Part shown: one piece after another, positions 1 through 64,000 of the stretch
Layout: each line of letters opens with the position of its first letter
Position numbering within the stretch: the first letter of the stretch is position 1
Source of the DNA: an uncultured Dehalococcoidia bacterium
GTDB taxonomy: Bacteria; Chloroflexota; Dehalococcoidia; DSTF01; JALHUB01
Length of the DNA: 64,000 nucleotides
Assembly: GCA_964565775.1 (NCBI GenBank)
Contig: CAZMGB010000009.1
Span: forward strand, 65,062-129,061
Reading direction: 5' to 3'
Notes under the pieces: model-generated
Told to the model about the DNA's origin: nothing
The model's database searches: none
The model's input: the letters and a program-made list of their open reading frames with translations, nothing else
Translations under genes and position numbers: made by a program

Positions 1-157
1 CGCCGATCTCGCGGGCGACAGCCTCGGCGGCCGAGGCGTTCGCCGCGTAGTTGACGGCCACTCGCGCACCGCGCTCGGCCAGCCGGACGGCGACGGCGCG
101 CCCGATGCCACGCGAACTGCCGGTGACGATGGCGACACGGCCGCCCAAGTCTATCAT
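1..157 (-). CDS. SDR family oxidoreductase (FabG-like), N-terminal fragment; gene continues beyond window start
   Basis: Reverse complement of 1-157 translates [52 protein letters not shown], the classic TGxxxGIG Rossmann motif of short-chain dehydrogenases. ATG at 157..155. Confidence 0.6.
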
Positions 158-366
158 GCGTCCCCTTTGCCTCCTGCGCTCGCGACAATAATGGCGGCGG
201 CGGGCGACGTGGTCAAGAGGACGGCGTTCCGACCGGTGTCTCGTCGGCGGCTGCTGGCCCGGCGCGGCGGGTGGGCCACGGGTCGCCCCACATTGACCGC
301 CCGCTGATCTCATGCAAGACTCAGGCAACGAAACCCGTCTGAGCGTCGGAAGCAGTGGAGGCACTC

Positions 367-1575
367 ATGAGCGGACCGCTGGAAGGTGTGAGAGTCCTCG
401 ACCTGACCTGGGTGCTGGCGGGCCCCTTCGCCAGCATGACCCTCTGCGATCTGGGGGCGGACGTCATCAAGGTGGAACGCCCTCCCGGCGGCGACGTCGC
501 CCGCGCTACCGCCCCCCTCATCGATGGGGAGAGCTGCTATTTCTTCAGCGTCAACCGGGGCAAGAGGAGCGTGGTGATCGACCTCAAGACGCCGCGTGGC
601 CGCGATCTCTTCCTGCGCCTCGTGGAGGAGGTCGACGTGGTGATGGAGAACTTCACGCCCGGCACGATGGAAGGGCTGGGCTTGGGCTACGAGGTGCTGG
701 CGGGGCGCAACCCCCGCCTCATCTATGCCGCCACCTCTGGTTTCGGCCAGACCGGGCCGGACCGGCTGCGCCCGGCCCTCGACGTGGTGGTGCAGGGGAT
801 GGGAGGGGTGATGAGCATCACCGGCGAACCGGGCGGCCCGCCGGTGCGCCCCGGCCTGTCGCTCGGCGACATAGCGGCCGGCCTGTTCACCGCCATCGGC
901 GTGCTGGCCGCCCTGCACGAGCGGGAGAGGAGCGGTCGCGGGCAGATGGTGGACGTGGGAATGCTGGACTGCCAGGTCGCGATTCTGGAGAACGCCTTCA
1001 TGCGCTACTTCGCGACGGGGCAGATCCCCGAGCCGATCGGCACCCGGCACCCGATCGCGACGCCCTTCCAGGCGTTCCCCACGAAGGACGGCTATATCGT
1101 TCTCGCCCTGAGCTGGGGCGTGGAGAACCAGTGGGAGCTCTACTGCGCCACGATCGGCAGGCCCGACCTCATCGACGACCCACGCTTCGATACGGGGCCG
1201 CTCCGCACGGAGCACCACGCCGAGCTGGAGCCGATACTTGTCGAAGCCATGAAGCAGAGGACCACCGCCGAGTGGGTGCGCGAGTTCGACGCCATCGGCC
1301 TCCCCTGCGGCGCCCTGAACAACGTCGCTCAGGTCGCGGAGCTGCCCCAGGTCAAAGCGCGGGAGATGCTGGTGGAGGTGGAGCACCCGCGCATCGGGCG
1401 CTTCAGGCTGCCGAATACGCCGGTAAAGCTTTCGCGCACGCCGGGCGGCGTCCGCGGCCCATCGCCGGCCGTGGGCCAGGACACCGACGAGGTGCTGCGG
1501 GAGCTGCTCGGCCTGAAGTCTGAGCAACTGGCCGAGCTGCGTGGAGCAGGCGCCATCGGGCCTGCAAAGGAATAG
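367..1575 (+). CDS. CoA transferase family III (CaiB/BaiF/formyl-CoA transferase type)
   Basis: Track ORF 355-1575. N-terminus MSGPLEGVRVLDLTWVLAGPFASMTLCDLGADVIKVERPPGGD is the hallmark start of family III CoA-transferases. ATG at 367 follows GGAG-like RBS; 355 is a GTG. Confidence 0.8.
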   Translation: MSGPLEGVRVLDLTWVLAGPFASMTLCDLGADVIKVERPPGGDVARATAPLIDGESCYFFSVNRGKRSVVIDLKTPRGRDLFLRLVEEVDVVMENFTPGTMEGLGLGYEVLAGRNPRLIYAATSGFGQTGPDRLRPALDVVVQGMGGVMSITGEPGGPPVRPGLSLGDIAAGLFTAIGVLAALHERERSGRGQMVDVGMLDCQVAILENAFMRYFATGQIPEPIGTRHPIATPFQAFPTKDGYIVLALSWGVENQWELYCATIGRPDLIDDPRFDTGPLRTEHHAELEPILVEAMKQRTTAEWVREFDAIGLPCGALNNVAQVAELPQVKAREMLVEVEHPRIGRFRLPNTPVKLSRTPGGVRGPSPAVGQDTDEVLRELLGLKSEQLAELRGAGAIGPAKE

Positions 1576-1664
1576 ACATGCATCGCCACGCGTTCAGGTA
1601 GGCGAAAGCTATCGTGATAGAATATTGAAACATGCGTATTCGGCGATACTCCTGAAAGAGCCTC

Positions 1665-1877
1665 ATGGCCGAACGAACCGTCCTCTACACACTCCGCAAC
1701 TGCCCGATCTGCGACAGGGCGAGAAGCGGCCTTAGGGAGCGCGGCGTCGACTTCGAGGAGCGGGTGGTGGACGACAACCCCGCCTGGTACGCGGAGGCGA
1801 CGCGTCTCTCGGCAACCGTCCCCATCGTCGTTAGCGGCGACCGCGTCGAAGTCGGCTGGGACGGTGAGATGGGGTGA
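1665..1877 (+). CDS. glutaredoxin-like small thiol-disulfide protein (CPxC)
   Basis: 70 aa, MAERTVLYTLRNCPICDRARSGL...VPIVVSGDRVEVGW. Short glutaredoxin/NrdH fold with CPIC active site and the conserved VP-I/V... GG core. Confidence 0.5.
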   Translation: MAERTVLYTLRNCPICDRARSGLRERGVDFEERVVDDNPAWYAEATRLSATVPIVVSGDRVEVGWDGEMG

Positions 1878-1998
1878 TTCATCCAGTAGGCCGGGGCCGT
1901 GCGCCCTGACAGAACCGCCACCAGAGCTGACCGCCGCTGATCCCGTCCCGTACGTCGCCGCCGCAGGAACGTTACCCAACGCCGCAAGAAGCCCGTAA

Positions 1999-2008
1999 TA
2001 CCTAGGTG
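1999..2008. promoter_or_regulatory. 10-bp palindromic motif TACCTAGGTG (candidate operator half, copy 1)
   Basis: CCTAGG-core palindrome about 67 bp upstream of the -35. Its exact reverse complement CACCTAGGTA recurs at 2107-2116, just downstream of the -10. Confidence 0.3.
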
Positions 2009-2074
2009 CGCTAGCTATCCGCCGCCTGCTCGGTGTCGGCTCGCGCAGACGTCCGAGAACGGCTCTGGCGGGGT

Positions 2075-2104
2075 TTGACGTCCTCGCCAGAGAGCATATA
2101 TAGT
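2075..2104 (+). promoter_or_regulatory. sigma70-like promoter TTGACG-N18-TATAGT upstream of padR-arsM
   Basis: ggTTTGACGtcctcgccagagagcataTATAGTtcacc lies about 75 nt upstream of the padR ATG (2180). AT-richer than surroundings. Confidence 0.35.
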
Positions 2105-2106
2105 TC

Positions 2107-2116
2107 ACCTAGGTAT
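2107..2116. promoter_or_regulatory. 10-bp palindromic motif CACCTAGGTA (candidate operator, copy 2, overlaps transcription start region)
   Basis: Reverse complement of the 1999-2008 motif. Position at +1 relative to the predicted -10 is typical for a repressor (PadR-type) operator. Confidence 0.3.
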
Positions 2117-2179
2117 CGGACTGCTATGTATCTCGCCCGCGCCGGAGCGGCCTAAGGATCGGCGGATAGGAGGCGGAGG

Positions 2180-2569
2180 ATGGAGTTCACTCAGAAAGAC
2201 TACTGGGAGATGCTGATCAACCGCAGCGTGTCCCGGTTTTTCCTTCTGGCCGCGCTGTATCGAGGTCCCATGCACGGCTACGAGCTGGCCCGTGCCATCA
2301 GCGGTGCCTGCGGCGGCTGCTGCTCTCCCACCGACGCCATGATCTATCCGGCTCTCAAGGATCTGCTGGAGGGGGGCTACGTGGAGTGTCGGGAGGAGTC
2401 GCAGGGCGCCCGCCAGCGAAAGGTGTGCAGCCTGACCGCGAAAGGACGGGAGGCGTATCGAGCGGCGGGACAGGCCTGGGGCCGCATCCTGCCGTACTTG
2501 AGTGAGGCGGCGCAAGCCGCGCCGCTGGCACCTGTCGGTGCGAGCGGTCGTTCCCACGAGGAGGAATAG
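2180..2569 (+). CDS. PadR family transcriptional regulator with Cys-rich insertion
   Basis: 129 aa, YWEMLINRSVSRFFLLAALYRGPMHGYELARAI...IYPALKDLLEGGYVE is the PadR wHTH signature. Unusual CGGCC cysteine cluster (ISGACGGCCSPTD) sits between helix 3 and the wing. Confidence 0.7.
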   Translation: MEFTQKDYWEMLINRSVSRFFLLAALYRGPMHGYELARAISGACGGCCSPTDAMIYPALKDLLEGGYVECREESQGARQRKVCSLTAKGREAYRAAGQAWGRILPYLSEAAQAAPLAPVGASGRSHEEE

Positions 2570-2573
2570 GACG

Positions 2574-3398
2574 ATGAGCGAGAGAGGTCCCAGCGCGGAG
2601 GAGATTAAGGAGGCAGTGGTCAACAACTACGGCGCTCGTGCTCGCGAGAAGCTGGCGGCCATGAAAGAGAGGCCGGGAGACGAAGGAATCGCTCTCGAGG
2701 ACGTGAGCTCCTGCTGCGAGCCCTCGTGCTGCGGGCCCTCGGGGACGACGACAGAGGAGAAGAAGCTGGCCGACCTGCTCTATGCCAGCGAGGAGCTGGG
2801 CGACGTTCCGGCCGACGCAGCCGACTTCTCGCTGGGCTGCGGCAACCCAACAGCTCTCGCCGAGCTCCGCGAGGGCGAGGCGGTGCTGGACCTTGGCAGC
2901 GGCGGCGGCCTCGATTGCTTCCTGGCGGCCAAGAAGGTCGGTTCCGAGGGCCGGGTCGTCGGGCTGGACATGAGCCCAGACATGATCCAGGTGGCCCGTC
3001 GTAATTCCCAGAAGATGAAGGCGGCCAACGTGGAGTTCCGCCTCGGCGAGATGGAGTACATGCCCTTCGCGGACGAGACCTTCGACGTTATCATCTCCAA
3101 CTGCGTGATCAACCTCTCGCCGGACAAGGACGCCGTCTTTCGCGAGGCGTTCCGGGTGCTGCGCGCCGGTGGCCGGCTGCGCGTCTCGGACATCGTCTGG
3201 ACCCGCAGGCCTACGCTCAAGGAGCGGAGCGACCTGGCGAGCTGGGCGGGCTGTGTGGCGGGCGCCCTAATGAACGACGACTACGTCGGCAAGATCCGCG
3301 CTGCTGGCTTCGATAACGTGACGACGGAGCTGGCCCCCGACCCCGACGGGCGGGGCTGGTCGTCAGCCAGCGTAAGGGCGGACAAGCCCCGGGCGTGA
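2574..3398 (+). CDS. arsM: arsenite S-adenosylmethionine methyltransferase-like (ArsM/AS3MT family)
   Basis: ATG at 2574 is in frame within track ORF 2502-3398 and follows a GAGGAGG RBS. LYASEELGDVPADAADFSLGCGNPTALAELREGEAVLDLGSGGGLDCFLAAKKVG...VDMSPDMIQVARRN...FDVIISNCVINLSPDK matches ArsM, including the SAM-binding GxGxG and conserved Cys pairs (CC..CC near N-term, GCG, NC). Confidence 0.65.
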   Translation: MSERGPSAEEIKEAVVNNYGARAREKLAAMKERPGDEGIALEDVSSCCEPSCCGPSGTTTEEKKLADLLYASEELGDVPADAADFSLGCGNPTALAELREGEAVLDLGSGGGLDCFLAAKKVGSEGRVVGLDMSPDMIQVARRNSQKMKAANVEFRLGEMEYMPFADETFDVIISNCVINLSPDKDAVFREAFRVLRAGGRLRVSDIVWTRRPTLKERSDLASWAGCVAGALMNDDYVGKIRAAGFDNVTTELAPDPDGRGWSSASVRADKPRA

Positions 3399-3559
3399 CC
3401 GGCTCGCCGGGGAAGCGCCGTCTTAGATGAGGTAACGCGCCGGGAGCGGGCTCCGTCACGCGAGGGAGTGCCGGCAGGTCTCGGCGCTGCCGCCAGCTCC
3501 CACGTCGCTAGACCTCTCGAGCTCCTTCCTGTTCTAGCTCGCGACCGCCGCTTTGCCCC

Positions 3560-4378
3560 GTGCGGACTTTCCCCTATATTGGGGCCGCGATGCTGGCGTC
3601 CGTCCGAGAGCGTATCGAGCCGCAGGCCGGGGGCGCCGTCGCCCTGTCGGCCGTTCTCGTCGCCTACGGCAACCTGGTATCCCTGGCGCCCTCCGATGTC
3701 CGGGTTCGCTTCCTCATCTTCACCAATTTCGGCCTGCTTGCTGCCGTTCTCTGGGTCGCCCTCCGTTGGGGCGGCCTCAGCATCGGAGCCTTAGGCCTGA
3801 ACCGCAGGGCCCTCTTGCCGAGCGCCGCCTGGGGCATCGGTGTAGGAGCGGCCCTCGCCCTGGTGCCGGTCGTCTTCATCCTCGTCGCACCCTTCGTGAC
3901 GGGCGAACCCATCGAGTATGGTGAGGTGACGACTTCCTCGACGGGCGAGATGATCCGGCGGCTGACCTTCACGACGCTCGTGCGGACGGCTCTTTTCGAG
4001 GAGCTTGCCTTTCGCGGCGTCCTCTATGCCTACTTCTTGCGAGCGTTCGCTTCCTCGGCGGCACACGACGCGACGGGCGGCCCGCCAGGCGCTCTTGTGC
4101 CGGGGAGGCGGGCGGCGGATGGCGGCGCCATCCTCTGGACCAGCTTTGTCTTTGCCCTCTGGCACGTCGTGATCAGCAGCCGGAGCGTCGTCGAAAGCAA
4201 CGTCGTGGACATGATGTGGCTCGTTCCGCCGGCCGTCATCGTCTCTCTCGCAGGGACGTTCATCGGGGGTCTGGTCTTTGCCTGGCTGCGCTGGCGCACG
4301 GACAGCGTGGCGGGGCCGGTCTTCGTTCACTGGCTCACCGTCGCCCTCATGTCGCTGGCGGCCTGGCTCAGGGCGTAG
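3560..4378 (+). CDS. CPBP family intramembrane glutamic endopeptidase (CAAX protease/Abi-like)
   Basis: Polytopic membrane protein with motifs ALFEELAFRGVLYAYF (EExxxR) and FALWHV (FxxxH). GTG at 3560; alternative ATG at 3590. Confidence 0.6.
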   Translation: MRTFPYIGAAMLASVRERIEPQAGGAVALSAVLVAYGNLVSLAPSDVRVRFLIFTNFGLLAAVLWVALRWGGLSIGALGLNRRALLPSAAWGIGVGAALALVPVVFILVAPFVTGEPIEYGEVTTSSTGEMIRRLTFTTLVRTALFEELAFRGVLYAYFLRAFASSAAHDATGGPPGALVPGRRAADGGAILWTSFVFALWHVVISSRSVVESNVVDMMWLVPPAVIVSLAGTFIGGLVFAWLRWRTDSVAGPVFVHWLTVALMSLAAWLRA

Positions 4379-4665
4379 GCGGCGAAGGGTGGCCCCCCGC
4401 GGTCCTCTCTGCGCGCCACAGATAGCCCGACAATCCTGAAGGCTGTTGAAAAACGCTCTGTTGCGTCACCCTGAACGAAGTGAAGGGTCTCAGCAAATTG
4501 AGGTGGCGAGATTCTTCGTCCGCCTCAGGCGGACTCAGAATGACAGCATCGGATTCTTCGGACTTCTTCAGCAGCCTGCCTGGTTGCGTGACGTGCTCCG
4601 TCGGGCGAGGGGCTCTGTGGCGGGCGGCGATTTTTATACAAAGTCTCATTTAAAGGCAATTATTC

Positions 4666-4694
4666 TTGACAAGTAGCCGATACGTCCCTATAGT
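4666..4694 (+). promoter_or_regulatory. near-consensus sigma70 promoter TTGACA-N17-TATAGT for the suf operon
   Basis: attcTTGACAagtagccgatacgtcccTATAGTggaagg sits in a locally AT-rich patch about 50 nt upstream of the sufR ATG (4745). Confidence 0.4.
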
Positions 4695-4744
4695 GGAAGG
4701 TGAGGCATCCATGGGACCACCTGCATAGCCCGGTTGTGAGGGCG

Positions 4745-5467
4745 ATGGAGAGCACGAGAGAACAGATCCTGGGCCTCCTTCGAGGGAAGGGCGAGGCTAC
4801 GGTCGTTGAGCTGGCCGACCTCCTGGAGATGAGCCCGGCGGCGGTGCGTCGTCACCTGGACGGGCTGCGCGCCGAAGGGCTCGTCGATGTCAAGTCCCGC
4901 CGCCATCAAGTCGGCCGGCCTTCCTTCGTCTTCTATCTGACGGAGCAGGCGCAGGAGCGCGACTCCACCGGCTACTCGCGGCTGCTGCTTCGCATGTTCC
5001 GTGAGCTGGTGGACCTGCGCCCGGATGAGGTCAGCGGTCAGAGCGGCCACGAGGTGCTCGACAGGGTCTTCGAGGGCGTGGCCGAACGGGTGGCCGAGGA
5101 GCACCGGCCGGAGGTGCTGGGGGTCAGCCTCGAGGAGAAGGTGGCCCAGATCAGTGAGGCGCTCAAGGCGGAGGGCATTCTCGATGCCTGGACCAAGGAC
5201 GCCAACGGCTTCCGCCTCCTCAACTCTAGCTGTCCCTATCGGCGGGCCGCTCAGGCGACCGCCGGCCCCTGCCACCTGGACCAATTGGCCATTCAGCGCC
5301 TGCTCGGCGTCCCGGTGGAGCAGGTAAGCCGGGTCATCGAGGGCGACCGCTACTGCGAGTATGTGGTGCAGCCGAGAGTGGTGACCAGGGGCAGCCGAAG
5401 GGAAGGAGCAGCACCCGAACAGCCGGTTCGCAAGGCGGCGAGAGCCAAGGCAGAGGTAGCTTCTTAG
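4745..5467 (+). CDS. sufR: SufR-like HTH transcriptional regulator (probable Fe-S-sensing repressor of suf operon)
   Basis: N-terminal wHTH (REQILGLLRGKGEATVVELADLLEMSPAAVRRHLDGLRAEGLV) plus C-terminal Cys residues (SSCPYRR...GPCHLDQ...DRYCEY). Position is immediately upstream of sufCBD. ATG at 4745 has a GAGGG RBS and is in frame with the track GTG at 4700, which overlaps the predicted -10. Confidence 0.5.
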   Translation: MESTREQILGLLRGKGEATVVELADLLEMSPAAVRRHLDGLRAEGLVDVKSRRHQVGRPSFVFYLTEQAQERDSTGYSRLLLRMFRELVDLRPDEVSGQSGHEVLDRVFEGVAERVAEEHRPEVLGVSLEEKVAQISEALKAEGILDAWTKDANGFRLLNSSCPYRRAAQATAGPCHLDQLAIQRLLGVPVEQVSRVIEGDRYCEYVVQPRVVTRGSRREGAAPEQPVRKAARAKAEVAS

Positions 5468-5488
5468 CAGGGGAAAGCGCTATGGTGG

Positions 5489-6268
5489 ATGAGTGCCATG
5501 ACCGATGACCGCGTATTCGCAATCAAAGAGCTGCACGTGAGTGTCGAGGGCAAGGAGATCCTCAAGGGGGTCGACCTGGCCATCAAGAGAGGCGAAGTCC
5601 ACGCCCTCATGGGGCCCAACGGCTCCGGCAAGAGCACCCTGGCGAACGCTCTCATGGGCCACCCGCTCTACGAGGTGACCCACGGCCGCGTCCTCTTCAA
5701 GGGTGCGGACATCCTGGGGCTTACGCCCGACGAGCGGGCCCGGCGCGGGCTCTTCCTCGCCTTCCAGTACCCGACGGCCATCCCGGGAGTCACCATGGTC
5801 AACTTCCTGCGCTCGGCCTTGAAGGCGGTGCGCGGCGAGGAGGTACCCGTAAGGGACTTCCGGCATCTCCTGAAGGAGACGATGGAACTCCTGAAGATGG
5901 ACGAGTCCTTCGCCCGCCGCTATGTGAACGACGGCTTCTCGGGTGGCGAGAAGAAGCGGGCGGAGGTCCTCCAGTTGGGCATCCTCAAGCCGGAGATGGC
6001 CGTCCTCGACGAGACGGACTCGGGCCTTGATATCGACGCGCTCCGCACGGTGTCAGAAGGCATCAATGCCCTCAGCGGGCCCAACCTCGGCATGCTGCTC
6101 ATCACTCACTACCAGCGGATTCTCAACTACATCAAGCCCGACTTCGTGCACGTGCTCTTCGCCGGCCGGATCGTCAAGTCCGGCGGCAGCGAGCTCGCTC
6201 AGGAGCTGGAGGCCAAGGGCTACGACTGGATCACGAAGGAACACGCCGCGGCGGAGGGAATAGCGTGA
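5489..6268 (+). CDS. sufC: Fe-S cluster assembly ATPase SufC
   Basis: ABC ATPase with Walker [10 protein letters not shown] and the SufC-specific sequence context. Overlaps sufB by 4 nt (ATGA). Confidence 0.9.
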
Positions 6269-7677
6269 TGACAACCAAGGTCAACCCCAGGGAGATCCTC
6301 CCTGAGACATACAAATGGGGCTTCCACGACAAGGCCGAGTACAAGTTCAAGAGCCGCAAGGGACTGAACCCGGAGATCGTGTCGGAGATCTCCCACATGA
6401 AGGAGGAGCCGGAGTGGATGCGCGACTTCCGCCTGCGCTCCCTGGACATCTTCCAGCAGAAGCCGATGCCCACGTGGGGCGGCGACCTGTCGGAGATCGA
6501 CTTCGACAACATGGTCTACTTCGCCCGCGCCACCGACCGGCCTGAGCAGAGCTGGGACGACGTTCCCGACTACATCAAGAACACGTTCGACAAGCTGGGC
6601 ATCCCCGAGGCGGAGCGCAAGTTCCTGGCGGGCGTCGGCGCCCAGTACGACTCCGAGGTCGTCTACCACAGCCTGCAGCAGGACCTGGCGAAGCAGGGCG
6701 TCATCTTCCTCGACACGGACAGCGCCGTACGCGAGCACCCAGAGCTTGTGAAGGAGTACTTCGGCACCGTAATCCCGCCCATGGACAACAAGTTCGCCGC
6801 CCTCAACAGCGCCGTCTGGAGCGGCGGCAGCTTCATCTTCGTGCCCGAGGGCGTGCACGTCGAGATCCCGCTCCAGGCCTACTTCCGCATCAACGCCGAG
6901 AACGTGGGCCAGTTCGAGCGGACCCTGATCATCGCCGAGCCCGGCAGCTATGTCCACTACGTCGAGGGCTGCACCGCCCCCATCTACACCACGGACTCGC
7001 TGCACAGCGCCGTGGTGGAGATCATCGTCAAGAAGGGGGCGCGTGTGCGCTACACAACGATTCAGAACTGGTCGACGAACGTCTACAACCTGGTCACGAA
7101 GCGGATGGCCGTCTACGAGGACGGCGTCGGCGAGTGGATCGACGGCAACCTGGGCAGCAAGCTGACGATGAAGTATCCCAGTTGCTACCTGCTGGGGCGC
7201 GGCGCCCACGGCGAGATCCTGTCGCTGGCCTTCGCCGGGTCGGGGCAGCACCAGGACGCGGGCGGGAAGGTGATCCACGGCGCCCCCAACACCACGTCCA
7301 CCATCATCTCGAAGTCGATCAGCAGGGGCGGCGGCCGCACCAGCTACCGCGGTCAGGTCAGGGTCTACCCGGGCTGCACCGGAGTGAAGTCCACCGTGCG
7401 CTGCGACGCCCTGCTGCTGGACGAGGACTCGCGGTCGGACACTTATCCGTACATGGACATCCAGGAGGAGCAGGCGACGATCGGCCACGAGGCGACGGTG
7501 AGCAAGGTGGGCGACGAGCAGCTCTTCTATCTCCAGAGCCGGGGCATCGAGGAGTCGGAGGCGGCCAAGATGATCGTCAACGGCTTCGTGGAGCCCATCG
7601 TCAAGGAGCTGCCCATGGAGTACGCCGTCGAGCTCAACCGGCTCGTCGAGCTCCAGATGGAAGGCTCCGTCGGCTAG
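6265..7677 (+). CDS. sufB: Fe-S cluster assembly scaffold SufB
   Basis: 470 aa. Typical SufB N-terminal region ([26 protein letters not shown]) and conserved C-terminal beta-helix. Confidence 0.9.
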
Positions 7678-7738
7678 AGAGGCCTCTGGCCTCAGGGTGA
7701 GGCTGGCGGCACGTCCCAATTACGTGAGAGAGCACAGA

Positions 7739-9103
7739 ATGAGTTCGCAGGTTCGGAGCAGGCCGCAGTTCGCCCCCGGCATCTCTCGCCGCAGCGTCGA
7801 GGAGCTGTCGTGGCTCAAGGAGGAGCCGGAGTGGATGCGGGAGCGTCGTCTGGAGGCGTGGCGCGAGTACGAGGAGACGCCGCCGCCCACGGGCAAGGAA
7901 GAGGAGTGGCGCAATACGGACCCGGCGCGACTGGCCATGGACGACGCCCTCGTGTACGCCGAGTCAGACCTGCGGGGGCGCTCGCCGGACGACTGGCCCC
8001 GCGCCATCCGGTCCCGCCTGCTCGACAAGGGCGGCGCCTCGAAGGACGGCCGCGAGGGCCTCGTTCTCCAGCACAACTCTGATCCTCTCTCGGAGAGCCT
8101 CTCGCCGGAGCTGGCCGAGCGGGGTGTCGTCTTTTCCAGTCTGGAGCGTGCCCTGCGCGACCATCCTGAGCTGGTACAACGACACTTCATGGCGGAGGCG
8201 GTGCCGGCACCCGAAAGCAAGTTCGCGGCGCTGCACGCGGCCCTCTGGAGCGGCGGCACGTTTCTCTACGTACCGGAGGATGTGGACGTGCGGCTCCCCT
8301 TGTGGACGGAGGTGGTCGTTGGCGCTCCCGGTCTGAGCGTCTTACCCCACACGGTCGTCGTCGCCGAACGGGGCAGTCATGTCACCCTGATCGAGGAGCA
8401 CTCGTCGCCCGACCGGGATGAGATCGCCTTCAGCAACGGCCTGGTTGAGATCTACGCCGCTGAGGGAGCGCAGGTCCGCTACGTCTCGCTGCAGCGCTGG
8501 GGTCAGCACGTCCGCGACTTCAGCCTCTTGCGCAAGTTCCTGCAGCGCGACAGCCGCGTCGAGAGCATGGTGGTGGGCCTGGGCAGCGGCCTCAGCAAGG
8601 GCCGCGTAGACGGGCTGCTGCGGGGAGAAGGCGCCGACAGCCAGATGCTGGGCCTCTTCGTGCCGGCACAGAACCAGCACTTCGACTACGTTACGGTGCA
8701 GGATCACGTAAGCCCGCACACGACGAGTGACCTCTTGTTCAAGGCGGCGGTGAAGGACCGCGCCCGCTCCCTCTACTACGGCGTCACCCGCGTGAGGAAG
8801 AGCGCGCGCCAGTCCAGCGCCTATCAGGAGAGTCGCAACATCCTGCTCAGCGAGGGCGCCAGGGCGGACGCGACGCCGGTGCTGGAGATCGAGGCGTTCG
8901 ACGTGCTGAGGTGCGGCCACGGGGCCACGGTCGGCCCCGTCGACGAGGAGCAGCTCTTCTACATGATGTGTCGCGGCCTGCCGAGGGCTGAGGCCGAGCG
9001 GATGATCGTCGAGGGGTTCTTCCGGGAGGTCGTGCAGCGACTCGACGACAAGAAGCTGACCGATTACATTGCGCACGCCGTAGAGAAGAAGCTGAGCGGT
9101 TAG
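7739..9103 (+). CDS. sufD: Fe-S cluster assembly protein SufD
   Basis: Paralog of SufB that lacks its N-terminal Cys region. Shares the [19 protein letters not shown] motif. ATG at 7739 within track ORF 7697-9103. Confidence 0.8.
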   Translation: MSSQVRSRPQFAPGISRRSVEELSWLKEEPEWMRERRLEAWREYEETPPPTGKEEEWRNTDPARLAMDDALVYAESDLRGRSPDDWPRAIRSRLLDKGGASKDGREGLVLQHNSDPLSESLSPELAERGVVFSSLERALRDHPELVQRHFMAEAVPAPESKFAALHAALWSGGTFLYVPEDVDVRLPLWTEVVVGAPGLSVLPHTVVVAERGSHVTLIEEHSSPDRDEIAFSNGLVEIYAAEGAQVRYVSLQRWGQHVRDFSLLRKFLQRDSRVESMVVGLGSGLSKGRVDGLLRGEGADSQMLGLFVPAQNQHFDYVTVQDHVSPHTTSDLLFKAAVKDRARSLYYGVTRVRKSARQSSAYQESRNILLSEGARADATPVLEIEAFDVLRCGHGATVGPVDEEQLFYMMCRGLPRAEAERMIVEGFFREVVQRLDDKKLTDYIAHAVEKKLSG

Positions 9104-9109
9104 AGAGCC

Positions 9110-9427
9110 ATGAGCGACTTCATCAAAGTGGCCGAGACGGGGGATGTCGCCCCGGGACAGGTGAAGGTCTACGAGGTGAACGGCAGGCGCATCGCGCTCT
9201 GCAATGCCGACGGCACCTTCTACGCGATCGATGATGTCTGCACGCACGACGGCGGCCCCCTCGACCAGGGTGAGCTCCAGGGCGAGCAGATCGAGTGCCC
9301 CCGCCACGGCGCCCGTTTCGACTTGCGGACGGGCAGGGCGCTGGTGCTGCCGGCCGTCATGCCGGTGCGCACGTATCCGGTCGAGGTGGAGGGTACCACC
9401 GTCAAGGTGTCCCTCGACTCGCAGTAG
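9110..9427 (+). CDS. Rieske (2Fe-2S) domain ferredoxin
   Basis: CTHDGGPL...ECPRHGARF is the Rieske CxH...CxxH motif pair. 105 aa. Embedded in the suf operon. Confidence 0.8.
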   Translation: MSDFIKVAETGDVAPGQVKVYEVNGRRIALCNADGTFYAIDDVCTHDGGPLDQGELQGEQIECPRHGARFDLRTGRALVLPAVMPVRTYPVEVEGTTVKVSLDSQ

Positions 9428-9504
9428 CATGTAGCGTAGTTGCAGGCCTTGAGGCCTGCGGGGATAGGGCTGGAGCCTTTTCCCTGAGGCGGGACGACAT
9501 AGCT

Positions 9505-10764
9505 ATGATGCCTATCGACGTAGAAGCGATCCGACGCGACTTCCCCATCCTCAGCCGTACCGTGCACGGCAGACCCCTCGTCTACCTCGACAACGCGGCG
9601 ACCACCCAGAAGCCGAAGGCCGTCATCGACGCGCTCGTCCACTATTACGAGAGCTATAACGCCAACATCCACCGCGGCCTCCACGCCCTCAGCGAGGAAG
9701 CGACCGCCCGCTACGAGGAGGTGCGCGCCAGTACCGCCCGCTTCATCGGCGCGCCCGCGTCTGAGGGCATCGTCTTCACCCGCAACACGACGGAGTCGAT
9801 AAACCTCGTCGCTCACGCCTGGGGCCGCCGCTACGTCAAGGCCGGCGACGAGATCGTGCTGACGGTGATGGAGCACCACAGCAACCTCATCCCCTGGCAG
9901 ATGCTGGCCAGGGCCACCGGCGCCCAGCTACGATTCGTGGACATCGATGAAGAGGGACGCCTCGTGTGGGGCGACGTGGAGCGGCTCATCGGCGACAGGA
10001 CGAGGCTGGTGGCCGTGACACAGATGTCGAACGTCCTCGCCACCATCAACCCAGTGCGTGAGATCACAGAGCTGGCCCACCGGCACGGCGCTCTGGTGCT
10101 GGTGGACGGCGCCCAGAGCGTGCCCCACATGCCCGTCGACGTGTCCGCCTCAGGCGGACTGGACTGCGACTTCCTGGCGTTCTCGGGCCACAAGATGCTC
10201 GGCCCCACCGGCGTCGGTGTCCTCTACGGCCGGCCGGAGCTGCTGAAGGAGATGGACCCCTTCCTGGGCGGCGGCGAGATGATCAACCGCGTCACTCTCG
10301 AGGACGCCACCTGGAACGAGCTGCCCTGGAAGTACGAGGCGGGAACGCCGAACATCGCCGACGTCATCGCTTTCGGCGCCGCCCTGGAGTACCTCGAGGG
10401 GCTGGGCATGGAGGCGGTGCGCGCCCACGAGCGAGAGCTGGTGGCCTACGCCCTCGAAAAGCTGTCGGCGATTCAGGGCCTGGTGATGTACGGGCCCAGG
10501 GACCCCGACAGCCGGGGAGGCGTGGTCTCCTTCAACTACGGCGACCTCCATCCTCATGACCTGGGCCAGGTTCTGGACTACAAGCACTCCGTGGCCGTGC
10601 GCGCCGGCCATCACTGCGCGCAGCCCCTCATGAAGCGCCTGGGCTGCGTGGCGACGGCGCGCGCGAGCTTCTATGTCTACAATACGAAGCAAGAGATTGA
10701 CGTCCTCGCGGAGGGCGTCAGAGAAGCGGTGAGGTTCTTCGGTGGTGTCCCTGCCCGAACCTGA
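9505..10764 (+). CDS. sufS: cysteine desulfurase SufS (class V aminotransferase)
   Basis: FPILSRTVHGRPLVYLDNAATTQKP...SGHKMLGPTGVGVLYG...RAGHHCAQPL are SufS/CsdA motifs. ATG ATG at 9505 within track ORF 9295-10764. Confidence 0.85.
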   Translation: MMPIDVEAIRRDFPILSRTVHGRPLVYLDNAATTQKPKAVIDALVHYYESYNANIHRGLHALSEEATARYEEVRASTARFIGAPASEGIVFTRNTTESINLVAHAWGRRYVKAGDEIVLTVMEHHSNLIPWQMLARATGAQLRFVDIDEEGRLVWGDVERLIGDRTRLVAVTQMSNVLATINPVREITELAHRHGALVLVDGAQSVPHMPVDVSASGGLDCDFLAFSGHKMLGPTGVGVLYGRPELLKEMDPFLGGGEMINRVTLEDATWNELPWKYEAGTPNIADVIAFGAALEYLEGLGMEAVRAHERELVAYALEKLSAIQGLVMYGPRDPDSRGGVVSFNYGDLHPHDLGQVLDYKHSVAVRAGHHCAQPLMKRLGCVATARASFYVYNTKQEIDVLAEGVREAVRFFGGVPART

Positions 10765-11200
10765 GCTCGATGAGCTCTATCGGGAGCTCATCCTCGATCA
10801 CTACCGTAGCCCGCGCAACCACGAGCCGCTGGAATCGCCGGACGTGGTCGCCGAGGGCTACAATCCGCTCTGCGGCGACGACATCGAGATCCAGCTCAGT
10901 TTCGACGGTGACGAGATCGAGAAGATCGGCTTTCAAGGCCACGGCTGCTCGATCAGTCAGGCCTCAGCCTCCATGCTCACGATGGCCGTCAAGGGCAAGA
11001 GCACGGCCGAGGCGCGGGCGCTCATAGAGTCGTTCAAGCGTATGATGACGGATCCCGACTCCGAGCCGCCGGAGGAGCTGGGCGACCTCGAGGCGCTCCA
11101 GGGCGTGGCCAGATTTCCGGTGCGGGTCAAGTGCGCCACCCTGGCATGGCACGCTCTCGAGGACGGGCTGGACTGCCGAGATGGCCAAACGAGAGGGTAG
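10742..11200 (+). CDS. sufU: SUF-type NifU-like Fe-S scaffold / sulfurtransferase SufU
   Basis: LYRELILDHYRSPRNHEPLE...GYNPLCGDDIEIQL...GCSISQASASM are conserved SufU/IscU Cys ligands. Overlaps sufS by 23 nt. Confidence 0.7.
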   Translation: MVSLPEPELDELYRELILDHYRSPRNHEPLESPDVVAEGYNPLCGDDIEIQLSFDGDEIEKIGFQGHGCSISQASASMLTMAVKGKSTAEARALIESFKRMMTDPDSEPPEELGDLEALQGVARFPVRVKCATLAWHALEDGLDCRDGQTRG

Positions 11201-11507
11201 GGAGATGCTGACGAAAGAGCTGGTCATGGAGGCGCTGCGGGGCGTCTACGACCCCGAGCTCAACATGAGCCTGGTGGAGCTGGGCCTTATCTACGACGTG
11301 GAGATAGAGGACGGGACGGTCAAAATCACCTATACCCTCACCACTCCCGCCTGTCCCCTGGGCCCCGTCATCGGAGGGCAAATGCAGGACGCGCTCATGG
11401 ACGTTCCCGGCGTCCGCGACGTCGAGCCTCAGCTCACCTTCAGCCCGCCCTGGGACCCGAAGACGATGGCCAGCGAAGACGTCAAGATGCAGCTCGGCAT
11501 CTGGTAG
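11181..11507 (+). CDS. sufT: DUF59 / MIP18-family Fe-S assembly protein (SufT-like)
   Basis: VMEALRGVYDPELNMSLVELGLIYDVEI...TLTTPACPLGPVI is the DUF59 signature with conserved Cys. Start may instead be ATG at 11205. Confidence 0.65.
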   Translation: MAKREGREMLTKELVMEALRGVYDPELNMSLVELGLIYDVEIEDGTVKITYTLTTPACPLGPVIGGQMQDALMDVPGVRDVEPQLTFSPPWDPKTMASEDVKMQLGIW

Positions 11508-11683
11508 GCGCTTTCACGCTGTCGCGCGGCCTCCCGCTGCTCTCATCGTTGGAGATTCGCTGACATCCATACTGGCTGATTGCGAGGTTGCCCTTGGGCA
11601 TGGCCTCGCTTCACTTTAGCTCTTCGGCCGTTTCAGTACCCTCGGCTGTCTGTTGCGGCCATTTCTGATCTCTATCGCGACAG

Positions 11684-14600
11684 GTGTCGATGTCTGATAT
11701 GAACCGGCACACGGAGAGATACCCGGCCTTGTACCGCCCGGAGCAGGAGCACGATGCCTGCGGTGTCGGCTTCGTCGCCGACATCTCGGGCCAGCCCAGC
11801 TTCCGCATCCTGGACACGGCGCTGCGCTGCGTCACCAACCTCACCCATCGCGGCGCCGTCGACGCAGACGCCAAGACGGGAGACGGTGCGGGCGTCCTCT
11901 TCCAGATACCGGCGGGCTTCTTCCGCAGCGAGGTGGAGCGCCTGGGGCAACGCCTGGAGCGAGACGACGACCTGGCGGTGGGGATGGTGTTCCTGCCCGG
12001 CAGGGACCCCGAGGCGGCAGGGCGCTGCCGGCAGGCGCTGGAGCGGAGCGCCGCCGGCCACGGCTTCGTGGTGTTCGGCTGGCGGCAGGTCCCCGTGGAC
12101 CCTTCCGCGCTGGGCGACCTGGGGGCCAGCACTCAGCCCCGCATCGAGCAGATCCTTCTCGGCAAGAACCGCTCCCTGTCGGACGAGGAGTTCGGCCGCG
12201 CCCTCTACCTGGTGCGCAAGGACGCGGAGCGCTGGGCCCGTGAGGAGGGAGTGGAGTCGGAGGAGTTCTACATCCCCTCGCTATCGCACCGGACGCTGGT
12301 CTACAAGGGGCTGCTCGTCGCCCACCAGCTCAACGAGTTCTATCTCGACCTGCGCAATCCTGCGTTCGAGACGGCTCTGGCCGTCTTCCACCAGCGTTAC
12401 AGCACCAACACGTTTCCCAACTGGGTACTGGCCCAGCCTTTCCGTCTCCTCGCCCACAACGGCGAGATCAATACTCGCCAGGGCAACCGCAACTGGATGC
12501 GAGCCCGCGAGCCCGAGCTTCACTCCGAGTTGTGGGGCGAGCACATTGATGAGCTCAAGCCCGTCATCCCGGAGGGAGGGAGCGATTCGTCCGATCTGGA
12601 CAACGTCCTCGAGGCGGTGCAGCTCTCCGGCCGCGATGTCCTCCACTCGATGATGATGCTCATCCCGGAGGCGTGGGAGAACATGCCGAACATGCCGCCC
12701 CACCGGCGCGCCTTCTACGAGTACCACGCCGGATTCAGCGAGCCCTGGGACGGCCCCGCCAGCATCGCCTTCAGCGACGGCGTCATCGTCGGTGCGACCC
12801 TGGACCGCAACGGGCTCCGTCCCGCCCGTTACCAGATCACCTCCGACGGTCTCATCGTCATGGGGTCTGAGGTGGGAATGGTATCCCTGGAGGAGCACAA
12901 GATCGTCCGGAAGGGGCGCTTGGGCCCCGGTCAGATGATCGCCGTCGACACGGCGAAGGGCGTCCTCCTCGACAACGAGACGATCAAGGAGGAGATCGCG
13001 GGTCGGAAGCCCTACGGCCGTTGGGTCGAGGACCGGCTGCTACACCTGGACGAGCACCTGAAGACCTGCTCCATCGAGTCCGTCTGGCCGGAGATGGACC
13101 TGGCTCAGCAGCAGGCGGCGTTCGGCTACACGCGAGAGGAGCTTCAGTTCGTACTGCGGCCGATGGCGGCCGACGGCAAGGAGCCCGTGGGCTCCATGGG
13201 CGACGACACTCCGCTGGCGGTCCTGGAACCGGGGGGGCGTCTCCTCTACGGCTACTTCAAGCAGAAGTTCGCACAGGTGACAAACCCGCCCATCGACCCC
13301 ATCCGGGAAGAGCTGGTGATGTCGCTGGACACGTATCTGGGCCGGCGCCTCAGCTTGTTCGAGGAGCACCAGCGGCACGCCGAGCTGGTCCATCTGGTCA
13401 GCCCCCTCATGATCAACGAGGAGCTCGACGCCCTCCGTGCAATTGACGTCGGCCCGTTCGCCGCTCAGACGCTGAGGGCGCTCTTTCACGCAGAGATGGG
13501 CTCCGATAGTCTGCGGCCGGCGCTGGCGGGCCTCTGCGAAGCTGCCTCGCAGGCGATCGATAACGGGAAGACGCTTCTCATCTTGAGTGACCGGGGCGTA
13601 GACGCCGCCCACGCTCCCATTCCCATGTTGCTGGCGGTGGGTGCTGTCCACCACCACCTCATCAGGGAGGGCAAGCGCATGCGGGCCAGCATCATCGCTG
13701 AGACCGCTGAGGCCCGCGACGTCCACCAGATCGCAGCCCTCATCGGCTACGGGGCGAGCGCAGTGAACCCCTATCTTGCCTACGAGACCGTCGCCTCTCT
13801 CTTCTACTCCGGCGCTCTCAAGGACGTAGACCTGAGCCGGGCGACGAGCAACTACGGGCAGGCGGTCGACGCCGGCGTCCTGAAGATCATGTCGAAGATG
13901 GGCATCTCGACCGTGTCTGCCTACCACGGCGCGCAGATCTTCGAAGCCATCGGGCTGGCCCTGGAGGTCACGGAGACGTGCTTCACGGGCACCGCCTCGC
14001 GCATCGGCGGCATCGGCTTCCGCGAGATCGGGGAGGACGTTCTCGCACGGCACAAGCGCGCCTTCGGCGGCGGCGACGGCCACGAGCTGGAGAATGGAGG
14101 GTTCTATCGCTTCCGCAAGGACGGCGAGTACCACGCCTTCAACCCTGACATCGTACGCGCCCTCCAGCGCTCGATTGAGTCGGGGAACTACGAGGGCTAC
14201 AAGGCGTACTCACAGATCGTGTGGCAAAGGCCCTCGCTGGCGCCGCGCGACCTGATGGCCTTCAAGCCACGGGCGCCGATCCCCATCGAGGAAGTGGAGC
14301 CGCACGAGGAGATAATGCGTCGCTGCACCACGGCGTCTATGTCCCTGGGCGCACTCAGCCCGGAGGCCCACGAGACGCTGGCGATGGGGATGAACCGCTT
14401 CGGCGGCAGGAGCGGCACCGGCGAGGGGGGCGAAGAGGCTAGCCGCTACCACGAGTGGCGGAACGGGGGCTCCGCCAACTGCGCCAGCAAGCAGGTCGCC
14501 TCCGCCCGCTTCGGCGTGACGCCGGACTATCTCGCCAGCGCCGTCGAGCTCGAGATCAAGATGGCCCAGGGCTCCAAGCCGGGCGAAGGAGGGCAGCTCC

Positions 14601-16231
14601 CGGGCCATAAGGTGTCGCCCTACATCGCGGCCATCCGGCACACGCTGCCCGGCACGCCCCTGATCTCGCCGCCGCCCCATCACGACATCTACAGCATCGA
14701 AGACCTGGCCCAGCTCATCTACGACCTGAAGCAGGCGAACCCCCGCGCCAAGGTATCCGTCAAGCTCGTCGCTGAGGAGGGCGTGGGCACGATCGCCGCT
14801 GGCGTCGCCAAGGGTTACGCCGACGTGATCCACATCGCCGGCCACGACGGCGGCACGGGCGCCTCGCCCCTCAGCTCCATCAAGAACGTGGGCGTGCCCT
14901 GGGAGGTGGGGCTGGCGGAGACGCAGCAGGTGCTTGTGATGAACGACCTCCGCAGCCGCGTCGTGCTGCGGACGGACGGCGGCATGAGGACGGGCCGGGA
15001 CGTGGTCATCGCCGCCATGCTGGGCGCCGAGGAGTACGGCTTCGGCACAGCGGCGCTCATCGCGGTCGGCTGTCTCATGGCGCGGCAGTGCCACCTGAAC
15101 ACCTGCCCGACGGGCGTCGCCACCCAGCGCGAGGACCTGCGCGCCAAGTTCCGGGGAACGCCCGAGAACGTCGTGCAGTTCTTTCATCACATAGCCGAGG
15201 AGGTAAGGGAGATCCTGGCGCAGCTCGGCTTCCGGTCGATGGACGAGATCATCGGCCGCGTCGACCTCCTGGAGCAGGTCGCGGATAGCGAGAGCGCTCG
15301 CGCCTCCCGTCTCGACTTGAGCGCGATCCTGACGCCGCCCGACCCGACGGGGACGCGACCGCTCCGCCATCTCCAGGAGCGCAATGACCGCACCGACACG
15401 CCCCTGGACGACAGGATCATCGCCGAGGCTGGGGACGCGCTGGACGGTCGGCGCGCGATGCGCCTCCACTATGACATCGCCAATGTTCACCGGGCGGTCG
15501 GGACCAGGCTCTCGGGCGAGATCGCCCGTCGCCACGGCGACGCCGGTCTGCCGGAGGGCACCATCGAGTGCAACTTCCGGGGGAGCGCCGGCCAGAGCTT
15601 CGGCGCCTTCTGCGTCAAGGGCGTGCGCCTCATCTTGGCCGGCGAGGCGAACGACTACGTCGGCAAAGGAATGGGGGGCGGAGAGATCGCCATCCGGCCG
15701 CCGTCGGACGCCACGTTCGTCAGCCACGAGAACGTCATCATGGGCAACACCGTCCTGTACGGCGCCACGGGCGGCAGTCTGTACGCCGCCGGCCGCGCGG
15801 GCGAGCGGTTCGCCGTGCGCAACAGCGGCGGCAAGGCCGTCGTCGAGGGCATCGGCGACCACGGCTGCGAGTATATGACAGAGGGCATCGTCGCCATCCT
15901 CGGCGAGACGGGGCGCAACTTCGGGGCCGGCATGTCGAACGGCATCGCCTACGTCCTGGACGAGATGGGCGACTTCCCCAGCAAGCTCAACCCGGAGCTC
16001 GTCGCCATCAAGCGCATCACCGCCGACGAGGACATCGAGATGCTGCGCGCCCTCATAGGCCGTCACGTCATGCTCACGGGCAGCAGGCGCGGCGAGGAGA
16101 TCCTGACGCGCTGGTCTCACTACCTGCCCCTCTTCTGGAAGGCGGCCCCGCACGCGGCGATCACGGAGGAGGGCCCGATGACGATTATCCGTCGCCACCT
16201 GGAGAGCATCCGCGCCGCCTCCGTCGGCTGA
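11684..16231 (+). CDS. gltB: glutamate synthase large subunit, single-subunit (ferredoxin-GOGAT-like; no adjacent gltD)
   Basis: 1515 aa. Four canonical GOGAT domains are visible: Ntn amidotransferase (DACGVGFVADISGQPS), central domain, FMN/3Fe-4S domain (SMSLGALSPEAHETLA...GGRSGTGEGGE...KMAQGSKPGEGGQLPG) and C-terminal GXGXG domain. Confidence 0.9.
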   Translation: MSMSDMNRHTERYPALYRPEQEHDACGVGFVADISGQPSFRILDTALRCVTNLTHRGAVDADAKTGDGAGVLFQIPAGFFRSEVERLGQRLERDDDLAVGMVFLPGRDPEAAGRCRQALERSAAGHGFVVFGWRQVPVDPSALGDLGASTQPRIEQILLGKNRSLSDEEFGRALYLVRKDAERWAREEGVESEEFYIPSLSHRTLVYKGLLVAHQLNEFYLDLRNPAFETALAVFHQRYSTNTFPNWVLAQPFRLLAHNGEINTRQGNRNWMRAREPELHSELWGEHIDELKPVIPEGGSDSSDLDNVLEAVQLSGRDVLHSMMMLIPEAWENMPNMPPHRRAFYEYHAGFSEPWDGPASIAFSDGVIVGATLDRNGLRPARYQITSDGLIVMGSEVGMVSLEEHKIVRKGRLGPGQMIAVDTAKGVLLDNETIKEEIAGRKPYGRWVEDRLLHLDEHLKTCSIESVWPEMDLAQQQAAFGYTREELQFVLRPMAADGKEPVGSMGDDTPLAVLEPGGRLLYGYFKQKFAQVTNPPIDPIREELVMSLDTYLGRRLSLFEEHQRHAELVHLVSPLMINEELDALRAIDVGPFAAQTLRALFHAEMGSDSLRPALAGLCEAASQAIDNGKTLLILSDRGVDAAHAPIPMLLAVGAVHHHLIREGKRMRASIIAETAEARDVHQIAALIGYGASAVNPYLAYETVASLFYSGALKDVDLSRATSNYGQAVDAGVLKIMSKMGISTVSAYHGAQIFEAIGLALEVTETCFTGTASRIGGIGFREIGEDVLARHKRAFGGGDGHELENGGFYRFRKDGEYHAFNPDIVRALQRSIESGNYEGYKAYSQIVWQRPSLAPRDLMAFKPRAPIPIEEVEPHEEIMRRCTTASMSLGALSPEAHETLAMGMNRFGGRSGTGEGGEEASRYHEWRNGGSANCASKQVASARFGVTPDYLASAVELEIKMAQGSKPGEGGQLPGHKVSPYIAAIRHTLPGTPLISPPPHHDIYSIEDLAQLIYDLKQANPRAKVSVKLVAEEGVGTIAAGVAKGYADVIHIAGHDGGTGASPLSSIKNVGVPWEVGLAETQQVLVMNDLRSRVVLRTDGGMRTGRDVVIAAMLGAEEYGFGTAALIAVGCLMARQCHLNTCPTGVATQREDLRAKFRGTPENVVQFFHHIAEEVREILAQLGFRSMDEIIGRVDLLEQVADSESARASRLDLSAILTPPDPTGTRPLRHLQERNDRTDTPLDDRIIAEAGDALDGRRAMRLHYDIANVHRAVGTRLSGEIARRHGDAGLPEGTIECNFRGSAGQSFGAFCVKGVRLILAGEANDYVGKGMGGGEIAIRPPSDATFVSHENVIMGNTVLYGATGGSLYAAGRAGERFAVRNSGGKAVVEGIGDHGCEYMTEGIVAILGETGRNFGAGMSNGIAYVLDEMGDFPSKLNPELVAIKRITADEDIEMLRALIGRHVMLTGSRRGEEILTRWSHYLPLFWKAAPHAAITEEGPMTIIRRHLESIRAASVG

Positions 16232-16354
16232 CGTTCATCGTCCTTTTCGAGCCACACCTGGAGTGGCGATCCATCCGATGCCTCCGTTGCTCCGGCGGGG
16301 CGGCAGCAGTTACGCTGTGCGCGCACACGCTTCAGCCGGAAGGAGGGATACTCC

Positions 16355-17638
16355 GTGACCTCAGAACGTCAAGCGCGCCCGCCCCAGGACTTTAACACCG
16401 CCCGCGACATGCCCCCGGAAGAAGCGGCGTTCTTCTACATGGGCCCCTCGGAGGCCGTCATCGATGGCGTCTTCTTCTTCCCCTACCTTGGCAACATGGC
16501 GGCCTTCGATTGCGCCGGCCGGCTCCTCCTCGTCGACACAGCGCCTCGCTGGCACACGCCGCGCGTGCTGGAAGAGCTGCGTGGGAAGTTCAGCGCCGCG
16601 CCGGTCGATACGATCGTCTACACCCACGGCCACGTCGACCACGCCTTCGGCACATCCACGTTCCTGCAGGAAGCGGAGAAACAGGGCTACCCGCGGCCGC
16701 GCGTCATCGCTCACGAGGACCTGCCGCGACGCTTCGACCGCTACCAGCTTCTCGCCGAGCAGAACAACTTCATCAATCGCATCCAGTTCTCCACGCCGGA
16801 GGACGCCCGCCCGTTTAGCGACCTGCCCTACGTCTACCCCGACACCGTCTACCGGGACGCGCTCGACACGGTGGTGGGCGGCGAGCGTTTCGAGCTCCAC
16901 CATTCGCGGGGCGAGACCAACGACGAGACTTGGGTCTGGTGTCCCGGCCGTCGCGTGCTCTGCACCGGCGACACGTTCGTCTGGTCGTCGCCCAACGCAG
17001 GCAACCCGTTCAAAGTTCAGCGCTACGCCATCGACTGGGCGCGCGCCCTCGAGCAGATGGCGGCGCTCCGCCCGCTGCACCTTCTGCCCGGCCACGGCCC
17101 GCCTCTTTCCGGCGAGGAGCGCATCCAGGAGGCGCTGCTCGATACCGCCCGCTGGCTCCGCACGATCCACGACCAGGTGGTCACCAAGATGAACGAAGGG
17201 AAGTGGCTGGAGGACATCGTCAGGGAGATGGTCTATCCCCCCGAACTGGCGAATAAGCCCTGGCTCCGCCCCATCTACGATCACCCCGAGTTCATAGCCC
17301 GAAACGTCTACCGGCTCTACGGAGGCTGGTACGACGGCGACCCTGCGAATATGCTTCCGGCGCACTCCGGAGAGATCGCGCGAGAGCTCATCGCCGCCAC
17401 GGGCTCGGAGCCGATCCTCGCCCGCGCCCGCCTCCTTCGGGAGGAGGGGCTGCTCCAGCTCGCCTGCCACCTCGTCGACTGGGTACGCAAGGGTGACCCC
17501 ACGAATCGGGAAGGCTGGACTCTCTGGCGCGACCTGTTTTCGGAGCGGGCCGCCAAGGAGGAGTCACTGATGGCTCGCGGCGCCTTTCAGTCGGCGGTGC
17601 GAGAGGCGGAGGCGCGCCTCGCGGAGCTCGACAAGTAG
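16355..17638 (+). CDS. MBL-fold metallo-hydrolase (alkyl/aryl-sulfatase-like)
   Basis: TIVYTHGHVDHAFG metallo-beta-lactamase motif plus downstream dimerisation-like region. GTG start preceded by GGAAGGAGGG RBS. Confidence 0.55.
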   Translation: MTSERQARPPQDFNTARDMPPEEAAFFYMGPSEAVIDGVFFFPYLGNMAAFDCAGRLLLVDTAPRWHTPRVLEELRGKFSAAPVDTIVYTHGHVDHAFGTSTFLQEAEKQGYPRPRVIAHEDLPRRFDRYQLLAEQNNFINRIQFSTPEDARPFSDLPYVYPDTVYRDALDTVVGGERFELHHSRGETNDETWVWCPGRRVLCTGDTFVWSSPNAGNPFKVQRYAIDWARALEQMAALRPLHLLPGHGPPLSGEERIQEALLDTARWLRTIHDQVVTKMNEGKWLEDIVREMVYPPELANKPWLRPIYDHPEFIARNVYRLYGGWYDGDPANMLPAHSGEIARELIAATGSEPILARARLLREEGLLQLACHLVDWVRKGDPTNREGWTLWRDLFSERAAKEESLMARGAFQSAVREAEARLAELDK

Positions 17639-17721
17639 GCGACAGACGGAGGGGAGCGCTGGCCGGCGCAGGCTCCAGCCGAAGGGGCAAGTGCTGCCTG
17701 GTCGCAGGGCACTGACCGTCC

Positions 17722-19728
17722 TCACTCCACCGCGATTACGTCGACGAGACGCGACCGGCTGGCGACCTCCTCGCCTGCCTGCGGAGTCGCCGATTCCGGC
17801 GTTCCGTCGTACACCCGCATCCGTACGTAGTACGAACCGGGTTTGACCGTGCGCGGTACGAGCACGAAGTACTCTTCCTTCACTATTTCGTTTGCCTTCC
17901 ACTGGCTCGTCGGGAAGAGACCGCCGCCCAGCTCACGGCTCTGCCACCAGAGCGGGAAGCCCTGATGGAGCTCTAGATTCTCATCGCTGTCGGTGAAGAA
18001 GACTGTGGCCTGAAGGTTCTCGTCGGTGGGGGAGTCCAGCCGCCAGTAGTAGGAGAGCTGGAGGACGTTGCCCCGACTCCCGGCCAGCGGCTCGGTCGAG
18101 AAGCCAACGAGCGAGACGGCGTCGCCGAAGGGGACATCTAGTCGCGCGCCGGGCGGGACCTCGCTGACGGTCAAGGTCGGCTCCTCTCCGAGGACGCGGT
18201 AGAATGAGCCGCGCGGCACCAGATCGTCTTTGTACTCGGGCTTCGGCAGCACGTTCGTAACCATGCACTCGATGCTGTTCAGTAGGACGGGCTGCACGTA
18301 GTACTCGTCGCGGATGGCGTTCAGATCGCCGCGCAGGCCTTCGGCTACGTACACCGGTCGGTTCTCGTCGAACTGCCGGGCGATGAAAGCGTTCACGTCT
18401 TCGCCCGGGACGGAGAAGACCGGCGAGACGAGTACGTCGCGCCGATAGCCCTCCACGAGCTGCACGTACCACAGGGGCGAGGCTGTCCAGCTATCAGCGA
18501 GGATGGTGGAGTGCGGCTTGACCCTCTCGAGCGTCGTCCGGGCGAAGTCATAGGCGCTGTAGTCCTCGCTTCGGTCGACGACGGGAAGGTTGCGCGCGAA
18601 GAGGACGACGGGCAGGCACGCCAGGACGAGCGCCGCCAGCGACCCGCGCAGCGCCGGCCGCACCGTACTGAGCTGGAACGCTCCGAAACTGATGCGGCGG
18701 CGGACGAAAGAAAGGATCGCCTCCACGGCGTACCCGATCCAGACCCCCATCATCAGGTAGGCGGGGATGAAGTAGTTGAAGACGTTGTGGATGCGGTAGG
18801 TGAGGGCAAGGAATCCGACGGCAGCGCAGAGCAGGAGACCGTAAGCGGCGAACAGCCGGTCGTGTCTGAGGGCGGTGAAAAGGCCGAGGCCGGCTAGGCC
18901 AAGGCCAAAGGCGGTCAATTCGTGGAGAGGGAAGACGGCCAGGACATTGAGCCGGCCCAAGACTGCGAAGTTCCAGTACTCGCTCCGGCTGCCCCCGGTC
19001 AGGAACATGCTCAAGTAGGTATCGAAATTGGCCGGCTGAGCCCAGCTAAGTGCAGGTTCCTGAGAGCCGCGGATCGGCAGGTAGAGGTAGACGGAGAGCC
19101 CGAGCAGGAAGAAGAAGGCCAATCGGGCCCAGTGGCCGATGGTGAGCTGCCGCCGGCCCGCCAGCAGAAAGAGGACGATTCCCGGCGCGAGCACGATGAT
19201 AAGGCGGTGGTTACCCATGCTGAGGCCGAAGGCCAGCAGCGCAAGATACAGATGCCGGACCTGCCCCGTCGCCCGCCAGCGGAGCAGCAGCCACGTGATG
19301 AGGACCGTCGAAAAGGCGTTCAGGGGGTAGGACTCGGCCCAATTGGCGTTGGCCCAGAGGGTAGACGAGAAGGCAACCGTGAGCGACCCGATGAGGGCTG
19401 CTACTCGACTTCGTGTGACCTCATGGATGATGAGGAAGACGAACGCCACCGAAAGCGAGGCGAAGACGGCCGACATGAGGTTAACCCTGTAGGCCACATC
19501 GCCGAAGGGGAGGAAGGTGAACAGCTTGCCCAACAGGATGTAAAGGGGGTAGCCGGTGTTGTGGGCGATTCCCAGCACGTACGATGTCGTCGTGAACTCC
19601 CCCATGTCGTACCACATGACGGTGGGGGCCAGCGTGCGCAGGTAGACGGCGAAGGCCACCACCCCGGTCAGCGCCGCGTAGACGCGATGGTCGAGCGCAG
19701 CGACAGACCTGACCAACCGCTCAGCCAT
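17722..19728 (-). CDS. DUF2723 polytopic membrane protein (GT-C / PMT-like glycosyltransferase)
   Basis: 668 aa. N-terminal region VYLRTLAPTVMWYDMGEFTTTSYVLGIAHNTGYPLYILLGK, with an early acidic loop motif (DMGE), is typical of DUF2723/TMEM260-type protein O-mannosyltransferase-like GT-C enzymes. About 11 TM helices are followed by a soluble C-terminal domain. Confidence 0.6.
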   Translation of the reverse strand: MAERLVRSVAALDHRVYAALTGVVAFAVYLRTLAPTVMWYDMGEFTTTSYVLGIAHNTGYPLYILLGKLFTFLPFGDVAYRVNLMSAVFASLSVAFVFLIIHEVTRSRVAALIGSLTVAFSSTLWANANWAESYPLNAFSTVLITWLLLRWRATGQVRHLYLALLAFGLSMGNHRLIIVLAPGIVLFLLAGRRQLTIGHWARLAFFFLLGLSVYLYLPIRGSQEPALSWAQPANFDTYLSMFLTGGSRSEYWNFAVLGRLNVLAVFPLHELTAFGLGLAGLGLFTALRHDRLFAAYGLLLCAAVGFLALTYRIHNVFNYFIPAYLMMGVWIGYAVEAILSFVRRRISFGAFQLSTVRPALRGSLAALVLACLPVVLFARNLPVVDRSEDYSAYDFARTTLERVKPHSTILADSWTASPLWYVQLVEGYRRDVLVSPVFSVPGEDVNAFIARQFDENRPVYVAEGLRGDLNAIRDEYYVQPVLLNSIECMVTNVLPKPEYKDDLVPRGSFYRVLGEEPTLTVSEVPPGARLDVPFGDAVSLVGFSTEPLAGSRGNVLQLSYYWRLDSPTDENLQATVFFTDSDENLELHQGFPLWWQSRELGGGLFPTSQWKANEIVKEEYFVLVPRTVKPGSYYVRMRVYDGTPESATPQAGEEVASRSRLVDVIAVE

Positions 19729-19737
19729 GCGACTCCC

Positions 19738-20847
19738 TTACGCCTGGATGCGGAGTGGCGGTCCCGGACCCGTCGCCAGCAGCCTTTCGAGCTCCTCAGG
19801 GTTGGCGCATCGGGCCATGGCGTCGTCGCGGCTGACGATGCTCTGCTGGCAGAGGGCCGCCAGGGCTTGGTCGTGGGTTTGCATGCTGTACTGAGAGCCG
19901 GTCTGGATGACGTTGGGGATCTGGAAGGTCTTGCCCTCTCGAATGAGGTTCCGCACCGCCGATGTCGCTACCATCACCTCAACGGCTGCCACCCGGCCGG
20001 ACCCGTCGGCCCTCGGCAGCAGAGACTGGCAGAGGACCGCCTCCAGGACCGTCGAGAGCTGGGCCTTCACCTGAGGCTGCTGGTGTGGTGGAAAGGAGTC
20101 GACGATGCGGTCGATGGTCTGGGCGGCGCTAGGTGTGTGCATCGTGGCCAGCACCAGGTGGCCGGTCTCGGCGGCGGTCAGGGCAAGGGCGGTCGTCTGC
20201 AGGTCGCGCATCTCGCCCACCAGGATCACGTCGGGATCCTGGCGCAGCGCGTGTTTGAGCGCGTCGGCGAAAGACCTGGTGTCCGCACCCAGCTCCCGCT
20301 GCGAGATCAGGCACTGCTTGTCGCGATGGACGAACTCGATCGGGTCCTCCACGGCCACGACGTGCCGCCGCTCCCGTTCGTTGAGGTAGTCGATCATGGC
20401 GGCCAGCGTCGTCGACTTGCCGCAGCCGGTCGGTCCCGTCACCAGTACGAGCCCTCTCGGCTTCAGCACCAGGGAGTGGCAGATATCGGGCAAGCCCAGC
20501 TCGTCCAGCGTCGGGATGCTAGAGCGAACCAGACGAAACGCAAGGGTGATGCTGCCACGCTGGAGGGCGGCGTTCACCCGGAAGCGGCCTATCCCCTGGG
20601 CGCTGTAGGCGAAGTCGAGCTCTTTGGCCCGCCAAAAGACCTCCTGCTGCTCTTGAGTCACAATCTCGCTCAGGGCGCTCTGCATGACTTCGAGCGTAAG
20701 CACCGGCAGAGTTTCGGGCGCCAGGCTGCCGTTCACGCGCAAGACGGGAGGGGAGCCCGCCTTCATGTGAAGGTCCGAGGCTTCCGCCTCGACCATCCGG
20801 CGCAGCAGATCGACTACCTTCAGCTCGTTATCAGCCCCGGATACCAT
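19738..20847 (-). CDS. pilT: type IV pilus retraction ATPase PilT
   Basis: MVSGADNELKVVDLLRRMVEAEASDLHMKAGSPPVLRVNG...GPTGCGKSTTLAAMIDYLN shows PilT Walker A and Asp box. In-frame ATG at 20847 inside the longer Arg-rich track ORF (19738-21387). Confidence 0.85.
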   Translation of the reverse strand: MVSGADNELKVVDLLRRMVEAEASDLHMKAGSPPVLRVNGSLAPETLPVLTLEVMQSALSEIVTQEQQEVFWRAKELDFAYSAQGIGRFRVNAALQRGSITLAFRLVRSSIPTLDELGLPDICHSLVLKPRGLVLVTGPTGCGKSTTLAAMIDYLNERERRHVVAVEDPIEFVHRDKQCLISQRELGADTRSFADALKHALRQDPDVILVGEMRDLQTTALALTAAETGHLVLATMHTPSAAQTIDRIVDSFPPHQQPQVKAQLSTVLEAVLCQSLLPRADGSGRVAAVEVMVATSAVRNLIREGKTFQIPNVIQTGSQYSMQTHDQALAALCQQSIVSRDDAMARCANPEELERLLATGPGPPLRIQA

Positions 20848-21566
20848 CGCAGAATCTCCTGTCCGTAGAGCAGGGCCACCATGCCGCCGGCCGCCAGAAA
20901 GGGCGCGAATGGGAGGGCATCTTTCATTCCTATCCGTCTCGCCAGCAGAGCGGCCGCGCCGACGCCTCCTCCGAGAACGAAGGAGATAGACAGGGCCAGC
21001 AGGACGAGCGGGAAGCCGGCGACGAGACCGATGAAGGCTGCGAGTTTCACGTCCCCCAGCCCCATCCCTTTGGGATAGAGGAGAACGATCACCGACAGTA
21101 GCGCAAGAGCCACAGCCCCACCCCCGAGGGCCTGCCGGAGGCCCGGACCCACCGCGAAGGGCATGGCGACGAGGGCCATGCCGATGGCCGGATAGACGAC
21201 CGCGTTCGGGATCAGGCGGTGCTCCAGGTCGATGGCGAGAGCGACGATGAAGACGCACGCTACCACCGCGACGAAGGCGAACTGCGCTGACGTGCCGTAG
21301 CGACTCCAGAGGAGCAGGAACAGCAGGCCGGTACCGCCCTCGACCAGGAGGACGCGGCGCGGGATCGGTGCCGAACAGTAGCGGCACTTCCCACGCAGGA
21401 GCAGGTAGCTCAGCACCGGTACGAGGTCGCGGCTGGCAAGCTCCCTCTTGCAGGCAGGGCAGTGGGAGCGTGGCCGCACAAGCGACATCCCCTCGGGCAG
21501 ACGATCGATGCAGACGTTGAGGAAGCTCCCAATGGCCAAGCCAAACAGAACGACGAATACAGCCAT
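20820..21566 (-). CDS. pilD: prepilin peptidase (A24 family), PilD
   Basis: N-terminal CPACKRELASRDLVPVLSYLLLRGKCRYC zinc-tetracysteine motif and polytopic membrane body typical of PilD/A24. Confidence 0.8.
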   Translation of the reverse strand: MAVFVVLFGLAIGSFLNVCIDRLPEGMSLVRPRSHCPACKRELASRDLVPVLSYLLLRGKCRYCSAPIPRRVLLVEGGTGLLFLLLWSRYGTSAQFAFVAVVACVFIVALAIDLEHRLIPNAVVYPAIGMALVAMPFAVGPGLRQALGGGAVALALLSVIVLLYPKGMGLGDVKLAAFIGLVAGFPLVLLALSISFVLGGGVGAAALLARRIGMKDALPFAPFLAAGGMVALLYGQEILRWYPGLITS

Positions 21567-21576
21567 GGAATCGACC

Positions 21577-22161
21577 CTACTGAGTCACCTCGATGGTGAA
21601 GGTCACGCCGGCGCCACCCCCCTGATCGCCTTCGCTTACCAGAGAGGTTATTCGAGCCTGGGAGAACCTTCCGGTTTTGACGAGGGCTTTGGAGTAGCCG
21701 AGGACGGCCGCCGGGCTGCCGGCCCGGCCCGTCAGCGACAACGGGCCATCAGACGCCGTGATCGATTCGACACGGGCGCCCGCCGGCAGGGCCAGCGTCA
21801 TGGCGGCCAGGTCTTTCGCGAGATCCTGCCGGTTGCCGAGTACTGCCTGTCGCTCCTTGTTCAGGCTGGCGATGGCCGCCTCAGCGGTTTCGAGCTGCTG
21901 GCGGAGATCCCTCGACCTGCCGAGGTCGATCTGAAATGACGCGAGCTGGTCGTTGACCAGCGCCAGTTCGCTCTGCAGGCGGCTAGTCTCCTTATTGGCG
22001 GCCTGTTGCACTCGAGATAGCGGCAGCAGCAGCAGGCCGGCGGCCAGGACCCCCACCACACCCACCACGAACCAGGCCGGGTAGCGCCGCGGCCGTAGCT
22101 CCTCCGGGAGGACGTTGAGATCGACGAACAGGGGCGGCTCCAGAGCCGAACTCTCCCGCAT
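21577..22161 (-). CDS. type IV pilus assembly protein PilN/PilO family (bitopic, coiled coil)
   Basis: N-terminal cytoplasmic segment, one TM helix (WFVVGVVGVLAAGLLLLPL), a coiled-coil region, then a periplasmic-type domain. Located between pilM and pilD. Confidence 0.5.
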   Translation of the reverse strand: MRESSALEPPLFVDLNVLPEELRPRRYPAWFVVGVVGVLAAGLLLLPLSRVQQAANKETSRLQSELALVNDQLASFQIDLGRSRDLRQQLETAEAAIASLNKERQAVLGNRQDLAKDLAAMTLALPAGARVESITASDGPLSLTGRAGSPAAVLGYSKALVKTGRFSQARITSLVSEGDQGGGAGVTFTIEVTQ

Positions 22162-22166
22162 GTCTC

Positions 22167-23096
22167 TCAGAGCTCCTTCAACGCTAGTCCGATGTTGACC
22201 ATGAAGGTCGCGAGCGGCAGGCCAGGCGGGCAGTCGAGCGCCGGCGCCAACGGTTCCACCGGGTACCTGACCGAGCCCTCGACGACGCCCGAGGACGCTA
22301 CCTCCTGCGCCAGGGAGCCCGTCAGGTATATTGGAGTCGATGGCTCGAGCGGCTCCTGCGGATGCGTGTCGCTGTAGAACTTCACGGTGCGGGCGAGGTC
22401 CTCCCCCAATCGTTGGACCTTGTCCTCGACCGTGTCGATCTCGCGCCGCACGCCGGCCGTCCGAATGGTCACGGGTATGCCACCCTGGACGACGATGACA
22501 TCGAGGGTCTCCGGCTCCAGGTCCGCGATTATGGCTTCACTCCGGCCCACCGCCCTCACCAGGGCGAGCGGCTTGATGTCCATGGAGCGCGGTTTCGCGC
22601 CGGCAGCCGTGATGGCCTTCACCTGGGGGCCAAGCACATCTCGCGGTACGCCGAGGGCGAATACCCGCAGGTGACCGTTTCCGTTGCCGACAAGCTGCCA
22701 GGAGATGTAGATCTCGTCGAGAGGCACCGGCATCTCCCGCTTCATCTCGCGGGGGATCGCTTCCGGCAAGAGCCGCAAGTCCATCTCAGGGAAGTCGAGG
22801 ATGCGGGGGACGGAACGCTGGCCTGTCAGGCCGGCCACAAGATTCCCCTTGGCGACGCGGTGAGCTGCAAACAGGGTCTTGATGTGCCTGCCCACTGCTT
22901 CAGGGTCGGCCACCACTCCGTCGTGCGTGAGGGCGGGCTCCAGCGGCTCTATCCCCCAGGTGGTGACCTGCCTGCCCTTGACCACAAGGAGGCGCGCGCT
23001 GCCGCCCTCGACGTGCAGCGTCGCCAGGGGTCGAGACAGGAGACGCAGGGGACCCGTGACCGAACCGGGAGCACTTGCCTTCATCGTCATCGTCAC
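22167..23096 (-). CDS. pilM: type IV pilus assembly protein PilM (actin-like ATPase fold)
   Basis: 309 aa. PilM-like ASKHA fold segments (LVVKGRQVTTWGIEPLE..., VIVVQGGIPVTIRTAG). Upstream of the PilN/O gene. Confidence 0.75.
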   Translation of the reverse strand: MTMTMKASAPGSVTGPLRLLSRPLATLHVEGGSARLLVVKGRQVTTWGIEPLEPALTHDGVVADPEAVGRHIKTLFAAHRVAKGNLVAGLTGQRSVPRILDFPEMDLRLLPEAIPREMKREMPVPLDEIYISWQLVGNGNGHLRVFALGVPRDVLGPQVKAITAAGAKPRSMDIKPLALVRAVGRSEAIIADLEPETLDVIVVQGGIPVTIRTAGVRREIDTVEDKVQRLGEDLARTVKFYSDTHPQEPLEPSTPIYLTGSLAQEVASSGVVEGSVRYPVEPLAPALDCPPGLPLATFMVNIGLALKEL

Positions 23097-23719
23097 TGGC
23101 CTGTAGCCTCCTCACTCGTAGTGGTAGCGCCGGACCCTGCGCTGGCTGAGCCGTCTCCCTCCGACGGGGTAGGCTCTGCCGCCGGCGGCTGCGCGTATGT
23201 CAGCAGTTCGAGGTTCAGGACCTTCCGCTCGCCCTTGTCCTCGAGCGTGAAACTGCCGATCCTGGTCGTGCTTGTCGCTCTGTTCTCCAGGGCCGCGAGA
23301 AAGTCGACTAGCTGACCGAAATCGCCCTCGACAGCGAGGTCGAGGCCAAGAACGTCGTACGTGTTCTCCCCGTCCACCTCGGTGATGGGCTCCCGGATAT
23401 CGATTCTCAGCAGCCGCACCTTGCTTTCGCCTACATCCCCCAGGATCGTCTCCAGGATGTCCTTGCTGTCCAGCTTGCTCGGGAACGCGGTCTCGGCAGC
23501 GGCCAGCTCCTGCTTCGCCTCCGTCAGGCGTGTCTGCAATTCCTCCAGGTCCTGGCGGGCGTCCGCGACTGAGAGTAAGACTCCTTGTCCGAGGTCGATC
23601 TGCGCAGACAATGCGTCCTGGTCCCACTTCTCCCGCACGATGGACACGCCCATGGCGACGTACGCGACAACAGCCACAGCGACGACGAGAAGAAGCTGCG
23701 TTAGCGGCTTGAGCCTCAC
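23093..23719 (-). CDS. PilN/PilO family pilus assembly protein (start uncertain, probable GTG ~23719)
   Basis: Track ORF 23093-24109 has an implausible Arg-rich N-terminus. The likely real protein begins RLKPLTQLLLVVAVAVVAYVAMGVSIV with one TM helix, then a coiled coil (EELQTRLTEAKQELAAAETAF) and an alpha/beta C-domain. Confidence 0.4.
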   Translation of the reverse strand: MRLKPLTQLLLVVAVAVVAYVAMGVSIVREKWDQDALSAQIDLGQGVLLSVADARQDLEELQTRLTEAKQELAAAETAFPSKLDSKDILETILGDVGESKVRLLRIDIREPITEVDGENTYDVLGLDLAVEGDFGQLVDFLAALENRATSTTRIGSFTLEDKGERKVLNLELLTYAQPPAAEPTPSEGDGSASAGSGATTTSEEATGQ

Positions 23720-23763
23720 CCTCTTCAGTCTGTCAACCGCCGACAATGCCTGCCACCTCGTGC

Positions 23764-24537
23764 CTAGTCGAGCTGCCACGAGATGATCGTGACCGCGTTC
23801 ATGCTTGCCGTCGCTCTGCTCGTGATCGTTCGCCCATCCCTCTCTGACCGCAGGTCGTAGCTGGCGATCGGGTAATGGACCGCCAGCGCCCCGGTCGTCG
23901 CGCCCACCGTCGCCACCAGTACCTGATAGGAGCCGGCCGCCTCGGGGCCGAACTGCACAGTGTAGGGAGACGTGCCGCTGGCCGGCGCCAACCCGTCGGG
24001 CTTGGCGCAGTCGGCCGACTCTGAAAGCAGCGCGACCCACACGCTGGAGGCGTCCGTGTCGACCACGGCGAAGATGAGGCCGCTGTCCGTGGTCGTGACC
24101 GGGTAGCACTGTTCGCCGTCTCCCTCCTGCCAGGTGGGCGTGATAGACTCGGATGCTCCGGCGCCGGAAGCGAAGCGGACCTCCGTCGTCGGAAAGCTAT
24201 CGCCGTTGATGGAGGCCGGGGTCGGCTGGAGCGGCGCTTCCTCATAACTCGTGCTCGTCGTGAGCGTGGGGTTGTTCTTCAGTCTCCACAGCCCCCACTC
24301 GATGCCGGCGTCAACTGAGTAATAGTCGGCGATAGCCTCGTCAGTCTTGCGGCTCGCCAGAAGGTTGACGCTGACGTCGGTGAGAAACGGCGTCACCAGC
24401 ACGGCACCGATGGCAAGGGCAATCAGGGCGAGCGGCAGCGCCTGCCCCGACTCCGCGAGAAGCGTACACAGCCACCAAGCTCTGCCGCGCCCGCTGTTCT
24501 TCATCGCCGACCGTCTTCTCGCCAGATCTGACCTCAT
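23764..24537 (-). CDS. hypothetical pilus-associated protein with hydrophobic N-terminus (possible minor pilin/pseudopilin-like)
   Basis: N-terminal hydrophobic segment ALPLALIALAIGAVLVTPFL followed by a Thr/Ser-rich extracellular-type domain. Directly downstream of the giant pilin-like gene. Confidence 0.35.
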   Translation of the reverse strand: MRSDLARRRSAMKNSGRGRAWWLCTLLAESGQALPLALIALAIGAVLVTPFLTDVSVNLLASRKTDEAIADYYSVDAGIEWGLWRLKNNPTLTTSTSYEEAPLQPTPASINGDSFPTTEVRFASGAGASESITPTWQEGDGEQCYPVTTTDSGLIFAVVDTDASSVWVALLSESADCAKPDGLAPASGTSPYTVQFGPEAAGSYQVLVATVGATTGALAVHYPIASYDLRSERDGRTITSRATASMNAVTIISWQLD

Positions 24538-27500
24538 TTACGGCCCGTAGTAGACCTTCAGCGGCACCCAGTCCAGGAAGAAGTCGCGGAAGGCGTTGTC
24601 GCTGTTCGACGTCACCCGCAGCCGGAAGTTGGCGTTGCTTAGCTCCGCTGACGACCACGTCCTACCCCAGGTGTCAGTTGAGCCACCCAGGACTGCCGTG
24701 TGCTCGAACATCGTCTCTATATTGTCCGTCTTCGCCGCCGTCCAGGAGGCGCCGCCGTTCCAGGAGAGCTCCACGCTCATGCTGCTGGTGCTGTAAAAGG
24801 TGCTGTCCAGCCACCAGTCGAGCCGCACCTCGATGCCCGAGACGGAGCAGCCTGCCGGGATGGAGACGCCGTAGTTGTAGAAGCGGTGGCGGTCACCGGC
24901 GCCGTCGTAGTTGACGGCGAACCAGGCGCCGTCGGTGAAGGCGTTGGTGGAGTTCTCCTCGAAGCCGTCGCCGTCACCACCAGTGTCGGCGGCGTCGGCC
25001 GTCGGGTTCAGGTAGCCGGTATCACCGGCCGTACAGGTCGCTGTCGCCGTAGGTGTGTGAGTAGGCGTGACGGTAGCCGTAGGTGTGGGTGTGGCAGTGG
25101 GCGTTGCGGTGGCCGCCGAGGTCGGGGTGGGCGTGGCGCCACATTGGATCACGACGTCGTCGAAGTAGACCTCGGTGCTTTCGTCGTTGAAGGTCTTCTT
25201 GTTGTTATAGGCGCCTATGGTGAGGGTGTGTGTACCGGCGGTCAAGAACGGGGTCAGGGTGGCGCTCTGCCAGCCCGTGTCCATCGTGAATCCGCCGTTG
25301 CCGTCGCCGACGAGTTGGGCGAGGTAGTCGTGGCCGCCGGTGCCGTACAGGGTTCCGTCGATGGACAGCAGGGCCTGCCCGTACTCGTCGGACTCATAGT
25401 TGGCCGCGAGGAGCAACCGATAACGCAGGTCCAGCGTGACCGTCTGGTCGTAAGCGAGGACGAACTGTTTCGACCAGCCGCCGGACATCCCCAAGATAGC
25501 GAAATTGTCGATGTCACCAAGCAGGACCTCGAGGCCGCCGCCGGTGAAGCCGCCCGCAGGCTCGTAGGTGCCGCTGGCGTAGGCGGGTGCGCCGGTGCCG
25601 CGGAAGGTGTCGTCGGAGTAGGCGAAGCCCTCGGCGTCGGAGTCGAAGTGGGCATCGAGCGAAGGACAGCCGCCGGGGGTGGGTGTAGAGGTCGGCGTGC
25701 TTGTAGGTGTGTTGGTGGGCGTGGCGGTCCGTGTTGGGGTAGGCGTAGCAGTCGGTGTCGGTGTGAATGTCGGCGTAGCGGTCGGTGTTGCTGTGAACGT
25801 CGGTGTGGGCGTCGACGTCGGCGTGAATGTCGGCGTGGGTGTCGGCGTAGACGTGGGGGTTGAGGTGGACGTGTTGGTAGGAGTGGCGGTGGGCGTCGGG
25901 CTAGGCGTAGATGTAGGCCTTGCAGGCCCGTAGTAGACCTTCAGCGGCACCCAGTCCAGGAAGAAGTCGCGGAAGGCGTTATCGCTGTTCGACGTCACCC
26001 GCAGCCGGAAGTTGGCGTTGCTTAGCTCCGTTGCCGACCACGTCCTGCCCCAGGTGTCAGTTGAACCACCCAGCACTGCCGTGTGCTCGAACGTTGTCGC
26101 TGTACTATCAGTCTTCGCCGCCGTCCAGGAGGCACCGCCGTTCCAGGAGAGCTCTACGCTCATGCTGCTGGTGCTGTAAAAGGTGCTGTCCAGCCACCAG
26201 TCCAGCCGCACCTCGATGCCCGAGACGGAGCAGCCTGCGGGGATGGAGACGCCGTAGTTGTAGAAGCGGTGGCGGTCTCCGGGCCCGTCGTAGTTGGCGG
26301 CGAACCAGGCGGCGTCGGTGAAGGCGTAGGTGGGGTACCACTCGAAGCCGTTGCCGTCGCCGCCGCTGTCAGCGAACTGCGCCGTCGGGTTCAGGTAGCC
26401 GGTATCACCGGCCGTACAGGTCGGCGTCGCTGTCGCTGTGGGCGTGTGCGTAGGCGTGGCGGTGGCCGTAGGGGTAGGAGTGGCGGTAGGCGACGGGCTA
26501 GGCGTAGATGTAGGCGTTGCAGGCCCGTAGTAGACCTTCAGCGGCACCCACTCCAGGAAGAAGTCGCGGAAGCCGCTGTCGCTGTTCGAGGTCACCCGCA
26601 CTCGGAAGTTCGCGTTGCTTAGCTCCGTTGCCGACCACGTCCTGCCCCAGATGTCAGTCGAACCACCCAGCACTGCAGTGTGCTCGAACGTCGTCTCCGT
26701 ATTGTCCGTCTTCGCCGCCGTCCAGGACGTACCACCGTCCCAGGACAGCTCTACGCTCATGCTGCTGCTGCCGAATGTGCTGTCCAGCCACCAGTCCAGC
26801 CGCACCTCGATGCCCGAGACGGAGCAGCCTGCGGGGATGGAGACGCCGTAGTTGTAGAAGCGATGGCGGTCACCGGCGCCGTCGTAGTTGCCAGCGGCGA
26901 AACCGCCGTCGGCGAAGGCGTAGGTCGGGTACCACTCGAAGCCGTTGCCGTCGCCGCCTGTGTCGGCGGCCTGCGCCGTCGGGTTCAGGTAGCCGGTATC
27001 ACCGGGCGTACAGGCCGGCGTGGGAGTGGAGGTAGCCGTTGGAGGCTGCGTCGGGAAGGCGGTTGCCGTCCCGCGCGGGGGCCGCATGTAGATGTTCTCG
27101 GTCCGCGTCTGCGTGACGTCTCCTTCGACGGACGTGATGCTGACGGTGAGGAGATCGCCGCTCTTCGATGCGCTGAATCCGGACGGCGCCAGGTTTCGGG
27201 CCACCGTCTGGCTGGACGGCGTTCCGTCCACCGTCAGAGTACGCACGAGCTCGTCGCCGGACTGCGCGTACGCGCTCTCATAGGTCGTGCCGCTGACGAC
27301 ATCCATCCACCTGAGGGTCACGCTGTCGGGCAGCACAGTAGCCAGCTCCGACACTGCCATCTGCGCATCCCGGTTCAGCCACTCGAAGGCGGTGCCGTAG
27401 TCGTGCGCCACCGCCAGCCTGTCGTGGCCGCGCCCGGTAGCGTTCAGGAACTGAAACGTAGCCGTCGAAAGGAGGCCGAGGATCAGTGTGGCGATGGCCG

Positions 27501-27555
27501 AGGCCACCATGACTTCGACCAGAGTGAAGCCCGCCTCGCCTGCTTTCCCTCTCAT
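24538..27555 (-). CDS. giant (1005 aa) type IV pilin-like protein with class III signal peptide, three tandem ~165-aa domains, Thr/Pro linkers and a central jellyroll-like domain
   Basis: N-terminus [29 protein letters not shown] is a prepilin cleavage/N-methylation site (G|FTLVE). Three repeats ([10 protein letters not shown]...[28 protein letters not shown]...[13 protein letters not shown]...[13 protein letters not shown]) are separated by (T/S)P-rich linkers. Confidence 0.6.
24541..25035 (-). repeat. intragenic tandem repeat unit 3 (~495 bp, ~90% nt identity to the other units)
   Basis: The first ~100 nt (ggcccgtagtagaccttcagcggcacccagtccaggaagaagtcgcggaagg...) recur almost verbatim at about 25924 and 26521. 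Confidence 0.7.
25924..26418 (-). repeat. intragenic tandem repeat unit 2
   Basis: See unit 3. Encodes residues ~380-544 of the pilin-like protein. Confidence 0.7.
26521..27012 (-). repeat. intragenic tandem repeat unit 1
   Basis: See unit 3. Encodes residues ~182-345. Separated from unit 2 by a 34-aa TP linker. Confidence 0.7.
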
Positions 27556-27935
27556 CGGTCTACTTTGAAGCCTTCGACCGTCAGCAGCGTCTCGCCGTTC
27601 CTCGTGACGGTGACGGTGATCTTCTGGACTGCGCCATCGCCCTCTCCGATAGACGTGGCGTCCGCCGAGACGGCGTATCCCGCCGGCGGCGTCACCGTGG
27701 GGTAGGAGGCGGGGGCCGCCAGGTATGTGTCGCTCTTGGTGTACTCGAGCTGCGAACGGGCCAGGTTCTCGGCGGTCACCTGCTCCTCCGTCGTCGCGAC
27801 TCCGACCGAGCCGGTCGACATGGCGGCCAGGAAGACGACCAGCGTGACACCGAGGATGGCGACGGCCACCAGCACTTCAACGAGGCCCGCGCCTCCCTGG
27901 CCGTCGACCAGGGCTTGCCTGAGGCCCGTGAGCAT
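27552..27935 (-). CDS. type IV pilin-like protein (minor pilin / pseudopilin)
   Basis: [39 protein letters not shown] is a class III signal-like N-terminus with hydrophobic helix and Glu at +5. In-frame ATG at 27935 within track ORF 27552-27998. Confidence 0.55.
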
Positions 27936-28000
27936 CGGCTGGCGCCCCCCAAGCTTGCGGTCCCTGCCGCCCGTGTCGTCGCCTGTGTGTGCGTACATAG

Positions 28001-29206
28001 CTAGCGAATAGACTGCATTATTCCGTACATCGGCATGATCAGAGAGACCGCGATGAAGGCGACGACTCCACCGACACCAATGGTCAGCGCCGGCTCAATC
28101 ATGGAGGTCAGCCTGTTGATGCGCTCGTCCGTCTCGCGGGCGTAGAAGTCGGCCATCGTCTCCAGATTGGCCTCCAGCGTGCCGGTCTCCTCCCCTACCT
28201 CCACCATATGGACGAGCATCGGTGGGAAAATCTTCGAGTTCCCCAACGGCTTCGAGAGACCTTCCCCCCTCAGCAGCTCCTCCCGCACCTCCTCCAACGC
28301 TTCACGGACGATCTGGTTTTGGGTCGTCTGAAGGGTCTGGTCCATCACCTCCGTAAGGGGGAGGCCGGCCTTGAAGAGGACTGCCATCGTCCCGCTGAAG
28401 CGGGAGGTGTTGCTGAGGACGGTGATGGGCCCGATGAGAGGGGCACGCAGCAGGAGATAGTCAAGCTGCCTCCGACCGAGGGGCTGTCTCATGTAGAAGG
28501 CGACGATGACGATGACCAGGATCAGCGCCACTGCCATATGGAGCTTGTAGGCGGTCGCGAAGTGGCTGAGGCCGAGGAGGATCTTCGTGGGAAGGGGCAG
28601 CTCCGCGTCGAAGTCGTCGAACAGGTTGATCAGGGGCGGTAGCGCCGCCGTGACCAGAATGACGACGACGCCGATGGCCATGAGAATGACGAAGGTCGGG
28701 TAGGCCATCGCCCCTCGGACGCGCTTGATGATCGCCTGTTCCTTCTCCATGTGTGTCGCCAGTTCTCGAAGGACGACCTCCAGGTTCCCCGTCCGCTCAC
28801 CCACCGCGATCGTGCTTCTGAAGATCGGCGGGAAGACCTGAGGGTGATCTCGCAGCGCGTCCGACAACGAGGAGCCCTGCTTGACGGCCCGAGTGAGCTC
28901 ACCCAGGACGCGGCCGAACTGGCCGCGCGCCTGTCGCTGCAGCAGCTCCAGGGCGGGCACTATGGCGACACCGGACTCGATGAGGGTGGCTAGCTGCCGG
29001 GAGAAGATGATGATCTCCTGGGACTTGATGCCGAACACGGTGGGAAACAGCCGATCGAGCCGCGGCGGCGTCCAGGTCGCACGGAGGGCGATGACCCGGT
29101 AGCCCCACTCCCAGAGGGTCTGCTCGGCCACCTCCTCCGTAGGTGCCTCAATCGACCCCTTGATCTGCTCACCGGACGGCGTGAATGCGACGTATCTGTA
29201 AGTCAA
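28001..29206 (-). CDS. pilC: type IV pilus platform protein PilC (GspF family)
   Basis: 401 aa with duplicated GspF domains (FSRQLATLIESGVAIVPALELL...; FSGTMAVLFKAGLPLTEVMD...) and three TM segments. Confidence 0.85.
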   Translation of the reverse strand: MTYRYVAFTPSGEQIKGSIEAPTEEVAEQTLWEWGYRVIALRATWTPPRLDRLFPTVFGIKSQEIIIFSRQLATLIESGVAIVPALELLQRQARGQFGRVLGELTRAVKQGSSLSDALRDHPQVFPPIFRSTIAVGERTGNLEVVLRELATHMEKEQAIIKRVRGAMAYPTFVILMAIGVVVILVTAALPPLINLFDDFDAELPLPTKILLGLSHFATAYKLHMAVALILVIVIVAFYMRQPLGRRQLDYLLLRAPLIGPITVLSNTSRFSGTMAVLFKAGLPLTEVMDQTLQTTQNQIVREALEEVREELLRGEGLSKPLGNSKIFPPMLVHMVEVGEETGTLEANLETMADFYARETDERINRLTSMIEPALTIGVGGVVAFIAVSLIMPMYGIMQSIR

Positions 29207-29224
29207 GCCAGCCCTCTCAATCGT

Positions 29225-30925
29225 CTATCCGATGGAGAAGATGTTCCTGATCACCTCATGCAGCGTCGTGATGCCCTGCTGGACCTTCAGCATCCCGTCC
29301 CGCCGCATAGTCACCATGCCTTCGCCGGTGGCTTGGGCTCTGATCTCGGCTGAGCTTGCGCCTTTGAGCAGCATGCGGCGAACCTCCTCGCTCACCACAA
29401 GCACCTCGAACACCCCGATCCGGTCCCTGTAGCCCGTGTTGGCGCAGAAGTTGCAGCCTTCCCCGTAGTAGAGCCGACCCGGTCTCTCGCCCAGCTCCTC
29501 CTCATAGGCGAGTTGCTCCTCGATGGGCGCCTCCGATTGGCTTCGACAGTGGGGGCAGACGCGCCGCACCATCCGCTGAGAGACCACCCCCACCAGCGCC
29601 GATGAGATGAGAAAGGGCTCGACGCCCAGGTCGAGGAGTCGGAAGAGCACCCCCACGGCGTCGTTGGCGTGGATGGATGAAAGAACGAGATGCCCCGTGA
29701 GGGCCGCTTGGGTGGCCATCCTGGCCGTTTCCCCGTCGCGCACCTCGCCGACCAGGATCACATCCGGGTCCAGCCTCATGATGGAGCGAAGCCCGCTGGC
29801 GAAGGTGATATCCGCCCGTGGGTTGACCTGGATCTGGTTGATGTCCTCAAACAGGTACTCAACGGGGTCCTCGACCGTCACAATGTTGCGACCCGTGCGG
29901 TCCAGCCTATTGACTGAAGCGTAGAGCGTCGTCGTCTTGCCGGAGCCGGTCGGTCCTCCCACCAGGATCATCCCGAACGGCGTCCGCAGCATCTGCGAAT
30001 AGCGCTCCAGCGCCTCCGCAAGGAACCCCAGCTCCCCCAGAGTGAACAGGGACAGGGACTTGTCCAGCACCCTCAGCACCACTATCTCACCGTGAACGCT
30101 GTCGGAGGTGGCGACCCGGAAGTCCACATCCTTGCCTTCGATCTGGACAGAGAACTGCCCGTCCTGAGGGCGCCGCCGCTCGGCGATGTTCATGCCGGCC
30201 AGCACCTTCAGCCGGGAGATGAGCGGAGGATGGACGGTCAGGGGCAAAGTCTGCACATCGTGGAGAATGCCGTCGATGCGGTAGCGGACGCGCACACAGT
30301 CCTCCCGGGGCTCCAGGTGGATGTCCGACGCCCGGTCTCGCACGGCCTGAGCGATGAGGAGATCCACGGTCCGGACGATGGGCGTCCGGGCAACGAGGTC
30401 AGGCGCGAGCGCTTCTTCGACGGCTGGCTCATCGACCGGCGGAGCCACCTGGCTTATCTGCGCTTCAATCTCGCCGCTCGCCCGGTAGCTACGGTTGATC
30501 GCGTCGCGGATGTCGCTGGGGATACCGATAGCGGGCTGGATGGCCGTCTTGGCGCGCGCCTGCAGGTCTTCCAGGACCTGGATGTTCGCCGGGTCCGACA
30601 TCACCACCACCAGCGCATCGCTCGTCACATTGATCGGTATGAGGTCGTGCTGACGGGCATACGCCTCCGGCACCAGGTCCAGCGCTTCGGGCTGGACGGG
30701 CTGGCGCTTCAGGTCGATGATGGGAAGCTTGAGCTGGATGCTTAGCGTGCTGGCCAGGTCTTCCGCCGTCAGCAGCCGCTGCTCTACCAGGTATTCTCCC
30801 AGCCGCTTGTGGAGCCGCCTGGCCTCCTGCAGAGAGCGGTCGAGCTGGTCCGGGGCCAGCAGGCCCGACTCGACCAGCATCTCACCGAGCTTCTTCTGGG
30901 GCGGGGCGACCGTATGGGCATACAT
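29225..30925 (-). CDS. pilB: type IV pilus assembly ATPase PilB (GspE family)
   Basis: N-terminal GSPII domains (LGEMLVESGLLAPDQLDRSLQEA), Walker A GPTGSGKTTTLYA, tetracysteine CPHC...C..C zinc motif. ATG (MYAHT) at 30925 within track ORF 29225-30982. Confidence 0.85.
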   Translation of the reverse strand: MYAHTVAPPQKKLGEMLVESGLLAPDQLDRSLQEARRLHKRLGEYLVEQRLLTAEDLASTLSIQLKLPIIDLKRQPVQPEALDLVPEAYARQHDLIPINVTSDALVVVMSDPANIQVLEDLQARAKTAIQPAIGIPSDIRDAINRSYRASGEIEAQISQVAPPVDEPAVEEALAPDLVARTPIVRTVDLLIAQAVRDRASDIHLEPREDCVRVRYRIDGILHDVQTLPLTVHPPLISRLKVLAGMNIAERRRPQDGQFSVQIEGKDVDFRVATSDSVHGEIVVLRVLDKSLSLFTLGELGFLAEALERYSQMLRTPFGMILVGGPTGSGKTTTLYASVNRLDRTGRNIVTVEDPVEYLFEDINQIQVNPRADITFASGLRSIMRLDPDVILVGEVRDGETARMATQAALTGHLVLSSIHANDAVGVLFRLLDLGVEPFLISSALVGVVSQRMVRRVCPHCRSQSEAPIEEQLAYEEELGERPGRLYYGEGCNFCANTGYRDRIGVFEVLVVSEEVRRMLLKGASSAEIRAQATGEGMVTMRRDGMLKVQQGITTLHEVIRNIFSIG

Positions 30926-30937
30926 CGAGGCCTCCAA

Positions 30938-31084
30938 GCTAGTCCGGCGTGTCCTGCCGAGCCTGGCGCTGGGCCTCGACACGGTCGATGGCCAGGATAA
31001 CGGGATAGCCCGCGGACTCGACCGGGTGGCTCACCAGCCGGAGGGTCGCGGGCTCATCCTCAACAACTAGAGTCTTTGCTGCCA
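30938..31084 (-). CDS. small ORF (48 aa) resembling the N-terminal end of a response-regulator receiver domain (possible gene remnant)
   Basis: Not in the track (<60 aa). Reverse strand reads MAAKTLVVEDEPATLRLVSHPVESAGYPVILAIDRVEAQRQARQDTPD*. KTLVVEDEP..L is the canonical REC start. Stop lies about 13 nt before the pilB ATG. Coordinates are +/-2. Confidence 0.2.
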
Positions 31085-31112
31085 TGACGGTTCCTTCCCA
31101 GCAGCATTGTCC

Positions 31113-31133
31113 TCCCGGCCGGCGTTGCCGGGG
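31113..31133 (-). terminator. GC-rich hairpin downstream of pilA (possible intrinsic terminator, no U-tract)
   Basis: cccggc-N7-gccggg, a 6-bp stem, about 70 nt past the pilA stop on the coding strand. Confidence 0.2.
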
Positions 31134-31203
31134 GAAGCCGACGCTCGCCTCGGCGGGCCAGTGGAGGAGCGGGTGCCGTCTCTGGGTACCGCTAGCCCAG
31201 CCG

Positions 31204-31578
31204 TCAGTAGCCGGTGGACTGTCGTGTCACCTGCCCTTCGGTGGTGACACTGTAGGTGCCCTTCGTGGCGGTACCCCGCATGTACTTCGGGTACAGATTG
31301 AACCCGGCCGTCCCCATGTCGGTGGTCGCGTCTGTCGCAAGGATTTCGGGGGTGAAGTTGGCCCAGCCTTCATTCGCCATCTTGGCGTCGACGGCCGTCT
31401 GCACGATATTGAGCTCGGCGTCGCTGGCCGACGTCTGGCTGCCGCTCAGCAGACCCGTGAAGTTCGGCAGCACGATGGCGGCGAGGATGGCGAGAATCGC
31501 CACAACCATCAGCACCTCCACCAGCGTGAAGCCGGCCTCACCTCTCCCTCTCCTACGAGCATCCTCTCTGGACTCCAT
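31204..31578 (-). CDS. pilA: major type IV pilin PilA (prepilin with 15-aa leader)
   Basis: [40 protein letters not shown] is a G|FTLVE cleavage site followed by a hydrophobic alpha1 helix. 124 aa. Strong GAGGAGGG RBS 5 nt upstream. The in-frame ATG lies within the longer track ORF (31204-31668). Confidence 0.7.
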   Translation of the reverse strand: MESREDARRRGRGEAGFTLVEVLMVVAILAILAAIVLPNFTGLLSGSQTSASDAELNIVQTAVDAKMANEGWANFTPEILATDATTDMGTAGFNLYPKYMRGTATKGTYSVTTEGQVTRQSTGY

Positions 31579-31911
31579 TGAAGCCCTCCTCATGAATACA
31601 CGCCTGCCGTCCAGGGCCGCATCAGCAATGAGAGCCGGCCCTACAGGAGGAGTATCGGTATAGGCCAACGGGTTATTTACAGGTCAAGGGTAGACTCCGG
31701 CGCTACAACGGACGGAGTAGACCGGCGCGATTCCATCGAATCGCGTTACATCCGGCACCGGGGGACGCGCCTCCCCTTGGCAGGAGACGCCCGAACGCGC
31801 ACAATCGACAGAGGTAACGCAACCTGTGCCGCTGGCGCGGCGCCCCAGCGAGACGCGATGAGCGATCACCCACCCCGTCCCGTATGCGGCCCGCGCGAGG
31901 GAAGGAGACCG

Positions 31912-32616
31912 ATGCGCCCACAGGAAGTGATGCCCCAGGTCTACCGGGTCGCCGCAAAGGGCGCCTCCGTGTTCCTCCTCAACGATGAGAAGGTCACGAT
32001 CGTCGACGCCGGCATGCGCGGCAGCGGCCGGAGAATTCTGAGAGCCGTCAGGGAGATCGGGCGCTCGCCCGAAGACATCGCCCAGGTGATCGTCACCCAC
32101 TACCACTACGACCACATCGGCGGCCTGGCGGAGCTGCGCCGGGAGACGTCCGCCCGGACGGCGGCGCACCGGGCGGAAGCGCCGTACATCTCGGGCGACA
32201 TGCGGCTGCCCTTCCCCATCCGCCGCCGCGTCCTCGCCGCCGTACTCGAGCCGCTAGCGACGGCGTTCGGGTTCAGGCCGAGGCCGGTTCCAGTCGACAT
32301 AATCCTCGACGACGGGGACGAGCTCCCGGTGCTGGGAGGAATGCGGGTGGTCCACTGTCCGGGCCACACGCCGGGGCACATCGTCCTCCATTTCCCCCGC
32401 AGGGGCCTTCTCATCGTCGGCGATGCGCTCCAGGCGCCGGGCGGTCGTCCTACGCCGCCGGCGGCCGCTGTGACGGAGGACATGGCGGCGGCGAAGAGGT
32501 CCATCGCCAGGATGGCCGAGCTTGGCGTCGAAGTGATCTGCTTCAGCCACTTCCGGCCGCTGCGGGTGGGGGCCGCGGAGCAGTTGCGAGAGCTGACGGA
32601 CCGGCTCCGGGGATGA
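31912..32616 (+). CDS. MBL-fold metallo-hydrolase
   Basis: IVTHYHYDHIGG...VVHCPGHTPGH are metallo-beta-lactamase motifs. ATG at 31912 has a GGAAGGAG RBS and lies within track ORF 31777-32616. Confidence 0.7.
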   Translation: MRPQEVMPQVYRVAAKGASVFLLNDEKVTIVDAGMRGSGRRILRAVREIGRSPEDIAQVIVTHYHYDHIGGLAELRRETSARTAAHRAEAPYISGDMRLPFPIRRRVLAAVLEPLATAFGFRPRPVPVDIILDDGDELPVLGGMRVVHCPGHTPGHIVLHFPRRGLLIVGDALQAPGGRPTPPAAAVTEDMAAAKRSIARMAELGVEVICFSHFRPLRVGAAEQLRELTDRLRG

Positions 32617-32618
32617 GC

Positions 32619-33320
32619 CTAGGCCTCAGGCTCCCCAGGGTCGTCGCTGAGGAAGGGGAGGGGCACCGGCTCTGCACCCGTGTCCCGCGAGGGCTTCGTC
32701 TCGAACAGGCGCCGGCTGGAGCGGAGGACCAGAAGCACCCACACCACAAACACCGCGAAGAGAAGCCACTCAAAGACGCGGAAGCGCTCGTTGGCGGGGT
32801 CCAGCGTCACGCCGAGAGTGCCGAGGACGTATCCCGCCACCACATGGGAGGAGACCCAGAGAGCTGCACCTGTGTAGTCGATAGGAGCCCAGCGGCGCAC
32901 GCGCATGCGCAGCAGCCCTGCCGCCGCCGGCCCGACCAGTCGCGAGTAGCCGGCGAAGTGGTAGAAGAGGACGAACCAGGCGCTCCAGCGCATGATCGGT
33001 CCCCTTATCTTCTCGCTCCAGCGGCCGAACGAGCGATTCTGGAAGATGCGGTGCCAGCCGACGCGCCCCACGGTGTAGCTAATCGTATCGCCGACGATGG
33101 TGCCGGCCACGCCCACGGCGATCGCTACCGGCAGCGAGACGATGCCCTCATGAGCGAAGAGACCTGCCGCCAGAAGAACGACCGCTCCCGGGACGATGAG
33201 GCCCAGAAGGAGCGTGTTCTCCAGGAGCGTGCCCAAGAACACCACCCAGTAGCCGTAGGACTCAAAGAGGTCCCGCAGGGCATGGGCTATCGTCTCGGCA
33301 AGCTGGTCGAAAACGAACAC
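32619..33320 (-). CDS. DedA family membrane protein (TVP38/SNARE-associated)
   Basis: YGYWVVFLGTLLENTLLLGLIVPG...GRW.R.I is the DedA signature. Polytopic. Confidence 0.8.
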   Translation of the reverse strand: MFVFDQLAETIAHALRDLFESYGYWVVFLGTLLENTLLLGLIVPGAVVLLAAGLFAHEGIVSLPVAIAVGVAGTIVGDTISYTVGRVGWHRIFQNRSFGRWSEKIRGPIMRWSAWFVLFYHFAGYSRLVGPAAAGLLRMRVRRWAPIDYTGAALWVSSHVVAGYVLGTLGVTLDPANERFRVFEWLLFAVFVVWVLLVLRSSRRLFETKPSRDTGAEPVPLPFLSDDPGEPEA

Positions 33321-33516
33321 CGTCTTCCTCGCGTGCCATCAATTCTAGCACGCACGGGCGTCCCGGTCTGTGCCGACCTCAACCGCACCCGCGCGAAGGG
33401 CTGGGCTTCCTCGCGGCGGCTTCTTCTGCTAGCGTGATGGGGCGTTAGGGAGGCCTCGCTCACGACCGCCGAGAGAGGCCGGTGGCCCTGAACGAATCCT
33501 GGACGGGGGTGACAAG

Positions 33517-33933
33517 TTGCGATTGACCCAGACGAAGATCTCCGTGCCCACCGCAAAGGCTGGTGAGTTCGTTGATCTCACCGAGAAGCTGGCGCGGGAG
33601 GTGGGGGCTGTCGGCGTGCGCGAGGGCGTGGCTCTGCTGCGTAGCCGGCACACGACCGCCGCCATTACTTGCATGGAGGGCGACCCCACGATCCACGAGG
33701 ATAGCCGCGACCTCCTGCGGGAGTTGATTCCGCCTTCGCGCCACTACCGGCACTCGTACGAAGGCGCGCAGAACGCTATCGCCCACCTGGCGACGATGAT
33801 GCTCTTCGGGGAGTCGACGTGGGTGCCGATCCGTGGCGGCCGGCCCGACCTGGGGACGTGGCAGCGCCTCTTTCTGGTTGAGCTGTGCGAGGCGCGGACG
33901 CGAACAGTCGACGTGGTCATCCTGGGTGACTGA
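33517..33933 (+). CDS. YjbQ family (UPF0047) secondary thiamine-phosphate synthase-like protein
   Basis: 138 aa. HTTAAITCMEGDPTIHEDSRDLLRELIP...GAQNAIAHL...STWVPIRGGRPDLGTWQRLFLVEL matches the YjbQ consensus. Confidence 0.75.
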   Translation: MRLTQTKISVPTAKAGEFVDLTEKLAREVGAVGVREGVALLRSRHTTAAITCMEGDPTIHEDSRDLLRELIPPSRHYRHSYEGAQNAIAHLATMMLFGESTWVPIRGGRPDLGTWQRLFLVELCEARTRTVDVVILGD

Positions 33934-34477
33934 GGCGGGCGAACGCCTCCAGCAGCTCTACCAGGCCGTCGACGTCGTTGGGGCTGAAGCGGCGCACCCC
34001 TGGCGGCGAGGCATCGGAGTCAGAGACGACGGCCAGGTACTCTCCCGCTGCCAGCGCCTTGGGCAGTCGCTTCTTCCCGACCACCAGGATCTTCGCGCCC
34101 TCTTCCGCCTTGAACCCCTCGGCCAGGACCAGGTCGACGCGGCCCTCCAGCGACCGCACGAGGTTCTCCAGACCTGGCTGTCGCTCCGTCCGCTCGAACG
34201 TGGCGAGCCGGTCCGGCGCGGCCACCGTCACGATGTCGGCGCCCGCCGCCGCGAACCGCCAGGAGTCCTTGCCCGGCCGGTCCAGCTCCACATGGTGATG
34301 GGTGTGCTTGATGGCCGCTATGCGATGGCCTCGCTCCTTGAGGCGGCGGATCACCTTCTCCAGCAGCGTCGTTTTGCCGGAGCCGGAGGCGCCGATGAAG
34401 TGGACGAGAGGGGTCGTGGGGCGGCTCTCTGCGGAGGACACGGTCAACCGGTAGCGCCGGGGCGGAAGAGGTCCCAT
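33917..34477 (-). CDS. mobB: molybdopterin-guanine dinucleotide biosynthesis adaptor MobB
   Basis: LVHFIGASGSGKTTLLEKVIRRLKERGHRIAAIKHTHH is the MobB P-loop and the HxHH region. Confidence 0.75.
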   Translation of the reverse strand: MGPLPPRRYRLTVSSAESRPTTPLVHFIGASGSGKTTLLEKVIRRLKERGHRIAAIKHTHHHVELDRPGKDSWRFAAAGADIVTVAAPDRLATFERTERQPGLENLVRSLEGRVDLVLAEGFKAEEGAKILVVGKKRLPKALAAGEYLAVVSDSDASPPGVRRFSPNDVDGLVELLEAFARLSHPG

Positions 34478-34941
34478 CGCTTGCCCGCCTGCCGGCGAAG
34501 GAGGGCATAGGCCTCGTCCCGGATCGGCTGCAGGGACTCACGCCCCCGCTGTTCCCCCACGTCCTCGCAGGCGGCCAGGAGGCGCGTCAGCAGGGCACGC
34601 AGGTCGCCGTTGCGGGCCCCAAGGGCGGAGATGGTATAGGGCTCGCCGTCGGCCTCCTTCGCCTTCCCCTTCAGATCGGGAGCGAGATCGGCAAGCGGCG
34701 TGCTCGCCTCGCGGCCGAGACCATCGACGGCCTGTGCGGCACGTCCGAAGAGGTTTCGGAGGTTCCTGTTCTCGTCGAGAAGGTCCTGCACGCCCCCGTC
34801 GAGTTCCAGGGCCAGCACACCCAGGACGAGAAGCGCCATCTGGGTCTGCCACTGGGCATACGCAGACGTGAGCTCCGGCAGGACATCGGCCATGAGCGTG
34901 GCCTGAAGCCCCTGGATAAGCTCTATGTGGCTCGGTCGCAT
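34444..34941 (-). CDS. hypothetical protein
   Basis: 165-aa ORF between the APH-like gene and mobB on the same strand. Acidic. No motif I can name. Confidence 0.3.
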   Translation of the reverse strand: MRPSHIELIQGLQATLMADVLPELTSAYAQWQTQMALLVLGVLALELDGGVQDLLDENRNLRNLFGRAAQAVDGLGREASTPLADLAPDLKGKAKEADGEPYTISALGARNGDLRALLTRLLAACEDVGEQRGRESLQPIRDEAYALLRRQAGKRWDLFRPGATG

Positions 34942-35002
34942 CTCAGTATCTCTCCCGAAGGACTAGCTGCCGGGATCGTCCCGCTCGGCGGGAAGGACGG
35001 TC

Positions 35003-36043
35003 CTAGTGGCCGATGAGGTTCAATATCTCCTCTTCCAGCGCCGCGAGATTGCGGCCCAGGAGCCCTATGAAGACGTTCCTGGTGCGGCCGTCGCAGAAGG
35101 AGCGGCCGCCGGTAATGAATATCACGGCCAGCTTGACGTTGCCCAGCACCTCCCAGAAGTGCACGGCCTGTTCATCGACGCGCAGGCCGCTGTACTTCTC
35201 GTACAGGCTGTAGAACCGCTGACGTTCGAGCAGGCCGCCCACAAGCTCGTCGCGGGCCCAGCGCCAGGGCATGATGCAGAACCAGCCGACGTCCTCCATG
35301 GGGTCGCCGAGGTGGACCATCTCCCAGTCGAGCCAGCCCCGGATGCTGTCGGCGCTGTAGAGGAAGTTGCCGGTGCGGTAGTCCGCATGGACGAGCGCTA
35401 TCTTCTGGGCGGGCGGCGGCGGGTGACGCCTCAGCCAGCGAAACGCCGCCTCCAGGACGGGGTAGGGCTCCAGGGCGTCCTTGCGGAGCGTCTCCTCCCA
35501 CCTGGTGACCTCTCTCGGCCCGCAGTCATCGGGGCCGTCTGGGACGCCGAGGGAGTCCAGGCCCCGCGCCCTCCAGTCGACGTTGTGAATGTCGGCCAGG
35601 ATCTGGACAGCGTGCTCCGCGATCCTGGCGCGTCCGGCCGCGTACTCCTCTGTGATCAACACCTGGGGCGACGTCTCGCAGCCGTCGATGCGCTCCATGA
35701 CGAAGAAGGGGCGGTCCAGCCACTGGCTCTCCTTCTCCAGCCAGAACACCCTGGGGACGGGGATAGCGGTGTCGGCGAGGGCGCGGTAGACCTGGAACTC
35801 GATGTCACGCTCTGTCTCCAATACGCTGGCCTCTGGGTCGCGTCGGATGACGAAACCGCGCTGTACCTCGCGTCCTCCCTCGTGCCAGCGTGCGTCGAAG
35901 GACCAGGTCTCGCGCGAGGCGCCTCCGGGGATGCGGTTGAGGCCGGTGACTGCGAGCTCTTTGGCCTCGGGCAACTTGCTTTGCAGGTAGGCGGCGATCT
36001 TCTCTTCCAGCACTTCAATCCTCCCGACGGCGTACAGGCCCAT
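35003..36043 (-). CDS. phosphotransferase family protein (APH / choline-kinase-like)
   Basis: ALVHADYRTGNFLY...WLDWEMVHLGDPMEDV shows the Brenner HxD catalytic loop and the DxxxD metal-binding motif of aminoglycoside-phosphotransferase-like kinases. Confidence 0.65.
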   Translation of the reverse strand: MGLYAVGRIEVLEEKIAAYLQSKLPEAKELAVTGLNRIPGGASRETWSFDARWHEGGREVQRGFVIRRDPEASVLETERDIEFQVYRALADTAIPVPRVFWLEKESQWLDRPFFVMERIDGCETSPQVLITEEYAAGRARIAEHAVQILADIHNVDWRARGLDSLGVPDGPDDCGPREVTRWEETLRKDALEPYPVLEAAFRWLRRHPPPPAQKIALVHADYRTGNFLYSADSIRGWLDWEMVHLGDPMEDVGWFCIMPWRWARDELVGGLLERQRFYSLYEKYSGLRVDEQAVHFWEVLGNVKLAVIFITGGRSFCDGRTRNVFIGLLGRNLAALEEEILNLIGH

Positions 36044-36169
36044 TGTAGCCGCTCCCGCTGCCCAGGCAAGACCCGTTCTTACTTCTCGTCATGCCCGCAG
36101 TCCTTGACATCGCCGCGCGCAGCCGTATCATGCAGCGAGGCGCCTGTGCGACATGGAAGGAGAGGAACG

Positions 36170-36574
36170 ATGGCTACCGATGAAGAACGACGCACTTTCC
36201 TGCGAGACCACCGGCTGGCTGTCCTCGGCACGTTGGGGGCGAGCGGGCGGGCCCAGCTTTCGCCCGTCTACTATCTCTTCGACGGGCAGCGCATTGTGGT
36301 CTCGACGACGGCGAACCGGGTGAAGGCGAAGAACGTCCGCCGCGACGGCCGGGTCACCCTCTGTGCCCTGGCAGAGGAGCCTCCTTTCGCCTACCTGACG
36401 GTCTACGGCCGGGGTGAGATCGTCGAGGAGAACGTGGTGGAGACGATGATGGCGATCGGCGAGAGGATGCTGGGGCGGCCTCTCGGCGAAGAACAGAGGC
36501 CTGCCATCGAGGAGCGCGCCCTCCGGGAGGGTCGGGTGGTGCTGCAAATAACGCCTCAGTCATTCTCCCCGTAG
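36170..36574 (+). CDS. PPOX class F420-dependent oxidoreductase (pyridoxamine 5'-phosphate oxidase family)
   Basis: MATDEERRTFLRDHRLAVLGTLGASGRAQLSPVYYLFDGQRIVVSTTANRVKAKNVRRDGRVTL is the typical TIGR03618-type small split-barrel protein. ATG at 36170 has a GGAAGGAGAGG RBS. Confidence 0.65.
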   Translation: MATDEERRTFLRDHRLAVLGTLGASGRAQLSPVYYLFDGQRIVVSTTANRVKAKNVRRDGRVTLCALAEEPPFAYLTVYGRGEIVEENVVETMMAIGERMLGRPLGEEQRPAIEERALREGRVVLQITPQSFSP

Positions 36575-36853
36575 GCGCTGCGACAGCGTCGGCGCTGCTT
36601 CAGCGGCGCTGTCCCCGCGCCCTCTACACCGTCCGAACGGCAGGCCTTTGCTGCTCCTCCTGGTCGATGTGCGGCTCAGCGGTCGGCCCCCAATATCCTC
36701 GGGCATATTGTCATTTACCTACCGGCCGATAATCATTTGGAGGCTCGCTCCGATAATGGCGATGGTAGCGTCAACGCGCCACGGGCCAGCCCGGCCGGGT
36801 GAGTATCGGCATGTCGCGAGCACGGTCGGGCTGGAGGACGACTCGCCCCAATA

Positions 36854-39800
36854 ATGTCTAGCTGGAGTTCGGTCCGAGGACGAGCCATTCTGGCAGGAGT
36901 GGTGTTCATGCTGCTCCTGGCGGGTGTGGCGGTGGTCGCGATCTGGCGTGCCCAGGGCATGCAGCACCGCCACGGGGCGCTGGAGCACACGTCGGCCGCT
37001 GTTGCGAGCCTGAGCCGCGCCCACGCCCGATACTTCGAGGGACAGGCGGCGGTTAGCGCACTGGTGTGGTCGCAGGACCCGGCGCTCGCCGTGATCTACC
37101 GCCAGTATGAGGCGGAAGTCCAGCAGGATCTAAGCGTGGCTCGAGCTGAGACTCTCGCGGCGGGCTACGTGGACGGCGCCGCCGCCCTCGACGAGCTCAA
37201 CGAACGCATAGGCCGGTTCAACGCGGAACTGGAGTCGGGCATCACCGCTGTCCTGGAGGCCACGCCGGAGGAGGCACAGCGGATGGGGGTCGCGAGGCTG
37301 TCGGAGGCGATGCCTGAGGGTTCCGCCATCAGTGCCGAACTCGACCAGTTGGTGAAGGAAGAGCAGGACGCCCTGGCGGGCGAGCGGACGGAAGCGGATC
37401 GGGCTGCGGACATCACCCTGGCGCTGTTGATAGCGATCACCACGATTGCCTTCGTGGTTGGGTTCGGGGCCCTGGCGATGCTCGTCGTATCAGTGGCGCG
37501 CCCCCTGGCTTCGTTGCGGGCCAGCGTCAGGGCCATCGCATCGGGGGACCTGGAAGCGAGGGCGAACGTGTCGGGCCCCCAGGAAGTGGCTTCTCTTGCC
37601 CGGGACTTCAACGAGATGGTGGACGAGCGCAGGCGGGCGGAGGAGGCGCTACGTGAGAGCGAATCAAAGTACCGCAGCATATTCGAAAACGTGCAGGACA
37701 TCTATTACCGGACAGATGAGAAGGGCATCATAACCGAAATAAGCCCGTCGGTGGAGCGCTGGGGATACACCCGCTATCAGCTGATCGGCACACAGGTGCT
37801 GGACGTTTACGCGGACCCGGAGGAGCGCTCAGCGCTCTTGAAAGCGATCCAGGAACGCGGGGAGCTTCTCGACTACGAAGTGCATCTCAAGACGGGTGAC
37901 GGCCACGTCAACGAAACGTCTGTCAGTACTCACGTTATCCGCGGCCCCGATGGCACGTTCGCCGGAGTCGAAGGTACGCTGAGAGATATCGCCGAGCGCA
38001 AGCGGGCGGAAGAGGCGCTGCGCGCCAGCGAGGAACGCCTGCGCACCTTGGTCACGAATGCACCCGTCATCCTGTTCGCCATAGACGCCGAGGGAGTGTT
38101 CACCCTCTCGGAGGGCAAGGGTCTGGATGCCATCGGGCTGCGACCGGAGGAAGTTGTTGGCCGCTCCGTCCTCGACGTGTTCCCCAGCGTGCCAGACATC
38201 GCCGAGAACATCCAGCGCGCCCTCGCTGGTGAAACGTTCGGCGTTACGCTGGAGGTAGCAGGAGTCACCTTCGAGACCCGCTTCACGCCGATCCGGGACC
38301 GCGACGGCAGAGTCGTCGGCGGCATCGGCGTTGCCACTGATATCAGCGAGCGCAAGCAAGCGGAGACGGCCCTGAGAGAGAGCGAGGCGAAGTACCACAA
38401 CCTGTTCGACACTAGCCGCGATGCCATCTTCATCGCTGATGCTTCCACGGGTGAGATCGTGGACGCCAACGAGGCGGCATGCTCTCTCATGTCCCTGCCG
38501 AAGCGGCGGGTCGTGGGCATGCATCAATCCGTCCTCCATCCACCCGAGGAGGCAGAGCGCTATCGCAGCATTTTCGCTGAGCACGTAGCTTCCGGGACGG
38601 CGATCACAACCGATATCTACGTTCAGCGCCCAAACGGGGAGCGCATTCCGGTCGACATATCCGCCTCCACGTCTGTCCTTGGGGGACGACTCTTGATCCA
38701 GGGAGTGTTTCGAGACATCAGCGAGCGCAAGCGGGCGGAGCAGGCGCTCCGCGAGAGCGAGGCGAAGTACCGCACCATATTCGAGAATGTGCAGGACATC
38801 TACTACCGGACAGATGAGAAGGGCATCATCACCGAAATAAGCCCGGCTGCGGAGCGCTACGGATACACCCGCGAAGGGCTAATCGGCACGCAGGTGCTGG
38901 ACATCTACGCGGATCCGGAGCAGCGCTCAGAGCTCTTGAAAGTGGTTCTGGAGCGCGGCGAGGTTGTCGACTACGAGGTACGTCTCAAGACGGCTGACGG
39001 CCGTGTGATCGATACGTCTGTCAGTACTCACGTCATCCGCGGCCCCGACGGCGCGTTCGCAGGTGTCGAGGGTGCCCTAAGAGACATCGCCGAACGCAAG
39101 CAGGCAGAGCAGGCACTCGCCAGGCAAACCGCTCTTGTGCAGGCAATGAACCGGGTGTTCGAGGATGCCCTGACGTGCGAAAGCGAAGAGGCGGTGGCTC
39201 GCACGTGTCTGGCAGCGGCCGAGCAGTTGACCGGGAGCAAGTTCGGCTTTATCGGCGAGGTGAATCAGGCGGGTCGCTTCGACACGCTTGCTTTGAGCAA
39301 TCCGGGTTGGCAGGCTTGCACAATGCCTCGCTCCGATGCGGTGAAGGCGATAAGGGATATGGAGATCCGCGGCATCTGGGGCAGAATAATCGAGGATGGA
39401 CGACCGCTGACGGCCAACGATCCCAGCTCTCACCCTGATCGAGTCGGGACTCCCGACGGACACCCGCCGATCATCGCGTTCCTTGGTGTCCCCTTGAAGC
39501 ATGGTAGCGAGACAATCGGGCTGATCGGCGTCGCCAACAAAGAGTCGGGCTATGACTCGGCTGACCAAGAAGACCTGGAGTCGCTAGGCGTGACCTTCGT
39601 AGAAGCGTTGATGCGCAGGCGCGCGGAGGAGGCGCTGCGGGAGCAGGTGCGGCACGACCCGCTGACCAGCGTGCTCAACCATGCAGCGATCATGGAGGAA
39701 CTGCGCGACCTGATTTCCCAGTCTGGCACCGATGCCTCGCATGCCGTAGCGATGGTCGATGCCGACGGCCTGAAGGCGCTAAACGACACGTACGGTCACC

Positions 39801-41296
39801 AGGTCGGCGACGCCGTGCTCGTCGCAGTTGCACAGGCGCTCTCCAGGGACGGCGCTATCGTCGGCCGGTACGGAGGGGACGAGTTCCTGACAATCCTGCC
39901 GGGCGCCGACCGCGACGCGGCAGAGCGCTACCGCGACGCCGTCCTCGGGGCGGTCGAAGATACGTCCCTCACCGATCCGGAGACGGGCGCGAGCGTACCG
40001 GTCGCTGTCGGCTTCGGCCTCGTAACCTACCCGACCGAAGCCGAGAGGATCGAAGATCTGATCAAGCTGGCCGACAGCGCGATGTACGCCACAAAGCGGC
40101 AGCGGCCCGTGGACGCAACCGGCAGGGCTTCGCGGCGGCCCCTGCGCGACGAGCGCGCAGCGAGGATGGTGGGGGAGCTCGTGCCCCTGCTGACGTCCCC
40201 GGGCAATCTCAACGACAAGCTGCAGCTCGTGGCGCATCGGCTATCCATCGGTGCGGGCTACGACGGGGTCGACTTCACGCTGTTCGACTCTTGGCGCGAG
40301 GCACCGACGGCACAGAACACGTTTGCCGAGGCGCCGGAGGGACTCATCGATGCATGGAACCGCAAACAGCGGGAAGACGGCAACGCCCCGCTGCGAGCAA
40401 TCTTGGAGCGCACGCGCCGCCCCGTCGTCTTGGACGACCCACAACACGACGAGCGCGTACCCGATATGGAGCGGGAACTGCTCCGTGCAGCCGGACTGCG
40501 GTCGGCCATGATCGCGCCCATGATCTGGCGGAATGAGCTGATCGGCCACGTCTCGGTCGCCAGCAAGCGGGAAGCGGCCTTCGGGCCCCGTGACGCCCAG
40601 TTCTTGATGACCATCGCCACCCAGGTCACGGCTGTCGTGCGCATGGCGACACTGGTCGAGGAGCTCCAGGCAGCCTCTGACCGCCTCGCGGAGGCCAGAA
40701 CCGAGACCGTTATGCTGCTCGCCGCCTCCGCCGAGGCCCACGACCACACCACCGGTCTCCACCTCCAGAATGTCCGCGCCATCACCGAAGCCCTGGCACG
40801 CCAGCTCGGCTACGGCGAGGAGGACGCGAGGGAGCTTGGCCTGGCGGCCGTCCTCCACGACATCGGCAAGGTGCGCGTGCCCGATTCCGTCCTCGGCAGC
40901 ACCGGCCGCCTCTCGGACGAAGAGTGGGAGCTGATGAAGCACCACAGCACCTGGGGTGAGCAGTTCCTGAGGAAGAGACGGGGCTTCGAGCTCGCCGCCA
41001 CCATCGCCCGCTCCCACCACGAGCACTGGGACGGCAGCGGCTACCCTGAGGGCCTGTCTAGCGAAGCTATTCCCGAGGCCGCCACCATCGTTGCCGTCGC
41101 CGACGCCTTCGATGCGATGATCAGTGACCGCCCCTACAGGGCGGCCCGCTCCGTCACCGCAGCCCTGCGGGAGATCACCGCCTGTTCGGGCACGCAGTTC
41201 AGTCCCAAGGTGGTGCAGGCCATGGCGACGCTCCGCAGGCGAAAGATGCTTCCGCTCACCCTCGCCGACGCTCCAGACGGGAAGGCCGCCGCCTAG
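36854..41296 (+). CDS. multidomain c-di-GMP signalling protein: TM-HAMP-PAS(x4-5)-GAF-GGDEF-GAF-HD-GYP
   Basis: 1480 aa. N-terminal TM plus HAMP-like (ASGDLEARANVSGPQEVASLARDFNEMVDERRRAEEALRESE), repeated PAS modules, GGDEF active site RYGGDEFLT, and HD-GYP motifs HDIGKVRVPD and HHEHWDGSGYP. Confidence 0.85.
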   Translation: MSSWSSVRGRAILAGVVFMLLLAGVAVVAIWRAQGMQHRHGALEHTSAAVASLSRAHARYFEGQAAVSALVWSQDPALAVIYRQYEAEVQQDLSVARAETLAAGYVDGAAALDELNERIGRFNAELESGITAVLEATPEEAQRMGVARLSEAMPEGSAISAELDQLVKEEQDALAGERTEADRAADITLALLIAITTIAFVVGFGALAMLVVSVARPLASLRASVRAIASGDLEARANVSGPQEVASLARDFNEMVDERRRAEEALRESESKYRSIFENVQDIYYRTDEKGIITEISPSVERWGYTRYQLIGTQVLDVYADPEERSALLKAIQERGELLDYEVHLKTGDGHVNETSVSTHVIRGPDGTFAGVEGTLRDIAERKRAEEALRASEERLRTLVTNAPVILFAIDAEGVFTLSEGKGLDAIGLRPEEVVGRSVLDVFPSVPDIAENIQRALAGETFGVTLEVAGVTFETRFTPIRDRDGRVVGGIGVATDISERKQAETALRESEAKYHNLFDTSRDAIFIADASTGEIVDANEAACSLMSLPKRRVVGMHQSVLHPPEEAERYRSIFAEHVASGTAITTDIYVQRPNGERIPVDISASTSVLGGRLLIQGVFRDISERKRAEQALRESEAKYRTIFENVQDIYYRTDEKGIITEISPAAERYGYTREGLIGTQVLDIYADPEQRSELLKVVLERGEVVDYEVRLKTADGRVIDTSVSTHVIRGPDGAFAGVEGALRDIAERKQAEQALARQTALVQAMNRVFEDALTCESEEAVARTCLAAAEQLTGSKFGFIGEVNQAGRFDTLALSNPGWQACTMPRSDAVKAIRDMEIRGIWGRIIEDGRPLTANDPSSHPDRVGTPDGHPPIIAFLGVPLKHGSETIGLIGVANKESGYDSADQEDLESLGVTFVEALMRRRAEEALREQVRHDPLTSVLNHAAIMEELRDLISQSGTDASHAVAMVDADGLKALNDTYGHQVGDAVLVAVAQALSRDGAIVGRYGGDEFLTILPGADRDAAERYRDAVLGAVEDTSLTDPETGASVPVAVGFGLVTYPTEAERIEDLIKLADSAMYATKRQRPVDATGRASRRPLRDERAARMVGELVPLLTSPGNLNDKLQLVAHRLSIGAGYDGVDFTLFDSWREAPTAQNTFAEAPEGLIDAWNRKQREDGNAPLRAILERTRRPVVLDDPQHDERVPDMERELLRAAGLRSAMIAPMIWRNELIGHVSVASKREAAFGPRDAQFLMTIATQVTAVVRMATLVEELQAASDRLAEARTETVMLLAASAEAHDHTTGLHLQNVRAITEALARQLGYGEEDARELGLAAVLHDIGKVRVPDSVLGSTGRLSDEEWELMKHHSTWGEQFLRKRRGFELAATIARSHHEHWDGSGYPEGLSSEAIPEAATIVAVADAFDAMISDRPYRAARSVTAALREITACSGTQFSPKVVQAMATLRRRKMLPLTLADAPDGKAAA
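40643..41217. repeat. left arm of ~575-bp near-perfect inverted repeat (3' end of sensor gene 1; HD-GYP module)
   Basis: The encoded 190+ aa are identical to the C-terminus of the convergent gene. Track ORFs 40810-41004(-) and 43216-43410(+) give identical peptides. 41124-41405(+) and 41420-43096(-) share their first 31 aa. Confidence 0.8.
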
Positions 41297-41599
41297 GCCG
41301 AGCAGCCAGGGGTCAGCCAGCCCTGCGCAGCGGCACAGGCGAAGAGCTCGCCGCAACGACACGCACTACGAACCCCATCGACTCCGACAGCTAGCTCCCG
41401 GTTAGCGCTACGCTGAATGTCATCGCGCGGACCCGCGCAGTACAGGATCGAGGTCGCAGGGCGAGCGAAAGGGGGCTTGCGTGCGTGCCTTTCGGCCTGT
41501 AGCCTTGGGTTGGACCCACCGATCGATGCAAGTCTGCCACCAGTCCCGGCTGCGACCCCATCGTCGGACGCTACCTAGGCGGCAGCCACCGGCCGAGGG

Positions 41600-42880
41600 A
41601 TGCCCGTCGCGGCCGACAAGAGCGGAGGTGCTCCCGTGAGAACCCTCTACATAGACCTCAGTCTCCAACGACTCGTCGCCACACAGCTCCGCAGTCGCCT
41701 GCCGCGCCCCTGGCGCCGCAGCGCCTACTTCGGCCGTCTGGCGCCGCTTCAGGAGGCGGACATCCCGTCGCCGTCGCTGCCGGGGCCGCGCTGGGTGCGC
41801 GTCCGCAACCGCATCTCCGGCATCTGCGGCTCCGACCTGCACTTCGTGATGGCGCACGGCGATCTCCGTATCGCGCCGGCAGCCCTGCCTGGGACGGCCT
41901 ACCGCAACTATATGGGACACGAGATCGTGGGCGACGTGGTCGAGGTGGGGTCGGAAGTGACGAAGCTCAAGATTGGCGACCGGGTGACACAGGAGATGTC
42001 GGGGGGCAGTTGCATGGCCGTGGGCCGCGAGCCCCCCTGCCGCTACTGCGCCGAAGGCAACTATGCGCTCTGCGAGGCCGTACCTCCGAAGGACGAGCCC
42101 CACGGCACCGGCGGCGGCTGGAGTGAGGAGTGGACATCGCCCCAAGGCAGTCTCTACAAGCTCCCCGACGACATCACGGACGAAGACGCCGTCCTCATCG
42201 AGCCCGCCGGCTCCGCCGTTAGGGCAGCCTTGCGAAAGCGGGCCCAGCCGGGCGACAAGGTGATGGTCATCGGCTGCGGCACCCAGGGCCTGTTCACCGT
42301 CCAGGCGGTTCGGGCGGTTCAGCCGTCCTGCGAGATCACGGCCCTGGCCCGCTTCGACTACCAGGCGGAGATGGCGCGCAAGGGCGGCGCCGACCACATA
42401 ATCATGCTCGGCGCCGACGCCTACGCCGAGGTGGCGCGTCTCACCGGCGGCAGGTTGTACAAGGGCCTCCTGGGTAACAAGGTTATTCTGGGCGGCTTCG
42501 ATGTCGTCTACGACTGCGTTGGTCTCCCCAACACGCTGCGCGACGCCCTCCGCTGGGCCCGCTCCCGCGGCACCGTCGTCATCGTCGGCGTCTACCTCAG
42601 CCCGATGAAGATCGACCTGACCCCTGTCTGGTACAACGAGGTGAACCTCGTCGGCGTCATGGCACACGGTATGGAGGAGTGGGAAGGGGAGCGCCTGTCC
42701 ACATTCGACCTGATTGTACGCTGGATAAGGGAGGGGAAGCTGAAGATGGAAGGCTTCATCACGCATCGCTTCCCGCTCTCCGAGTATCGCGAGGCGATCC
42801 TGACCGCCATCGAGCAGCCCCGCACCTCTTCCATCAAGGTGATCTTTGACATAGCGAACCGGCCACCTGAGAAGAGGTGA
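41600..42880 (+). CDS. zinc-dependent alcohol dehydrogenase family (MDR superfamily) enzyme
   Basis: ISGICGSDLHFV...GHEIVGDVVEVGSEVTKLKIGDRV (catalytic Zn site), Cys cluster for structural Zn (C..C..C.......C), Rossmann VMVIGCGTQG. Lies in the unique segment between the inverted-repeat arms. Confidence 0.7.
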   Translation: MPVAADKSGGAPVRTLYIDLSLQRLVATQLRSRLPRPWRRSAYFGRLAPLQEADIPSPSLPGPRWVRVRNRISGICGSDLHFVMAHGDLRIAPAALPGTAYRNYMGHEIVGDVVEVGSEVTKLKIGDRVTQEMSGGSCMAVGREPPCRYCAEGNYALCEAVPPKDEPHGTGGGWSEEWTSPQGSLYKLPDDITDEDAVLIEPAGSAVRAALRKRAQPGDKVMVIGCGTQGLFTVQAVRAVQPSCEITALARFDYQAEMARKGGADHIIMLGADAYAEVARLTGGRLYKGLLGNKVILGGFDVVYDCVGLPNTLRDALRWARSRGTVVIVGVYLSPMKIDLTPVWYNEVNLVGVMAHGMEEWEGERLSTFDLIVRWIREGKLKMEGFITHRFPLSEYREAILTAIEQPRTSSIKVIFDIANRPPEKR

Positions 42881-42923
42881 GCCTCGTGCGCGCGCTGATG
42901 GCCGGGGATTGGGGGCGGTCGGG

Positions 42924-45900
42924 CTAGGCGGCGGCTTTCCGATCCCGGGACTCCGCGATCGTAGTCGGCAGCAGTTTCCGCCTGCGGAGCCGTGTGATGG
43001 CCCGCACCACCTTGGGACTGAACTGCGTGCCCGAACAGGCGGTGATCTCCCGCAGGGCTGCGGTGACGGAGCGGGCCGCCCTGTAGGGGCGGTCACTGAT
43101 CATCGCATCGAAGGCGTCGGCGACGGCAACGATGGTGGCGGCCTCGGGGATGTCGTCGCCAGATAGGCCCTCAGGGTAGCCGCTGCCGTCCCAGTGCTCG
43201 TGGTGAGAGCGGGCGATGGTGGCGGCGAGCTCGAAGCCCCGTCTCTTCCTCAGGAACTGTTCACCCCAGGTGCTGTGGTGTTTCATCAGCTCCCACTCTT
43301 CGTCCGAGAGGCGGCCGGTGCTGCCGAGGACGGAATCGGGCACGCGCACCTTGCCGATGTCGTGGAGGACGGCCGCCAGGCCAAGCTCCCTCGCGTCCTC
43401 CTCGCCGTAGCCGAGCTGGCGTGCCAGGGCTTCGGTGATGGCGCGGACATTCTGGAGGTGGAGACCGGTGGTGTGGTCGTGGGCCTCGGCGGAGGCGGCG
43501 AGCAGCATAACGGTCTCGGTTCTGGCCTCCGCGAGGCGGTCGGAGGCTGCCTGGAGCTCCTCGACCAGTGTCGCCATGCGCGCGATACCGGCGACCTGGG
43601 TGGCAATGGCCATGAAGAACTGCGCCTCGTTAGGTCCGAAGGCCGCCTCCCGCTTGCTGCCGACCGCCAGGAGGCCGACCGCCGTATCCTCCAAGAGCAA
43701 CGGTATGACAAGGCCTGACCGCAATCCCGCTGCACGGAGCAGTTCTCGCTGGCGCGCAGGGATCCGGTCGTCGTTCTCGATGTCCTCGAGAACGACGGGG
43801 CGGCGCGTGCGCTCTAGCAGGAGGCGCAGAGGGTGGGGCAGCTCCCACTCTGACCTTACGTCCTGGTCCCAAGCCTCGACGAGTCCAGCCGGCAACCGTC
43901 CGAACGACTGTGACACGGTCGCACCGCCGGAATCGGGTGAAAACATGGAGAAGCTGACGGCCTCACAGCAAGCGCCGATCGACAGACGATGCGCCGCCAG
44001 CCGCAGCTTCTCGTCGACGTCGCCAGGAGACGTCAGGAGTGGCATAATCTCCGACACCATCTTTGCGGCGCGCTCATTGCTCAAGGGCTGCGGCAGGTCC
44101 TCGTCGGCTGATCCGATCGGCCGCTGGCGTTTCGCGGCGTACATCTCACTGTCGGCCAGCTTGATCAGATCCTCGATCCTGCCGGCTTCGGTCGGGTAGA
44201 CCACGAGTCCGATGCTGACGGCGATCGGTACACTGGCGCTCGTCTCCGGATCGCTCAGATCAGCGCCTGCGAGGGTCGCGAGCACGGCGTCGCGATAGCG
44301 TAGGGCCGCGGGCCGATCGGAACCCGGGAGGAGTGCCACGAACTCGTCGCCTCCGTACCGACCGACGATAGCGCCGTCCCTGGAGAGGGCGCGTGCCACC
44401 TCTACCAGGACGGCGTCGCCGGTCTGGTGGCCAAAGGTGTCGTTGATCGCCTTCAGGCCATCAACGTCGACCATCGCTACGGCATGCGTGGGGCCATCGC
44501 GGCGATCGGACAAGAGGTCCTGCAGCTCCTCCACGATGGCTGCATGGTTGAGGGCGCCGGTCAGCGGGTCGCGCCGCGCCTGCTCCCGTAGCGCCTCCTC
44601 CGCCCGCTTGCGCTCGGTGATATCACGGAAGATGCCGCGTGTGGCGACCGGCTTGCCATCCTTGAAGCTACAACCGGCGGAGCCCTCAACGATGATCGTC
44701 CTGCCGTCCTTGCCGACGAACTTGGCCTCGACCCCAACGACGTTCTCTCCGGCCAACACACGCCGAAAAGTCTCCGCGCAGAACTCCCTGCTATCGGGAT
44801 GAATCATGTCGAGGAGAGTCAGGCCGGGGATCTCTTCCTCGCTGTACCCCAGCGCTTCCCGCCAGGCCCGATTGACGTAGACAAAAGAGCCGTCCGGCGC
44901 GACGCTCTGGATCAGGTCGCTGGCGCTCTCAAACAGGCCCCGGTATCGCTCCTCGCTCTCACGCAGGGCATCTTCCGCCTGCCTGCGCTCGCTGACGTCG
45001 CGGAATATGCCGCGGATGGCAGTCGGCGTCCCGTCCTTGAAGCTACAACTGGTGCTGCCCTCAACGATGATGTCTTTTCCGCCCTTGCTAATGAACTTAG
45101 CCTCGAGGCCGACCACCGTCTCTCCGGCCAATACGCGCCGGAAGACATCCATGCAATGCTCTCTGCTCTCGGGGTGAATGATGTCCGGCAGCGACAGGCC
45201 GGGGATCTCGTCCTCGCTGTACCCCAGCGCTTCCCGCCAGGCCCGATTGACGTAGACAATAGAGCCGTCCGGCGCGACACCCTGGATCAGGTCGCTGGCG
45301 CTCTCAAACAAGCCTCGGTATCGCTCCTCGCTCTCGCGCAGGGCCTCCTCCGCGCGCTTCCGCTCGGTGACGTCATAGGTTGTGCCGATTACGGCTGTTT
45401 CCCCCTCGAATTCAATAGAGGCAGCGCTGTAGTCCACCCAGCGCTCTTCACCGCTCTTTGTGAGGAGCTTCAGCTCGTACCGGGGCGGAACGTCGGCTCC
45501 CCGCTGACGTGCCACACCCCGATCCCTCGCCATGTCTCTGGAATCTGGGTGAATTACCTGCCAGAAATCAGCGCCCACAAGCTCCTCTCGCGTAAAGCCG
45601 GTGAGCGTCTCGGCTGCGGCGTTGACGTAGCGGACTTTGGTCCCCTGGTAGATGAATATGGCGGCCGCAGTGGTGTCCGCCAGTTCGCGAAACTTCGCTT
45701 CGCTCTCGCGAAGCGCCTGCTCCATTCGCTTGCGCTCGCTTATGTCCCGGGCGATTCCCTGTATGGAGAAGGGCTCGCCGTCCTTGTAGATCAGGCGGGT
45801 GCTTATCTCAAGTGGCACCAGGCGGCCGTCGCTGGCGATGATCTCCGCCTCATACCTCGTCGGCCCGCCTCGGGCGACCTTGCGCCGGATCATCTCCTGG

Positions 45901-46883
45901 GCCCGGGCTAGCGAGTCGGCCGGCATAATCTCGGCCATGTTCATCCTTTCGGCTCGCCCGCGCGTGTAGCCGAGTACGTCCTCTCCCGCCTTATTGAGAG
46001 AGGTGAAGAGTCCGTCGAGACCGAGTGTGAAGACGATATCGTTGGCGTTCTCGAACAGCTCCTGGTAACGCTCCCTGCTCGCCCGCAGCGCCTCCTCTAC
46101 CTGCCCGCGCTCGGCGACCATCTCGTTGAAGTCCCTGGCGAGGGAAGCCACCTCCTCGAGGCCGGACTCGGTTGCCCTAACCTTCAGGTCGCCCGAGGCG
46201 ATGGTCCTGAGGCGGGTCTGTAGCGAAGACAGGGGGCGTATTACCGACGCAACGAGGCTGCTGAGCGTCACGGCTCCTCCCAGGAGGACAAACACACTGA
46301 GCCCGAGCAACAGGAGGAGGGAGGTGGCCGCGGCACGGTCCGCTGCCGCCCGCTCGGCCGCAAGGGTGCCCTGCTCTTGCTGGGCCAGCCGGTCGAGTTC
46401 GTGACCGATGGCGTACGCCTCAGGCATCAGCTCCGGCAGACGCGCGACGGCCGCCTCCAACGCCTCCTCCGTACTGGCCTGGGAGACAGCGGCGGCGGCG
46501 GGCACTATTCCTTCCTCAAACCGGCTGATTCGTCCAATCAGGCTGTCCAGGGACACAGCGAGGTCGCCCTCGTTGTCGGCCAGGGCCTCGGCATGGGCCA
46601 GGCTCAGTTGCTGCTTGACGTCCGACGCAGCCTGCAGGTACAGGTCGCTCGACGGCGTCTCCTGTGCCGAGGCCGGGACGGCAAGGAGCGCAACTCCCTC
46701 GAAGAAGCGGGCATGGGCGCGCTCCAGAGAGGCGGCGACGAGCGATGTATGCTCCAGCGACTCGTGTCGTTCCTGCATGTCGCGGGCACGCCAGACCGCC
46801 ACCACACCCACAGCCGCCAGGAGGAGCACGAAGAGAAGCCCCGTCAGGAAGGCCCGCCCTCGGGCTGATCTCCAACTGAACAT
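42924..46883 (-). CDS. multidomain c-di-GMP signalling protein, paralog of 36854-41296: TM-HAMP-PAS(x5)-GGDEF-GAF-HD-GYP
   Basis: Start MFSWRSARGRAFLTGLLFVLLL aligns with MSSWSSVRGRAILAGVVFMLLL of the paralog. GGDEF site is RYGGDEFVA. HD-GYP C-terminus is identical to the paralog. In-frame ATG at 46883 within track ORF 42924-46931. Confidence 0.85.
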   Translation of the reverse strand: MFSWRSARGRAFLTGLLFVLLLAAVGVVAVWRARDMQERHESLEHTSLVAASLERAHARFFEGVALLAVPASAQETPSSDLYLQAASDVKQQLSLAHAEALADNEGDLAVSLDSLIGRISRFEEGIVPAAAAVSQASTEEALEAAVARLPELMPEAYAIGHELDRLAQQEQGTLAAERAAADRAAATSLLLLLGLSVFVLLGGAVTLSSLVASVIRPLSSLQTRLRTIASGDLKVRATESGLEEVASLARDFNEMVAERGQVEEALRASRERYQELFENANDIVFTLGLDGLFTSLNKAGEDVLGYTRGRAERMNMAEIMPADSLARAQEMIRRKVARGGPTRYEAEIIASDGRLVPLEISTRLIYKDGEPFSIQGIARDISERKRMEQALRESEAKFRELADTTAAAIFIYQGTKVRYVNAAAETLTGFTREELVGADFWQVIHPDSRDMARDRGVARQRGADVPPRYELKLLTKSGEERWVDYSAASIEFEGETAVIGTTYDVTERKRAEEALRESEERYRGLFESASDLIQGVAPDGSIVYVNRAWREALGYSEDEIPGLSLPDIIHPESREHCMDVFRRVLAGETVVGLEAKFISKGGKDIIVEGSTSCSFKDGTPTAIRGIFRDVSERRQAEDALRESEERYRGLFESASDLIQSVAPDGSFVYVNRAWREALGYSEEEIPGLTLLDMIHPDSREFCAETFRRVLAGENVVGVEAKFVGKDGRTIIVEGSAGCSFKDGKPVATRGIFRDITERKRAEEALREQARRDPLTGALNHAAIVEELQDLLSDRRDGPTHAVAMVDVDGLKAINDTFGHQTGDAVLVEVARALSRDGAIVGRYGGDEFVALLPGSDRPAALRYRDAVLATLAGADLSDPETSASVPIAVSIGLVVYPTEAGRIEDLIKLADSEMYAAKRQRPIGSADEDLPQPLSNERAAKMVSEIMPLLTSPGDVDEKLRLAAHRLSIGACCEAVSFSMFSPDSGGATVSQSFGRLPAGLVEAWDQDVRSEWELPHPLRLLLERTRRPVVLEDIENDDRIPARQRELLRAAGLRSGLVIPLLLEDTAVGLLAVGSKREAAFGPNEAQFFMAIATQVAGIARMATLVEELQAASDRLAEARTETVMLLAASAEAHDHTTGLHLQNVRAITEALARQLGYGEEDARELGLAAVLHDIGKVRVPDSVLGSTGRLSDEEWELMKHHSTWGEQFLRKRRGFELAATIARSHHEHWDGSGYPEGLSGDDIPEAATIVAVADAFDAMISDRPYRAARSVTAALREITACSGTQFSPKVVRAITRLRRRKLLPTTIAESRDRKAAA
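43003..43577. repeat. right arm of the ~575-bp inverted repeat (3' end of sensor gene 2)
   Basis: Mirror of 40643-41217 about an axis near 42110, which lies inside the ADH gene. Confidence 0.8.
44640..45390 (-). repeat. tandem duplication of a 375-bp PAS-module coding unit (two adjacent ~90% identical copies)
   Basis: Protein repeats ...ALRESEERYRGLFESASDLIQ[GS]VAPDGS[IF]VYVNRAWREALGYSE[DE]EIPGL... occur twice back-to-back. The antisense track ORF 44799-45911 shows the same peptide 125 residues apart. Confidence 0.7.
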
Positions 46884-47245
46884 CGAGCGACCCTTGTCTT
46901 TCACTTGCTGGCGCACGCTCGTGACATGCAAGACTCACGCGGCCGACCTGGCCGGCGCAGTCTATACCCTTCCACTTCGATTATCGGAGGAAGCGGGCAA
47001 GTCATTATCGACCAGTGGGTATAGGGGGAGGCTCTACGCCCCTCGCGCGGCATGTCGAACAAGGGAGAAGCGTGGTCCTGACCTTCGATTGACATAAGCA
47101 CAGGCGTCGGTGGCGGAGCTTCTCGAGTCCAGCGGCAGGCGGGCGGCGCGTACCCGGGCTCGCGCGGAAGAGCCATCCTTCGGCGGCCGGCGGTTGTCAA
47201 ACCGGTCCGGAGCGCGGATGATGGGGCGTGGAAAGGAGGTGCGTG

Positions 47246-47668
47246 ATGCCTCTGACAGGGCGGGAGATAGAGGACTTCCTGGGCCGGCCGAACATCGCCG
47301 TCATGGCCACCGTCGGGGCCGATGGACAGCCGCATGCAGTGCCCACCTGGTATGACTACGACGGTGGTGAGATCGTGCTGCACATGGGTGTTGGTTCGCG
47401 GCGCTACCGCAATCTGACGGGCAATGACCGCGTCACCGTTTGCGTCGACACCAAGACGCCGCCGTACATGGCGGTCGTCGTCGAGGGCCGCGCACGGACG
47501 GAGGTCGGCACGGACGATGAGCGCTCGCGGCTAATGGCCATCCACTACCTGGGTGAGAAGGCGGGCGCGGCCTACGCCGATTCCCTTCGCGGAGGCCGAA
47601 TGGTCATCGCCCGCGTCGTGCCGGAGAAGATCATCTCGTGGGACTACGGTCGCGGCGACAACCCCTGA
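47246..47668 (+). CDS. PPOX class F420-dependent / pyridoxamine 5'-phosphate oxidase family protein
   Basis: MPLTGREIEDFLGRPNIAVMATVGADGQPHAVPTWYDYDGGEIVLHMGVGSRRYRNLTGNDRVTVCVD is the FMN/F420-binding split-barrel signature. GAAAGGAGG RBS before the ATG at 47246, which is in frame within track ORF 47228-47668. Confidence 0.6.
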   Translation: MPLTGREIEDFLGRPNIAVMATVGADGQPHAVPTWYDYDGGEIVLHMGVGSRRYRNLTGNDRVTVCVDTKTPPYMAVVVEGRARTEVGTDDERSRLMAIHYLGEKAGAAYADSLRGGRMVIARVVPEKIISWDYGRGDNP

Positions 47669-47671
47669 CGG

Positions 47672-48085
47672 CTATTCGCCGATAACCTTGACCACCACCC
47701 GTTTCCGCCGCTGACCGTCAAACTCGGCGTAGAAGACCTGCTCCCACGGCCCCAGGTCGAGCTTGCCCTCGGTGACTGGCAGCAGCGCCTGGTGGTGGAC
47801 AAGGGTGCGCTTGAGGTGGGCGTCGCCGTTGTCCTCGCCCGTTCGATGGTGCTTGTACTCGGGCCGGAAGGGCGCGAGCGTCTCCAGAAGCTCCCAGAAG
47901 TCCTGCCAGAGGCCCTCCTCGTGGTCGTTGACCCAGATGCCGGCCGTGATGTGCATGGCGCTCACGAGGCAGAAGCCCTCCTGAATCCCGGACTCGCGGA
48001 CGGCAGCCTCGACGTCTTGAGTGACGTTGATCAGGTCACGACGCGTCTTGGTGTCGAACCACAGGTACTGGGTATGACTCTTCAT
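47672..48085 (-). CDS. YjbQ family (UPF0047) protein, second paralog
   Basis: [29 protein letters not shown]...[26 protein letters not shown]...[26 protein letters not shown] matches the YjbQ fold. ATG at 48085 within track ORF 47672-48154. Confidence 0.7.
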
Positions 48086-48348
48086 AGCACCTCTCTCCAA
48101 GCTCGCCGGGAGGCCCCCTGATGGATGACCGGTGCCCCTTCGCTTCCCGTGCAATTGTACTCCGACCTGTCGACGACCGCTGACCCTTCGCTTCTCGCAA
48201 AGATGTGGTGTGTGAGCACAAGCGCTTGACAGGAGGAGGGGCGCCAGTGTATGCTTGGGCGGACGGTATACGGCAACCGCTTGCCGTATGGCATCGCCCA
48301 GACCGTGTGCGGTACCGGTTGAGGCCCAGGGCCGAGGAGACCTCGCGT

Positions 48349-48900
48349 ATGTCGAACAACCACCCCGACCGCACTACACCGGGCGTAGCTGCCTTCCCCG
48401 ATGTCGTCGTTTTCAGATGCGCGAATAGCTCACGCACGGGCGCGGCGCTCTCATCCGCCGTCGGCCGGCGGCGTCTGGGGGCCGGCCCGGAGTGGCCCAT
48501 TCCGGTACGGGAGGTTGTGCTTCCATGCACGGGAAAGCTGCAGCCGGAGCATCTCCTGAAGGCGTTCGAGGCGGGCGCGGACGCGGTCTGCGTCATTGCC
48601 TGTGCTCAGGACAACTGCCACTACCTCGAGGGAAGCCGGCGTGCGGAGCGGCGGGTCGAGTACGTGAGGGCGCTGCTTGACGAAGTAGGCCTGGGCGGCG
48701 AACGGCTGATGGTTTTCCACCTACCCGGATCGGCGCAGGAGGACATGGCGCTTCTACTCGCCCCACGAGGGAGTGCGCCCAGCACGCGGCTGAGCGAGGA
48801 AGAGCTCGGCTCACGGGTGGCCGCCATACGGGAGAGTGTCATGGCTGGGCTTAACGCTCTGCGACCGAATCCGCTGCGCCAGAGCGAAGCGACCGCCTGA
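48349..48900 (+). CDS. mvhD: MvhD/FlpD-like hydrogenase iron-sulfur subunit D (copy 1)
   Basis: [16 protein letters not shown]...[43 protein letters not shown] is the MvhD Cys pattern (C..C...C..TG....LL.AF..GAD.V.V..C....CHY). ATG at 48349 within track ORF 48205-48900. Confidence 0.7.
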
Positions 48901-48931
48901 CCGTGTGGCGAATCTTGGTGGGACCAGTCGA

Positions 48932-49837
48932 ATGGGAGCAGGATCAACACTCGCCGACGTATTGCGATCGGGGCGACTGGCCGTCACCGCTGAGTGCGTC
49001 CCGCCGCGCTCGGCGGATGCTGAGATCATCAGGAAGCAGGCAGCTTCTTTCCCCCCGGCCTTGGACGCCGTCGTGGTGGTGGACAATCGCGAAGAGATCG
49101 GCGCATCTGCCCTGGCTTGCTCCTCCCTCCTGGCAGCCGAGGGAAAGGAGCCGATCCTCACCATCCTAACGCGCGACCGGAACAGGATCGCCCTCCAGTC
49201 CGATGTCCTCGGCGCAGCGATGCTCGGCGTCAGGAACGTCCTTTGCCTCTCCGGAGACCATCAGTCCCTGGGTGTGTGCCCGGAGGCGGCGGCCGCTTTC
49301 GACATCGACTCCGTCCAGCTGATCCAAGCGCTCACGATGATGCGCGACGAGGGCGTCCTTCTCGGCGACAGGCCGCTACAGTCCAGGCCAGCGCTCTTCG
49401 TAGGTGCGGCGACGCATCCCTACCTTCGCCCGCTGGAACTCGGTCTCATCGGATTGCGAAAGAAGGTGGAGGCGGGCGCCCAGTTCCTGTTCACCCAGCC
49501 CGTGTTCGACGTTGAGGGCTTGACTGAGTGGATGAGCGCCGTGCGGGAGGTCGGCCTTCACGAGCGCACGTACATCATCGCGAGCGTGCGCCCGCTGGCA
49601 AGCGCCGAGCAGGCCGAGGCTCTGCGAACGCAGCGAAGGGCGGCCGCGATTCCCGATGGTCTGATAGCCCGGCTGCGTGACTCCAAAGAACCGGCGCGCG
49701 AGGGCATAGCAATCTGTGCTGAGATCGCGGTTCGGGTCAAGGACATCGAGGGAGTGCGGGGCGTCCACATCCTTTGCGATGGATCGGTTAGGGCCGTGGC
49801 GGAGGTCATTCAGCAGGCGGGTCTTTCTAGCCGATAG
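48932..49837 (+). CDS. metF: methylenetetrahydrofolate reductase, acetogen-type catalytic subunit MetF
   Basis: 302 aa TIM-barrel. LAVTAECVPP...NVLCLSGDHQSLG...AQFLFTQPVFDVE is the MTHFR family signature. No C-terminal regulatory domain, as in Moorella-type MetF. ATG at 48932 within track ORF 48836-49837. Confidence 0.75.
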   Translation: MGAGSTLADVLRSGRLAVTAECVPPRSADAEIIRKQAASFPPALDAVVVVDNREEIGASALACSSLLAAEGKEPILTILTRDRNRIALQSDVLGAAMLGVRNVLCLSGDHQSLGVCPEAAAAFDIDSVQLIQALTMMRDEGVLLGDRPLQSRPALFVGAATHPYLRPLELGLIGLRKKVEAGAQFLFTQPVFDVEGLTEWMSAVREVGLHERTYIIASVRPLASAEQAEALRTQRRAAAIPDGLIARLRDSKEPAREGIAICAEIAVRVKDIEGVRGVHILCDGSVRAVAEVIQQAGLSSR

Positions 49838-49877
49838 GCGGCAGGAGAAGGCATTGCCCGAACGGTATCACATTCCG

Positions 49878-51233
49878 ATGGCTCCAGCGCCCGCCCGGTT
49901 CCGCCCGGTCGGCAAGTACGGGACCGTCGACTGGCGCGAGGACTGCTCGGGCTGCACGAACTGTGTCAAGCCGCAGTGCACCTACGGCGTCTATCGATCA
50001 GAATACGACTTCAACCGCGACCCGTCATCGCCCATCGAACCACTGTTCGATTGCAGGGCGTGCCTGTCCTGCATTCAGGGCTGCACGAAGGGACTGCTGT
50101 CCCTGTCCATCAATGAGGAGTACCTTGCCCTCGGCGACGACTACTGGCAGCCCGCCATAATCGCCACCACCTGGCAGCAGGCCGAGACGGGCCGCATCCC
50201 GGTCTCGGGCGCGGGATACCGCGGACCGTTTCACGGGCCCGGATTCGACTCGATGTGGACGGACATGTCGGAGATCGTCCGTCCCACCCGAGACGGCATC
50301 CACGGGCGAGAGTACATCAACACGTCCGTCGATATCGGAGCGAAACCGACACGTCTAGTGTTCAACGCCGATGGAGAAATGGCGGAGGCAGAGCCACTCA
50401 TCGAGGTGCCGATCCCGGTTATCCTCGACGCCGCACCCTGGGGCTCGGAGGCCGAGGCGGTCTCCCGCGCGAGGATGGCGGCGGCGGCGACTCTGGGAAC
50501 GCTGAGCATAGTGCGACCGAACGATGTCGCCGCGGCAGCTTCGAACCACGTATCCTCCCTCGTTCCGCAGTTCGATGGGTTTGAGTTCGCCGGGCACGAG
50601 GCGCTGCTGCGACAGGTTCGCATGGTCGAGATCGGGGAAGGGTCAGACATCCTCTCCCGTGCCGAGCAGCTACGCTCGATTAACAGTAGCCTGGTTATCT
50701 GCGCCCGAGTCCCGCTCGAGCCCACAGTCACTGAACGCGTCTTCGCCTTATATGAGAACGGCATTAGGGTAGTCCACCTGTGCGCGGACACCCATGGCCG
50801 GGAAACCGGCACGGAGAGCCCGCGCTTCCTGAAAGACGCGCTGAGGGAAGTTCACACCCGGCTGGTCCAGGAGGGCGTGCGCGACGAGGTGACGCTGATC
50901 GCCAGCGGTGGCATCGCCCTCGCTGAGCACATGGCCAAGGCGATCATCTGCGGAGCCGATCTGGTGGCTCTCGGAGTTCCTTTAATGGTCGCGCTGGGGT
51001 GTCGTGTCTGCTGGGGGGATCACAATGGGTCATGTCCGGCGGACATTGAGAATGTCGACCCCTCATACGCCGCCCAGAGAATGGTGAACCTCATGGGCGC
51101 CTGGCACTCGCAGCTCATCGAGGTGCTGGGCGCTATGGGCATGCGCGAGGTGCGGCGCCTCCGTGGGGAGGTAGGGCGCGCGATGTTCCTGGAAGATCTT
51201 GAGCGAGAGGCATTCAGTGATCTACGCAACTGA
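49878..51233 (+). CDS. archaeal-type glutamate synthase FMN-domain (GltB domain 2) paralog, apparently degenerate
   Basis: Same architecture as the next gene: N-terminal Cys-rich ferredoxin-like region (DCSGCTNCVKPQCTYGVY...CRACLSCIQGC), then ATTWQQAETGRIP, then C-terminal IASGGIALAEHMAKAIICGADLVALGVPLMVALGCRVC. It lacks the GGMSFGS and TGEGG catalytic loops. Confidence 0.55.
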   Translation: MAPAPARFRPVGKYGTVDWREDCSGCTNCVKPQCTYGVYRSEYDFNRDPSSPIEPLFDCRACLSCIQGCTKGLLSLSINEEYLALGDDYWQPAIIATTWQQAETGRIPVSGAGYRGPFHGPGFDSMWTDMSEIVRPTRDGIHGREYINTSVDIGAKPTRLVFNADGEMAEAEPLIEVPIPVILDAAPWGSEAEAVSRARMAAAATLGTLSIVRPNDVAAAASNHVSSLVPQFDGFEFAGHEALLRQVRMVEIGEGSDILSRAEQLRSINSSLVICARVPLEPTVTERVFALYENGIRVVHLCADTHGRETGTESPRFLKDALREVHTRLVQEGVRDEVTLIASGGIALAEHMAKAIICGADLVALGVPLMVALGCRVCWGDHNGSCPADIENVDPSYAAQRMVNLMGAWHSQLIEVLGAMGMREVRRLRGEVGRAMFLEDLEREAFSDLRN

Positions 51234-52782
51234 GCGCACAGGCGTCGAGGCCCTCCACGCACGCGCCGGCAGGACGCCACAGCGCGCGGTGGAGCGCGAA
51301 GTGCGCGTGACGCCCGACCGCTATCGTAACCCGATCGGCAGGTACAAGGTGCGGCGGAGCGCCGGCTGTCGTTCATGTGGGCAATGCGTGGAGCTCTGCC
51401 CGTACGGTGTTCACGTGAAGCCTCCCGGATACAGCCTGACGCTGCGCCCTCGTGACCACCTGTGCATCGGGCCCAGTTGCGCTGAGACCGATCACTACTG
51501 CATCGAGCACTGCCCGAACCACGCGCTCTCCCTGGCGCGAAATCCCACGGCCGACGCCATCGGCGACCCGCGCTGGACGTCCGACCTGCTTCTCTCCACC
51601 TGGCATCAGGCCGAGACGGGCCACAGCCCGACGGGCGGCCTTGAGTTCCGGCACGGCGCCTCCGGCGGGGGGTTCGACAAACTGCGCTTTCGCTTCCCGG
51701 AGAAGCCCTCGGTCGCGCTGGACGAGAGCGAGATCGACACGGGGCTCGACCTGAACCGGCGCAACGACGACCGGCCGCGTCTGCGCATTGACCTGCCCAT
51801 CTACGGCGGCGGGATGTCATTCGGCTCCGTGAGCATCCATGTGATGCTCGCCAGAGCGCGAGCGGCGACCGCCTGGAACACCTTCACCTGCACCGGTGAA
51901 GGCGGGTACCCACAGCGTCTCGAGCCCTACGACGACCATGTGATCACACAGGTCGCCACCGGGCTGTTCGGCGTGCGTGAGGAGACGATTCAGAGGGTGC
52001 GCGTCGTCGAGTTCAAGTACGCCCAGGGTGCGAAGCCCGGCCTCGGCGGCCACCTCCTGGGCGACAAGAACACGCCCGATGTGGCCCGCATGCGCCAGGC
52101 AGTCGTGGGCAACGCCCTCTTCTCGCCCTTCCCGTTTCACAGCGTCTACTCGGTCGAAGACCACAAGAAGCACCTGGACTGGATCAAGGCAACGAACCCG
52201 AAGGCGCTCGTATCCGTCAAGGTCTCGACGCCTACGGACGTAGACATGGTGGCGGTAGGGAGCTACTACGCCGGTGCCCACATCATCCACCTGGACGGCA
52301 GCTACGGCGGCACAGGCGCTGCGCCCGACATCGCCAAGAAGAACATCGCCATGCCGATCGAGTATGCCATACCGATAGTGCACAAGTTTCTGGTCGCGGA
52401 AGGCATCCGCGACGAAATCGTCCTCATAGCGAGCGGCGGGATACGGACGGCCTACGACGTGCTGAAGTCGATCGCCCTCGGCGCGGACGGCGTCGTGACC
52501 GGCACGGCGGAGCTCGTGGCGCTGGGCTGCATCCGCTGTGGCGGCTGCGAGAGCGGCCGCGGATGCGCGCGGGGCATCGCAACCACCGACCGAGAGCTCA
52601 CGCTCCAGGTGGACATCGACTGGGCAACACAGAGGCTCATCAACCTGTTCGCGGCCTGGCGCGAGGAGTTCGTTGGCGTTCTCCGGCAGTTCGGCATGAG
52701 GAGCATCGCCGAGCTGCGGGGGCGCACGGACTGCCTCTACCACCTGGACTACGCGAAGGAGGGCGAGGCGACCGGTGCTTGA
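51199..52782 (+). CDS. archaeal-type glutamate synthase FMN-binding subunit (GltB domain 2 with N-terminal [4Fe-4S] region)
   Basis: LPIYGGGMSFGSVS...FTCTGEGGYP...KYAQGAKPGLGGHLLG...IASGGIRTAYDVLKSIALGADGVVTGTAELVALGCIRCGGCESGRGC aligns motif-for-motif with the FMN/3Fe-4S domain of GltB (compare 11684-16231). N-terminal CRSCGQCVELCP and CIEHCP motifs. Confidence 0.75.
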   Translation: MSERHSVIYATERTGVEALHARAGRTPQRAVEREVRVTPDRYRNPIGRYKVRRSAGCRSCGQCVELCPYGVHVKPPGYSLTLRPRDHLCIGPSCAETDHYCIEHCPNHALSLARNPTADAIGDPRWTSDLLLSTWHQAETGHSPTGGLEFRHGASGGGFDKLRFRFPEKPSVALDESEIDTGLDLNRRNDDRPRLRIDLPIYGGGMSFGSVSIHVMLARARAATAWNTFTCTGEGGYPQRLEPYDDHVITQVATGLFGVREETIQRVRVVEFKYAQGAKPGLGGHLLGDKNTPDVARMRQAVVGNALFSPFPFHSVYSVEDHKKHLDWIKATNPKALVSVKVSTPTDVDMVAVGSYYAGAHIIHLDGSYGGTGAAPDIAKKNIAMPIEYAIPIVHKFLVAEGIRDEIVLIASGGIRTAYDVLKSIALGADGVVTGTAELVALGCIRCGGCESGRGCARGIATTDRELTLQVDIDWATQRLINLFAAWREEFVGVLRQFGMRSIAELRGRTDCLYHLDYAKEGEATGA

Positions 52783-55384
52783 TGCGGCTGACCGACTGAT
52801 TCGATCACGGGCGGAGATGTTCGACGGGCGCCCGCCCATCATCGCCCCGCGCGCCGCAGACGAGGGGGGATGCGGCGTCACCGGATTCGCCTGCTCCATC
52901 CCCGTGCGCGGCCGCCACATCTATGCACCCTCCTTGCAGATGCACAACCGAGGCAACGGCAAAGGCGGCGGCATAGCTGCCGTTGGGCTCGTCCCGGAGG
53001 ACATCGGCGTGCCACAGGAGGTGCTCGACACGCACTACATGGTGCAGGTCGCCCTGCTCGACCCGTCGGCCCGCGCCGATGTAGAGCGGGAGTGCATCCA
53101 GCCTGTCTTCGATATCGCTCTCTCCACGCGGGCGCCGACCATGGACGACTACCGCGACGTGCCGGGCCTCGAGGTTCAGCCGCCCGATGTCCATCGCTAC
53201 CTGGTGCGCGTCAAGCCCGACGTCCTGCGGGCGTTCGCCGAGAAGAACGGCCTGGGCGATCTTCCTCCGCGTGACCTCGAGGACGAATTCGTCTACCGCA
53301 ACTCCATGCGTCTGAACGAGACCTTCTACGCCTCACTCGGCGACAAGAAAGCATTCGTGCTCTCGCACGGGCGGAACCTCCTCGTCTTCAAGATCGTTGG
53401 CTACGCCGAGCAGATCGTCCAGTACTACCAGCTCGAAGACCTGCACGCACACGTCTGGATCGCCCACCAGCGCTACCCGACGAAGGGCCGCGTCTGGCAC
53501 CCCGGCGGCGCACATCCTTTCGTTGGCCTGAACGAGGCCCTGGTTCACAACGGCGACTTCGCCAACTATCACTCGGTGAGCGAGTACCTCCTTCAGCGCA
53601 ACATCCGCCCGCAGTTCCTCACTGATACCGAGGTCTCTGTCCAGCTCTTCGACCTGTGGTCAAGGGTGTACAAGTACCCGTTGGAGTACGTCATCGAGGC
53701 GCTCGCACCCACAACGGAGCACGACTTTGATCACCTCCCCGAGGAGAAACAGCGCATCTACCGCCGCATCCAGGCGACGCACATCCACGGCTCTCCGGAT
53801 GGCCCCTGGTTCTTCATCATCGCGCGCAGCCTGCCTGACCAGAAGCAGTACCAGTTGCTGGGGATCACGGACACCGCGATGCTGCGCCCGCAGGTCTTCG
53901 CGCTTTCCGAGGGTGACGTTCAGGTCGGGCTCATCTGCTCCGAGAAGCAGGCAATTGACGCCACGCTCCGCAGCCTGGGGGAGGAGGACCAGCGCTTCTG
54001 CCCCATCGCGGACCGATACTGGAACGCTCGCGGTGGCAGCCACACCGACGGCGGCGCATTCGTCTTCACCATTACCGACGAAGGGGACCGCAGGGCTCTT
54101 ACCTGCACAGACAAGTTCGGCCGAGCCGTATCAGTTGGAGGCGCCCGCGTCCGCTGCGACCTCGCCCCGCCTGACATGTCCGGCGGACGCTCCCGCTCGA
54201 TACGCGACTTCGTCCGCACCGCGCTTCAGAGAAGCGATGCCCTCGGCCTGTACAGCCAGACGATCGAGAACCTTCCGGCATGGGAGCCGGGCGGGCTTCG
54301 CGAGTTCTGCAATGCGGTGTGCGAGGAAGCGGACAGCGGCCCGGCGAGAACGACCGCCATCGAGGCGCTCACCATGCTCCACGATCGCCGGTATGACACA
54401 GGCGACAAACGGAGGAGCTCTGTCCTCCGGGTTCTGAACGAGGCGCTGACGCGTCTGTTCGAGGGTGCGCCGCCCTTCGGCTCCGGCGGGAGGGGCCTCC
54501 ACCGGCGCGTAGACTGGGCGACACGAGAGCTCCTCGCAGCACCGCAGCCGGGGGAAGAGGTGCTCGTTGTCAGCGCTGAGCGCTTCCCACCCGAGGGCGG
54601 CGACTGCGATGCCGTCCTCCTGCGCCGCGCCTATGACCTGGGCTGGCGGCGCTTCATCTGCTACGGATATCGCGGTCAGCGTTTCACCGGCTGCGGACTG
54701 GGGCCGGACACGGCCGACGTCCGGATCGACGTCTACGGGAGCTCCGGCGACTACCTCGGCTCCGGCATAGACGGCCTCTCGATCTTCGTGCACGGCAACG
54801 GCCAGGATCAGCTCGGCCAGATCATGAATCGCGGCAAGCTCGTCGTTTACGGCGATGTCGGCCAGACGTTCCTTTACGGCGCGAAGGGCGGCGAGGTGTA
54901 CGTTCTGGGCAACGCCGCCGGCCGCCCCTTGATCAACGCCGTCGGTCGCCCGCGGGTCGTCATCAACGGCACCTGCCTTGACTTCCTCGCCGAGGCGTTC
55001 ATGGCGGGCGACCCTCTCGACGGCGGCGGCTTCGCTATCCTCAACGGCATCGAGTTCGATGATCACGGCCGCCTGATTCCGCAGCCGACGCCTTACCCGG
55101 GCGGCAACCTGTTCTCTCTTGCCTCCGGCGGGGCGATCTACATCCGCGATCCGCGCCGACAGGTCGTCGAGGCGCAGCTCAACGGCGGCGAATTCGTCTC
55201 GCTTTCAGAGGAAGACTGGCGTCTTATCCTTCCCTTCCTCGAGGAGAACGAGCGGCTGTTCGGCGTCTCCGTTGGGGAGCTTCTCACCGTCGAGGGAGAG
55301 CTTCGCGAGCCGGAGGAGGTCTATCGCAAGGTGCGGACTGTGAAGCTTGACGTCCTCGCCGCGCAAGCGGGGAGCGCCATATGA
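52775..55384 (+). CDS. fused class II glutamine amidotransferase domain + glutamate synthase GXGXG (alpha-subunit C-terminal) domain protein (archaeal GltA+GltC-like)
   Basis: N-terminal Ntn-type region around EGGCGVTGFACS. Typical GATase II residues (HQRYPTKG...HPF..NGDFANY). C-terminal beta-helix with repeated G.G motifs (CYGYRGQRFTGCGLG...YGSSGDYLGSGIDG...HGNGQDQLG...YGDVGQTF.YGAKGGEVYVLGNAAG) as in the GltB C-domain. Confidence 0.75.
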   Translation: MLDAADRLIRSRAEMFDGRPPIIAPRAADEGGCGVTGFACSIPVRGRHIYAPSLQMHNRGNGKGGGIAAVGLVPEDIGVPQEVLDTHYMVQVALLDPSARADVERECIQPVFDIALSTRAPTMDDYRDVPGLEVQPPDVHRYLVRVKPDVLRAFAEKNGLGDLPPRDLEDEFVYRNSMRLNETFYASLGDKKAFVLSHGRNLLVFKIVGYAEQIVQYYQLEDLHAHVWIAHQRYPTKGRVWHPGGAHPFVGLNEALVHNGDFANYHSVSEYLLQRNIRPQFLTDTEVSVQLFDLWSRVYKYPLEYVIEALAPTTEHDFDHLPEEKQRIYRRIQATHIHGSPDGPWFFIIARSLPDQKQYQLLGITDTAMLRPQVFALSEGDVQVGLICSEKQAIDATLRSLGEEDQRFCPIADRYWNARGGSHTDGGAFVFTITDEGDRRALTCTDKFGRAVSVGGARVRCDLAPPDMSGGRSRSIRDFVRTALQRSDALGLYSQTIENLPAWEPGGLREFCNAVCEEADSGPARTTAIEALTMLHDRRYDTGDKRRSSVLRVLNEALTRLFEGAPPFGSGGRGLHRRVDWATRELLAAPQPGEEVLVVSAERFPPEGGDCDAVLLRRAYDLGWRRFICYGYRGQRFTGCGLGPDTADVRIDVYGSSGDYLGSGIDGLSIFVHGNGQDQLGQIMNRGKLVVYGDVGQTFLYGAKGGEVYVLGNAAGRPLINAVGRPRVVINGTCLDFLAEAFMAGDPLDGGGFAILNGIEFDDHGRLIPQPTPYPGGNLFSLASGGAIYIRDPRRQVVEAQLNGGEFVSLSEEDWRLILPFLEENERLFGVSVGELLTVEGELREPEEVYRKVRTVKLDVLAAQAGSAI

Positions 55385-55962
55385 GCACGGTAGCAGGAGA
55401 GCTGATCCGCGTGCCCCCCGCTATGGGTGCCTTCGTGCGCGAGGTGGAGGCGGCCTCCGGCGCGAGCATAGCACTCTGTCTCCAGTGTCAGAAGTGCACC
55501 TCCGGCTGCCCCGTGGCCGCGGACGCCGACATCAAGCCGCACGAGATTATCCGGCTCGTCCAGCTAGGGGAGCGAGATGAGGTCCTTTCGAGCCGCATGA
55601 TCTGGGAATGCACGTCGTGCGAGACGTGCTGGACGCGCTGTCCGCAAGCGGTGGCACTCCCGGCGGCTATCGATGCCCTGCGCAGGCTGTCGCGCGCCGC
55701 CGCGAAGGTCACTCCGGAGACCAGAGTCCCAGCTTTCAACGACATCTTTCTCGGCTCAGTGCGGCAGATGGGCCGGGTGTATGAGATAGGGCTCATGGCG
55801 GCGTTCAAGCTCCGCACGAAGGACCTCCTTCAGGACTTTAACAAGCTGCCGGCGATGCTTCGCAAAGGCAAGCTGGCGCTGCTGCCCGTCTTCGTACGCG
55901 GCCGTTCGGACCGAACGCGCCTGTTCCGGCGCATCGAAGGGTCCGGAGGTGAGAAGCGATGA
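55381..55962 (+). CDS. hdrC: heterodisulfide reductase subunit C (two [4Fe-4S] motifs)
   Basis: CLQCQKCTSGCP and CTSCETCWTRCP ferredoxin-type motifs in a 193-aa protein. Overlaps the upstream gene by 4 nt. Confidence 0.8.
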   Translation: MSTVAGELIRVPPAMGAFVREVEAASGASIALCLQCQKCTSGCPVAADADIKPHEIIRLVQLGERDEVLSSRMIWECTSCETCWTRCPQAVALPAAIDALRRLSRAAAKVTPETRVPAFNDIFLGSVRQMGRVYEIGLMAAFKLRTKDLLQDFNKLPAMLRKGKLALLPVFVRGRSDRTRLFRRIEGSGGEKR

Positions 55963-56867
55963 GCTACGTCTTCTATCCCGGCTGCTCGCTTGAGTCGACC
56001 GCGAAGAGCTATCACGTTTCCACGAAGGCCGTCGCCCGCGCGCTGGGGCTGGAACTGCCGGAACTGCCCGACTGGATCTGCTGCGGCTCGACGGCCGCTC
56101 ACCAGTCGAACTCCCTGCTGTCGCTGGCGCTTCCGGCGAAGAACTTGCTCGCGGCCTCCGGCAAGACAGTGGCCGTGTGCTGCGCCGCTTGCTACAGCCG
56201 CCTGAAGGTGGCGAATGACCGGATCGCCAACGATGCGGGCACCCGTTCCCGGGTCGCCGATGCCCTGGGCAGCGACTACGACGGCTCTACGCCGGTGAAG
56301 CACCTGCTCGAGATCCTGAGGGACGAGATCGGGCTCGACGAGATCGCCAAGCGCGTGTCGAAGCCGCTGGCGGGCCTGCGTGTCGCAGCCTACTACGGCT
56401 GCCTGCTCTTGCGTCCACCGGAAGTAATGCGGTTCGACGACCCGGAGAACCCGACGCTGCTGGATAACGTCCTTGCCGCCGCTGGCGCTGAGCCTCTGCA
56501 ATGGCCTCACAAGACGGAGTGCTGCGGCGCGAGCTACTCGATCACGAAGGTCGAGATCGTGCAAAGGCTGTCGTATGACATCCTGGCGATGGCCCGCGAC
56601 TCGGGGGCCGACTGCATTGCCGCAGCCTGTCCCCTCTGTCAGCTCAACCTGGACATGCGGCAGAGAGAGATCGAGGTGCGGTTCGGCGACAGACTGGGCC
56701 TGCCCGTGCTCTACTTCACCCAATTGCTCGGCCTGGCTCTCGGCCTCAAGCCGAATGAGCTCGGGCTGAGCAGCCTGATAGTGGACCCCATGCCGCTCTT
56801 GGCGAAGAGGGGCCTCCTGGCGCACGCCGGGTTGAAGGCGGCGGCGCCCGCGAACGTACCGGAATAG
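55959..56867 (+). CDS. hdrB: heterodisulfide reductase subunit B (two CCG domains)
   Basis: YPGCSL...WICCGSTAAH and YYGCLLLRP...ECCGASYS...CPLCQLN are the duplicated CCG-domain Cys patterns of HdrB. Confidence 0.85.
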   Translation: MSYVFYPGCSLESTAKSYHVSTKAVARALGLELPELPDWICCGSTAAHQSNSLLSLALPAKNLLAASGKTVAVCCAACYSRLKVANDRIANDAGTRSRVADALGSDYDGSTPVKHLLEILRDEIGLDEIAKRVSKPLAGLRVAAYYGCLLLRPPEVMRFDDPENPTLLDNVLAAAGAEPLQWPHKTECCGASYSITKVEIVQRLSYDILAMARDSGADCIAAACPLCQLNLDMRQREIEVRFGDRLGLPVLYFTQLLGLALGLKPNELGLSSLIVDPMPLLAKRGLLAHAGLKAAAPANVPE

Positions 56868-56871
56868 ACCG

Positions 56872-59800
56872 ATGAAACAGGACATACCGACCGGCGCAGT
56901 GCTCGTCTACGGGGCAGGGATAGCAGGCATTCAGGCGTCGCTCGACCTGGCCGAATCCGGCTTCAAGGTGTACCTCGTCGAGCGCTCGCCCGCTATCGGC
57001 GGCAGGATGTCCCAGCTCGACAAGACTTTCCCCACCGGCGACTGCGCGATGTGCATTCTGTCGCCGAAGCTCGTCGAGTGCGGGCGCAACAAGAACATCG
57101 AGATCATCACCCTCGCCGAGATGGAGAGCATCACCGGCGAGCCCGGCCAGCTTGACGTGCGCATCAGGAGGAATCCGCGCTACGTCGACCTCCAGAAGTG
57201 CAACGCCTGCGGTGACTGCGCCGAGGTCTGTCCAGTATCCCTGCCCAGCGAGTTCGACCGGGGGCTCGGCGAAAGGAAGGCTATCTTCCGCCCCTACCCG
57301 CAGGCGATCCCCAACGTGTACGGCATCTCGAAGGCCGACGGCACCGCACCCTGTAGACACGCATGTCCGGCGGGCGTGAACGCGCACGGCTATGTCGCGC
57401 TGGTCGGCCAGGGCAGGTTCAAGGAAGCCTACGACCTCATCCGCGAGCGCTGTCCGCTGCCGGCAGTCTGCGGCCGAATCTGCCAGCACCCCTGCGAGGA
57501 CCAGTGCAATCGAGGCGATATAGACGAGCCTGTCGCCATCCGCGACCTGAAGCGCTTCGCCACCGACTGGGTCTATACCAACCGGGAGCAGTTTGCGGAG
57601 GAAGCCGAAACCGCATCGCCCTGGAGCGAGCTGCGCGAAGAGAAGATCGCGATCATCGGCGGCGGGCCGGCCGGCCTTACGGCCGCCCACGATCTGAGCC
57701 GGATGGGGTACAGGGTGACGATCTTTGAGGCGATGCCGTTCCTGGGTGGGATGCTGCGCCTCGGCGTGCCCGAGTACCGGCTCCCGAGGGATGTGCTCGA
57801 CTTCGAGATAGACCAGCTACTCAACGACCGCATCGAGGTGAGGTTGGACTGCCGGATCGGGCGCGACGTGACCCTGGACGGCCTCCGCAGCGACGGCTAC
57901 GCCTCGATATTCATCGCCTGCGGCGCTCACAGGAACCTGCGACTGGAAGTGGAGGGGAGTGAGTACGAAGGTGTAGTTTACGGGCTCGACTTCTTGAGGA
58001 GCGTGAACCTGGGCGAGCAGGTTCGCGTCGGGAAGCGAACGGCCGTGATCGGCGGCGGAAACGTGGCGATGGACGCCGCGCGCGCCGCCCTGCGGCTGGG
58101 CTCGGATGAAGTGACGATAGTCTACCGCCGCTCGCGCGCCGAAATGCCGGCGCTCGATGAGGAGGTCCATCTCGCCGAGGAAGAGGGAGTCAGGTTCCAC
58201 TTGCTGGCCGCCCCGGTCCGCATGATCGGCGATGATAGGGGCTCCGTCGTCGCGATGGAGTGCCTGCGGATGAAGCTGGGTGAGCCGGACGCGAGCGGCC
58301 GGCGGCGACCCGAGCCGATCGAGGGGTCGAACTTCACCATCGAGGCGGACACCGTCATCATCGCGATAGGGCAGACGGCTGATCTCGATGGCCTGCCATT
58401 GGGCTCGCGCGGAAGGATCGACTGTGACGACTCGCTTGCCACGGAGATGCCGGGCGTGTTCGCCGGCGGGGACGTGGTCCTGGGGCCGGCCTCGTTCGTC
58501 GACGCGATGGGGCACGGTCACCGCGCCGCCGAGGCGATCCACCGTTATCTCCGCGGCGAAAGCGTAAGGGATGCGGCGCCGGCCGGCGGGGCCGCTGACG
58601 AGAAGCTCGCCCCGAACCCTCTGCCGTCCGCCCCGCACCAGCCTCGACGTCCCATGCCGCAGTCGCCGGTCGACGAGCGCAAACGGGACATGCGCGAGAT
58701 CGATCTCGGCTATTCCGAGGAGGATGCCATCGCCGAAGCGAGGCGCTGCCTCAACTGCGGGCTCTGCTCCGACTGCCGCCTCTGCGAAAAGGTATGCGAT
58801 CCCGGCGCCATCTTCCACGACATGCGGCCGGAATCGGAGGTGCTTCGGGTCGGCGCCGTCATCCTCACCCCCGGCTCCGAAGAGATGCAGCCGTCCCTTC
58901 GCGGGGAGTACGGCCACGGCCGCTACGACAACGTGCTTTCGTCTGTCCAGTTCGAGCGCATGCTCAGCGCTTCGGGGCCGACGGAAGGCACCGTGCAGAG
59001 ACCGTCCGACGGCCAGCCCGTGAAGCGGATCGCCTTCATCCAGTGCGTCGGCTCGCGCGATAGCGCTCGCGGCAACGGCTACTGCTCCTCGATATGTTGC
59101 ATGTCGGCGACGAAAGAGGCACTCGTCGCAATGGAGCACATTCCGGGGCTCGAGATTGCCATCTTCTGCATGGACATCCGCGCCTTCGGTAAGGAGTTCG
59201 ACCGCTACGTCGACCGGGCGCGCAGCGAGCACGGCGTGCGATACGTCCGGGCTATCCCCTCGCGCGTGGTCGAGATGCCGGGCACGAAGAACCCGCGTGT
59301 GCGCTATTTCGACGAGCACGGGGACGACCGTCAGGAGGAGTTCGATCTTGTGGTCCTTTCGGTCGGCATGAAGCCCGGCGCCAGCGTCACGGAGCTCGCC
59401 GAGCGGCTCGGGATTGACCGCAACCAGTTCGGCTTCTGCGAGACGGATCGGCTTACGCCGGTGGTCTCGTCACTGCCGGGTGTCTTCGTGGCCGGCGCCT
59501 TCCAGGAGCCGAAGGACATACCGGAATCGGTGGCGCAGGCCAGCGCCGCAGCGGCCAGCGCAATGGAGCTGCTTGTGCGCGGGCGGGGCACGCTGGCCCG
59601 CCGCCACGAGTATCCCGAGGAGCGAGACGTCACGGACGAAGAGCCGCGAATCGGCGTCTTCATCTGCCACTGCGGGCACAACATCGCCTCGGTGGTGGAC
59701 GTCGAGGCGGTCGCGCGCGAGGCGGCGGAGCTGCCAAACGTCGTCTACTCCGAGACCGATCTCTTCACGTGCTCCGACACCAGTCAGGCCCGACTCAAAG

Positions 59801-61326
59801 ACCTGATCCTCCAGCATCGCCTGAACCGAGTCGTTATCGCCTCGTGCTCGCCGCGCACGCATGAGGTGCTGTTCCAGGAGACGCTCCGGGAGTCTCGGCT
59901 GAACCCCTACCTCTTCGCGATGACGAACATCCGTGATCAATGCTCGTGGGTGCACCGCGACGATCCGGCTCGGGCTACGGAAAAGGCTTGCGACCTCATG
60001 CGCATGGCGGTGGGGCGCGCACGATGGCTTCGCTCGCTGGAAACCGGGCAGGTCCCGATCACGCGCGCGGCGCTCGTCCTCGGGGGCGGCCTGGCAGGCA
60101 TGACCGCTGCGCTCTCGATAGCGGACCAGGGCTTCGAGGTGCATCTCGTGGAGAAGGAGCCCGAGCTGGGCGGCAACCTTCGCTTCATTCACTACACGCT
60201 GGAGCGAGATGACATCCAGGAGTTCGCTGCGGACCTGGTCGGCCGCATTCGCTCCCATCCGCTCATCACCCTCTACCTCGATTCGAAGGTGACGGAGGTT
60301 TCCGGCCACGTCGGGAACTTCAGGTGCCAGATCGAAGGTGCCGACGGCGCGAAGACGGTCAACCACGGCGTGACAATCATCGCCACCGGCGGCGTCGAGC
60401 GGCCGACCGAACAGCACCTTCGCGGCAGGCACGAGCGCGTGGTCACCCAGCGGGAGCTGGAGGCGCAGTTGGCCGGCGGCGGCTTGCCCCCGGAGCTGGG
60501 CGAACGGCCGACCGTCGTCATGATACAGTGCGTCGGATCGCGAACGGAGGAGAACCCCTATTGTAGCCGCGTCTGCTGCTCGGAGGCCGTCAAGAACGCG
60601 CTGGCGATCAAGGCGCAGCGGCCAGAGGCGCAGGTGATCGTCCTCAACAAAGACATCCGCACCTACGGCTTCCGCGAGACGTATTTCCAGATGGCGCGCC
60701 AGGCCGGGGTACTGTTCATCCGCTATCCGGAAGAGCAAGAGCCCGAGACATTCGATGACCAGGGCCCGGTTGTGCGCGTCACGGACGCGAGCACCCGCCG
60801 CCAGCTCCTGCTGCGGCCCGACCTGCTCGTGCTGAGCACAGGAATCGCACCCGCGCCCGACAACCCGGAGCTGTCGGCGATCTTGAGGACGTCGCTGACT
60901 GCCGACGGCTTCTTCCTCGAAGCGCACCCCAAGCTCCGTCCGGTGGACCTGGCGAGCGAGGGCGTATTCGTCTGCGGGCTCGCGCACTCGCCGCGCTTCA
61001 TGGACGAGACGATCGTCCAGGCCCGGGCAACGGCCGGCCGCGCCGCCACGATCCTGTCGCGCCCGCACCTCAAGATCGGCGGCCAGGTGGCCCGCATCGA
61101 TCCTCTCGAATGCACTGCCTGCCTGACGTGCATCAAGGTGTGCCCCTATGACGCGCCCACGATCAACGACCGGCAGAAAGTGGAGATTCAGGCCGCGAAG
61201 TGCATGGGCTGCGGTAGCTGTGTCGCTTCCTGTCCGGCGAAGGCCATCCATCTACAACACCAGGAAGAGCGACAGCTCATCGCCATGCTCGATGAGTTGC
61301 TTGCCGTTCCCAAGGTGACGGCATGA
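56872..61326 (+). CDS. hdrA: HdrL-like large heterodisulfide reductase A homolog: HdrA N-domain + ferredoxin + GltD/NfnB-like NAD(P)H:FAD domain + two HdrA-type Cys-cluster domains + C-terminal 2x[4Fe-4S]
   Basis: 1484 aa. HdrA start VYGAGIAGIQASLDLAESGFKVYLVE...GDCAMC. Inserted GltD small-subunit-like region (CRHACPAGVNAHGY...CGRICQHPCEDQCNRG...IAIIGGGPAGLTAAHDL...). HdrA motifs CVGSRDSARGNGYCSSICC and CVGSRTEENPYCSRVCC. Ferredoxin motifs CNACGDC..CP, CLNCGLCSDCRLC, CTACLTCIKVCP, CMGCGSCVASCP. Confidence 0.8.
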   Translation: MKQDIPTGAVLVYGAGIAGIQASLDLAESGFKVYLVERSPAIGGRMSQLDKTFPTGDCAMCILSPKLVECGRNKNIEIITLAEMESITGEPGQLDVRIRRNPRYVDLQKCNACGDCAEVCPVSLPSEFDRGLGERKAIFRPYPQAIPNVYGISKADGTAPCRHACPAGVNAHGYVALVGQGRFKEAYDLIRERCPLPAVCGRICQHPCEDQCNRGDIDEPVAIRDLKRFATDWVYTNREQFAEEAETASPWSELREEKIAIIGGGPAGLTAAHDLSRMGYRVTIFEAMPFLGGMLRLGVPEYRLPRDVLDFEIDQLLNDRIEVRLDCRIGRDVTLDGLRSDGYASIFIACGAHRNLRLEVEGSEYEGVVYGLDFLRSVNLGEQVRVGKRTAVIGGGNVAMDAARAALRLGSDEVTIVYRRSRAEMPALDEEVHLAEEEGVRFHLLAAPVRMIGDDRGSVVAMECLRMKLGEPDASGRRRPEPIEGSNFTIEADTVIIAIGQTADLDGLPLGSRGRIDCDDSLATEMPGVFAGGDVVLGPASFVDAMGHGHRAAEAIHRYLRGESVRDAAPAGGAADEKLAPNPLPSAPHQPRRPMPQSPVDERKRDMREIDLGYSEEDAIAEARRCLNCGLCSDCRLCEKVCDPGAIFHDMRPESEVLRVGAVILTPGSEEMQPSLRGEYGHGRYDNVLSSVQFERMLSASGPTEGTVQRPSDGQPVKRIAFIQCVGSRDSARGNGYCSSICCMSATKEALVAMEHIPGLEIAIFCMDIRAFGKEFDRYVDRARSEHGVRYVRAIPSRVVEMPGTKNPRVRYFDEHGDDRQEEFDLVVLSVGMKPGASVTELAERLGIDRNQFGFCETDRLTPVVSSLPGVFVAGAFQEPKDIPESVAQASAAAASAMELLVRGRGTLARRHEYPEERDVTDEEPRIGVFICHCGHNIASVVDVEAVAREAAELPNVVYSETDLFTCSDTSQARLKDLILQHRLNRVVIASCSPRTHEVLFQETLRESRLNPYLFAMTNIRDQCSWVHRDDPARATEKACDLMRMAVGRARWLRSLETGQVPITRAALVLGGGLAGMTAALSIADQGFEVHLVEKEPELGGNLRFIHYTLERDDIQEFAADLVGRIRSHPLITLYLDSKVTEVSGHVGNFRCQIEGADGAKTVNHGVTIIATGGVERPTEQHLRGRHERVVTQRELEAQLAGGGLPPELGERPTVVMIQCVGSRTEENPYCSRVCCSEAVKNALAIKAQRPEAQVIVLNKDIRTYGFRETYFQMARQAGVLFIRYPEEQEPETFDDQGPVVRVTDASTRRQLLLRPDLLVLSTGIAPAPDNPELSAILRTSLTADGFFLEAHPKLRPVDLASEGVFVCGLAHSPRFMDETIVQARATAGRAATILSRPHLKIGGQVARIDPLECTACLTCIKVCPYDAPTINDRQKVEIQAAKCMGCGSCVASCPAKAIHLQHQEERQLIAMLDELLAVPKVTA

Positions 61327-61796
61327 TCGAATCCGACCGCCGCTCAACGGCCGAAGCCGTGGCCGATCGAGAGTGCGAGATCGTGGCATTCTGCTGCAAT
61401 TTCTGCGCCTATGCCGCGGCCGATCTCGCCGGCGCGAGACGCATGCAATACCCGGCGAACGTGCGCATCGTACACGTGCCCTGCACGGGCGAGGTCGAGG
61501 TGGAGCATCTCCTCGCTGCCTTCGAACGGGGAAGCGACGGAGTTCTGGTGGCGGGCTGCCTCGAACGGGGATGCCACTTCGTCGAGGGGAACCTGCGCGC
61601 GAAGCGTCGCGTCGAGGCCGTGCGGCAGACGCTCGACGAGATCGGCCTCGGGCGAGAGCGCCTGCGGATGGTCAATCTGTCCGCCTCGGAAGCGCCCACA
61701 TTCGTAGCGCGGATAAGGGAAATGGTAGACACGATAAGCAGCCTTGGCCCTAACCCGCTACGCACATCATCAACCAGGGAGCGGAGCCCGAAATGA
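61323..61796 (+). CDS. mvhD: MvhD/FlpD-like iron-sulfur subunit D (copy 2)
   Basis: EIVAFCCNFCAYAAADLAGARRMQYPANVRIVHVPCTGEVEVEHLLAAFERGSDGVLVAGCLERGCHF is a full MvhD Cys motif set. Start overlaps the hdrL stop (ATGA). Confidence 0.8.
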   Translation: MIESDRRSTAEAVADRECEIVAFCCNFCAYAAADLAGARRMQYPANVRIVHVPCTGEVEVEHLLAAFERGSDGVLVAGCLERGCHFVEGNLRAKRRVEAVRQTLDEIGLGRERLRMVNLSASEAPTFVARIREMVDTISSLGPNPLRTSSTRERSPK

Positions 61797-62461
61797 TAGT
61801 AGCAAGTCGAAAGCCGATCTCGGAGATCAAGGGTGCGCTTGCGCGCCACGATAAGGTTCTATTCGTGGGCTGCGGGACGTGCGTGACCGTATGCCTTGCC
61901 GGCGGAGAGCGCGAGGTAGGCATCATGTCCTACGCCATGCGCATGGCGCGGCGGCTGGAGGGACGGCCCCTCGAGATCGAACAGGTCACGATCGAGCGCC
62001 AGTGCGAAAACGAGTTCATCCAGGAGCTCGCTCCCGCAGCGGAACGCAACGAGGCGATCCTGTCGTTCGGGTGCGGCGCCGGCGTGCAGGCGATCGCCGA
62101 GCGATTCCCGGAGAAGCCGGTCTACGCGGCGCTCAATACGCAGTTTCTCGGCATCCTCGAGGAGCAGGGGGTCTGGACGGAGAAGTGCCTGGGGTGCGGG
62201 TCGTGCATGCTCTCGGACTTCGGCGGCATCTGCCCGATTACGCGCTGCGCGAAGCGTCTGCTGAACGGCCCTTGCGGCGGTTCGAGCGAGGAGCGATGCG
62301 AGGTCGACCCCGAGCGACCCTGCGCCTGGCAGCTCATCTACCGCCGGCTGAAGGCCATCGGCCAGCTAGACAACCTGGAACGCATCGTCCCGGCGAGAGA
62401 CTGGCGGCCGAGCTGGCACGGCGGTGCGCGAACGGTGGTGCGAGAGGAGCACCGGATCTAG
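61793..62461 (+). CDS. metV: methylene-THF reductase-associated zinc/FeS subunit MetV
   Basis: VLFVGCGTCVTVC...ILSFGCGAGV...EKCLGCGSCM...ICPITRCAKRLLNGPCGGS...RPCAW is the Cys-rich pattern and the LNGPCGG motif characteristic of MetV. Confidence 0.7.
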   Translation: MIVASRKPISEIKGALARHDKVLFVGCGTCVTVCLAGGEREVGIMSYAMRMARRLEGRPLEIEQVTIERQCENEFIQELAPAAERNEAILSFGCGAGVQAIAERFPEKPVYAALNTQFLGILEEQGVWTEKCLGCGSCMLSDFGGICPITRCAKRLLNGPCGGSSEERCEVDPERPCAWQLIYRRLKAIGQLDNLERIVPARDWRPSWHGGARTVVREEHRI

Positions 62462-62550
62462 CTTCGAGCCTTTCACGGACCTTATCAGGGCACCACTATC
62501 GCACATCCGGGACGGCGGAGCCGAGCGTCGACCGGGCGATGAACCCTCCC

Positions 62551-63546
62551 CTACAGATCCCAGTAGCTGTGCAACCGCTGGAAGTCTATGGTGCCGCTGT
62601 TGGCTATGTTGTCGGCCTCTATGCCGGCTTCTTCGGCGGCGGCCACGGCATTGAGACCGCCGTACAGGATGACACCCACCTTGTTCAACCCGACAGGGAT
62701 CTGGCAAACGGGCTGGCTGGTGTAGCCCATGACAACCACCCCGCCGATATTTGATTCCCTGAGCTTCTCCACCAGCTCTTCGGCCATCGGCTTCGCCGCC
62801 GCCGGTATCTCCCGGAAGTTGGCGAGTATCATGCCTTCGCCCCTGGTCGCGGCGTCACGCACGGCGGTCATGTGCGCCCTGATGTACGCCAGTGATGGGT
62901 CCAGGGAGGAGCCGGCGTAGTGGATTATGGCCACGAACCTTCGAGGCTTGGAGTTGTGGATCTCCAGTATTCCCCCGAACCGAGAGTCCATGGGAATGCC
63001 GGCCTTCAGTAGCACGCCGTTGATGGTGGCGCTACAGACCGTCGCTAGCCCCATCTGGCCCTCGGGCACGATCACGTCGCCCAGCTTGTCGCCCTCCTCT
63101 GCCACCGCCACCATGTGACTGACGCCTATGTCCGCCAGGAAAGCGTCCTTCATCGCTGACAGGGCCTTCTTGAACTTGTCTTTGGGGAAGAGGGAGGTGT
63201 TGATAATCACCTCGCCGCTGCGTTGGACAGGGTCAAACGTCGTCTGGAAGGCGAGGGAGGCGATCCTCTCGATGACAAGACCGACCTGCTCCGGCGCCAG
63301 CGCGAACCTCAGCTCCTCCAGCCCCTTGGCGGTGAGGACTCTGCCGTCTCTCCCCAGGGACTGGGTGAAGCCCCGCTCATCGGTGATTCTGAAGTGATAC
63401 CTCACTGACCTCTCGCTAAGGTTGATGCCGTGATTCTTCAGCGCGCGGGCGATGCTGATCGAGCCCAGTGGCTCCGGTGACTCGCTCAGCACCCTCAGGA
63501 TCGCGACGATCTTTCTCTCAGTGTCGCGGGCTTCGCTTTCCAGCAT
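62551..63546 (-). CDS. nrpR: NrpR-like nitrogen regulatory repressor (wHTH + DUF128/NRD domain)
   Basis: ERKIVAILRVLSESPEPLGSISIARALKNHGINLSERSVRYHFRITDERGFTQ resembles the N-terminal wHTH of archaeal NrpR. It is followed by one ~250-aa domain with a glycine-rich C-terminal half (GGVVVMGYTSQPV...ILYGGLNAVAAA) like the NRD/DUF128 domain. ATG at 63546 within track ORF 62551-63588. Confidence 0.5.
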   Translation of the reverse strand: MLESEARDTERKIVAILRVLSESPEPLGSISIARALKNHGINLSERSVRYHFRITDERGFTQSLGRDGRVLTAKGLEELRFALAPEQVGLVIERIASLAFQTTFDPVQRSGEVIINTSLFPKDKFKKALSAMKDAFLADIGVSHMVAVAEEGDKLGDVIVPEGQMGLATVCSATINGVLLKAGIPMDSRFGGILEIHNSKPRRFVAIIHYAGSSLDPSLAYIRAHMTAVRDAATRGEGMILANFREIPAAAKPMAEELVEKLRESNIGGVVVMGYTSQPVCQIPVGLNKVGVILYGGLNAVAAAEEAGIEADNIANSGTIDFQRLHSYWDL

Positions 63547-63764
63547 GCAGTTTCCTCCGCCAGCCGACATCCAGCGTGGTAGCTCCACCCCTGCACCGGG
63601 CTGGCAATCGACGCTATTGTAGCGCGTTTCTTGCGTCCCCCCAAGCCCGCGCGCACCAGCGGTCGCTCGGCGGGTCGGTCTTCAGGGTTCGGGCTCGAAG
63701 GCCGACTCATATAGGTGGACGTAATGAAGTCGGGTTTCCCTCCGGAGTATGGAGAGGTGCAGCA

Positions 63765-64000
63765 ATGAGGATGATACCAAGCCTGAAGGCAAGCGTGGGG
63801 CTCGCGCTGGGCGCAGTTGCGGTGGGCACGCTCGCGTCACGGACACTCTTCCGGTCCTCCGATCGCACGGTCACGGGCGGGCGGAGGCCACGGACGCACA
63901 CACCCTGGACTTCCGAGTCTCAAGGGACGTGGGAACCAGCGGCGGGCAGGACAGCCCAGGCAGCGGATGCACCGACCACATGGCCGAAACCACCACCGCC
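63765..64000 (+). CDS. partial CDS (N-terminus of a probable secreted protein), runs off window end
   Basis: GGAGAGGTG RBS, then ATG at ~63765. MRMIPSLKASVGLALGAVAVGTLASRTL is signal-peptide-like. No stop before position 64000. Confidence 0.3.
   Translation, partial: MRMIPSLKASVGLALGAVAVGTLASRTLFRSSDRTVTGGRRPRTHTPWTSESQGTWEPAAGRTAQAADAPTTWPKPPP

Follow-up and report, generated by a model that had tools for sequence, protein, structure and literature searches.

The window, a 64-kb stretch of DNA, contains a complete type IV pilus operon in which PilD, PilB, PilC, PilN, PilM, a PilO-like protein and PilT are encoded in one same-strand block (19738-31668). The genes follow the order major pilin, PilB, PilC, PilV-like pilin, the 1005-aa gene studied here, a 257-aa pilin-like protein, PilO/M/N, PilD, PilT and an O-mannosyltransferase (Table 1), and the same order was found in six other loci. 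The 1005-aa gene is tightly packed between its neighbors: its ATG and the stop codon of the pilin gene before it share bases (ATGA), and the downstream gene begins immediately after its own stop codon. The upstream PilV/GspI-like pilin has orthologues at the same position with 53-76% identity, and the 257-aa pilin-like protein is 41-66% identical across loci. The latter gave no match in Pfam even at E values up to 10, PilX_N included, and no match to GspK. For the PilO-like gene, the listed ORF spans 23093-24109 and the start at 23731 is an estimate from a 214-aa orthologue. The TMEM260-like O-mannosyltransferase directly follows pilT in five related loci as well.

Table 1. Genes of the type IV pilus operon and parts of the 1005-aa protein, in the order of transcription (positions are those of the window; a slash marks the predicted prepilin cleavage site).
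Feature	Position	Strand	Evidence
Major pilin (EAG/FTLVEVLMVVAILAIL)	31204..31668	-	N_methyl 30.6 bits, TIGR02532 29.4 bits
PilB assembly ATPase, MshEN-type c-di-GMP-binding N-terminus	29225..30982	-	TIGR02538 547.6 bits (cut-off 675.65); NF053729 53 bits (cut-off 38)
PilC/GspF platform protein	28001..29206	-	TIGR02120 (GspF) best, 339 bits full-length, below the 424-bit cut-off; PilC models 290-306 bits
Upstream minor pilin, PilV/GspI-like (GG before the cleavage site), Glu5 present	27552..27998	-	Sub-threshold NCBIfam XpsI, PilV and GspI, E 1e-4 to 2e-3
1005-aa modular type IV minor pilin, whole gene	24538..27555	-	One uninterrupted ORF
Leader peptide, aa 1-9 (MRGKAGEAG), ends in Gly(-1)	27529..27555	-	Sequence reading and PF07963
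Mature pilin module, aa 10-165: hydrophobic α1N with Glu5 and ~130-aa head	27061..27528	-	Homologue alignment
TP-rich linker 1 (16 aa)	27013..27060	-	
Repeat R1 (aa 182-345), unnamed jelly-roll domain	26521..27012	-	Domain profile 288.8 bits
TP-rich linker 2 (34 aa)	26419..26520	-	Imperfect 24-nt tandem periodicity
Repeat R2 (aa 380-544), unnamed jelly-roll domain	25924..26418	-	AlphaFold2 model
TP-rich linker 3 (83 aa)	25675..25923	-	Imperfect 30-, 18- and 12-nt tandem arrays
Central domain (aa 628-805), second unnamed jelly-roll module, between R2 and R3	25141..25674	-	178 aa
TP-rich linker 4 (35 aa)	25036..25140	-	
Repeat R3 (aa 841-1005), C-terminal, unnamed jelly-roll domain	24541..25035	-	Domain profile 281.5 bits
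Downstream 257-aa pilin-like protein without Glu5 (SG/QALPLALIALAIGAVLV)	23764..24537	-	N-terminus kept in three orthologues
PilO-like, PilM and PilN alignment proteins	21577..23731	-	PilN 30.1 bits, over cut-off; PilM_2 26 and PilO 20.9 bits, just below cut-off
PilD prepilin peptidase	20820..21566	-	A24_N_bact 114.3 bits, Peptidase_A24 59.4 bits
PilT retraction ATPase	19738..20868	-	TIGR01420 472 bits (cut-off 319)
TMEM260-like/PMT_2 protein O-mannosyltransferase, last gene of the block	17722..19728	-	PF11028 130 bits, PMT_2 27.9 bits

The 1005-aa protein, for which an exact-sequence look-up returned no identical record, starts with a class III (prepilin) signal peptide, MRGKAGEAG/FTLVE, with Gly at position -1, Phe at +1 and Glu at +5. 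Both PF07963 (N_methyl; 23.5 bits, Pfam cut-off 21.2) and TIGR02532 (18.4 bits, NCBIfam cut-off 16.3) matched above their family thresholds, which bears out the prepilin N-terminus (G/FTLVEVMVA) that an initial annotation had read from the DNA alone. The co-encoded PilD (A24_N_bact, 114 bits) would cleave the 9-residue leader after Gly9. On the whole protein, WW_like and Cadherin_5 stayed below the Pfam cut-off with no accepted stretch, and an NCBIfam match to HpsC (18 bits, cut-off 200) was confined to the N-terminal helix. The pilin-like part claimed ahead of the repeats corresponds, by alignment, to a predicted pilin module of ~160 aa, which is 36-71% identical to 11 homologues with 23 invariant columns and 57-78% identical to six loci in metagenome-assembled genomes (MAGs). 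At least 15 proteins keep this module (36-78% identity) while their C-terminal cargo differs. When a profile of 12 pilin modules was compared with PDB sequences, only the α1N helices of geopilin, MshA and PilA were matched (E 0.02-0.15). A GspJ/PilW-type class could not be assigned to the pilin head, for which only the gene position fits and which found no Pfam, NCBIfam or PDB-profile match past the N-terminal helix. A search for features of non-pilin tip adhesins of the PilY1/PilC type gave no PilY1-type β-propeller match in Pfam; a prepilin signal is present instead.

The pilin module is followed by three homologous domains of ~165 aa, R1 to R3, and four TP-rich linkers join the parts of the protein. 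This is the layout that the initial annotation had described, with its (T/S)P-rich linkers and all of its quoted motifs, RVTSNSD and KVYYGP among them. Pairwise, the repeats share 85-90% amino acid identity (R1 87% with R2 and 85% with R3, R2 90% with R3) and 88-92% nucleotide identity, close to the ~90% first noted; the perfectly identical "~100-nt blocks" reported with it were somewhat overstated, the longest being 86 nt (R1/R2), followed by blocks of 56, 49 and 47 nt, as compared with 15 nt or less in shuffled sequence. An exact match of 43 nt (26423 vs. 25040) begins a few bases ahead of R2 and of R3, and linkers 2 and 4 end in ~12 residues that are almost identical; hence, at least the end of the linker was copied along with the domain. 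The repeats do not represent an assembly duplication because they differ at 8-12% of their nucleotides, the changes include synonymous as well as non-synonymous ones (about half of the codons that differ are synonymous), the frame stays open, and orthologues with two or three repeats occur in independent assemblies. Across the window protein and three further proteins, the nearest relative of each repeat is a repeat in the same protein (80-93% identity, vs. 70-81% between proteins), and this comparison supports the earlier proposal that the repeats were duplicated recently or evolve in concert. Within the repeat unit, R3-specific sites are concentrated at nt 39-91 and R1-specific sites lie elsewhere, a mosaic pattern suggestive of gene conversion, which three sequences cannot separate from local selection.

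Copy-number variation, which had been predicted from the near-identity of the repeats, is found among relatives: in related contigs of the Dehalococcoidia type, the orthologous pilin at this locus has 0, 1, 2 or 3 repeat copies, counts that repeat collapse could have lowered in the metagenome-assembled orthologues. Further cargo of the pilins at this locus is DUF7483, PA14/GLEYA or an unnamed domain of ~190 aa. Short-read MAG contigs often break inside such genes, so modular pilins are probably under-counted in surveys.

The repeated domain remains without a named family, as stated initially; it matched no Pfam or NCBIfam model and no PDB sequence at E values up to 10. It does match 6855 protein clusters (at 50% identity), most of them non-pilin proteins. 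The AlphaFold2 model of R2 is all-β (pLDDT 96.2), and its best fold matches in the PDB by Foldseek were carbohydrate-binding modules (CBM32/61/16/22/4; TM about 0.5, E about 4e-4, 9-15% identity); a viral protein of 1310 aa gave a TM of 0.82. Two nearly invariant cysteines, C1 and C63, would fit an extracellular disulfide. The central domain has 29 homologues, which occur beside Big_2, fn3, cadherin-like and VCBS domains. Its model is likewise all-β (pLDDT 95.2), with Foldseek matches to Bd1399, CBM61/16/4/22/35, MAM and phage tailspike or receptor-binding domains (TM 0.35-0.52). The initial annotation had placed a ~200-aa concanavalin/LamG-like domain between repeats 2 and 3; the position holds and the domain (178 aa) is a predicted β jelly-roll, but "ConA/LamG-like" is only roughly right because Pfam gave no ConA or LamG match and the best fold matches are CBM, MAM and phage receptor-binding domains. 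A PDB sequence search with the central domain returned chance-level matches only. A common origin of the central domain and the repeat was rejected (hhalign probability 0.7%).

Both cargo domains thus resemble the β jelly-roll CBM32/61/16/22/4/35 and MAM domains in being predicted all-β sandwiches and portable accessory modules, but they differ from them in that the fold similarity is low (TM 0.35-0.53, 8-20% identity) and sequence-family membership is lacking. We rejected the assignment of the repeat to a named carbohydrate-binding module family, given the lack of Pfam or PDB sequence membership and the weak fold likeness; the domain may work like such modules without belonging to them. In the models, this likeness of the cargo domains to CBMs is weak and points to no particular ligand or binding site. 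Most proteins with either domain are not pilins but extracellular proteins of several domains, among them vWA, S8 peptidase, PKD, Big_2, fn3 or cadherin-like ones; portable binding modules would be expected to occur in this way, and these partners, together with the predicted CBM, MAM and phage receptor-binding folds, would count towards a binding function. Elsewhere, the repeat is an accessory module in up to 11 copies beside S8 and Metallophos domains. Such an arrangement next to real catalytic domains is typical of binding modules, and it makes it very improbable that the jelly-roll modules are themselves enzymes, for example polysaccharide lyase- or hydrolase-like ones, delivered by the pilus. 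The residues R49, H50, D73, E111, H112 and D121 are invariant or nearly invariant in the repeat and could be read as catalytic, some jelly-roll families are lyases, the fold matches include phage depolymerase-type proteins, and peptidase-bearing modular pilins have been catalogued (PMC8179133). However, the best fold matches of R2 fall on non-catalytic CBM parts, such as the CBM32 of AlyQ (7d2a), and neither Pfam, NCBIfam nor PDB sequence searches gave a match to an enzyme family.

The architecture of the 1005-aa protein has precedent. Modular pilins, of which more than 1200 in 264 architectures have been catalogued (PMC8179133), combine a pilin module with C-terminal domains that are not specific to pilus biology, and both cargo families are of this kind. 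Hence, the protein is best read as a member of this class. In Streptococcus sanguinis, the modular pilins PilB (vWA) and PilC (lectin) are adhesins (Raynaud et al. 2021, PMC8179133; Shahin et al. 2023, PMC9934059), and adhesion by the protein described here is proposed by analogy. Like them, it starts with a class III signal peptide and a small pilin module, followed by a linker and modules that are not pilus-specific, its gene lies in a type IV pilus operon of a bacterium that lacks an outer-membrane secretin, and ligand binding would be presented by the filament; the module of PilC is also a lectin-type β-sandwich. Unlike them, it carries four modules instead of one, joined by long TP linkers that add up to 168 aa where the S. 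sanguinis proteins have a short loop, its module families are unnamed, with no vWA or PF13385 match, and it comes from Chloroflexota. CofB and TcpB of the type IVb pili of ETEC and Vibrio cholerae, for which a place at the tip and a role in starting assembly have been proposed (PMC8179133; TcpB, PMC5207764), are likewise large minor pilins, in which a flexible linker joins the pilin domain to C-terminal β-rich domains, but they belong to T4b systems of diderm bacteria, are unrelated in sequence, and lack tandem identical modules and TP linkers.

The gene arrangement recalls GspI-GspJ-GspK and PilV-PilW-PilX, with three minor-pilin-like genes in a row after the platform gene, the first one weakly similar to PilV/GspI and the last one without Glu5; the 1005-aa gene holds the middle (J/W) position. 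GspK and PilX also lack Glu5, and the 257-aa protein may be GspK/PilX-like. In contrast to those systems, neither the head of the 1005-aa protein nor the 257-aa protein matches GspJ, PilW, GspK or PilX by sequence, and three minor pilins only were identified, with no GspH/FimU or PilY1 equivalent among the genes.

Overall, we interpret the gene product as a modular minor pilin of a type IV pilus, T4a-like and retractile, in Dehalococcoidia-type Chloroflexota, most likely its sticky tip protein, and we give this reading a probability of roughly 0.6. After cleavage, the α1N helix with Glu5 and the ~130-aa head would enter the pilus as in any pilin. Their likeliest site would be the initiating tip complex, together with the upstream PilV/GspI-like pilin and the 257-aa protein; this role as a tip adhesin is suggested by gene position, size and analogy. 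The C-terminal extension of 840 residues would stay out of the filament packing and, on extended Thr/Pro linkers, project four β jelly-roll modules: the three repeat copies and the unrelated CBM/MAM-like domain. The last gene of the operon encodes the O-mannosyltransferase, a candidate glycosylase of the TP linkers or the pilins, which would probably O-glycosylate these linkers. The predicted ligand of the modules is external, most likely a glycan, and would be held with multivalent avidity; PilT-driven retraction would then draw the cell towards the bound material. The pilin module and the operon stay fixed, whereas the cargo seems to change rapidly through duplication and swapping of modules and through gene conversion.

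Incorporation into the shaft is conceivable because the first linker is flexible. The protein might not be a tip subunit at all, the pilin module serving mainly as a membrane anchor or shaft decoration, with the modules shown at the cell surface or along the pilus, or as part of a pseudopilus-type secretion or display system. The length and flexibility of the first linker and of the 83-aa third linker would make bulky cargo tolerable outside the filament body, a shaft location has been explicitly left open for modular pilins (PMC8179133), and a monoderm-type envelope has no secretin to pass, none being seen among the cluster genes. We nevertheless consider this improbable: the gene is flanked by two further minor-pilin-like genes and shows translational coupling with the upstream one, which is the usual arrangement of a priming or tip set, and the presence of PilT and of a separately encoded major pilin points to a true retractile pilus.

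If the protein is a tip adhesin, the ligand might also be found on the cells themselves. The closest non-pilin relatives of the repeat, stand-alone proteins of ~210 aa in TasA-like/SipW operons, share 73-76% identity with the repeats of the 1005-aa protein. In four of the five contexts examined, the gene immediately before theirs encodes an archaeal/SipW-type signal peptidase (TIGR02228, 71-98 bits, cut-off 51.85); a Peptidase_M73/TasA-like gene precedes the peptidase in two contexts, and in a third the preceding gene gave only a weak match of the SipW-signal type. The N-terminus of these relatives resembles a SipW-dependent signal, although the sole model match, TIGR04088, fell below its cut-off (14.7 vs. 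19 bits). When pilin-borne repeats and stand-alone copies were compared as separate groups, identities were alike (73-83% vs. 73-81%) and uninformative on origin. Judging by this kinship, the stand-alone copies appear to place the module in a second setting, that of another filament or a matrix, reminiscent of the TapA-SipW-TasA fiber operons of Bacillus subtilis (PMC9674648, PMC10151520), in which a SipW-type signal peptidase is encoded as well. Unlike in those operons, the window protein bears a prepilin signal, and the repeat is not TasA- or TapA-like by sequence, TasA being absent from the top fold matches. We rejected the 1005-aa protein as a SipW-dependent matrix protein of the TasA/TapA type, as the 64-kb window contains neither a SipW-type signal motif nor a TasA/SipW operon.

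These relatives would suit a pilus that tethers cells to the biofilm matrix they make themselves or to their sisters, instead of to foreign surfaces, with the repeat binding the cells' own TasA-like fibers, S-layer glycans or exopolysaccharide. Partners of the repeat domain that resemble ArlF/FlaF, all sub-threshold, hint in the same direction, at envelope binding. However, the window also lacks any stand-alone or extra copy of the domain, the operon neighborhood of the relatives tells nothing direct about the ligand, and the presence of the same domain on peptidases, vWA and PKD proteins in several phyla suggests a general one. We therefore regard a self-directed ligand, which is the sole point at which this explanation departs from the sticky tip protein preferred here, as rather unlikely.

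A broader view of the repeat, which we put forward tentatively and with some doubt, is that it is a dedicated "filament cargo" module of Chloroflexota and their neighbors. Two unrelated fiber systems would then display one ligand-binding unit, type IV pili by means of a pilin module and TasA-like/SipW fibers by means of an N-terminal strand, and ArlF-like envelope proteins might do so as well. In this view, the syntenic pilin locus would be a fast-evolving cargo cassette in which duplication, gene conversion and module swapping retune tip binding and the O-mannosyltransferase of the operon glycosylates the linkers.

To our knowledge, hardly any work has addressed the type IV pili of Chloroflexota. 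Dehalococcoidia-type lineages, which abound in soils and sediments, are rarely cultured, and the locus provides a concrete candidate mechanism for their attachment to particles or to one another. The analysis exposes two domain families without a database model, a large one for the repeat and a smaller one for the central domain, both worth curating, and the conserved O-mannosyltransferase at the operon end suggests a testable route for glycosylation of pilins or linkers. The series of orthologues, with zero to three repeats and alternative cargo, is a natural set for testing how modular pilins diversify.

The ORF of the giant pilin is unbroken, and no record of its exact product was found in the protein collection searched. 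The N-terminus, MRGKAGEAG|[20 protein letters not shown], comprises a short basic leader ending in glycine, followed by Phe1, Glu5 and a hydrophobic helix, and it scored above the cut-offs of Pfam N_methyl (23.5 bits, cut-off 21.2) and TIGR02532 (18.4 bits, cut-off 16.3), confirming the prepilin N-terminus claimed in the initial annotation. The layout claimed there, three homologous domains of ~165 residues (R1-R3) with a different domain between the second and third, was borne out as well. The protein has the testable features of a type IV pilin and of a modular pilin. It did not qualify as a member of GspJ/PilW, as PilY1 or as a SipW-dependent protein.

Positions of the features in the window and in related loci, and module composition of the giant and its orthologues
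Feature	Sequence	Position or length	Strand	Details
Major pilin	window	31204-31668	-	
PilB	window	29225-30982	-	MshEN-type c-di-GMP-binding N-terminus (NF053729 53 bits, cut-off 38)
PilC	window	28001-29206	-	
PilV/GspI-like pilin	window	27552-27998	-	148 aa, Glu5 present
Giant	window	24538-27555	-	1005 aa; cargo R, R, central domain, R
257-aa protein	window	23764-24537	-	
PilO/GspM-like protein	window	~23093-23731	-	
PilM	window	22167-23096	-	
PilN	window	21577-22161	-	
PilD prepilin peptidase	window	20820-21566	-	
PilT	window	19738-20868	-	
Protein O-mannosyltransferase	window	17722-19728	-	TMEM260-like/PMT_2 (GT-C), 668 aa; PF11028 130 bits
Pilin module	giant	aa 1-165		
Linker 1	giant	16 aa		pilin module to R1
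R1	giant	aa 182-345		
Linker 2	giant	34 aa		R1 to R2
R2	giant	aa 380-544		window 25924-26418
Linker 3	giant	83 aa		R2 to central domain
Central domain	giant	aa 628-805		
Linker 4	giant	35 aa		central domain to R3
R3	giant	aa 841-1005		
Orthologue	P0150	818 aa		3 R; same operon position
Orthologues	P0151, P0152, P0153	630-644 aa		2 R
Orthologues	P0154, P0155, P0161, P0169, P0174, P0177, P0359	423-860 aa		1 R and other modules
Orthologues	P0231, P0237	878 and 552 aa		no R
Signal peptidase, stand-alone relative	L007	7303-8795		
Peptidase_M73 gene, signal peptidase, stand-alone relative	L008	4423-6675		
Preceding gene, signal peptidase, stand-alone relative	L009	4485-6663		
Peptidase_M73 gene, signal peptidase, stand-alone relative	L011	4847-6645		
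Repeat domain, fifth context	L010	5563-6549		

The gene lies within a type IV pilus block transcribed from one strand, which encodes PilD and a complete retractile pilus set. Its start codon shares ATGA with the stop of the upstream gene, and the downstream gene begins directly after its stop codon. In a pattern scan of the window, only three class III signal peptides with Glu5 turned up. Glu5 is missing from the conserved N-terminus of the 257-aa protein, SG|QALPLALIAL (SG|Q(A/F)LPLAL...), which is followed by the motif D-x-Y-S-x-D-x-G-I-E-W-x-L-W-R-L-K-N; the protein matched no family model, is 41-66% identical in all syntenic loci and is possibly a GspK/PilX analogue. The pilus gene order recurs in Dehalococcoidia and Chloroflexia MAGs and metagenomes, with proteins 41-81% identical, and the O-mannosyltransferase gene directly follows pilT in the window and in five related loci (L005, L006, L012, L013 and L014). 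This recurrence places the window in a Chloroflexota genome of Dehalococcoidia type.

By analogy with the GspI/J/K and PilV/W/X tip complexes, the pilin module, once processed by PilD, would join a priming or tip complex with its two neighbours, as suggested by the gene order, the translational coupling and the Glu5-less third member. Alternatively, the giant could be displayed on the shaft or on the cell surface.

About 5 kb from the block, a gene at 36854-41296 (+) encodes a 1480-aa HAMP-PAS-GAF-GGDEF-HD-GYP protein, and a similar GAF/PAS giant is encoded upstream of the major pilin in L012; together with the MshEN-type PilB, this suggests c-di-GMP control of piliation. Beyond the mannosyltransferase gene there are long overlapping ORFs on both strands, at 11684-16231 (+), 14210-16198 (-) and 16361-17470 (-), the latter two without Pfam matches.

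Among R1-R3, protein identity is 85-90% and DNA identity 88-92%, the latter in agreement with the ~90% first reported; the perfect blocks, put at ~100 nt, are in fact 86 nt at most, followed by 56, 49 and 47 nt (≤15 nt in shuffled sequence). In the giant and in P0150, P0151 and P0152, whose pilin modules differ by ~30%, each repeat was closest to another repeat of its own protein (80-93% identity versus 70-81% between proteins), P0153 being an exception with two repeats only 52% identical. Judged from the sequences, such within-protein similarity is characteristic of duplication within lineages or of concerted evolution, as initially proposed. A 43-nt exact match begins a few bases upstream of R2 and R3, and linkers 2 and 4 end in ~12 almost identical residues; hence, the domain was copied with at least the end of its linker. 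Among R1-R3, the three-way site pattern is patchy, which is suggestive, though not proof, of gene conversion.

Searches of Pfam, NCBIfam and PDB sequences with the repeat domain were empty, in keeping with the initial annotation, which could not assign it to a named family. A word-based search gave 302 homologues, the best 120 being nearly all ~210-aa proteins with 58-73% identity. Run as a profile against 1.84 billion cluster representatives, the domain matched 6855 proteins at E ≤ 1e-3, 608 of which reached E ≤ 1e-30, and one protein could contain as many as 11 matching stretches. In the full-length search, the domain was found next to vWA, S8 peptidase, PKD and Metallophos domains, among other extracellular ones. 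The AlphaFold2 model, built from an alignment of 32 sequences, is all-beta (pLDDT 96.2), and its Foldseek matches in the PDB were weak (E ~4e-4, TM ~0.5): CBM32, CBM61, CBM16, CBM22, CBM4 and a gingipain adhesin domain. The domain did not qualify for the named CBM families. Some predicted viral structures (BFVD) were nearer to R2 than any solved structure, the closest being the 1310-aa A0A5Q2W5G0 (TM 0.82, rmsd 2.8 Å, 22% identity), followed by several uncharacterised phage (Caudovirales) proteins (TM 0.64-0.70). Two nearly invariant cysteines, C1 and C63, are compatible with an extracellular disulfide.

The central domain, unrelated to the repeat domain by profile comparison, has no family model of its own; its 29 homologues (40-58% identity) often lie C-terminal to Big_2, fn3, cadherin-like/VCBS or Ig domains. 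It was modelled as a jelly-roll (pLDDT 95.2) with Bdellovibrio Bd1399, MAM, CBM61/16/4/22/35/6 and phage tailspike and tail-fibre domains as best fold matches (TM 0.35-0.52), so that its earlier description as concanavalin/LamG-like is only approximately right. The cargo consists of portable jelly-roll modules that occur in extracellular proteins.

The pilin module as sole query identified six MAG loci (57-78% identity). Three short-read contigs (L001, L002 and L004) stop 70-240 nt past the module, indicating that such genes are prone to assembly breaks, and L003 (10001-12588) has a frameshift within the TP linker; given these breaks and errors, databases probably under-represent such genes. 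L003, L005 and L006 combine the same pilin module and TP linkers with other cargo, an unnamed ~190-aa domain and 1-3 DUF7483-type repeats. Further orthologues, recovered by the full-length search, hold 0, 1, 2 or 3 copies of R, numbers that repeat collapse may affect in metagenome assemblies; one single-R protein (P0169) carries PA14/GLEYA. The giant is the longest orthologue recovered and the only one with the central domain. The carrier module is conserved and the cargo is variable.

The repeat domain also occurs outside pilins. Five long contigs were examined, and in four of them a ~210-aa stand-alone homologue directly follows a gene for an archaeal/SipW-type signal peptidase I (TIGR02228, 71-98 bits, cut-off 51.85). 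A Peptidase_M73 (camelysin/TasA family) gene above the Pfam cut-off precedes the peptidase gene in L008 and L011; in L009 the gene at this position has only a weak SipW-signal-type match. The stand-alone proteins share the N-terminal pattern G-x-A-x-F-T-D...N-T-F-T-T-A, and only one matched the SipW-cognate signal model, below the cut-off. These Dehalococcoidia-type loci resemble the tapA-sipW-tasA arrangement, described for Bacillus biofilm fibres (PMC9674648, PMC10151520); no such operon was found within the 64-kb window. In the fifth contig (L010) the domain lies beside a weak, sub-threshold ArlF/FlaF-like Ig domain, to which it is fused in P0110 and P0115; no archaellum cluster was found near the L010 gene.

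We propose that the four modules would stand out on extended TP linkers and bind a ligand that is probably a glycan, the three near-identical copies providing avidity, and that PilT retraction would put force on the bound ligand. The ligand could alternatively be the cell's own, the giant then coupling to matrix or envelope; an enzymatic role of the modules is much less likely. The O-mannosyltransferase may add sugars to the Thr/Pro linkers or the pilins, by analogy with PMT/TMEM260 enzymes, whose described substrates are Ser/Thr-rich or specific extracellular domains (PMC10214176, PMC12705809). For adhesive pilins there is precedent: Raynaud et al. 2021 (PMC8179133) defined modular pilins, demonstrated S. 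sanguinis PilB (vWA) as an adhesin and catalogued >1200 modular pilins in 264 architectures, one of them an 860-aa protein in which a motif occurs 12 times, noting that many more would be missed because their modules lack signatures, and glycan binding was shown for the PilA-PilC lectin complex (Shahin et al. 2023, PMC9934059). The concept is therefore not new, and the giant adds another case. Of secondary interest are the two unnamed module families, that of the repeat domain being very large, a syntenic pilin locus that shows cargo shuffling and concerted evolution, the O-mannosyltransferase conserved at the operon end, and a repeat module common to this pilin locus and TasA/SipW operons.

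Follow-up and report, generated by a model that had tools for sequence, protein, structure and literature searches.

Two long sensor genes that converge on an alcohol dehydrogenase (ADH) gene end in a nearly identical inverted repeat. We analyzed a stretch of 64,000 nucleotides (the window) that contains both genes, here called A and B. Our results indicate that a 578-bp HD-GYP segment was very probably copied recently between the old inverted paralogs A and B by ectopic gene conversion. The features of the locus are, by position in the window:

36716–36853, + strand: upstream region of gene A, homologous to the upstream region of gene B at 47021–46884 (68% over 36716–37660; blastn of left against right half)
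36854–41296, + strand: sensor gene A, 1480 aa, TM-HAMP, four PAS, GAF, GGDEF, GAF, HD-GYP (ORF list; Pfam HAMP, PAS, GAF_2, GGDEF, GAF, HD_5)
40639–41216, + strand: repeat arm A, the conversion tract, covering a linker helix and the full HD-GYP domain (Pfam HD_5 at residues 1296–1453)
41056–41071, + strand: 16-nt patch holding six of the ten differences between the arms, SEA in A and GDD in B (mismatch list; partner in arm B at 43149–43164)
41217–41296, + strand: diverged C-terminal tail of A, 26 codons and stop
41471–41635, + strand: conserved non-coding leader of the ADH gene, 165 nt, lying between the arms and alignable with the related loci L029 and L015, the latter without gene A
41636–42880, + strand: Zn-dependent medium-chain dehydrogenase (ADH family), 414 aa (Pfam ADH_N E = 2e-21, ADH_zinc_N E = 5e-18)
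42924–43003, – strand: diverged C-terminal tail of B, 26 codons and stop, convergent with the ADH gene, the two stops being 43 nt apart
42924–46883, – strand: sensor gene B, 1319 aa from its ATG, TM-HAMP, four PAS, GGDEF, GAF, HD-GYP (ORF list; Pfam)
43004–43581, – strand: repeat arm B, the conversion tract

Genes A and B are predicted to encode membrane-bound PAS-GGDEF-GAF-HD-GYP sensors of c-di-GMP turnover. The GG(D/E)EF motif of GGDEF domains is present in both as RYGGDEF (Pfam E~1e-32). HD-GYP domains were defined by an HD motif and HHExh(D/N)GxGYP within about 170–180 aa; both translations contain LHDIGK and HHEHWDGSGYP, and match Pfam HD_5 over profile positions 10–170 of 170 with E = 2e-32 in A and 1e-33 in B. 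With a GAF domain and linker helix ahead of it, the tract resembles PmGH-type GAF-HD-GYP and GGDEF-linked HD-GYP phosphodiesterases. A and B differ from these in that they also possess an intact GGDEF domain, HAMP and several PAS domains, so that their net activity may be that of a cyclase or of a phosphodiesterase. Gene B is without the extra GAF domain of A, which leaves an alignment gap opposite A residues ~750–922, and its ORF reaches a TTG at 46931. The gene between them has a GTG start with GGAGG ahead and encodes a GroES-like ADH_N followed by a Rossmann ADH_zinc_N domain. Pfam thus agrees with the preliminary description on the architecture of both sensors and on the family of the middle gene.

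Comparison of A and B by segment gave 78% nucleotide and 71–72% amino acid identity for GGDEF and 66% and 51% for the GAF domain, and the PAS arrays were largely unalignable, a wider range than the 70–80% first proposed for the upstream domains. A protein search for an ortholog of B returned a best match of 62% outside the tract, to the same family members as were matched by A. Outside the tract, B thus shows no greater similarity to A than to the rest of the family, which indicates that the paralogy is old. Since the homology reaches the 5′ flanks, A and B are whole-gene inverted paralogs including these flanks. The sensor family is large, with 1303 homologs at E≤1e-20, many of them from Dehalococcoidia, and an exact look-up found no full-length A or B on record.

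Position-by-position comparison of 40639–41216 with the reverse complement of 43004–43581 showed that 568 of 578 nucleotides are identical (98.3%), with a longest perfect run of 260 nt. A repeat search of the window reported wider inverted arms (40387–41301 and 42919–43833; 915 nt, 88%). Immediately outside the repeat the identity falls to 178/252 (71%) upstream and 56/80 (70%) downstream. The boundaries are sharp: counted per 30 nt, the number of matching positions rises from 23 to all 30 at 40639 and drops from 30 to 24 at 41217. At the flank identity of 0.705, the binomial probability of at least 568 matches in 578 is 3e-71. According to blastn, the window contains exactly two copies. The near-identical repeat of about 575 bp reported in the preliminary description is thus real, with its inner limits (41216/43004) exact and its outer ones (40643, 43577) within 4 nt, and the two pairs of antisense peptides noted there are identical over 65/65 and 31/31 residues. 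The statement that the last ~190 codons encode identical protein needs correction: the tract does span 192 codons (1263–1454 of A), yet three residues differ (S1403G, E1404D, A1405D) and 26 diverged codons follow.

Next, we considered whether the identity resides in the DNA or only in the protein; similarity at the amino acid level alone had been named as a result that would overturn the preliminary reading. In a first codon alignment, third positions of identical A/G/P/T/V/L/R/S codons matched in 110 of 112 cases inside the tract and in about 55–65% outside. Under a stricter rule, four-fold sites were identical at 117/120 positions of the tract, compared with 32/53 in GGDEF, 34/60 in GAF and 8/12 in the tail (about 57–67% outside the tract). 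This confinement to the tract indicates homogenization at the DNA level and not constraint on the protein. Purifying selection or codon bias was rejected as the source of the identity, synonymous sites being identical inside the tract only.

To place the tract among its relatives, we used L029, a metagenome contig of a relative that is colinear with window positions 39798–41739 at 79.7% nucleotide identity and covers the 3′ part of A, its tail, the spacer and the start of the ADH gene. Because the colinearity continues through tail and spacer into the ADH gene, L029 carries a syntenic A ortholog. Over the GAF segment, this ortholog shares 67% of amino acids and 73% of nucleotides with A and 50% and 63% with B; the values for A and B are 51% and 66%. 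In the tract the order is reversed, with 98% at both levels between A and B and 88–89% (amino acids) and 86–87% (nucleotides) between either paralog and the ortholog. Only in the tract do A and B resemble each other more than they resemble the ortholog, which indicates gene conversion after the lineages split. The recent conversion with sharp boundaries proposed from the sequence is thus corroborated by both the synonymous sites and the outgroup. Synonymous divergence to L029 is saturated and carries no polarizing signal; outside the tract, synonymous sites have nearly reached saturation and hence allow the event to be neither dated nor polarized.

The tract is known from one genome, of which the window covers 64 kb. 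In a collection of 5.8 billion proteins, the tract peptide had no match above 89% identity. With the C-terminal part as query, two protein searches returned no match above 78–80% BLAST identity overall, and a 30-mer of the tract, searched for exactly, was absent from the JGI metagenomes. Searches for the locus based on the ADH gene yielded relatives at ≤84% identity. The arrangement of A and B converging on the ADH gene was absent from the distant ADH loci L001–L003 and L016–L019 and from the sensor homologs L012–L014.

The ten differences between the arms are unevenly distributed. Four are isolated and synonymous (0.7%), and may reflect either the time since conversion or patchy mismatch repair. 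The other six lie in the 16-nt SEA/GDD patch directly 3′ of the GYP motif, and clustering as tight as this occurred in none of 200,000 random placements. The outgroup L029 matches B at five of the six sites, and the patch codons in A end in A/T. A single continuous conversion tract does not account for this patch.

The A/T-ending patch could be a micro-conversion from another gene copy, and more generally the donor for A, B or both might have been a third HD-GYP paralog in another part of the genome. The size of the family in this group is compatible with such a donor, as are the prevalence of HD-GYP domains in Chloroflexi (bioRxiv 10.1101/2021.11.05.467447) and a view that spans 64 kb of the genome. 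Against it, the window holds no third copy, and the spacing of 1.8 kb favors direct exchange between A and B. Moreover, the nearest outgroup of the tract is the syntenic A ortholog at 88% amino acid identity, against 72–81% for those other family members in the comparison that span the whole tract, which fits A's own sequence as the source. We consider a third paralog very unlikely, and the same comparison weakly hints that A may have been the donor.

The repeat might also have been made by assembly or polishing, with the assembler generating the repeat itself, the assignment of variants or the orientation of the core, for example by using one HD-GYP segment twice or by cross-polishing. The window does look metagenomic, its nearest relatives being Dehalococcoidia/Chloroflexota MAGs; neither sensor is on record as a full protein; and a short-read graph alone cannot orient a core between inverted arms of 578 bp with such a long perfect run. 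The Logan assembly of SRR14802573 (k=31), which is independent of the window assembly, did break at the repeat. The sole match of an exact ADH look-up was its 1847-nt contig L011, which equals window positions 41187–43033 exactly, i.e. the unique core plus 30 nt (k–1) into each arm, and encodes an identical ADH protein. Ending k–1 inside both inner boundaries is expected if both junctions occur in the reads, and each inner junction is thus backed by raw reads from SRR14802573. The arms are also not simple copies, differing at ten sites with the six-site patch included, and the contig L029, which comes from a different organism and a separate assembly, covers GAF, HD-GYP, tail, spacer and the start of the ADH gene without a break and in the same order and orientation. 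An artefact, which the preliminary description had itself named as a possible refutation, is weakened by this branching of an independent assembly exactly at the inner boundaries and appears very unlikely.

Gene conversion between A and B accounts for these observations as follows. Homologous recombination, through strand invasion, templated synthesis and heteroduplex repair, would have replaced the entire HD-GYP phosphodiesterase domain of one copy, about 578 bp, by the sequence of the other. The old divergence would have persisted in the sensor, GGDEF and GAF regions and in the 26 codons at the 3′ end, and the 98.3% inverted repeat around a 1787-bp core would be a by-product. HD-GYP is the most conserved segment across the family (72–81% amino acid identity versus 50–67% for GAF), which fits recombination starting and staying where similarity is highest; the tract probably lies on this domain because it was already the most similar segment.

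A well-studied parallel is provided by tufA and tufB of Salmonella enterica, which are likewise inversely oriented paralogs, and are kept near-identical by RecA-dependent non-reciprocal transfer with tracts of hundreds of nucleotides modified by mismatch repair (PMC5485169). Experimentally, conversion there walks about 500 nt on average in either direction (PMC5485169), which the tract of 578 nt with its mosaic patch matches in length. By this analogy, a RecA-type mechanism seems plausible for A and B. The tuf genes differ in being homogenized over their whole 1185 nt, 762 kb apart, essential and highly expressed, whereas here one domain of a 4-kb multidomain gene was homogenized between convergent copies 1.8 kb apart, and the remainder is 50–80% identical. 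In their survey, Wang and Chen (2018, PMC6053082) describe recurrent, long-lasting concerted evolution of whole prokaryotic genes, mostly key pathway genes. The tract shows the defining feature of concerted evolution, within-genome paralogs closer than between-genome orthologs; unlike the cases in the survey, it concerns a single segment in a single lineage and, apparently, a single recent event.

Finally, we asked whether the repeat could serve as a switch. The core comprises both tails and the ADH gene with its leader, and repeats of this length and identity (578 bp, 98%) are fully sufficient for RecA-type recombination. Inversion is physically possible but unsupported. A switch would flip the core at useful frequency, swap the tails and place the ADH gene downstream of either sensor, with selection keeping the repeat identical. 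The arms share the same reading frame, so both isomers leave both genes intact, and inversely oriented tuf genes do recombine (PMC5485169). However, the ADH gene keeps its orientation in two relatives, in L029 with respect to A and in L015 with respect to the PNPOx gene of the left flank. L015 has no gene A at the matching position, so that the arrangement is not a conserved device. Because the conserved leader lies inside the invertible segment, a flip would carry the upstream region of the ADH gene along and exchange only the tails. The tails, given as ~25 aa in the preliminary description, are 26 aa long, poorly conserved and differ at 11 residues, a small payload.

Invertible coding-segment systems such as type I hsdS inversion loci, shufflons and intragenic invertons combine a dedicated site-specific recombinase with short repeats, and are observed in both orientations. 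The present locus resembles them in that its inverted repeats lie within coding sequence, and inversion of the stretch between them would swap C-terminal ends. It differs in that the repeat is a 578-bp homologous domain and the core has been seen in one orientation only, and Pfam revealed no recombinase or transposase among 14 flanking ORFs scanned (nine within 31.7–51.2 kb, four large ones elsewhere), which matched metallo-beta-lactamase, APH, PNPOx, UPF0047, FlpD, MTHFR, glutamate synthase and oxidoreductase families, or nothing. A scan of 41100–43100 for promoters and terminators returned no sites, and Rfam had no match at E≤0.1 over 34–50 kb, including the ADH leader, for which RNAalifold proposed only three compensatory pairs from three sequences. 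We found no directly usable figure in the literature on inversion rates between bacterial inverted repeats. A recombinational switch is extremely improbable. A broader scenario, in which repeated conversion maintains the HD-GYP module as the shared output of differently tuned sensors, the SEA/GDD patch is protected as a determinant of partner or regulation specificity, and the core flips to exchange ADH gene and tails between sensors, is highly improbable as well.

That inverted paralogs in bacteria undergo gene conversion is textbook knowledge. The locus is a fresh instance of this known process, clean but ordinary; it opens no long-standing question, and offers a tidy natural case of gene conversion limited to one domain, in the genome of an uncultured Chloroflexota-type organism. 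In practical terms, the repeat breaks short-read assemblies here and leaves the orientation of the core ambiguous, and trees or ortholog assignments that rely on the HD-GYP part of A and B will be misled. For the biology of the two sensors, the consequence is that they now share one output domain, and any functional difference between them must therefore lie in the PAS/GAF inputs, the three-residue patch or the tails.

A repeat search of positions 38000–46500 of the window identified an inverted pair of 915 nt, 40387–41301 and 42919–43833, with 88% identity. Comparison position by position on the diagonal delimited within this pair a near-identical stretch, 40639–41216 (+) against 43581–43004, with 10 mismatches in 578 nt (98.3%). 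The preliminary description had put this near-identical inverted repeat at about 575 bp. It measures 578 nt with 568 positions identical; the inner limits had been placed exactly and the outer limits 4 nt off, and the two pairs of antisense peptides named there are indeed identical within each pair. The flanks agree at 178/252 positions on the upstream side and at 56/80 on the downstream side, where the compared stretch runs to the stop codons. At this flank identity (0.705) the probability of 568 matches in 578 positions is 3e-71. A blastn search with the 578-nt tract found exactly two copies in the window, one arm in each of two convergent sensor genes, A and B, which bracket a Zn-dependent dehydrogenase-family gene (ADH):

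36854–41296, plus strand: gene A, 1480 aa, with HAMP, four PAS, GGDEF, GAF and HD_5/HD domains and an extra GAF_2
41636–42880, plus strand: ADH-family gene, 414 aa, ADH_N/ADH_zinc_N, with a GGAGG-GTG start
42924–46883, minus strand: gene B, 1319 aa counted from ATG, with HAMP, four PAS, GGDEF, GAF and HD_5/HD domains

The stop codons of B and ADH are 43 nt apart, and the stop codon of A lies 339 nt 5′ of the ADH start. The extra GAF_2 of A (residues 776–916, window ~39080–39620) sits between the PAS array and GGDEF; there is none in B, and the A/B alignment has a gap of 150 codons in its place. Two non-adjacent PAS units of A (37624–37923 and 38722–39021) are duplicates with 85% nucleotide identity, and two of B (44583–44882 and 44958–45257) are tandem duplicates with 79% identity. 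Short helical linkers of the ERKRAEEALRESE type recur between PAS units across A and B, giving many short direct and inverted repeats. The motifs RYGGDEF, LHDIGK and HHEHWDGSGYP are retained in both proteins, the last fitting the HD-GYP consensus HHExh(D/N)GxGYP (bioRxiv 10.1101/2021.11.05.467447). The tract corresponds to codons 1263–1454 of A, starting in the linker helix from GAF to HD-GYP and ending where the Pfam HD_5 match (1296–1453) ends, and thus covers essentially the entire HD-GYP domain. As homology between A and B also extends over 270 N-terminal codons and the 138 nt 5′ of both starts (36716–37660 against 47021–46077, 68%), the two are whole-gene inverted paralogs. Their PAS arrays have been remodelled since the duplication.

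The identical ADH protein was found on one other contig, a 1847-nt contig from the Logan assembly of SRR14802573. It matches window 41187–43033 with 0 mismatches, i.e. the unique core between the arms (41217–43003) extended into each arm by exactly 30 nt, as expected from a k=31 graph in which a unique segment meets a repeat at both ends. Both inner junctions are therefore supported independently of the assembler. In addition, a JGI metagenome contig of a relative (L029, 1947 nt) is colinear with window 39798–41739 at 79.7% identity, running from GGDEF through GAF, HD-GYP, tail and spacer to 100 nt into ADH, and carries the syntenic ortholog of A (O). It is unlikely that the repeat is an assembly artefact, since the two arms are not the same sequence but differ at ten sites, the second assembly is interrupted precisely at the inner junctions, and the independent contig L029 has order and orientation unchanged across the tract.

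With O as the outgroup, we compared the tract with the neighbouring GAF segment.

Pairwise identity between gene A, gene B and the A ortholog O
GAF segment: A–O 67% aa, 73% nt; A–B 51% aa, 66% nt; B–O 50% aa, 63% nt
Tract: A–O 88% aa, 86% nt; A–B 98% aa, 98% nt; B–O 89% aa, 87% nt

In the GAF segment A is nearer to O than to B, whereas the two paralogs resemble each other in the tract much more than they resemble O. Such a switch between adjoining segments, from the ortholog as nearest relative to the paralog, is the defining sign of concerted evolution by gene conversion. The preliminary description had proposed recent conversion with sharp identity limits, and the outgroup comparison supports and strengthens this reading. 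It dates the conversion to after the lineage of O had split off. The duplication is old, because outside the tract A is not a closer match to B than other family members are (best database match 62%; A–B 71% in GGDEF and 51% in GAF). The tract peptide had no match above 89% identity in 5.8 billion proteins. As its nearest outgroup is the ortholog of A (88%), with the other compared family members covering the whole tract at 72–81%, A may be the likelier donor.

The identity of A and B in the tract is at the DNA level, beyond the protein level. In the A/B codon alignment, codons for the same amino acid (A/G/P/T/V/L/R/S) share their third base at 110/112 sites in the tract and at ~55–65% outside. 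Under a stricter four-fold rule, the matching sites are 117/120 in the tract, 32/53 in GGDEF, 34/60 in GAF and 8/12 in the tail. The alternative named in the preliminary description, amino-acid similarity over diverged synonymous sites, is thus contradicted by the 117 identical four-fold sites.

With a G+C content of 65.8%, the window represents ordinary chromosomal DNA from a GC-rich organism; the best genome matches of ADH are Dehalococcoidia/Chloroflexota MAGs (68–72%). A 1005-aa ORF at 24538–27555 (–) had no Pfam match at E<=1e-8, and the 558-codon ORF at 41420–43096 (–) is simply the antisense of ADH. Two long ORFs at 35003–36574, one per strand, overlap; that on the minus strand (35003–36043) encodes an APH-family phosphotransferase. 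The plus-strand ORF of 522 codons matches a family (PNPOx_N) only in its C-terminal ~130 codons, so the true PNPOx-like gene is probably a short one at about 36.15–36.57 kb, as in a second JGI contig (L015, Ga0315554_1036956, 2048 nt). The ADH of L015 is 84% identical to that of the window at the amino-acid level. Here the ADH leader (from window 41471) follows immediately on the PNPOx-like 3′ end (window 36188–36578). The 4.9 kb with gene A (36579–41470) is missing, and the 221 nt 3′ of ADH contain no end of a convergent HD-GYP gene. As L029 has A followed by ADH, the presence of the sensors at this locus varies by lineage.

The 165-nt ADH leader (window 41471–41635; L029 ~1679–1843; L015 423–585, without A) is non-coding and strongly conserved in the three genomes, with conserved blocks including CTGTAGCCTT, GATCGA, CCCGGCTGC and GTCGCGGC. 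It had no Rfam match at E<=0.1, and RNAalifold on three sequences gave a stem-rich fold with just 3 compensatory pairs. The leader may act as an operator region or encode a regulatory RNA.

Active inversion of the core between the arms is geometrically allowed and possible, as the arms share the reading frame and either isomer leaves both sensor genes whole. However, we found no support for it and little apparent payload. No recombinase or transposase was detected among the flanking neighbours scanned, which are metabolic genes, and ADH has the same orientation as in the window relative to A in L029 and to the PNPOx-like gene in L015. On flipping, ADH would carry its own upstream region along, as the conserved leader is part of the invertible core. 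The coding change would be limited to a swap of the 26-residue tails, in which 11 positions differ and which show little conservation family-wide. A simple scan, uninformative for this kind of organism, found no terminator-like or sigma-70-like sites.

Gene conversion by homologous recombination between inverted paralogs 1.8 kb apart would best account for the tract. Strand invasion would be likeliest to succeed in the HD-GYP segment, as this is the most conserved part family-wide (72–81% aa, versus 50–67% for GAF). The length of 578 nt fits measurements on the likewise inversely oriented tufA/tufB pair of Salmonella, where conversion walks about 500 nt each way on average and tracts are trimmed and remodelled by mismatch repair (PMC5485169). 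Six of the ten arm differences fall within 16 nt (41056–41071 in A, 43149–43164 in B), immediately 3′ of the GYP motif, where A encodes SEA and B encodes GDD; clustering this tight occurred in 0 of 200,000 random placements. The other four (40678, 40939, 40960 and 41014) are isolated synonymous third-position changes, 0.7% over the rest of the tract. B equals O at 5/6 patch sites, and the patch codons of A end in A/T (GAA, GCT, ATT), which looks unusual against the 66% G+C of the window. The patch could reflect an unconverted island, two abutting tracts (40639–41055 and 41072–41216) or a clustered change that arose in A afterwards. Concerted evolution in prokaryotes has been surveyed (PMC6053082), and the gene conversion proposed here is a new instance of a well-known process, comparable to the tuf genes. 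What sets it apart is only that, in a c-di-GMP sensor with several domains from an uncultured lineage, it is restricted to a single catalytic domain.

Follow-up and report, generated by a model that had tools for sequence, protein, structure and literature searches.

Several described systems resemble parts of the gene cluster analysed here. The MetFV-HdrABC-MvhD methylene-tetrahydrofolate reductase (Mock et al. 2014, as cited in PMC7325909, PMC5736913 and PMC7483475) combines folate and Hdr-type subunits, and in acetogens MetF and MetV together make up a single enzyme (as cited in PMC7325909 and PMC6085437). In split, "archaeal-type" glutamate synthases the domains of GltS are encoded separately (reviewed in PMC8097209), and candidates for an F420-dependent glutamate synthase (FGltS) come from methanogens and ANME (PMC3448663, PMC9012536). 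Finally, HdrL is known from Desulfobacterium autotrophicum (PMC2702500), and type III HdrA with an inserted GltD domain from archaea (PMC12054007).

The window analysed is a stretch of 64,000 nt from an uncultured Dehalococcoidia bacterium (GCA_964565775.1 CAZMGB010000009.1:65062-129061). Ten genes occupy positions 48349-62461, all on the + strand, in the order mvhD1, metF, gltBx, gltB, gatGX, hdrC, hdrB, hdrL, mvhD2 and metV. The first-pass annotation had placed ten genes there on one strand and assigned their domains, and was right on both counts: the coordinates and strand of all ten ORFs agree, and Pfam finds the expected domain in each, including HdrL as an HdrA/NfnB-like fusion. As read from the sequence, this is a real ten-gene operon in which a split glutamate synthase is joined to MvhD, MetF, MetV and Hdr electron-transfer proteins. 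Its tight packing, likewise proposed earlier, is borne out by junctions of –35 to +40 nt (from mvhD1 to metV: +31, +40, –35, –8, –4, –4, +4, –4 and –4 nt); the metF/gltBx gap shrinks from +40 to +16 nt with the better-supported TTG start of gltBx (49854). Six of the nine junctions overlap, rather than the seven once counted from a list that itself held six, and 4-nt start/stop overlaps join gatGX-hdrC-hdrB and hdrL-mvhD2-metV. A full-text literature search returned no description of a complex with this composition, in line with the first-pass annotation.

Genes of the operon

The first GltS-type gene, gltBx (49854..51233, + strand), encodes an N-terminal 2x[4Fe-4S] ferredoxin domain (Fer4) and a degenerate paralog of the GltS FMN domain. 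Only its C-terminal 100 aa match PF01645 (Glu_synthase; 66 bits, profile positions 259-368 only), and both the QGAKPG...SPPPHHD segment and GGTGA are missing, so that a gene initially labelled as a further gltB-FMN copy turns out to lack the substrate and FMN motifs of GltS. It has an invariant motif of its own, PVSGAGYRG...WTDMSEIVRPTRDGIHGREYI, as well as a C-terminal Cys triad, and residues 160-380, the core of its AF2 model, form a TIM barrel. The TTG start at 49854 (459 aa) is that of NCBI gene call P0123 and of most homologs. Going by its sequence, GltBx probably lacks catalytic activity and serves as an electron wire or for docking.

The adjacent gltB (51199..52782, + strand; starting at either TTG 51199 or GTG 51217) would encode the catalytic FMN (synthase) subunit; its product has a 2x[4Fe-4S] domain (Fer4) at the N-terminus and a full match to PF01645 (303 bits). 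The synthase motifs KxAQGAKPGxGG, GGTGA and SGG are present, as are the three cluster cysteines plus a fourth; the QGAKPGxGGQ motif has an H in place of one residue. Hardly any variation occurs among 61 orthologs in KYAQGAKPGLGGHL, GGTGAAP, SGGIR and C.RC..CESGRGC. In the PDB, GltB best matches the A. brasilense GltS alpha subunit, over residues 857-1172 (E 1e-49; the match includes the cluster-binding Cys region), and the FMN domain is ~40% identical to GltS across the substrate and cluster motifs.

The third gene, gatGX (52775..55384, + strand; 869 aa), encodes a class II (Ntn) glutamine amidotransferase joined by a linker of ~300 aa to a GXGXG beta-helix (PF01493, 50.5 bits vs. a cutoff of 32.5) that aligns with the C-terminus of canonical GltB (residues 1251-1387). 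Its GTG start at 52775 is backed by a conserved N-terminus in homologs and leaves a 32-aa leader, assumed to be removed, ahead of the invariant Cys33. The sequences GGCGVTGFAC (holding Cys33), HQRYPTKG, HNGDFAN and TDTEV are invariant, and alignment to GlmS recovers the R, HNG..N and TDTE motifs expected of a class II amidotransferase. The domain belongs to the PurF/GlmS-like GATase_6 (PF13522, 31.9 bits) and does not match the GltS-type GATase_2 (PF00310) that had been put forward for it. Glu_syn_central (PF04898) found no Pfam match in the operon, and in hhalign against the classical GltB of the window only the GXGXG part aligned; the AF2 model of GatGX (pLDDT 50) was too poor for a fold test of the central domain. 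Since amidotransferase and GXGXG are fused and two FMN-domain paralogs are present (one of them degenerate), the trio differs from the archaeal three-protein arrangement, and its earlier classification as a methanogen-type GOGAT set has to be given up. The suspicion that these ORFs might be generic FMN oxidoreductases did not materialise, as they match the GltS FMN and GXGXG models.

The outermost genes encode two MvhD-type proteins and the two MetFV subunits. MvhD1 (48349..48900, + strand) is a derived paralog of the MvhD/FlpD iron-sulfur family (PF02662, 86 bits), 44% identical to MvhD2, with one Cys where the latter has an N-terminal CCxxC; its conservation was checked across 22 orthologs. 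MvhD2 (61323..61796, + strand), whose gene overlaps hdrL by 4 nt, is a canonical MvhD, i.e., a [2Fe-2S] adaptor to HdrA, with a match to the full PF02662 profile (163 bits) and conserved FCC..C, PCTG and GC...GCH motifs. MetF (48932..49837, + strand) is a methylene-tetrahydrofolate reductase homolog of the acetogen/YitJ type (PF02219, 75 bits; C-terminal domain of NCBIfam PRK08645, 152 bits). Its alignment to Thermus MTHFR shows the GD, HP and TQ motifs, and across 48 cluster-linked homologs its E (taEC.pP), GD and TQ motifs remain conserved. The Fe-S partner subunit MetV (61793..62461, + strand; PF12225, 129 bits), encoded 12 kb from metF, has 13 Cys, nearly all conserved in 48 homologs, and is 70-92% identical among loci of the window type; a structure search found no solved homolog. 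That metF and metV flank the block at this distance although their products form one enzyme in acetogens supports a single enzyme system.

Of the Hdr-type proteins, HdrC (55381..55962, + strand; overlapping gatGX by 4 nt) is a heterodisulfide reductase-type subunit with two [4Fe-4S] clusters (Fer4_17/Fer4_8) and two CX2CX2CX3C motifs, scoring 64 bits against TIGR03290, under that model's cutoff. HdrB (55959..56867, + strand) matches PF02754 in two stretches and TIGR03288 with 196 bits, again under the cutoff of the model; both of its CCG motifs, which mark the non-cubane cluster site in HdrB, are complete, with intact C-x(n)-CC-x(n)-C..C patterns. HdrL (56872..61326, + strand; 1484 aa) is an HdrA into which a GltD/NfnB-like NAD(P)H-FAD-2x[4Fe-4S] domain (aa ~155-625) is inserted; as in known HdrL and type III HdrA, an mvhD gene follows, here overlapping the hdrL stop codon. 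A second HdrA-like half (aa ~1060-1484) follows the insertion. In the PDB, HdrL matches HdrA 5odc in four stretches (E 9e-184) and, over aa 154-640, the NfnB-like structures 9bov, 9n5u, 4ylf and 5jca, and it also matches NCBIfam HdrA2 and gltA-type models. GxGxxG occurs at 14, 263 and 1071, and there are four CX2CX2CX3C motifs. The GGGNVAMD...VYRRS sequence points to NADPH, and the Rossmann motif GXGXXA with YRR would be of the NADP type by the rule quoted in PMC12054007.

Upstream region and nitrogen context

Upstream of mvhD1 lies a promoter-like site, TTGACA-18-TATGCT (48226..48255, + strand; 10/12 consensus positions). It is the sole + strand match in 47500-64000, in a count that is within chance (2 found, 1.7 expected), and similar TTGACA/TATGCT boxes are situated upstream of the cluster in related loci L002, L005, L006 and L057. 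Between this site and mvhD1, a perfect inverted repeat, ATACGGCAA-N4-TTGCCGTAT (48268..48289, + strand), occurs only once in the window (chance expectation 0.05), and CGG(C/T)AA-N4-TTGCCG elements occupy the same relative place in L003, L005, L006 and L057. The repeat matched no Rfam family; its sequence makes it a candidate operator or 5′-UTR hairpin.

An NrpR-family regulator gene (62551..63588, – strand; PF01995 270 bits, PF08461 72 bits) is convergent with the operon. In methanogens, NrpR is a 2-oxoglutarate-sensing nitrogen repressor. The homolog adjoins the cluster in L002 (87% identity) and L044 (54%) as well, lies several kb upstream in L040 and L081, and is a probable regulator of the operon. 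The methanogen NrpR operator, GGAA-N6-TTCC, is absent from the whole window, where a different perfect palindrome is present at the promoter. Neighbouring genes in relatives are type I glnA, gdh, nadE, amt, carAB and purF; the adjacent glutamine synthetase-like genes score above cutoff for type I GlnA (TIGR00653, 560 bits vs. a cutoff of 429) and below cutoff for type III (TIGR03105), and no sarcosine-oxidase-like genes are among the recurrent neighbours of the related loci. With NrpR, glnA, amt, carAB and purF around it, the trio is much more likely to act as a true glutamate synthase. This nitrogen context, with NrpR next door, had not been mentioned in the first-pass annotation.

Proposed enzyme and competing readings

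We propose that the operon encodes a single iron-sulfur flavoenzyme of several subunits, under nitrogen regulation, that has a glutamine-dependent glutamate synthase at its core and is fed via MvhD/MetV and HdrL, a reading to which we give an even chance. We infer that MetFV, MvhD and Hdr physically associate with the trio, and likewise infer the electron path, the direction of MetF and bifurcation. GatGX would hydrolyse glutamine at Cys33 once its leader is removed, and the ammonia would pass to the FMN site of GltB, where 2-oxoglutarate would be aminated and the imine reduced to glutamate. Electrons would reach this FMN via a four-Cys cluster site that stands where classical GltS has its [3Fe-4S] site; they would also run through the ferredoxin domains at the N-termini of GltB and of the catalytically dead GltBx, the presumed wire and docking subunit, and MvhD and MetV would lengthen the wire. 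In the window variant, HdrL would feed this wire, with NADPH taken up by its NfnB/GltD-like domain, and its HdrA-type FAD may split the electron pair between high-potential acceptors and ferredoxin. MetF would be a second catalytic flavin on the wire (for the methylene-/methyl-tetrahydrofolate couple), and HdrBC a predicted third, disulfide-type site. The GltD/NfnB kind of domain also feeds classical GltS, which supports the proposal; the PurF/GlmS-like amidotransferase and the lack of a detectable central domain count against it. A further point against it is that a classical four-domain GltB is also encoded in the window, so that the split enzyme is not obviously needed for glutamate synthesis.

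It is less probable, though worth serious weighing, that the operon co-transcribes two separate enzymes, i.e., a Moorella-type MetFV-HdrABC(L)-MvhD reductase and a ferredoxin-dependent split glutamate synthase, held together as two anabolic reductases under a common regulator or sharing a reductant. Each half does resemble a known stand-alone system, the order hdrC-hdrB-hdrA-mvhD-metV is that of the acetogen cluster (PMC7325909, PMC5736913), and free ferredoxin could donate electrons to the ferredoxin domains at the N-termini of GltB and GltBx. The related loci bear on this directly. The gatGX family occurs in at least 575 species-level genomes; the 80 loci compared are those most similar to the query rather than a random sample of the family, and all are bacterial. 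In 39 related loci with enough flank, mvhD lies beside the trio in 34, metF and metV in 33, hdrL in 18 and hdrCB in 16. Partners are not obligatory, since the trio stands alone in four loci (L005, L006, L036 and L057), as two separate enzymes would allow, and with mvhD only in one. However, the adjacency is held in 33/39 loci through three independent gene orders and at least seven phyla (Chloroflexota, Planctomycetota, Myxococcota, Acidobacteriota, Actinomycetota, Desulfobacterota and Poribacteria), which also bears out the predicted synteny. The window's own order of ten genes is found again in 15 unrelated MAGs spread over five phyla, which puts the arrangement far above chance. Moreover, the trio and the hdr genes separate metF from metV, gatGX and hdrC overlap by 4 nt, and mvhD stays by the trio even where MetFV and Hdr are not nearby (L040 and several loci with shorter flanks). 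MvhD and MetFV are thus near-constant partners and Hdr is facultative, so that the earlier term "Hdr-coupled" fits the window variant but not the family; the missing Hdr in the flanks of about half of the loci counts against the full proposal.

Fusion proteins speak against two independent enzymes too, as they show that the trio normally has a dedicated donor module. In L073, L076 and L077, gltBx is fused to gltB, and giant single-chain proteins run from a GlcD-like dehydrogenase (FAD_binding_4/FAD-oxidase_C, the family of glycolate and D-lactate dehydrogenases) through Fer4, GltBx and GltB to GatGX. These fusions show that the trio forms a single enzyme whose electron module, attached at the GltBx end, can be exchanged; in the operon, this end is exactly where mvhD and metF(V) lie. 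The same position, N-terminal to GltBx, could also be read in parallel with the 2-hydroxyacid dehydrogenases as that of a substrate dehydrogenase, MetFV then being the donor: methyl-tetrahydrofolate would be oxidised to methylene-tetrahydrofolate (~ –200 mV) to drive glutamate synthesis, with HdrL balancing via NADPH/ferredoxin. In separate-gene loci the dehydrogenase position is taken by mvhD-metF or mvhD-metV-metF, no module for NAD(P)H binding lies within 10 kb in mvhD-metV-metF-trio loci, and we estimate from textbook potentials that the reaction would run downhill by some 100 mV. We nevertheless consider this quite improbable, as without a methyl-group source the methyl-tetrahydrofolate would have to be made by the same enzyme, nitrogen assimilation is a small sink, the NADPH-type input domain of the window variant makes a second donor unnecessary, and there is no biochemical precedent. 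Least credible is another amidotransferase/FMN enzyme, e.g., an N-methylglutamate-synthase-like one passing a C1 unit to folate, which would explain the otherwise puzzling MetF and suit the non-GltS amidotransferase, the missing central domain, the H in the QGAKPGxGGQ motif of GltB and the SHMT gene in the cluster of L040, but sits badly with the GltS-like FMN domain and with true type I glutamine synthetase, GDH, CarAB, PurF, Amt and NrpR as neighbours in place of gamma-glutamylmethylamide synthetase or N-methylglutamate dehydrogenase.

Returning to the single glutamate synthase complex, flavin-based electron bifurcation by an HdrL complex, as raised in the first-pass annotation, is plausible, and the genes alone provide the parts of a bifurcating HdrA (HdrA-type FAD domains, a C-terminal 2x[4Fe-4S] domain, MvhD and HdrBC). 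A fully electron-bifurcating glutamate synthase, in which NADPH at the NfnB-like domain of HdrL would send the second electron of each pair uphill to ferredoxin, is unlikely. The pull would come from the strongly exergonic reduction of glutamine plus 2-oxoglutarate (effective potential ~ –70 mV, our estimate from textbook values) and/or of methylene-tetrahydrofolate. If true, energy-limited anaerobes would regain low-potential reductant from nitrogen assimilation, and the physiological partner of the long-puzzling MetFV-HdrABC-MvhD enzyme type would be named.

Comparison with known systems

All six protein families of the Moorella thermoacetica/Sporomusa ovata MetFV-HdrABC-MvhD system are also in the operon, with the hdrC-hdrB-hdrA-mvhD-metV order in common (PMC7325909, PMC5736913), and both have an HdrB with two CCG motifs and a MetF of non-E. 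coli type. In contrast to the acetogen system, metF lies 12 kb upstream, beside a second, derived mvhD, and three glutamate-synthase-type genes stand between metF and hdrC, so that hdrCBA-mvhD-metVF do not form a contiguous unit. Furthermore, the acetogen HdrA is replaced by the long HdrL, which carries the GltD/NfnB-like insertion and another HdrA-like half, and the setting is nitrogen assimilation in non-acetogens instead of a Wood-Ljungdahl cluster; no Wood-Ljungdahl genes were found among the subset of ORFs annotated elsewhere in the 64-kb window.

With A. brasilense GltBD (PDB 1ea0, 2vdc, 6s6s), the operon shares an FMN synthase domain with substrate motifs and cluster cysteines, a class II amidotransferase with Cys1, the GXGXG beta-helix and a GltD-type NADPH/FAD/2x[4Fe-4S] domain. 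Unlike in GltBD, the domains are rearranged over three proteins, the FMN protein has its own ferredoxin domain and a fourth Cys at its cluster site, the amidotransferase is fused to GXGXG, a dead FMN paralog is added and a central domain cannot be recognised; an HdrA protein houses the GltD-like domain, and MvhD, MetV and MetF are extra. N-methylglutamate synthase (MgsABC/GlxBCD) was rejected as a match, the linked glutamine synthetase-like genes being type I GlnA without sarcosine-oxidase-like recurrent neighbours.

HdrL and type III HdrA proteins described so far share with the operon's HdrL the inserted NAD(P)H-binding GltD-like domain and a next-door mvhD, but stand beside dsr or other genes or in methane-metabolising archaea, without GltS subunits or MetFV. 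Archaeal-type split sets likewise have GltS domains on separate polypeptides, an FMN protein with N-terminal Fe-S and a donor that is not established, whereas the operon has the amidotransferase-GXGXG fusion, two FMN paralogs and the MvhD/MetFV link, and its best 80 loci are bacterial. The operon offers a testable electron source for a split-type, nitrogen-assimilating glutamate synthase. In FGltS, too, split GltS modules are plugged into a differing electron-input module, which is an FrhB-type F420 module there and MvhD/MetFV with or without HdrL here.

Layout and borders of the operon

The first-pass annotation had described a ten-gene operon, and all ten plus-strand ORFs within 48349-62461 (mvhD1, metF, gltBx, gltB, gatGX, hdrC, hdrB, hdrL, mvhD2, and metV) indeed gave a specific Pfam family match. 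In gene order, these matches were MvhD/FlpD (mvhD1, 48349-48900, + strand), MTHFR, two consecutive Fer4 + Glu_synthase proteins, GATase_6 + GXGXG (869 aa), an HdrC-like dicluster protein, HdrB with two CCG domains, an HdrA-like protein (1484 aa), a second MvhD, and MetV (PF12225). The successive junctions measure +31, +40 (or +16), -35, -8, -4, -4, +4, -4, and -4 nt, i.e., six of the nine overlap by measured coordinates instead of the seven originally counted. For the third gene, gltBx, the TTG codon at 49854, with Shine-Dalgarno sequence GGAGAAGG, is the better start, yielding a protein of 459 aa; the same start is used in the database gene call and in most homologs.

The operon is flanked upstream by a UPF0047 gene (47672-48154, - strand) and downstream by a convergent NrpR homolog (62551-63588, - strand). 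Since both neighbors lie on the opposite strand, the promoter-like site at 48226-48255 is the only one on the plus strand within 47500-64000, and no convincing internal terminator was predicted, the operon is delimited at the borders initially assigned to it.

Just 3′ of the promoter-like site lies a perfect 9+9 inverted repeat (48268-48289; ATACGGCAA-N4-TTGCCGTAT), which could be an operator or a 5′UTR hairpin. Among the related genome loci found via GatGX (designated L002, L040, etc.), CGG(C/T)AA-N4-TTGCCG elements occur at the same place in Chloroflexota (L003, ~5466; L005, 7034; L006, 7042; L057, 7032), also at loci carrying only gltBx, gltB, and gatGX (hereafter the trio). As the left arm in L003 and L006 carries a T where an RNA G-U pair still forms, either role is possible. 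Neither the window nor the operon leader matched a known RNA in Rfam, and the methanogen NrpR operator GGAA-N6-TTCC was absent from the window.

Elsewhere in the window, a classical glutamate synthase large subunit is encoded (11684-16231, + strand; 1515 aa, with GATase_2, central, FMN, and GXGXG domains), so that the organism has two GOGAT-type systems. This classical gltB has no adjacent gltD and is followed by a metallo-beta-lactamase/alkyl-sulfatase-like gene (16355-17638, + strand), while a SUF iron-sulfur assembly cluster (5489-10764, + strand; ABC ATPase, two SufB/D, and a SufS-like aminotransferase) is located on its 5′ side. A 1005-aa ORF (24538-27555, - strand) without any Pfam match at E <= 1e-5 adjoins type II/IV secretion ATPase and platform genes (28001-30982). 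Two large paralogous signaling proteins (36854-41296, + strand, 1480 aa; 42924-46931, - strand, 1335 aa), with HAMP, several PAS, GAF, GGDEF, and HD-GYP-type HD_5 domains, are encoded a short way upstream of the operon region.

Protein features of the trio and its redox partners

The closest solved match of GltB (51199-52782, + strand; Fer4 + Glu_synthase) is the FMN domain of the A. brasilense glutamate synthase (alpha-subunit residues 857-1172, E 1e-49). It retains the motifs KYAQGAKPGLGGHL, GGTGAAP, and SGGIR, and keeps the Cys residues of the GltS [3Fe-4S] site while adding a fourth (C.RC..CESGRGC), all of these being near-invariant among 61 orthologs. Its paralog GltBx (49854-51233, + strand; Fer4 + partial Glu_synthase; 24-28% identical) has lost the entire QGAKPG...SPPPHHD segment as well as GGTGA. 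GltBx still carries a 2x[4Fe-4S] domain at its N-terminus and a Cys triad at its C-terminus, along with its own invariant motif, PVSGAGYRG..GFDS.WTDMSEIVRPTRDGIHGREYI. It is predicted to be incapable of GltS chemistry, yet strongly selected. The AF2 model of GltBx was of low confidence (pLDDT 62), and a fold search with it returned only generic FMN/IMPDH TIM barrels.

In GatGX (52775-55384, + strand; GATase_6 + GXGXG, 869 aa), a conserved leader of 32 residues is followed by an invariant Cys33 within GGCGVTGFAC, and the class II amidotransferase motifs R, HNG..N, and TDTE are present. Its GATase part resembles that of PurF/GlmS and not that of GltS, and its GXGXG domain aligns with the C-terminus of the classical GltB of the window. 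No central domain was detectable in GatGX by Pfam or by hhalign profile comparison with the classical GltB, which matched only the GXGXG part. An AF2 model built from a 12-sequence alignment (pLDDT 50) was too poor for a fold search.

As for the partner proteins, MetF is a distant MTHFR, nearest to the YitJ/acetogen type, in which the E, GD, HP, and TQ motifs are kept. MetV, for which no solved homolog was found, contains 13 Cys residues that are nearly all conserved, and the cluster motifs of HdrB and HdrC are complete. In HdrL, an NfnB/GltD-like domain of ~470 residues is inserted into an HdrA at residue ~155, and a second HdrA-like half, with a 2x[4Fe-4S] domain at its end, lengthens the protein. 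Following the rule for NADPH preference quoted in PMC12054007, the second Rossmann motif (GGGNVAMD...VYRRS) points to NADPH as the likely substrate of this input domain. A shorter HdrA accompanies the trio in two Desulfobacterota loci (L055, 12058-15057; L039, 4734-7472); it matches HdrL residues 17-156 and 625-1477, and lacks the GltD/NfnB-like insertion and hence an NAD(P)H domain.

Of the two MvhD copies, MvhD1 (48349-48900) is the derived one and shares 44% identity with MvhD2. Only one Cys is left of the N-terminal CCxxC motif conserved in MvhD2 and canonical MvhD, and the conservation of this single-Cys state in 22 window-type loci suggests that the cluster is altered or the partner is another one.

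Conservation, gene fusions, and nitrogen context

The family of GatGX is large, and its sequences are unusually well conserved, with over 7,700 matching database proteins, of which the top 120 show 68-100% identity; at 50% clustering a handful of clusters represent most full-length members. Scanning one genome per species yielded at least 575 loci, including Dehalococcoidia/Chloroflexia MAGs at 85% identity, from which the best 80 were taken with 10-kb flanks and the window proteins were mapped onto them by tblastn. Architectures were counted where the flanks reached at least 5 kb upstream and 7.5 kb downstream, which applied to 39 loci; since the 80 loci represent the closest matches to the query, the resulting proportions describe the GatGX branch of the window rather than an unbiased census.

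The exact window order (mvhD-metF-gltBx-gltB-gatGX-hdrC-hdrB-hdrL-mvhD-metV), sought in related genomes as originally proposed, was present in 15 of these 39 loci, from Dehalococcoidia/Chloroflexia, Planctomycetota, Myxococcota, Acidobacteriota, and Actinomycetota. Three Acidobacteriota loci have this order without hdrCB, one lacks an hdrL match (L019), and one has no hdr genes at all (L015). The order mvhD-metV-metF-trio was found in ten loci (Desulfobacterales, Dehalococcoidales, and Poribacteria), and mvhD-trio-metV-metF in two (L067 and L070); three were partial variants (L040, L063, and L077) and four contained the trio alone (L005, L006, L036, and L057). For the mvhD-metV-metF-trio order, L071 and L051 suggest cultured carriers such as Desulfonema limicola or Desulfosarcina. 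Three different gene orders that all keep the adjacency argue for a linkage that reflects function, beyond inheritance alone. Because mvhD accompanies the trio in 34/39 loci and metF and metV in 33/39, whereas hdrL does so in 18/39 and hdrB in 16/39, MvhD and MetFV are the constant partners and Hdr is an add-on of the window's branch. The description as Hdr-coupled, initially put forward, therefore fits that variant, but not the family in general.

Gene fusions were found as well. In three unrelated MAGs (Thermodesulfobacteriota, Planctomycetaceae, and Chloroflexi), gltBx and gltB form a single ORF of ~1,000 aa (L073, 1186-4188; L076, 7054-9996; L077, 6924-9905), and these were the only fusions among the ORFs of the 80 loci, with none joining MetF, MetV, or MvhD to the trio. 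Moreover, an exhaustive representative search of database proteins revealed giant single chains of 2,200-3,150 aa (P0279, P0300, P0323, P0356 from a Candidatus Brocadiia MAG, P0386, and P0394), in which a GlcD-like FAD dehydrogenase (FAD_binding_4 + FAD-oxidase_C) is followed by Fer4, GltBx-like, GltB, and GatGX regions. One of them is annotated as "alpha-hydroxy-acid oxidizing protein". They resemble a form of the trio enzyme that is driven by 2-hydroxyacids, and as a protein type appear to be undescribed so far. These chains hold GltBx, GltB, and GatGX together and thereby indicate that the whole trio, dead paralog included, belongs to a single enzyme. In them, a dedicated redox module is attached at the GltBx end, the position held in the window by mvhD1-metF, and the giants suggest a general plug-in architecture.

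The gene neighborhood is rich in nitrogen functions. The window has a G+C content of ~65%, so long spurious ORFs are common, and a first clustering of neighbor ORFs in such high-GC DNA consisted mostly of shadow ORFs from the opposite strand. Neighbor-ORF clustering showed CarA/CarB directly downstream of the cluster (eleven loci of the Desulfobacterota type) and an Amt transporter nearby (eight loci). L002 and L044 likewise have NrpR next to the cluster, and in L040 and L081 it is found several kb upstream. In L040 (1-20400), the order is nrpR, a Glu_synthase-related gene, gdh, glnA, mvhD-gltBx-gltB-gatGX, nadE, glyA, carA, carB, and purF, while in L063 glnA is immediately 5′ of mvhD. The neighboring glnA products score above the cutoff of the type I glutamine synthetase model, and the purF and glyA identities were likewise confirmed. 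Given these NrpR, CarA/CarB, Amt, gdh, type I glnA, and purF neighbors, a true GS-GOGAT role of the trio seems the most economical reading. An N-methylglutamate-synthase-like function was rejected on this gene context, with its nitrogen-assimilation neighbors and type I glnA. Besides L040, a glutamine-centered gene string accompanies the trio in further Desulfobacterota-type loci (L031, L033, L035, L037, L041, L043, L063, L068, L078, and L081). The glyA of L040, a locus without metFV, encodes serine hydroxymethyltransferase, a producer of methylene-tetrahydrofolate.

A possible electron route and comparison with known systems

At the sequence level, both the amidotransferase and the FMN synthase site are intact, HdrL has an NADPH-type input domain, and the chains of Cys motifs in GltB, GltBx, MvhD, MetV, HdrC, and HdrL suffice for many Fe-S clusters. 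GatGX would hydrolyze glutamine and the ammonia would be channeled to GltB, where FMNH2 would reduce the imine of 2-oxoglutarate. Re-reduction of the FMN might proceed via the ferredoxin domains of GltB and GltBx, as putative docking sites for MvhD and MetV. In the window variant, HdrL would inject electrons from NADPH, MetF could serve as a second catalytic flavin on the same Fe-S wire, and HdrBC, with its intact disulfide-type site, would offer a third site. By our estimate from textbook values, the potential of the glutamine + 2-oxoglutarate / 2 glutamate couple is close to -70 mV, and the acceptors that drive known flavin-based bifurcations have potentials in the same range, making a hypothetical bifurcation, in which NADPH-dependent ferredoxin reduction is coupled to glutamate synthesis, thermodynamically possible. 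The dehydrogenase module of the giant fusion proteins also suggests, by analogy, that MetFV might be the donor module and oxidize methyl-tetrahydrofolate, to which we attach a low probability.

Split glutamate synthases are without an established electron donor, and the present linkage names MvhD, MetV/MetF, and HdrL as candidates. Because the GatGX family is widespread, with carriers in at least 575 species-level genomes across soil, peat, groundwater, and marine-sediment phyla, the mechanism bears on the cost of nitrogen assimilation in uncultured anaerobes.

In line with the initial statement that no such complex had been described, no MetFV/MvhD/Hdr-glutamate synthase cluster was found in the openly searchable full-text literature. 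The cluster proteins carry database names such as "glutamate synthase-related protein", "ferredoxin", or "hypothetical", and none of the operon proteins reaches a model cutoff in NCBIfam. For the archaeal split GltS, a 2021 review of iron-sulfur flavoenzymes mentions only ORFs for the individual domains (PMC8097209). The name HdrL stems from Desulfobacterium autotrophicum (PMC2702500), and a "type III" HdrA with a GltD insertion has been reported from a few archaea (PMC12054007), neither of which had been tied to glutamate synthase subunits before.

The acetogen MetFV-HdrABC-MvhD enzyme, for which the second electron acceptor is still missing (PMC7325909, PMC7483475), shares six of the operon's ten families, with five genes in the same order. 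However, the operon has a displaced metF, a second mvhD, and three GltS-type genes inside, and no Wood-Ljungdahl gene appeared among the ORFs annotated elsewhere in the window. As a natural variant with a built-in extra high-potential reductase, it offers a new handle on Hdr modules outside methanogens. Classical GltBD, finally, is the model for the operon's chemistry, but the operon redistributes its domains, adds a dead paralog, and houses the GltD-like domain inside HdrA.
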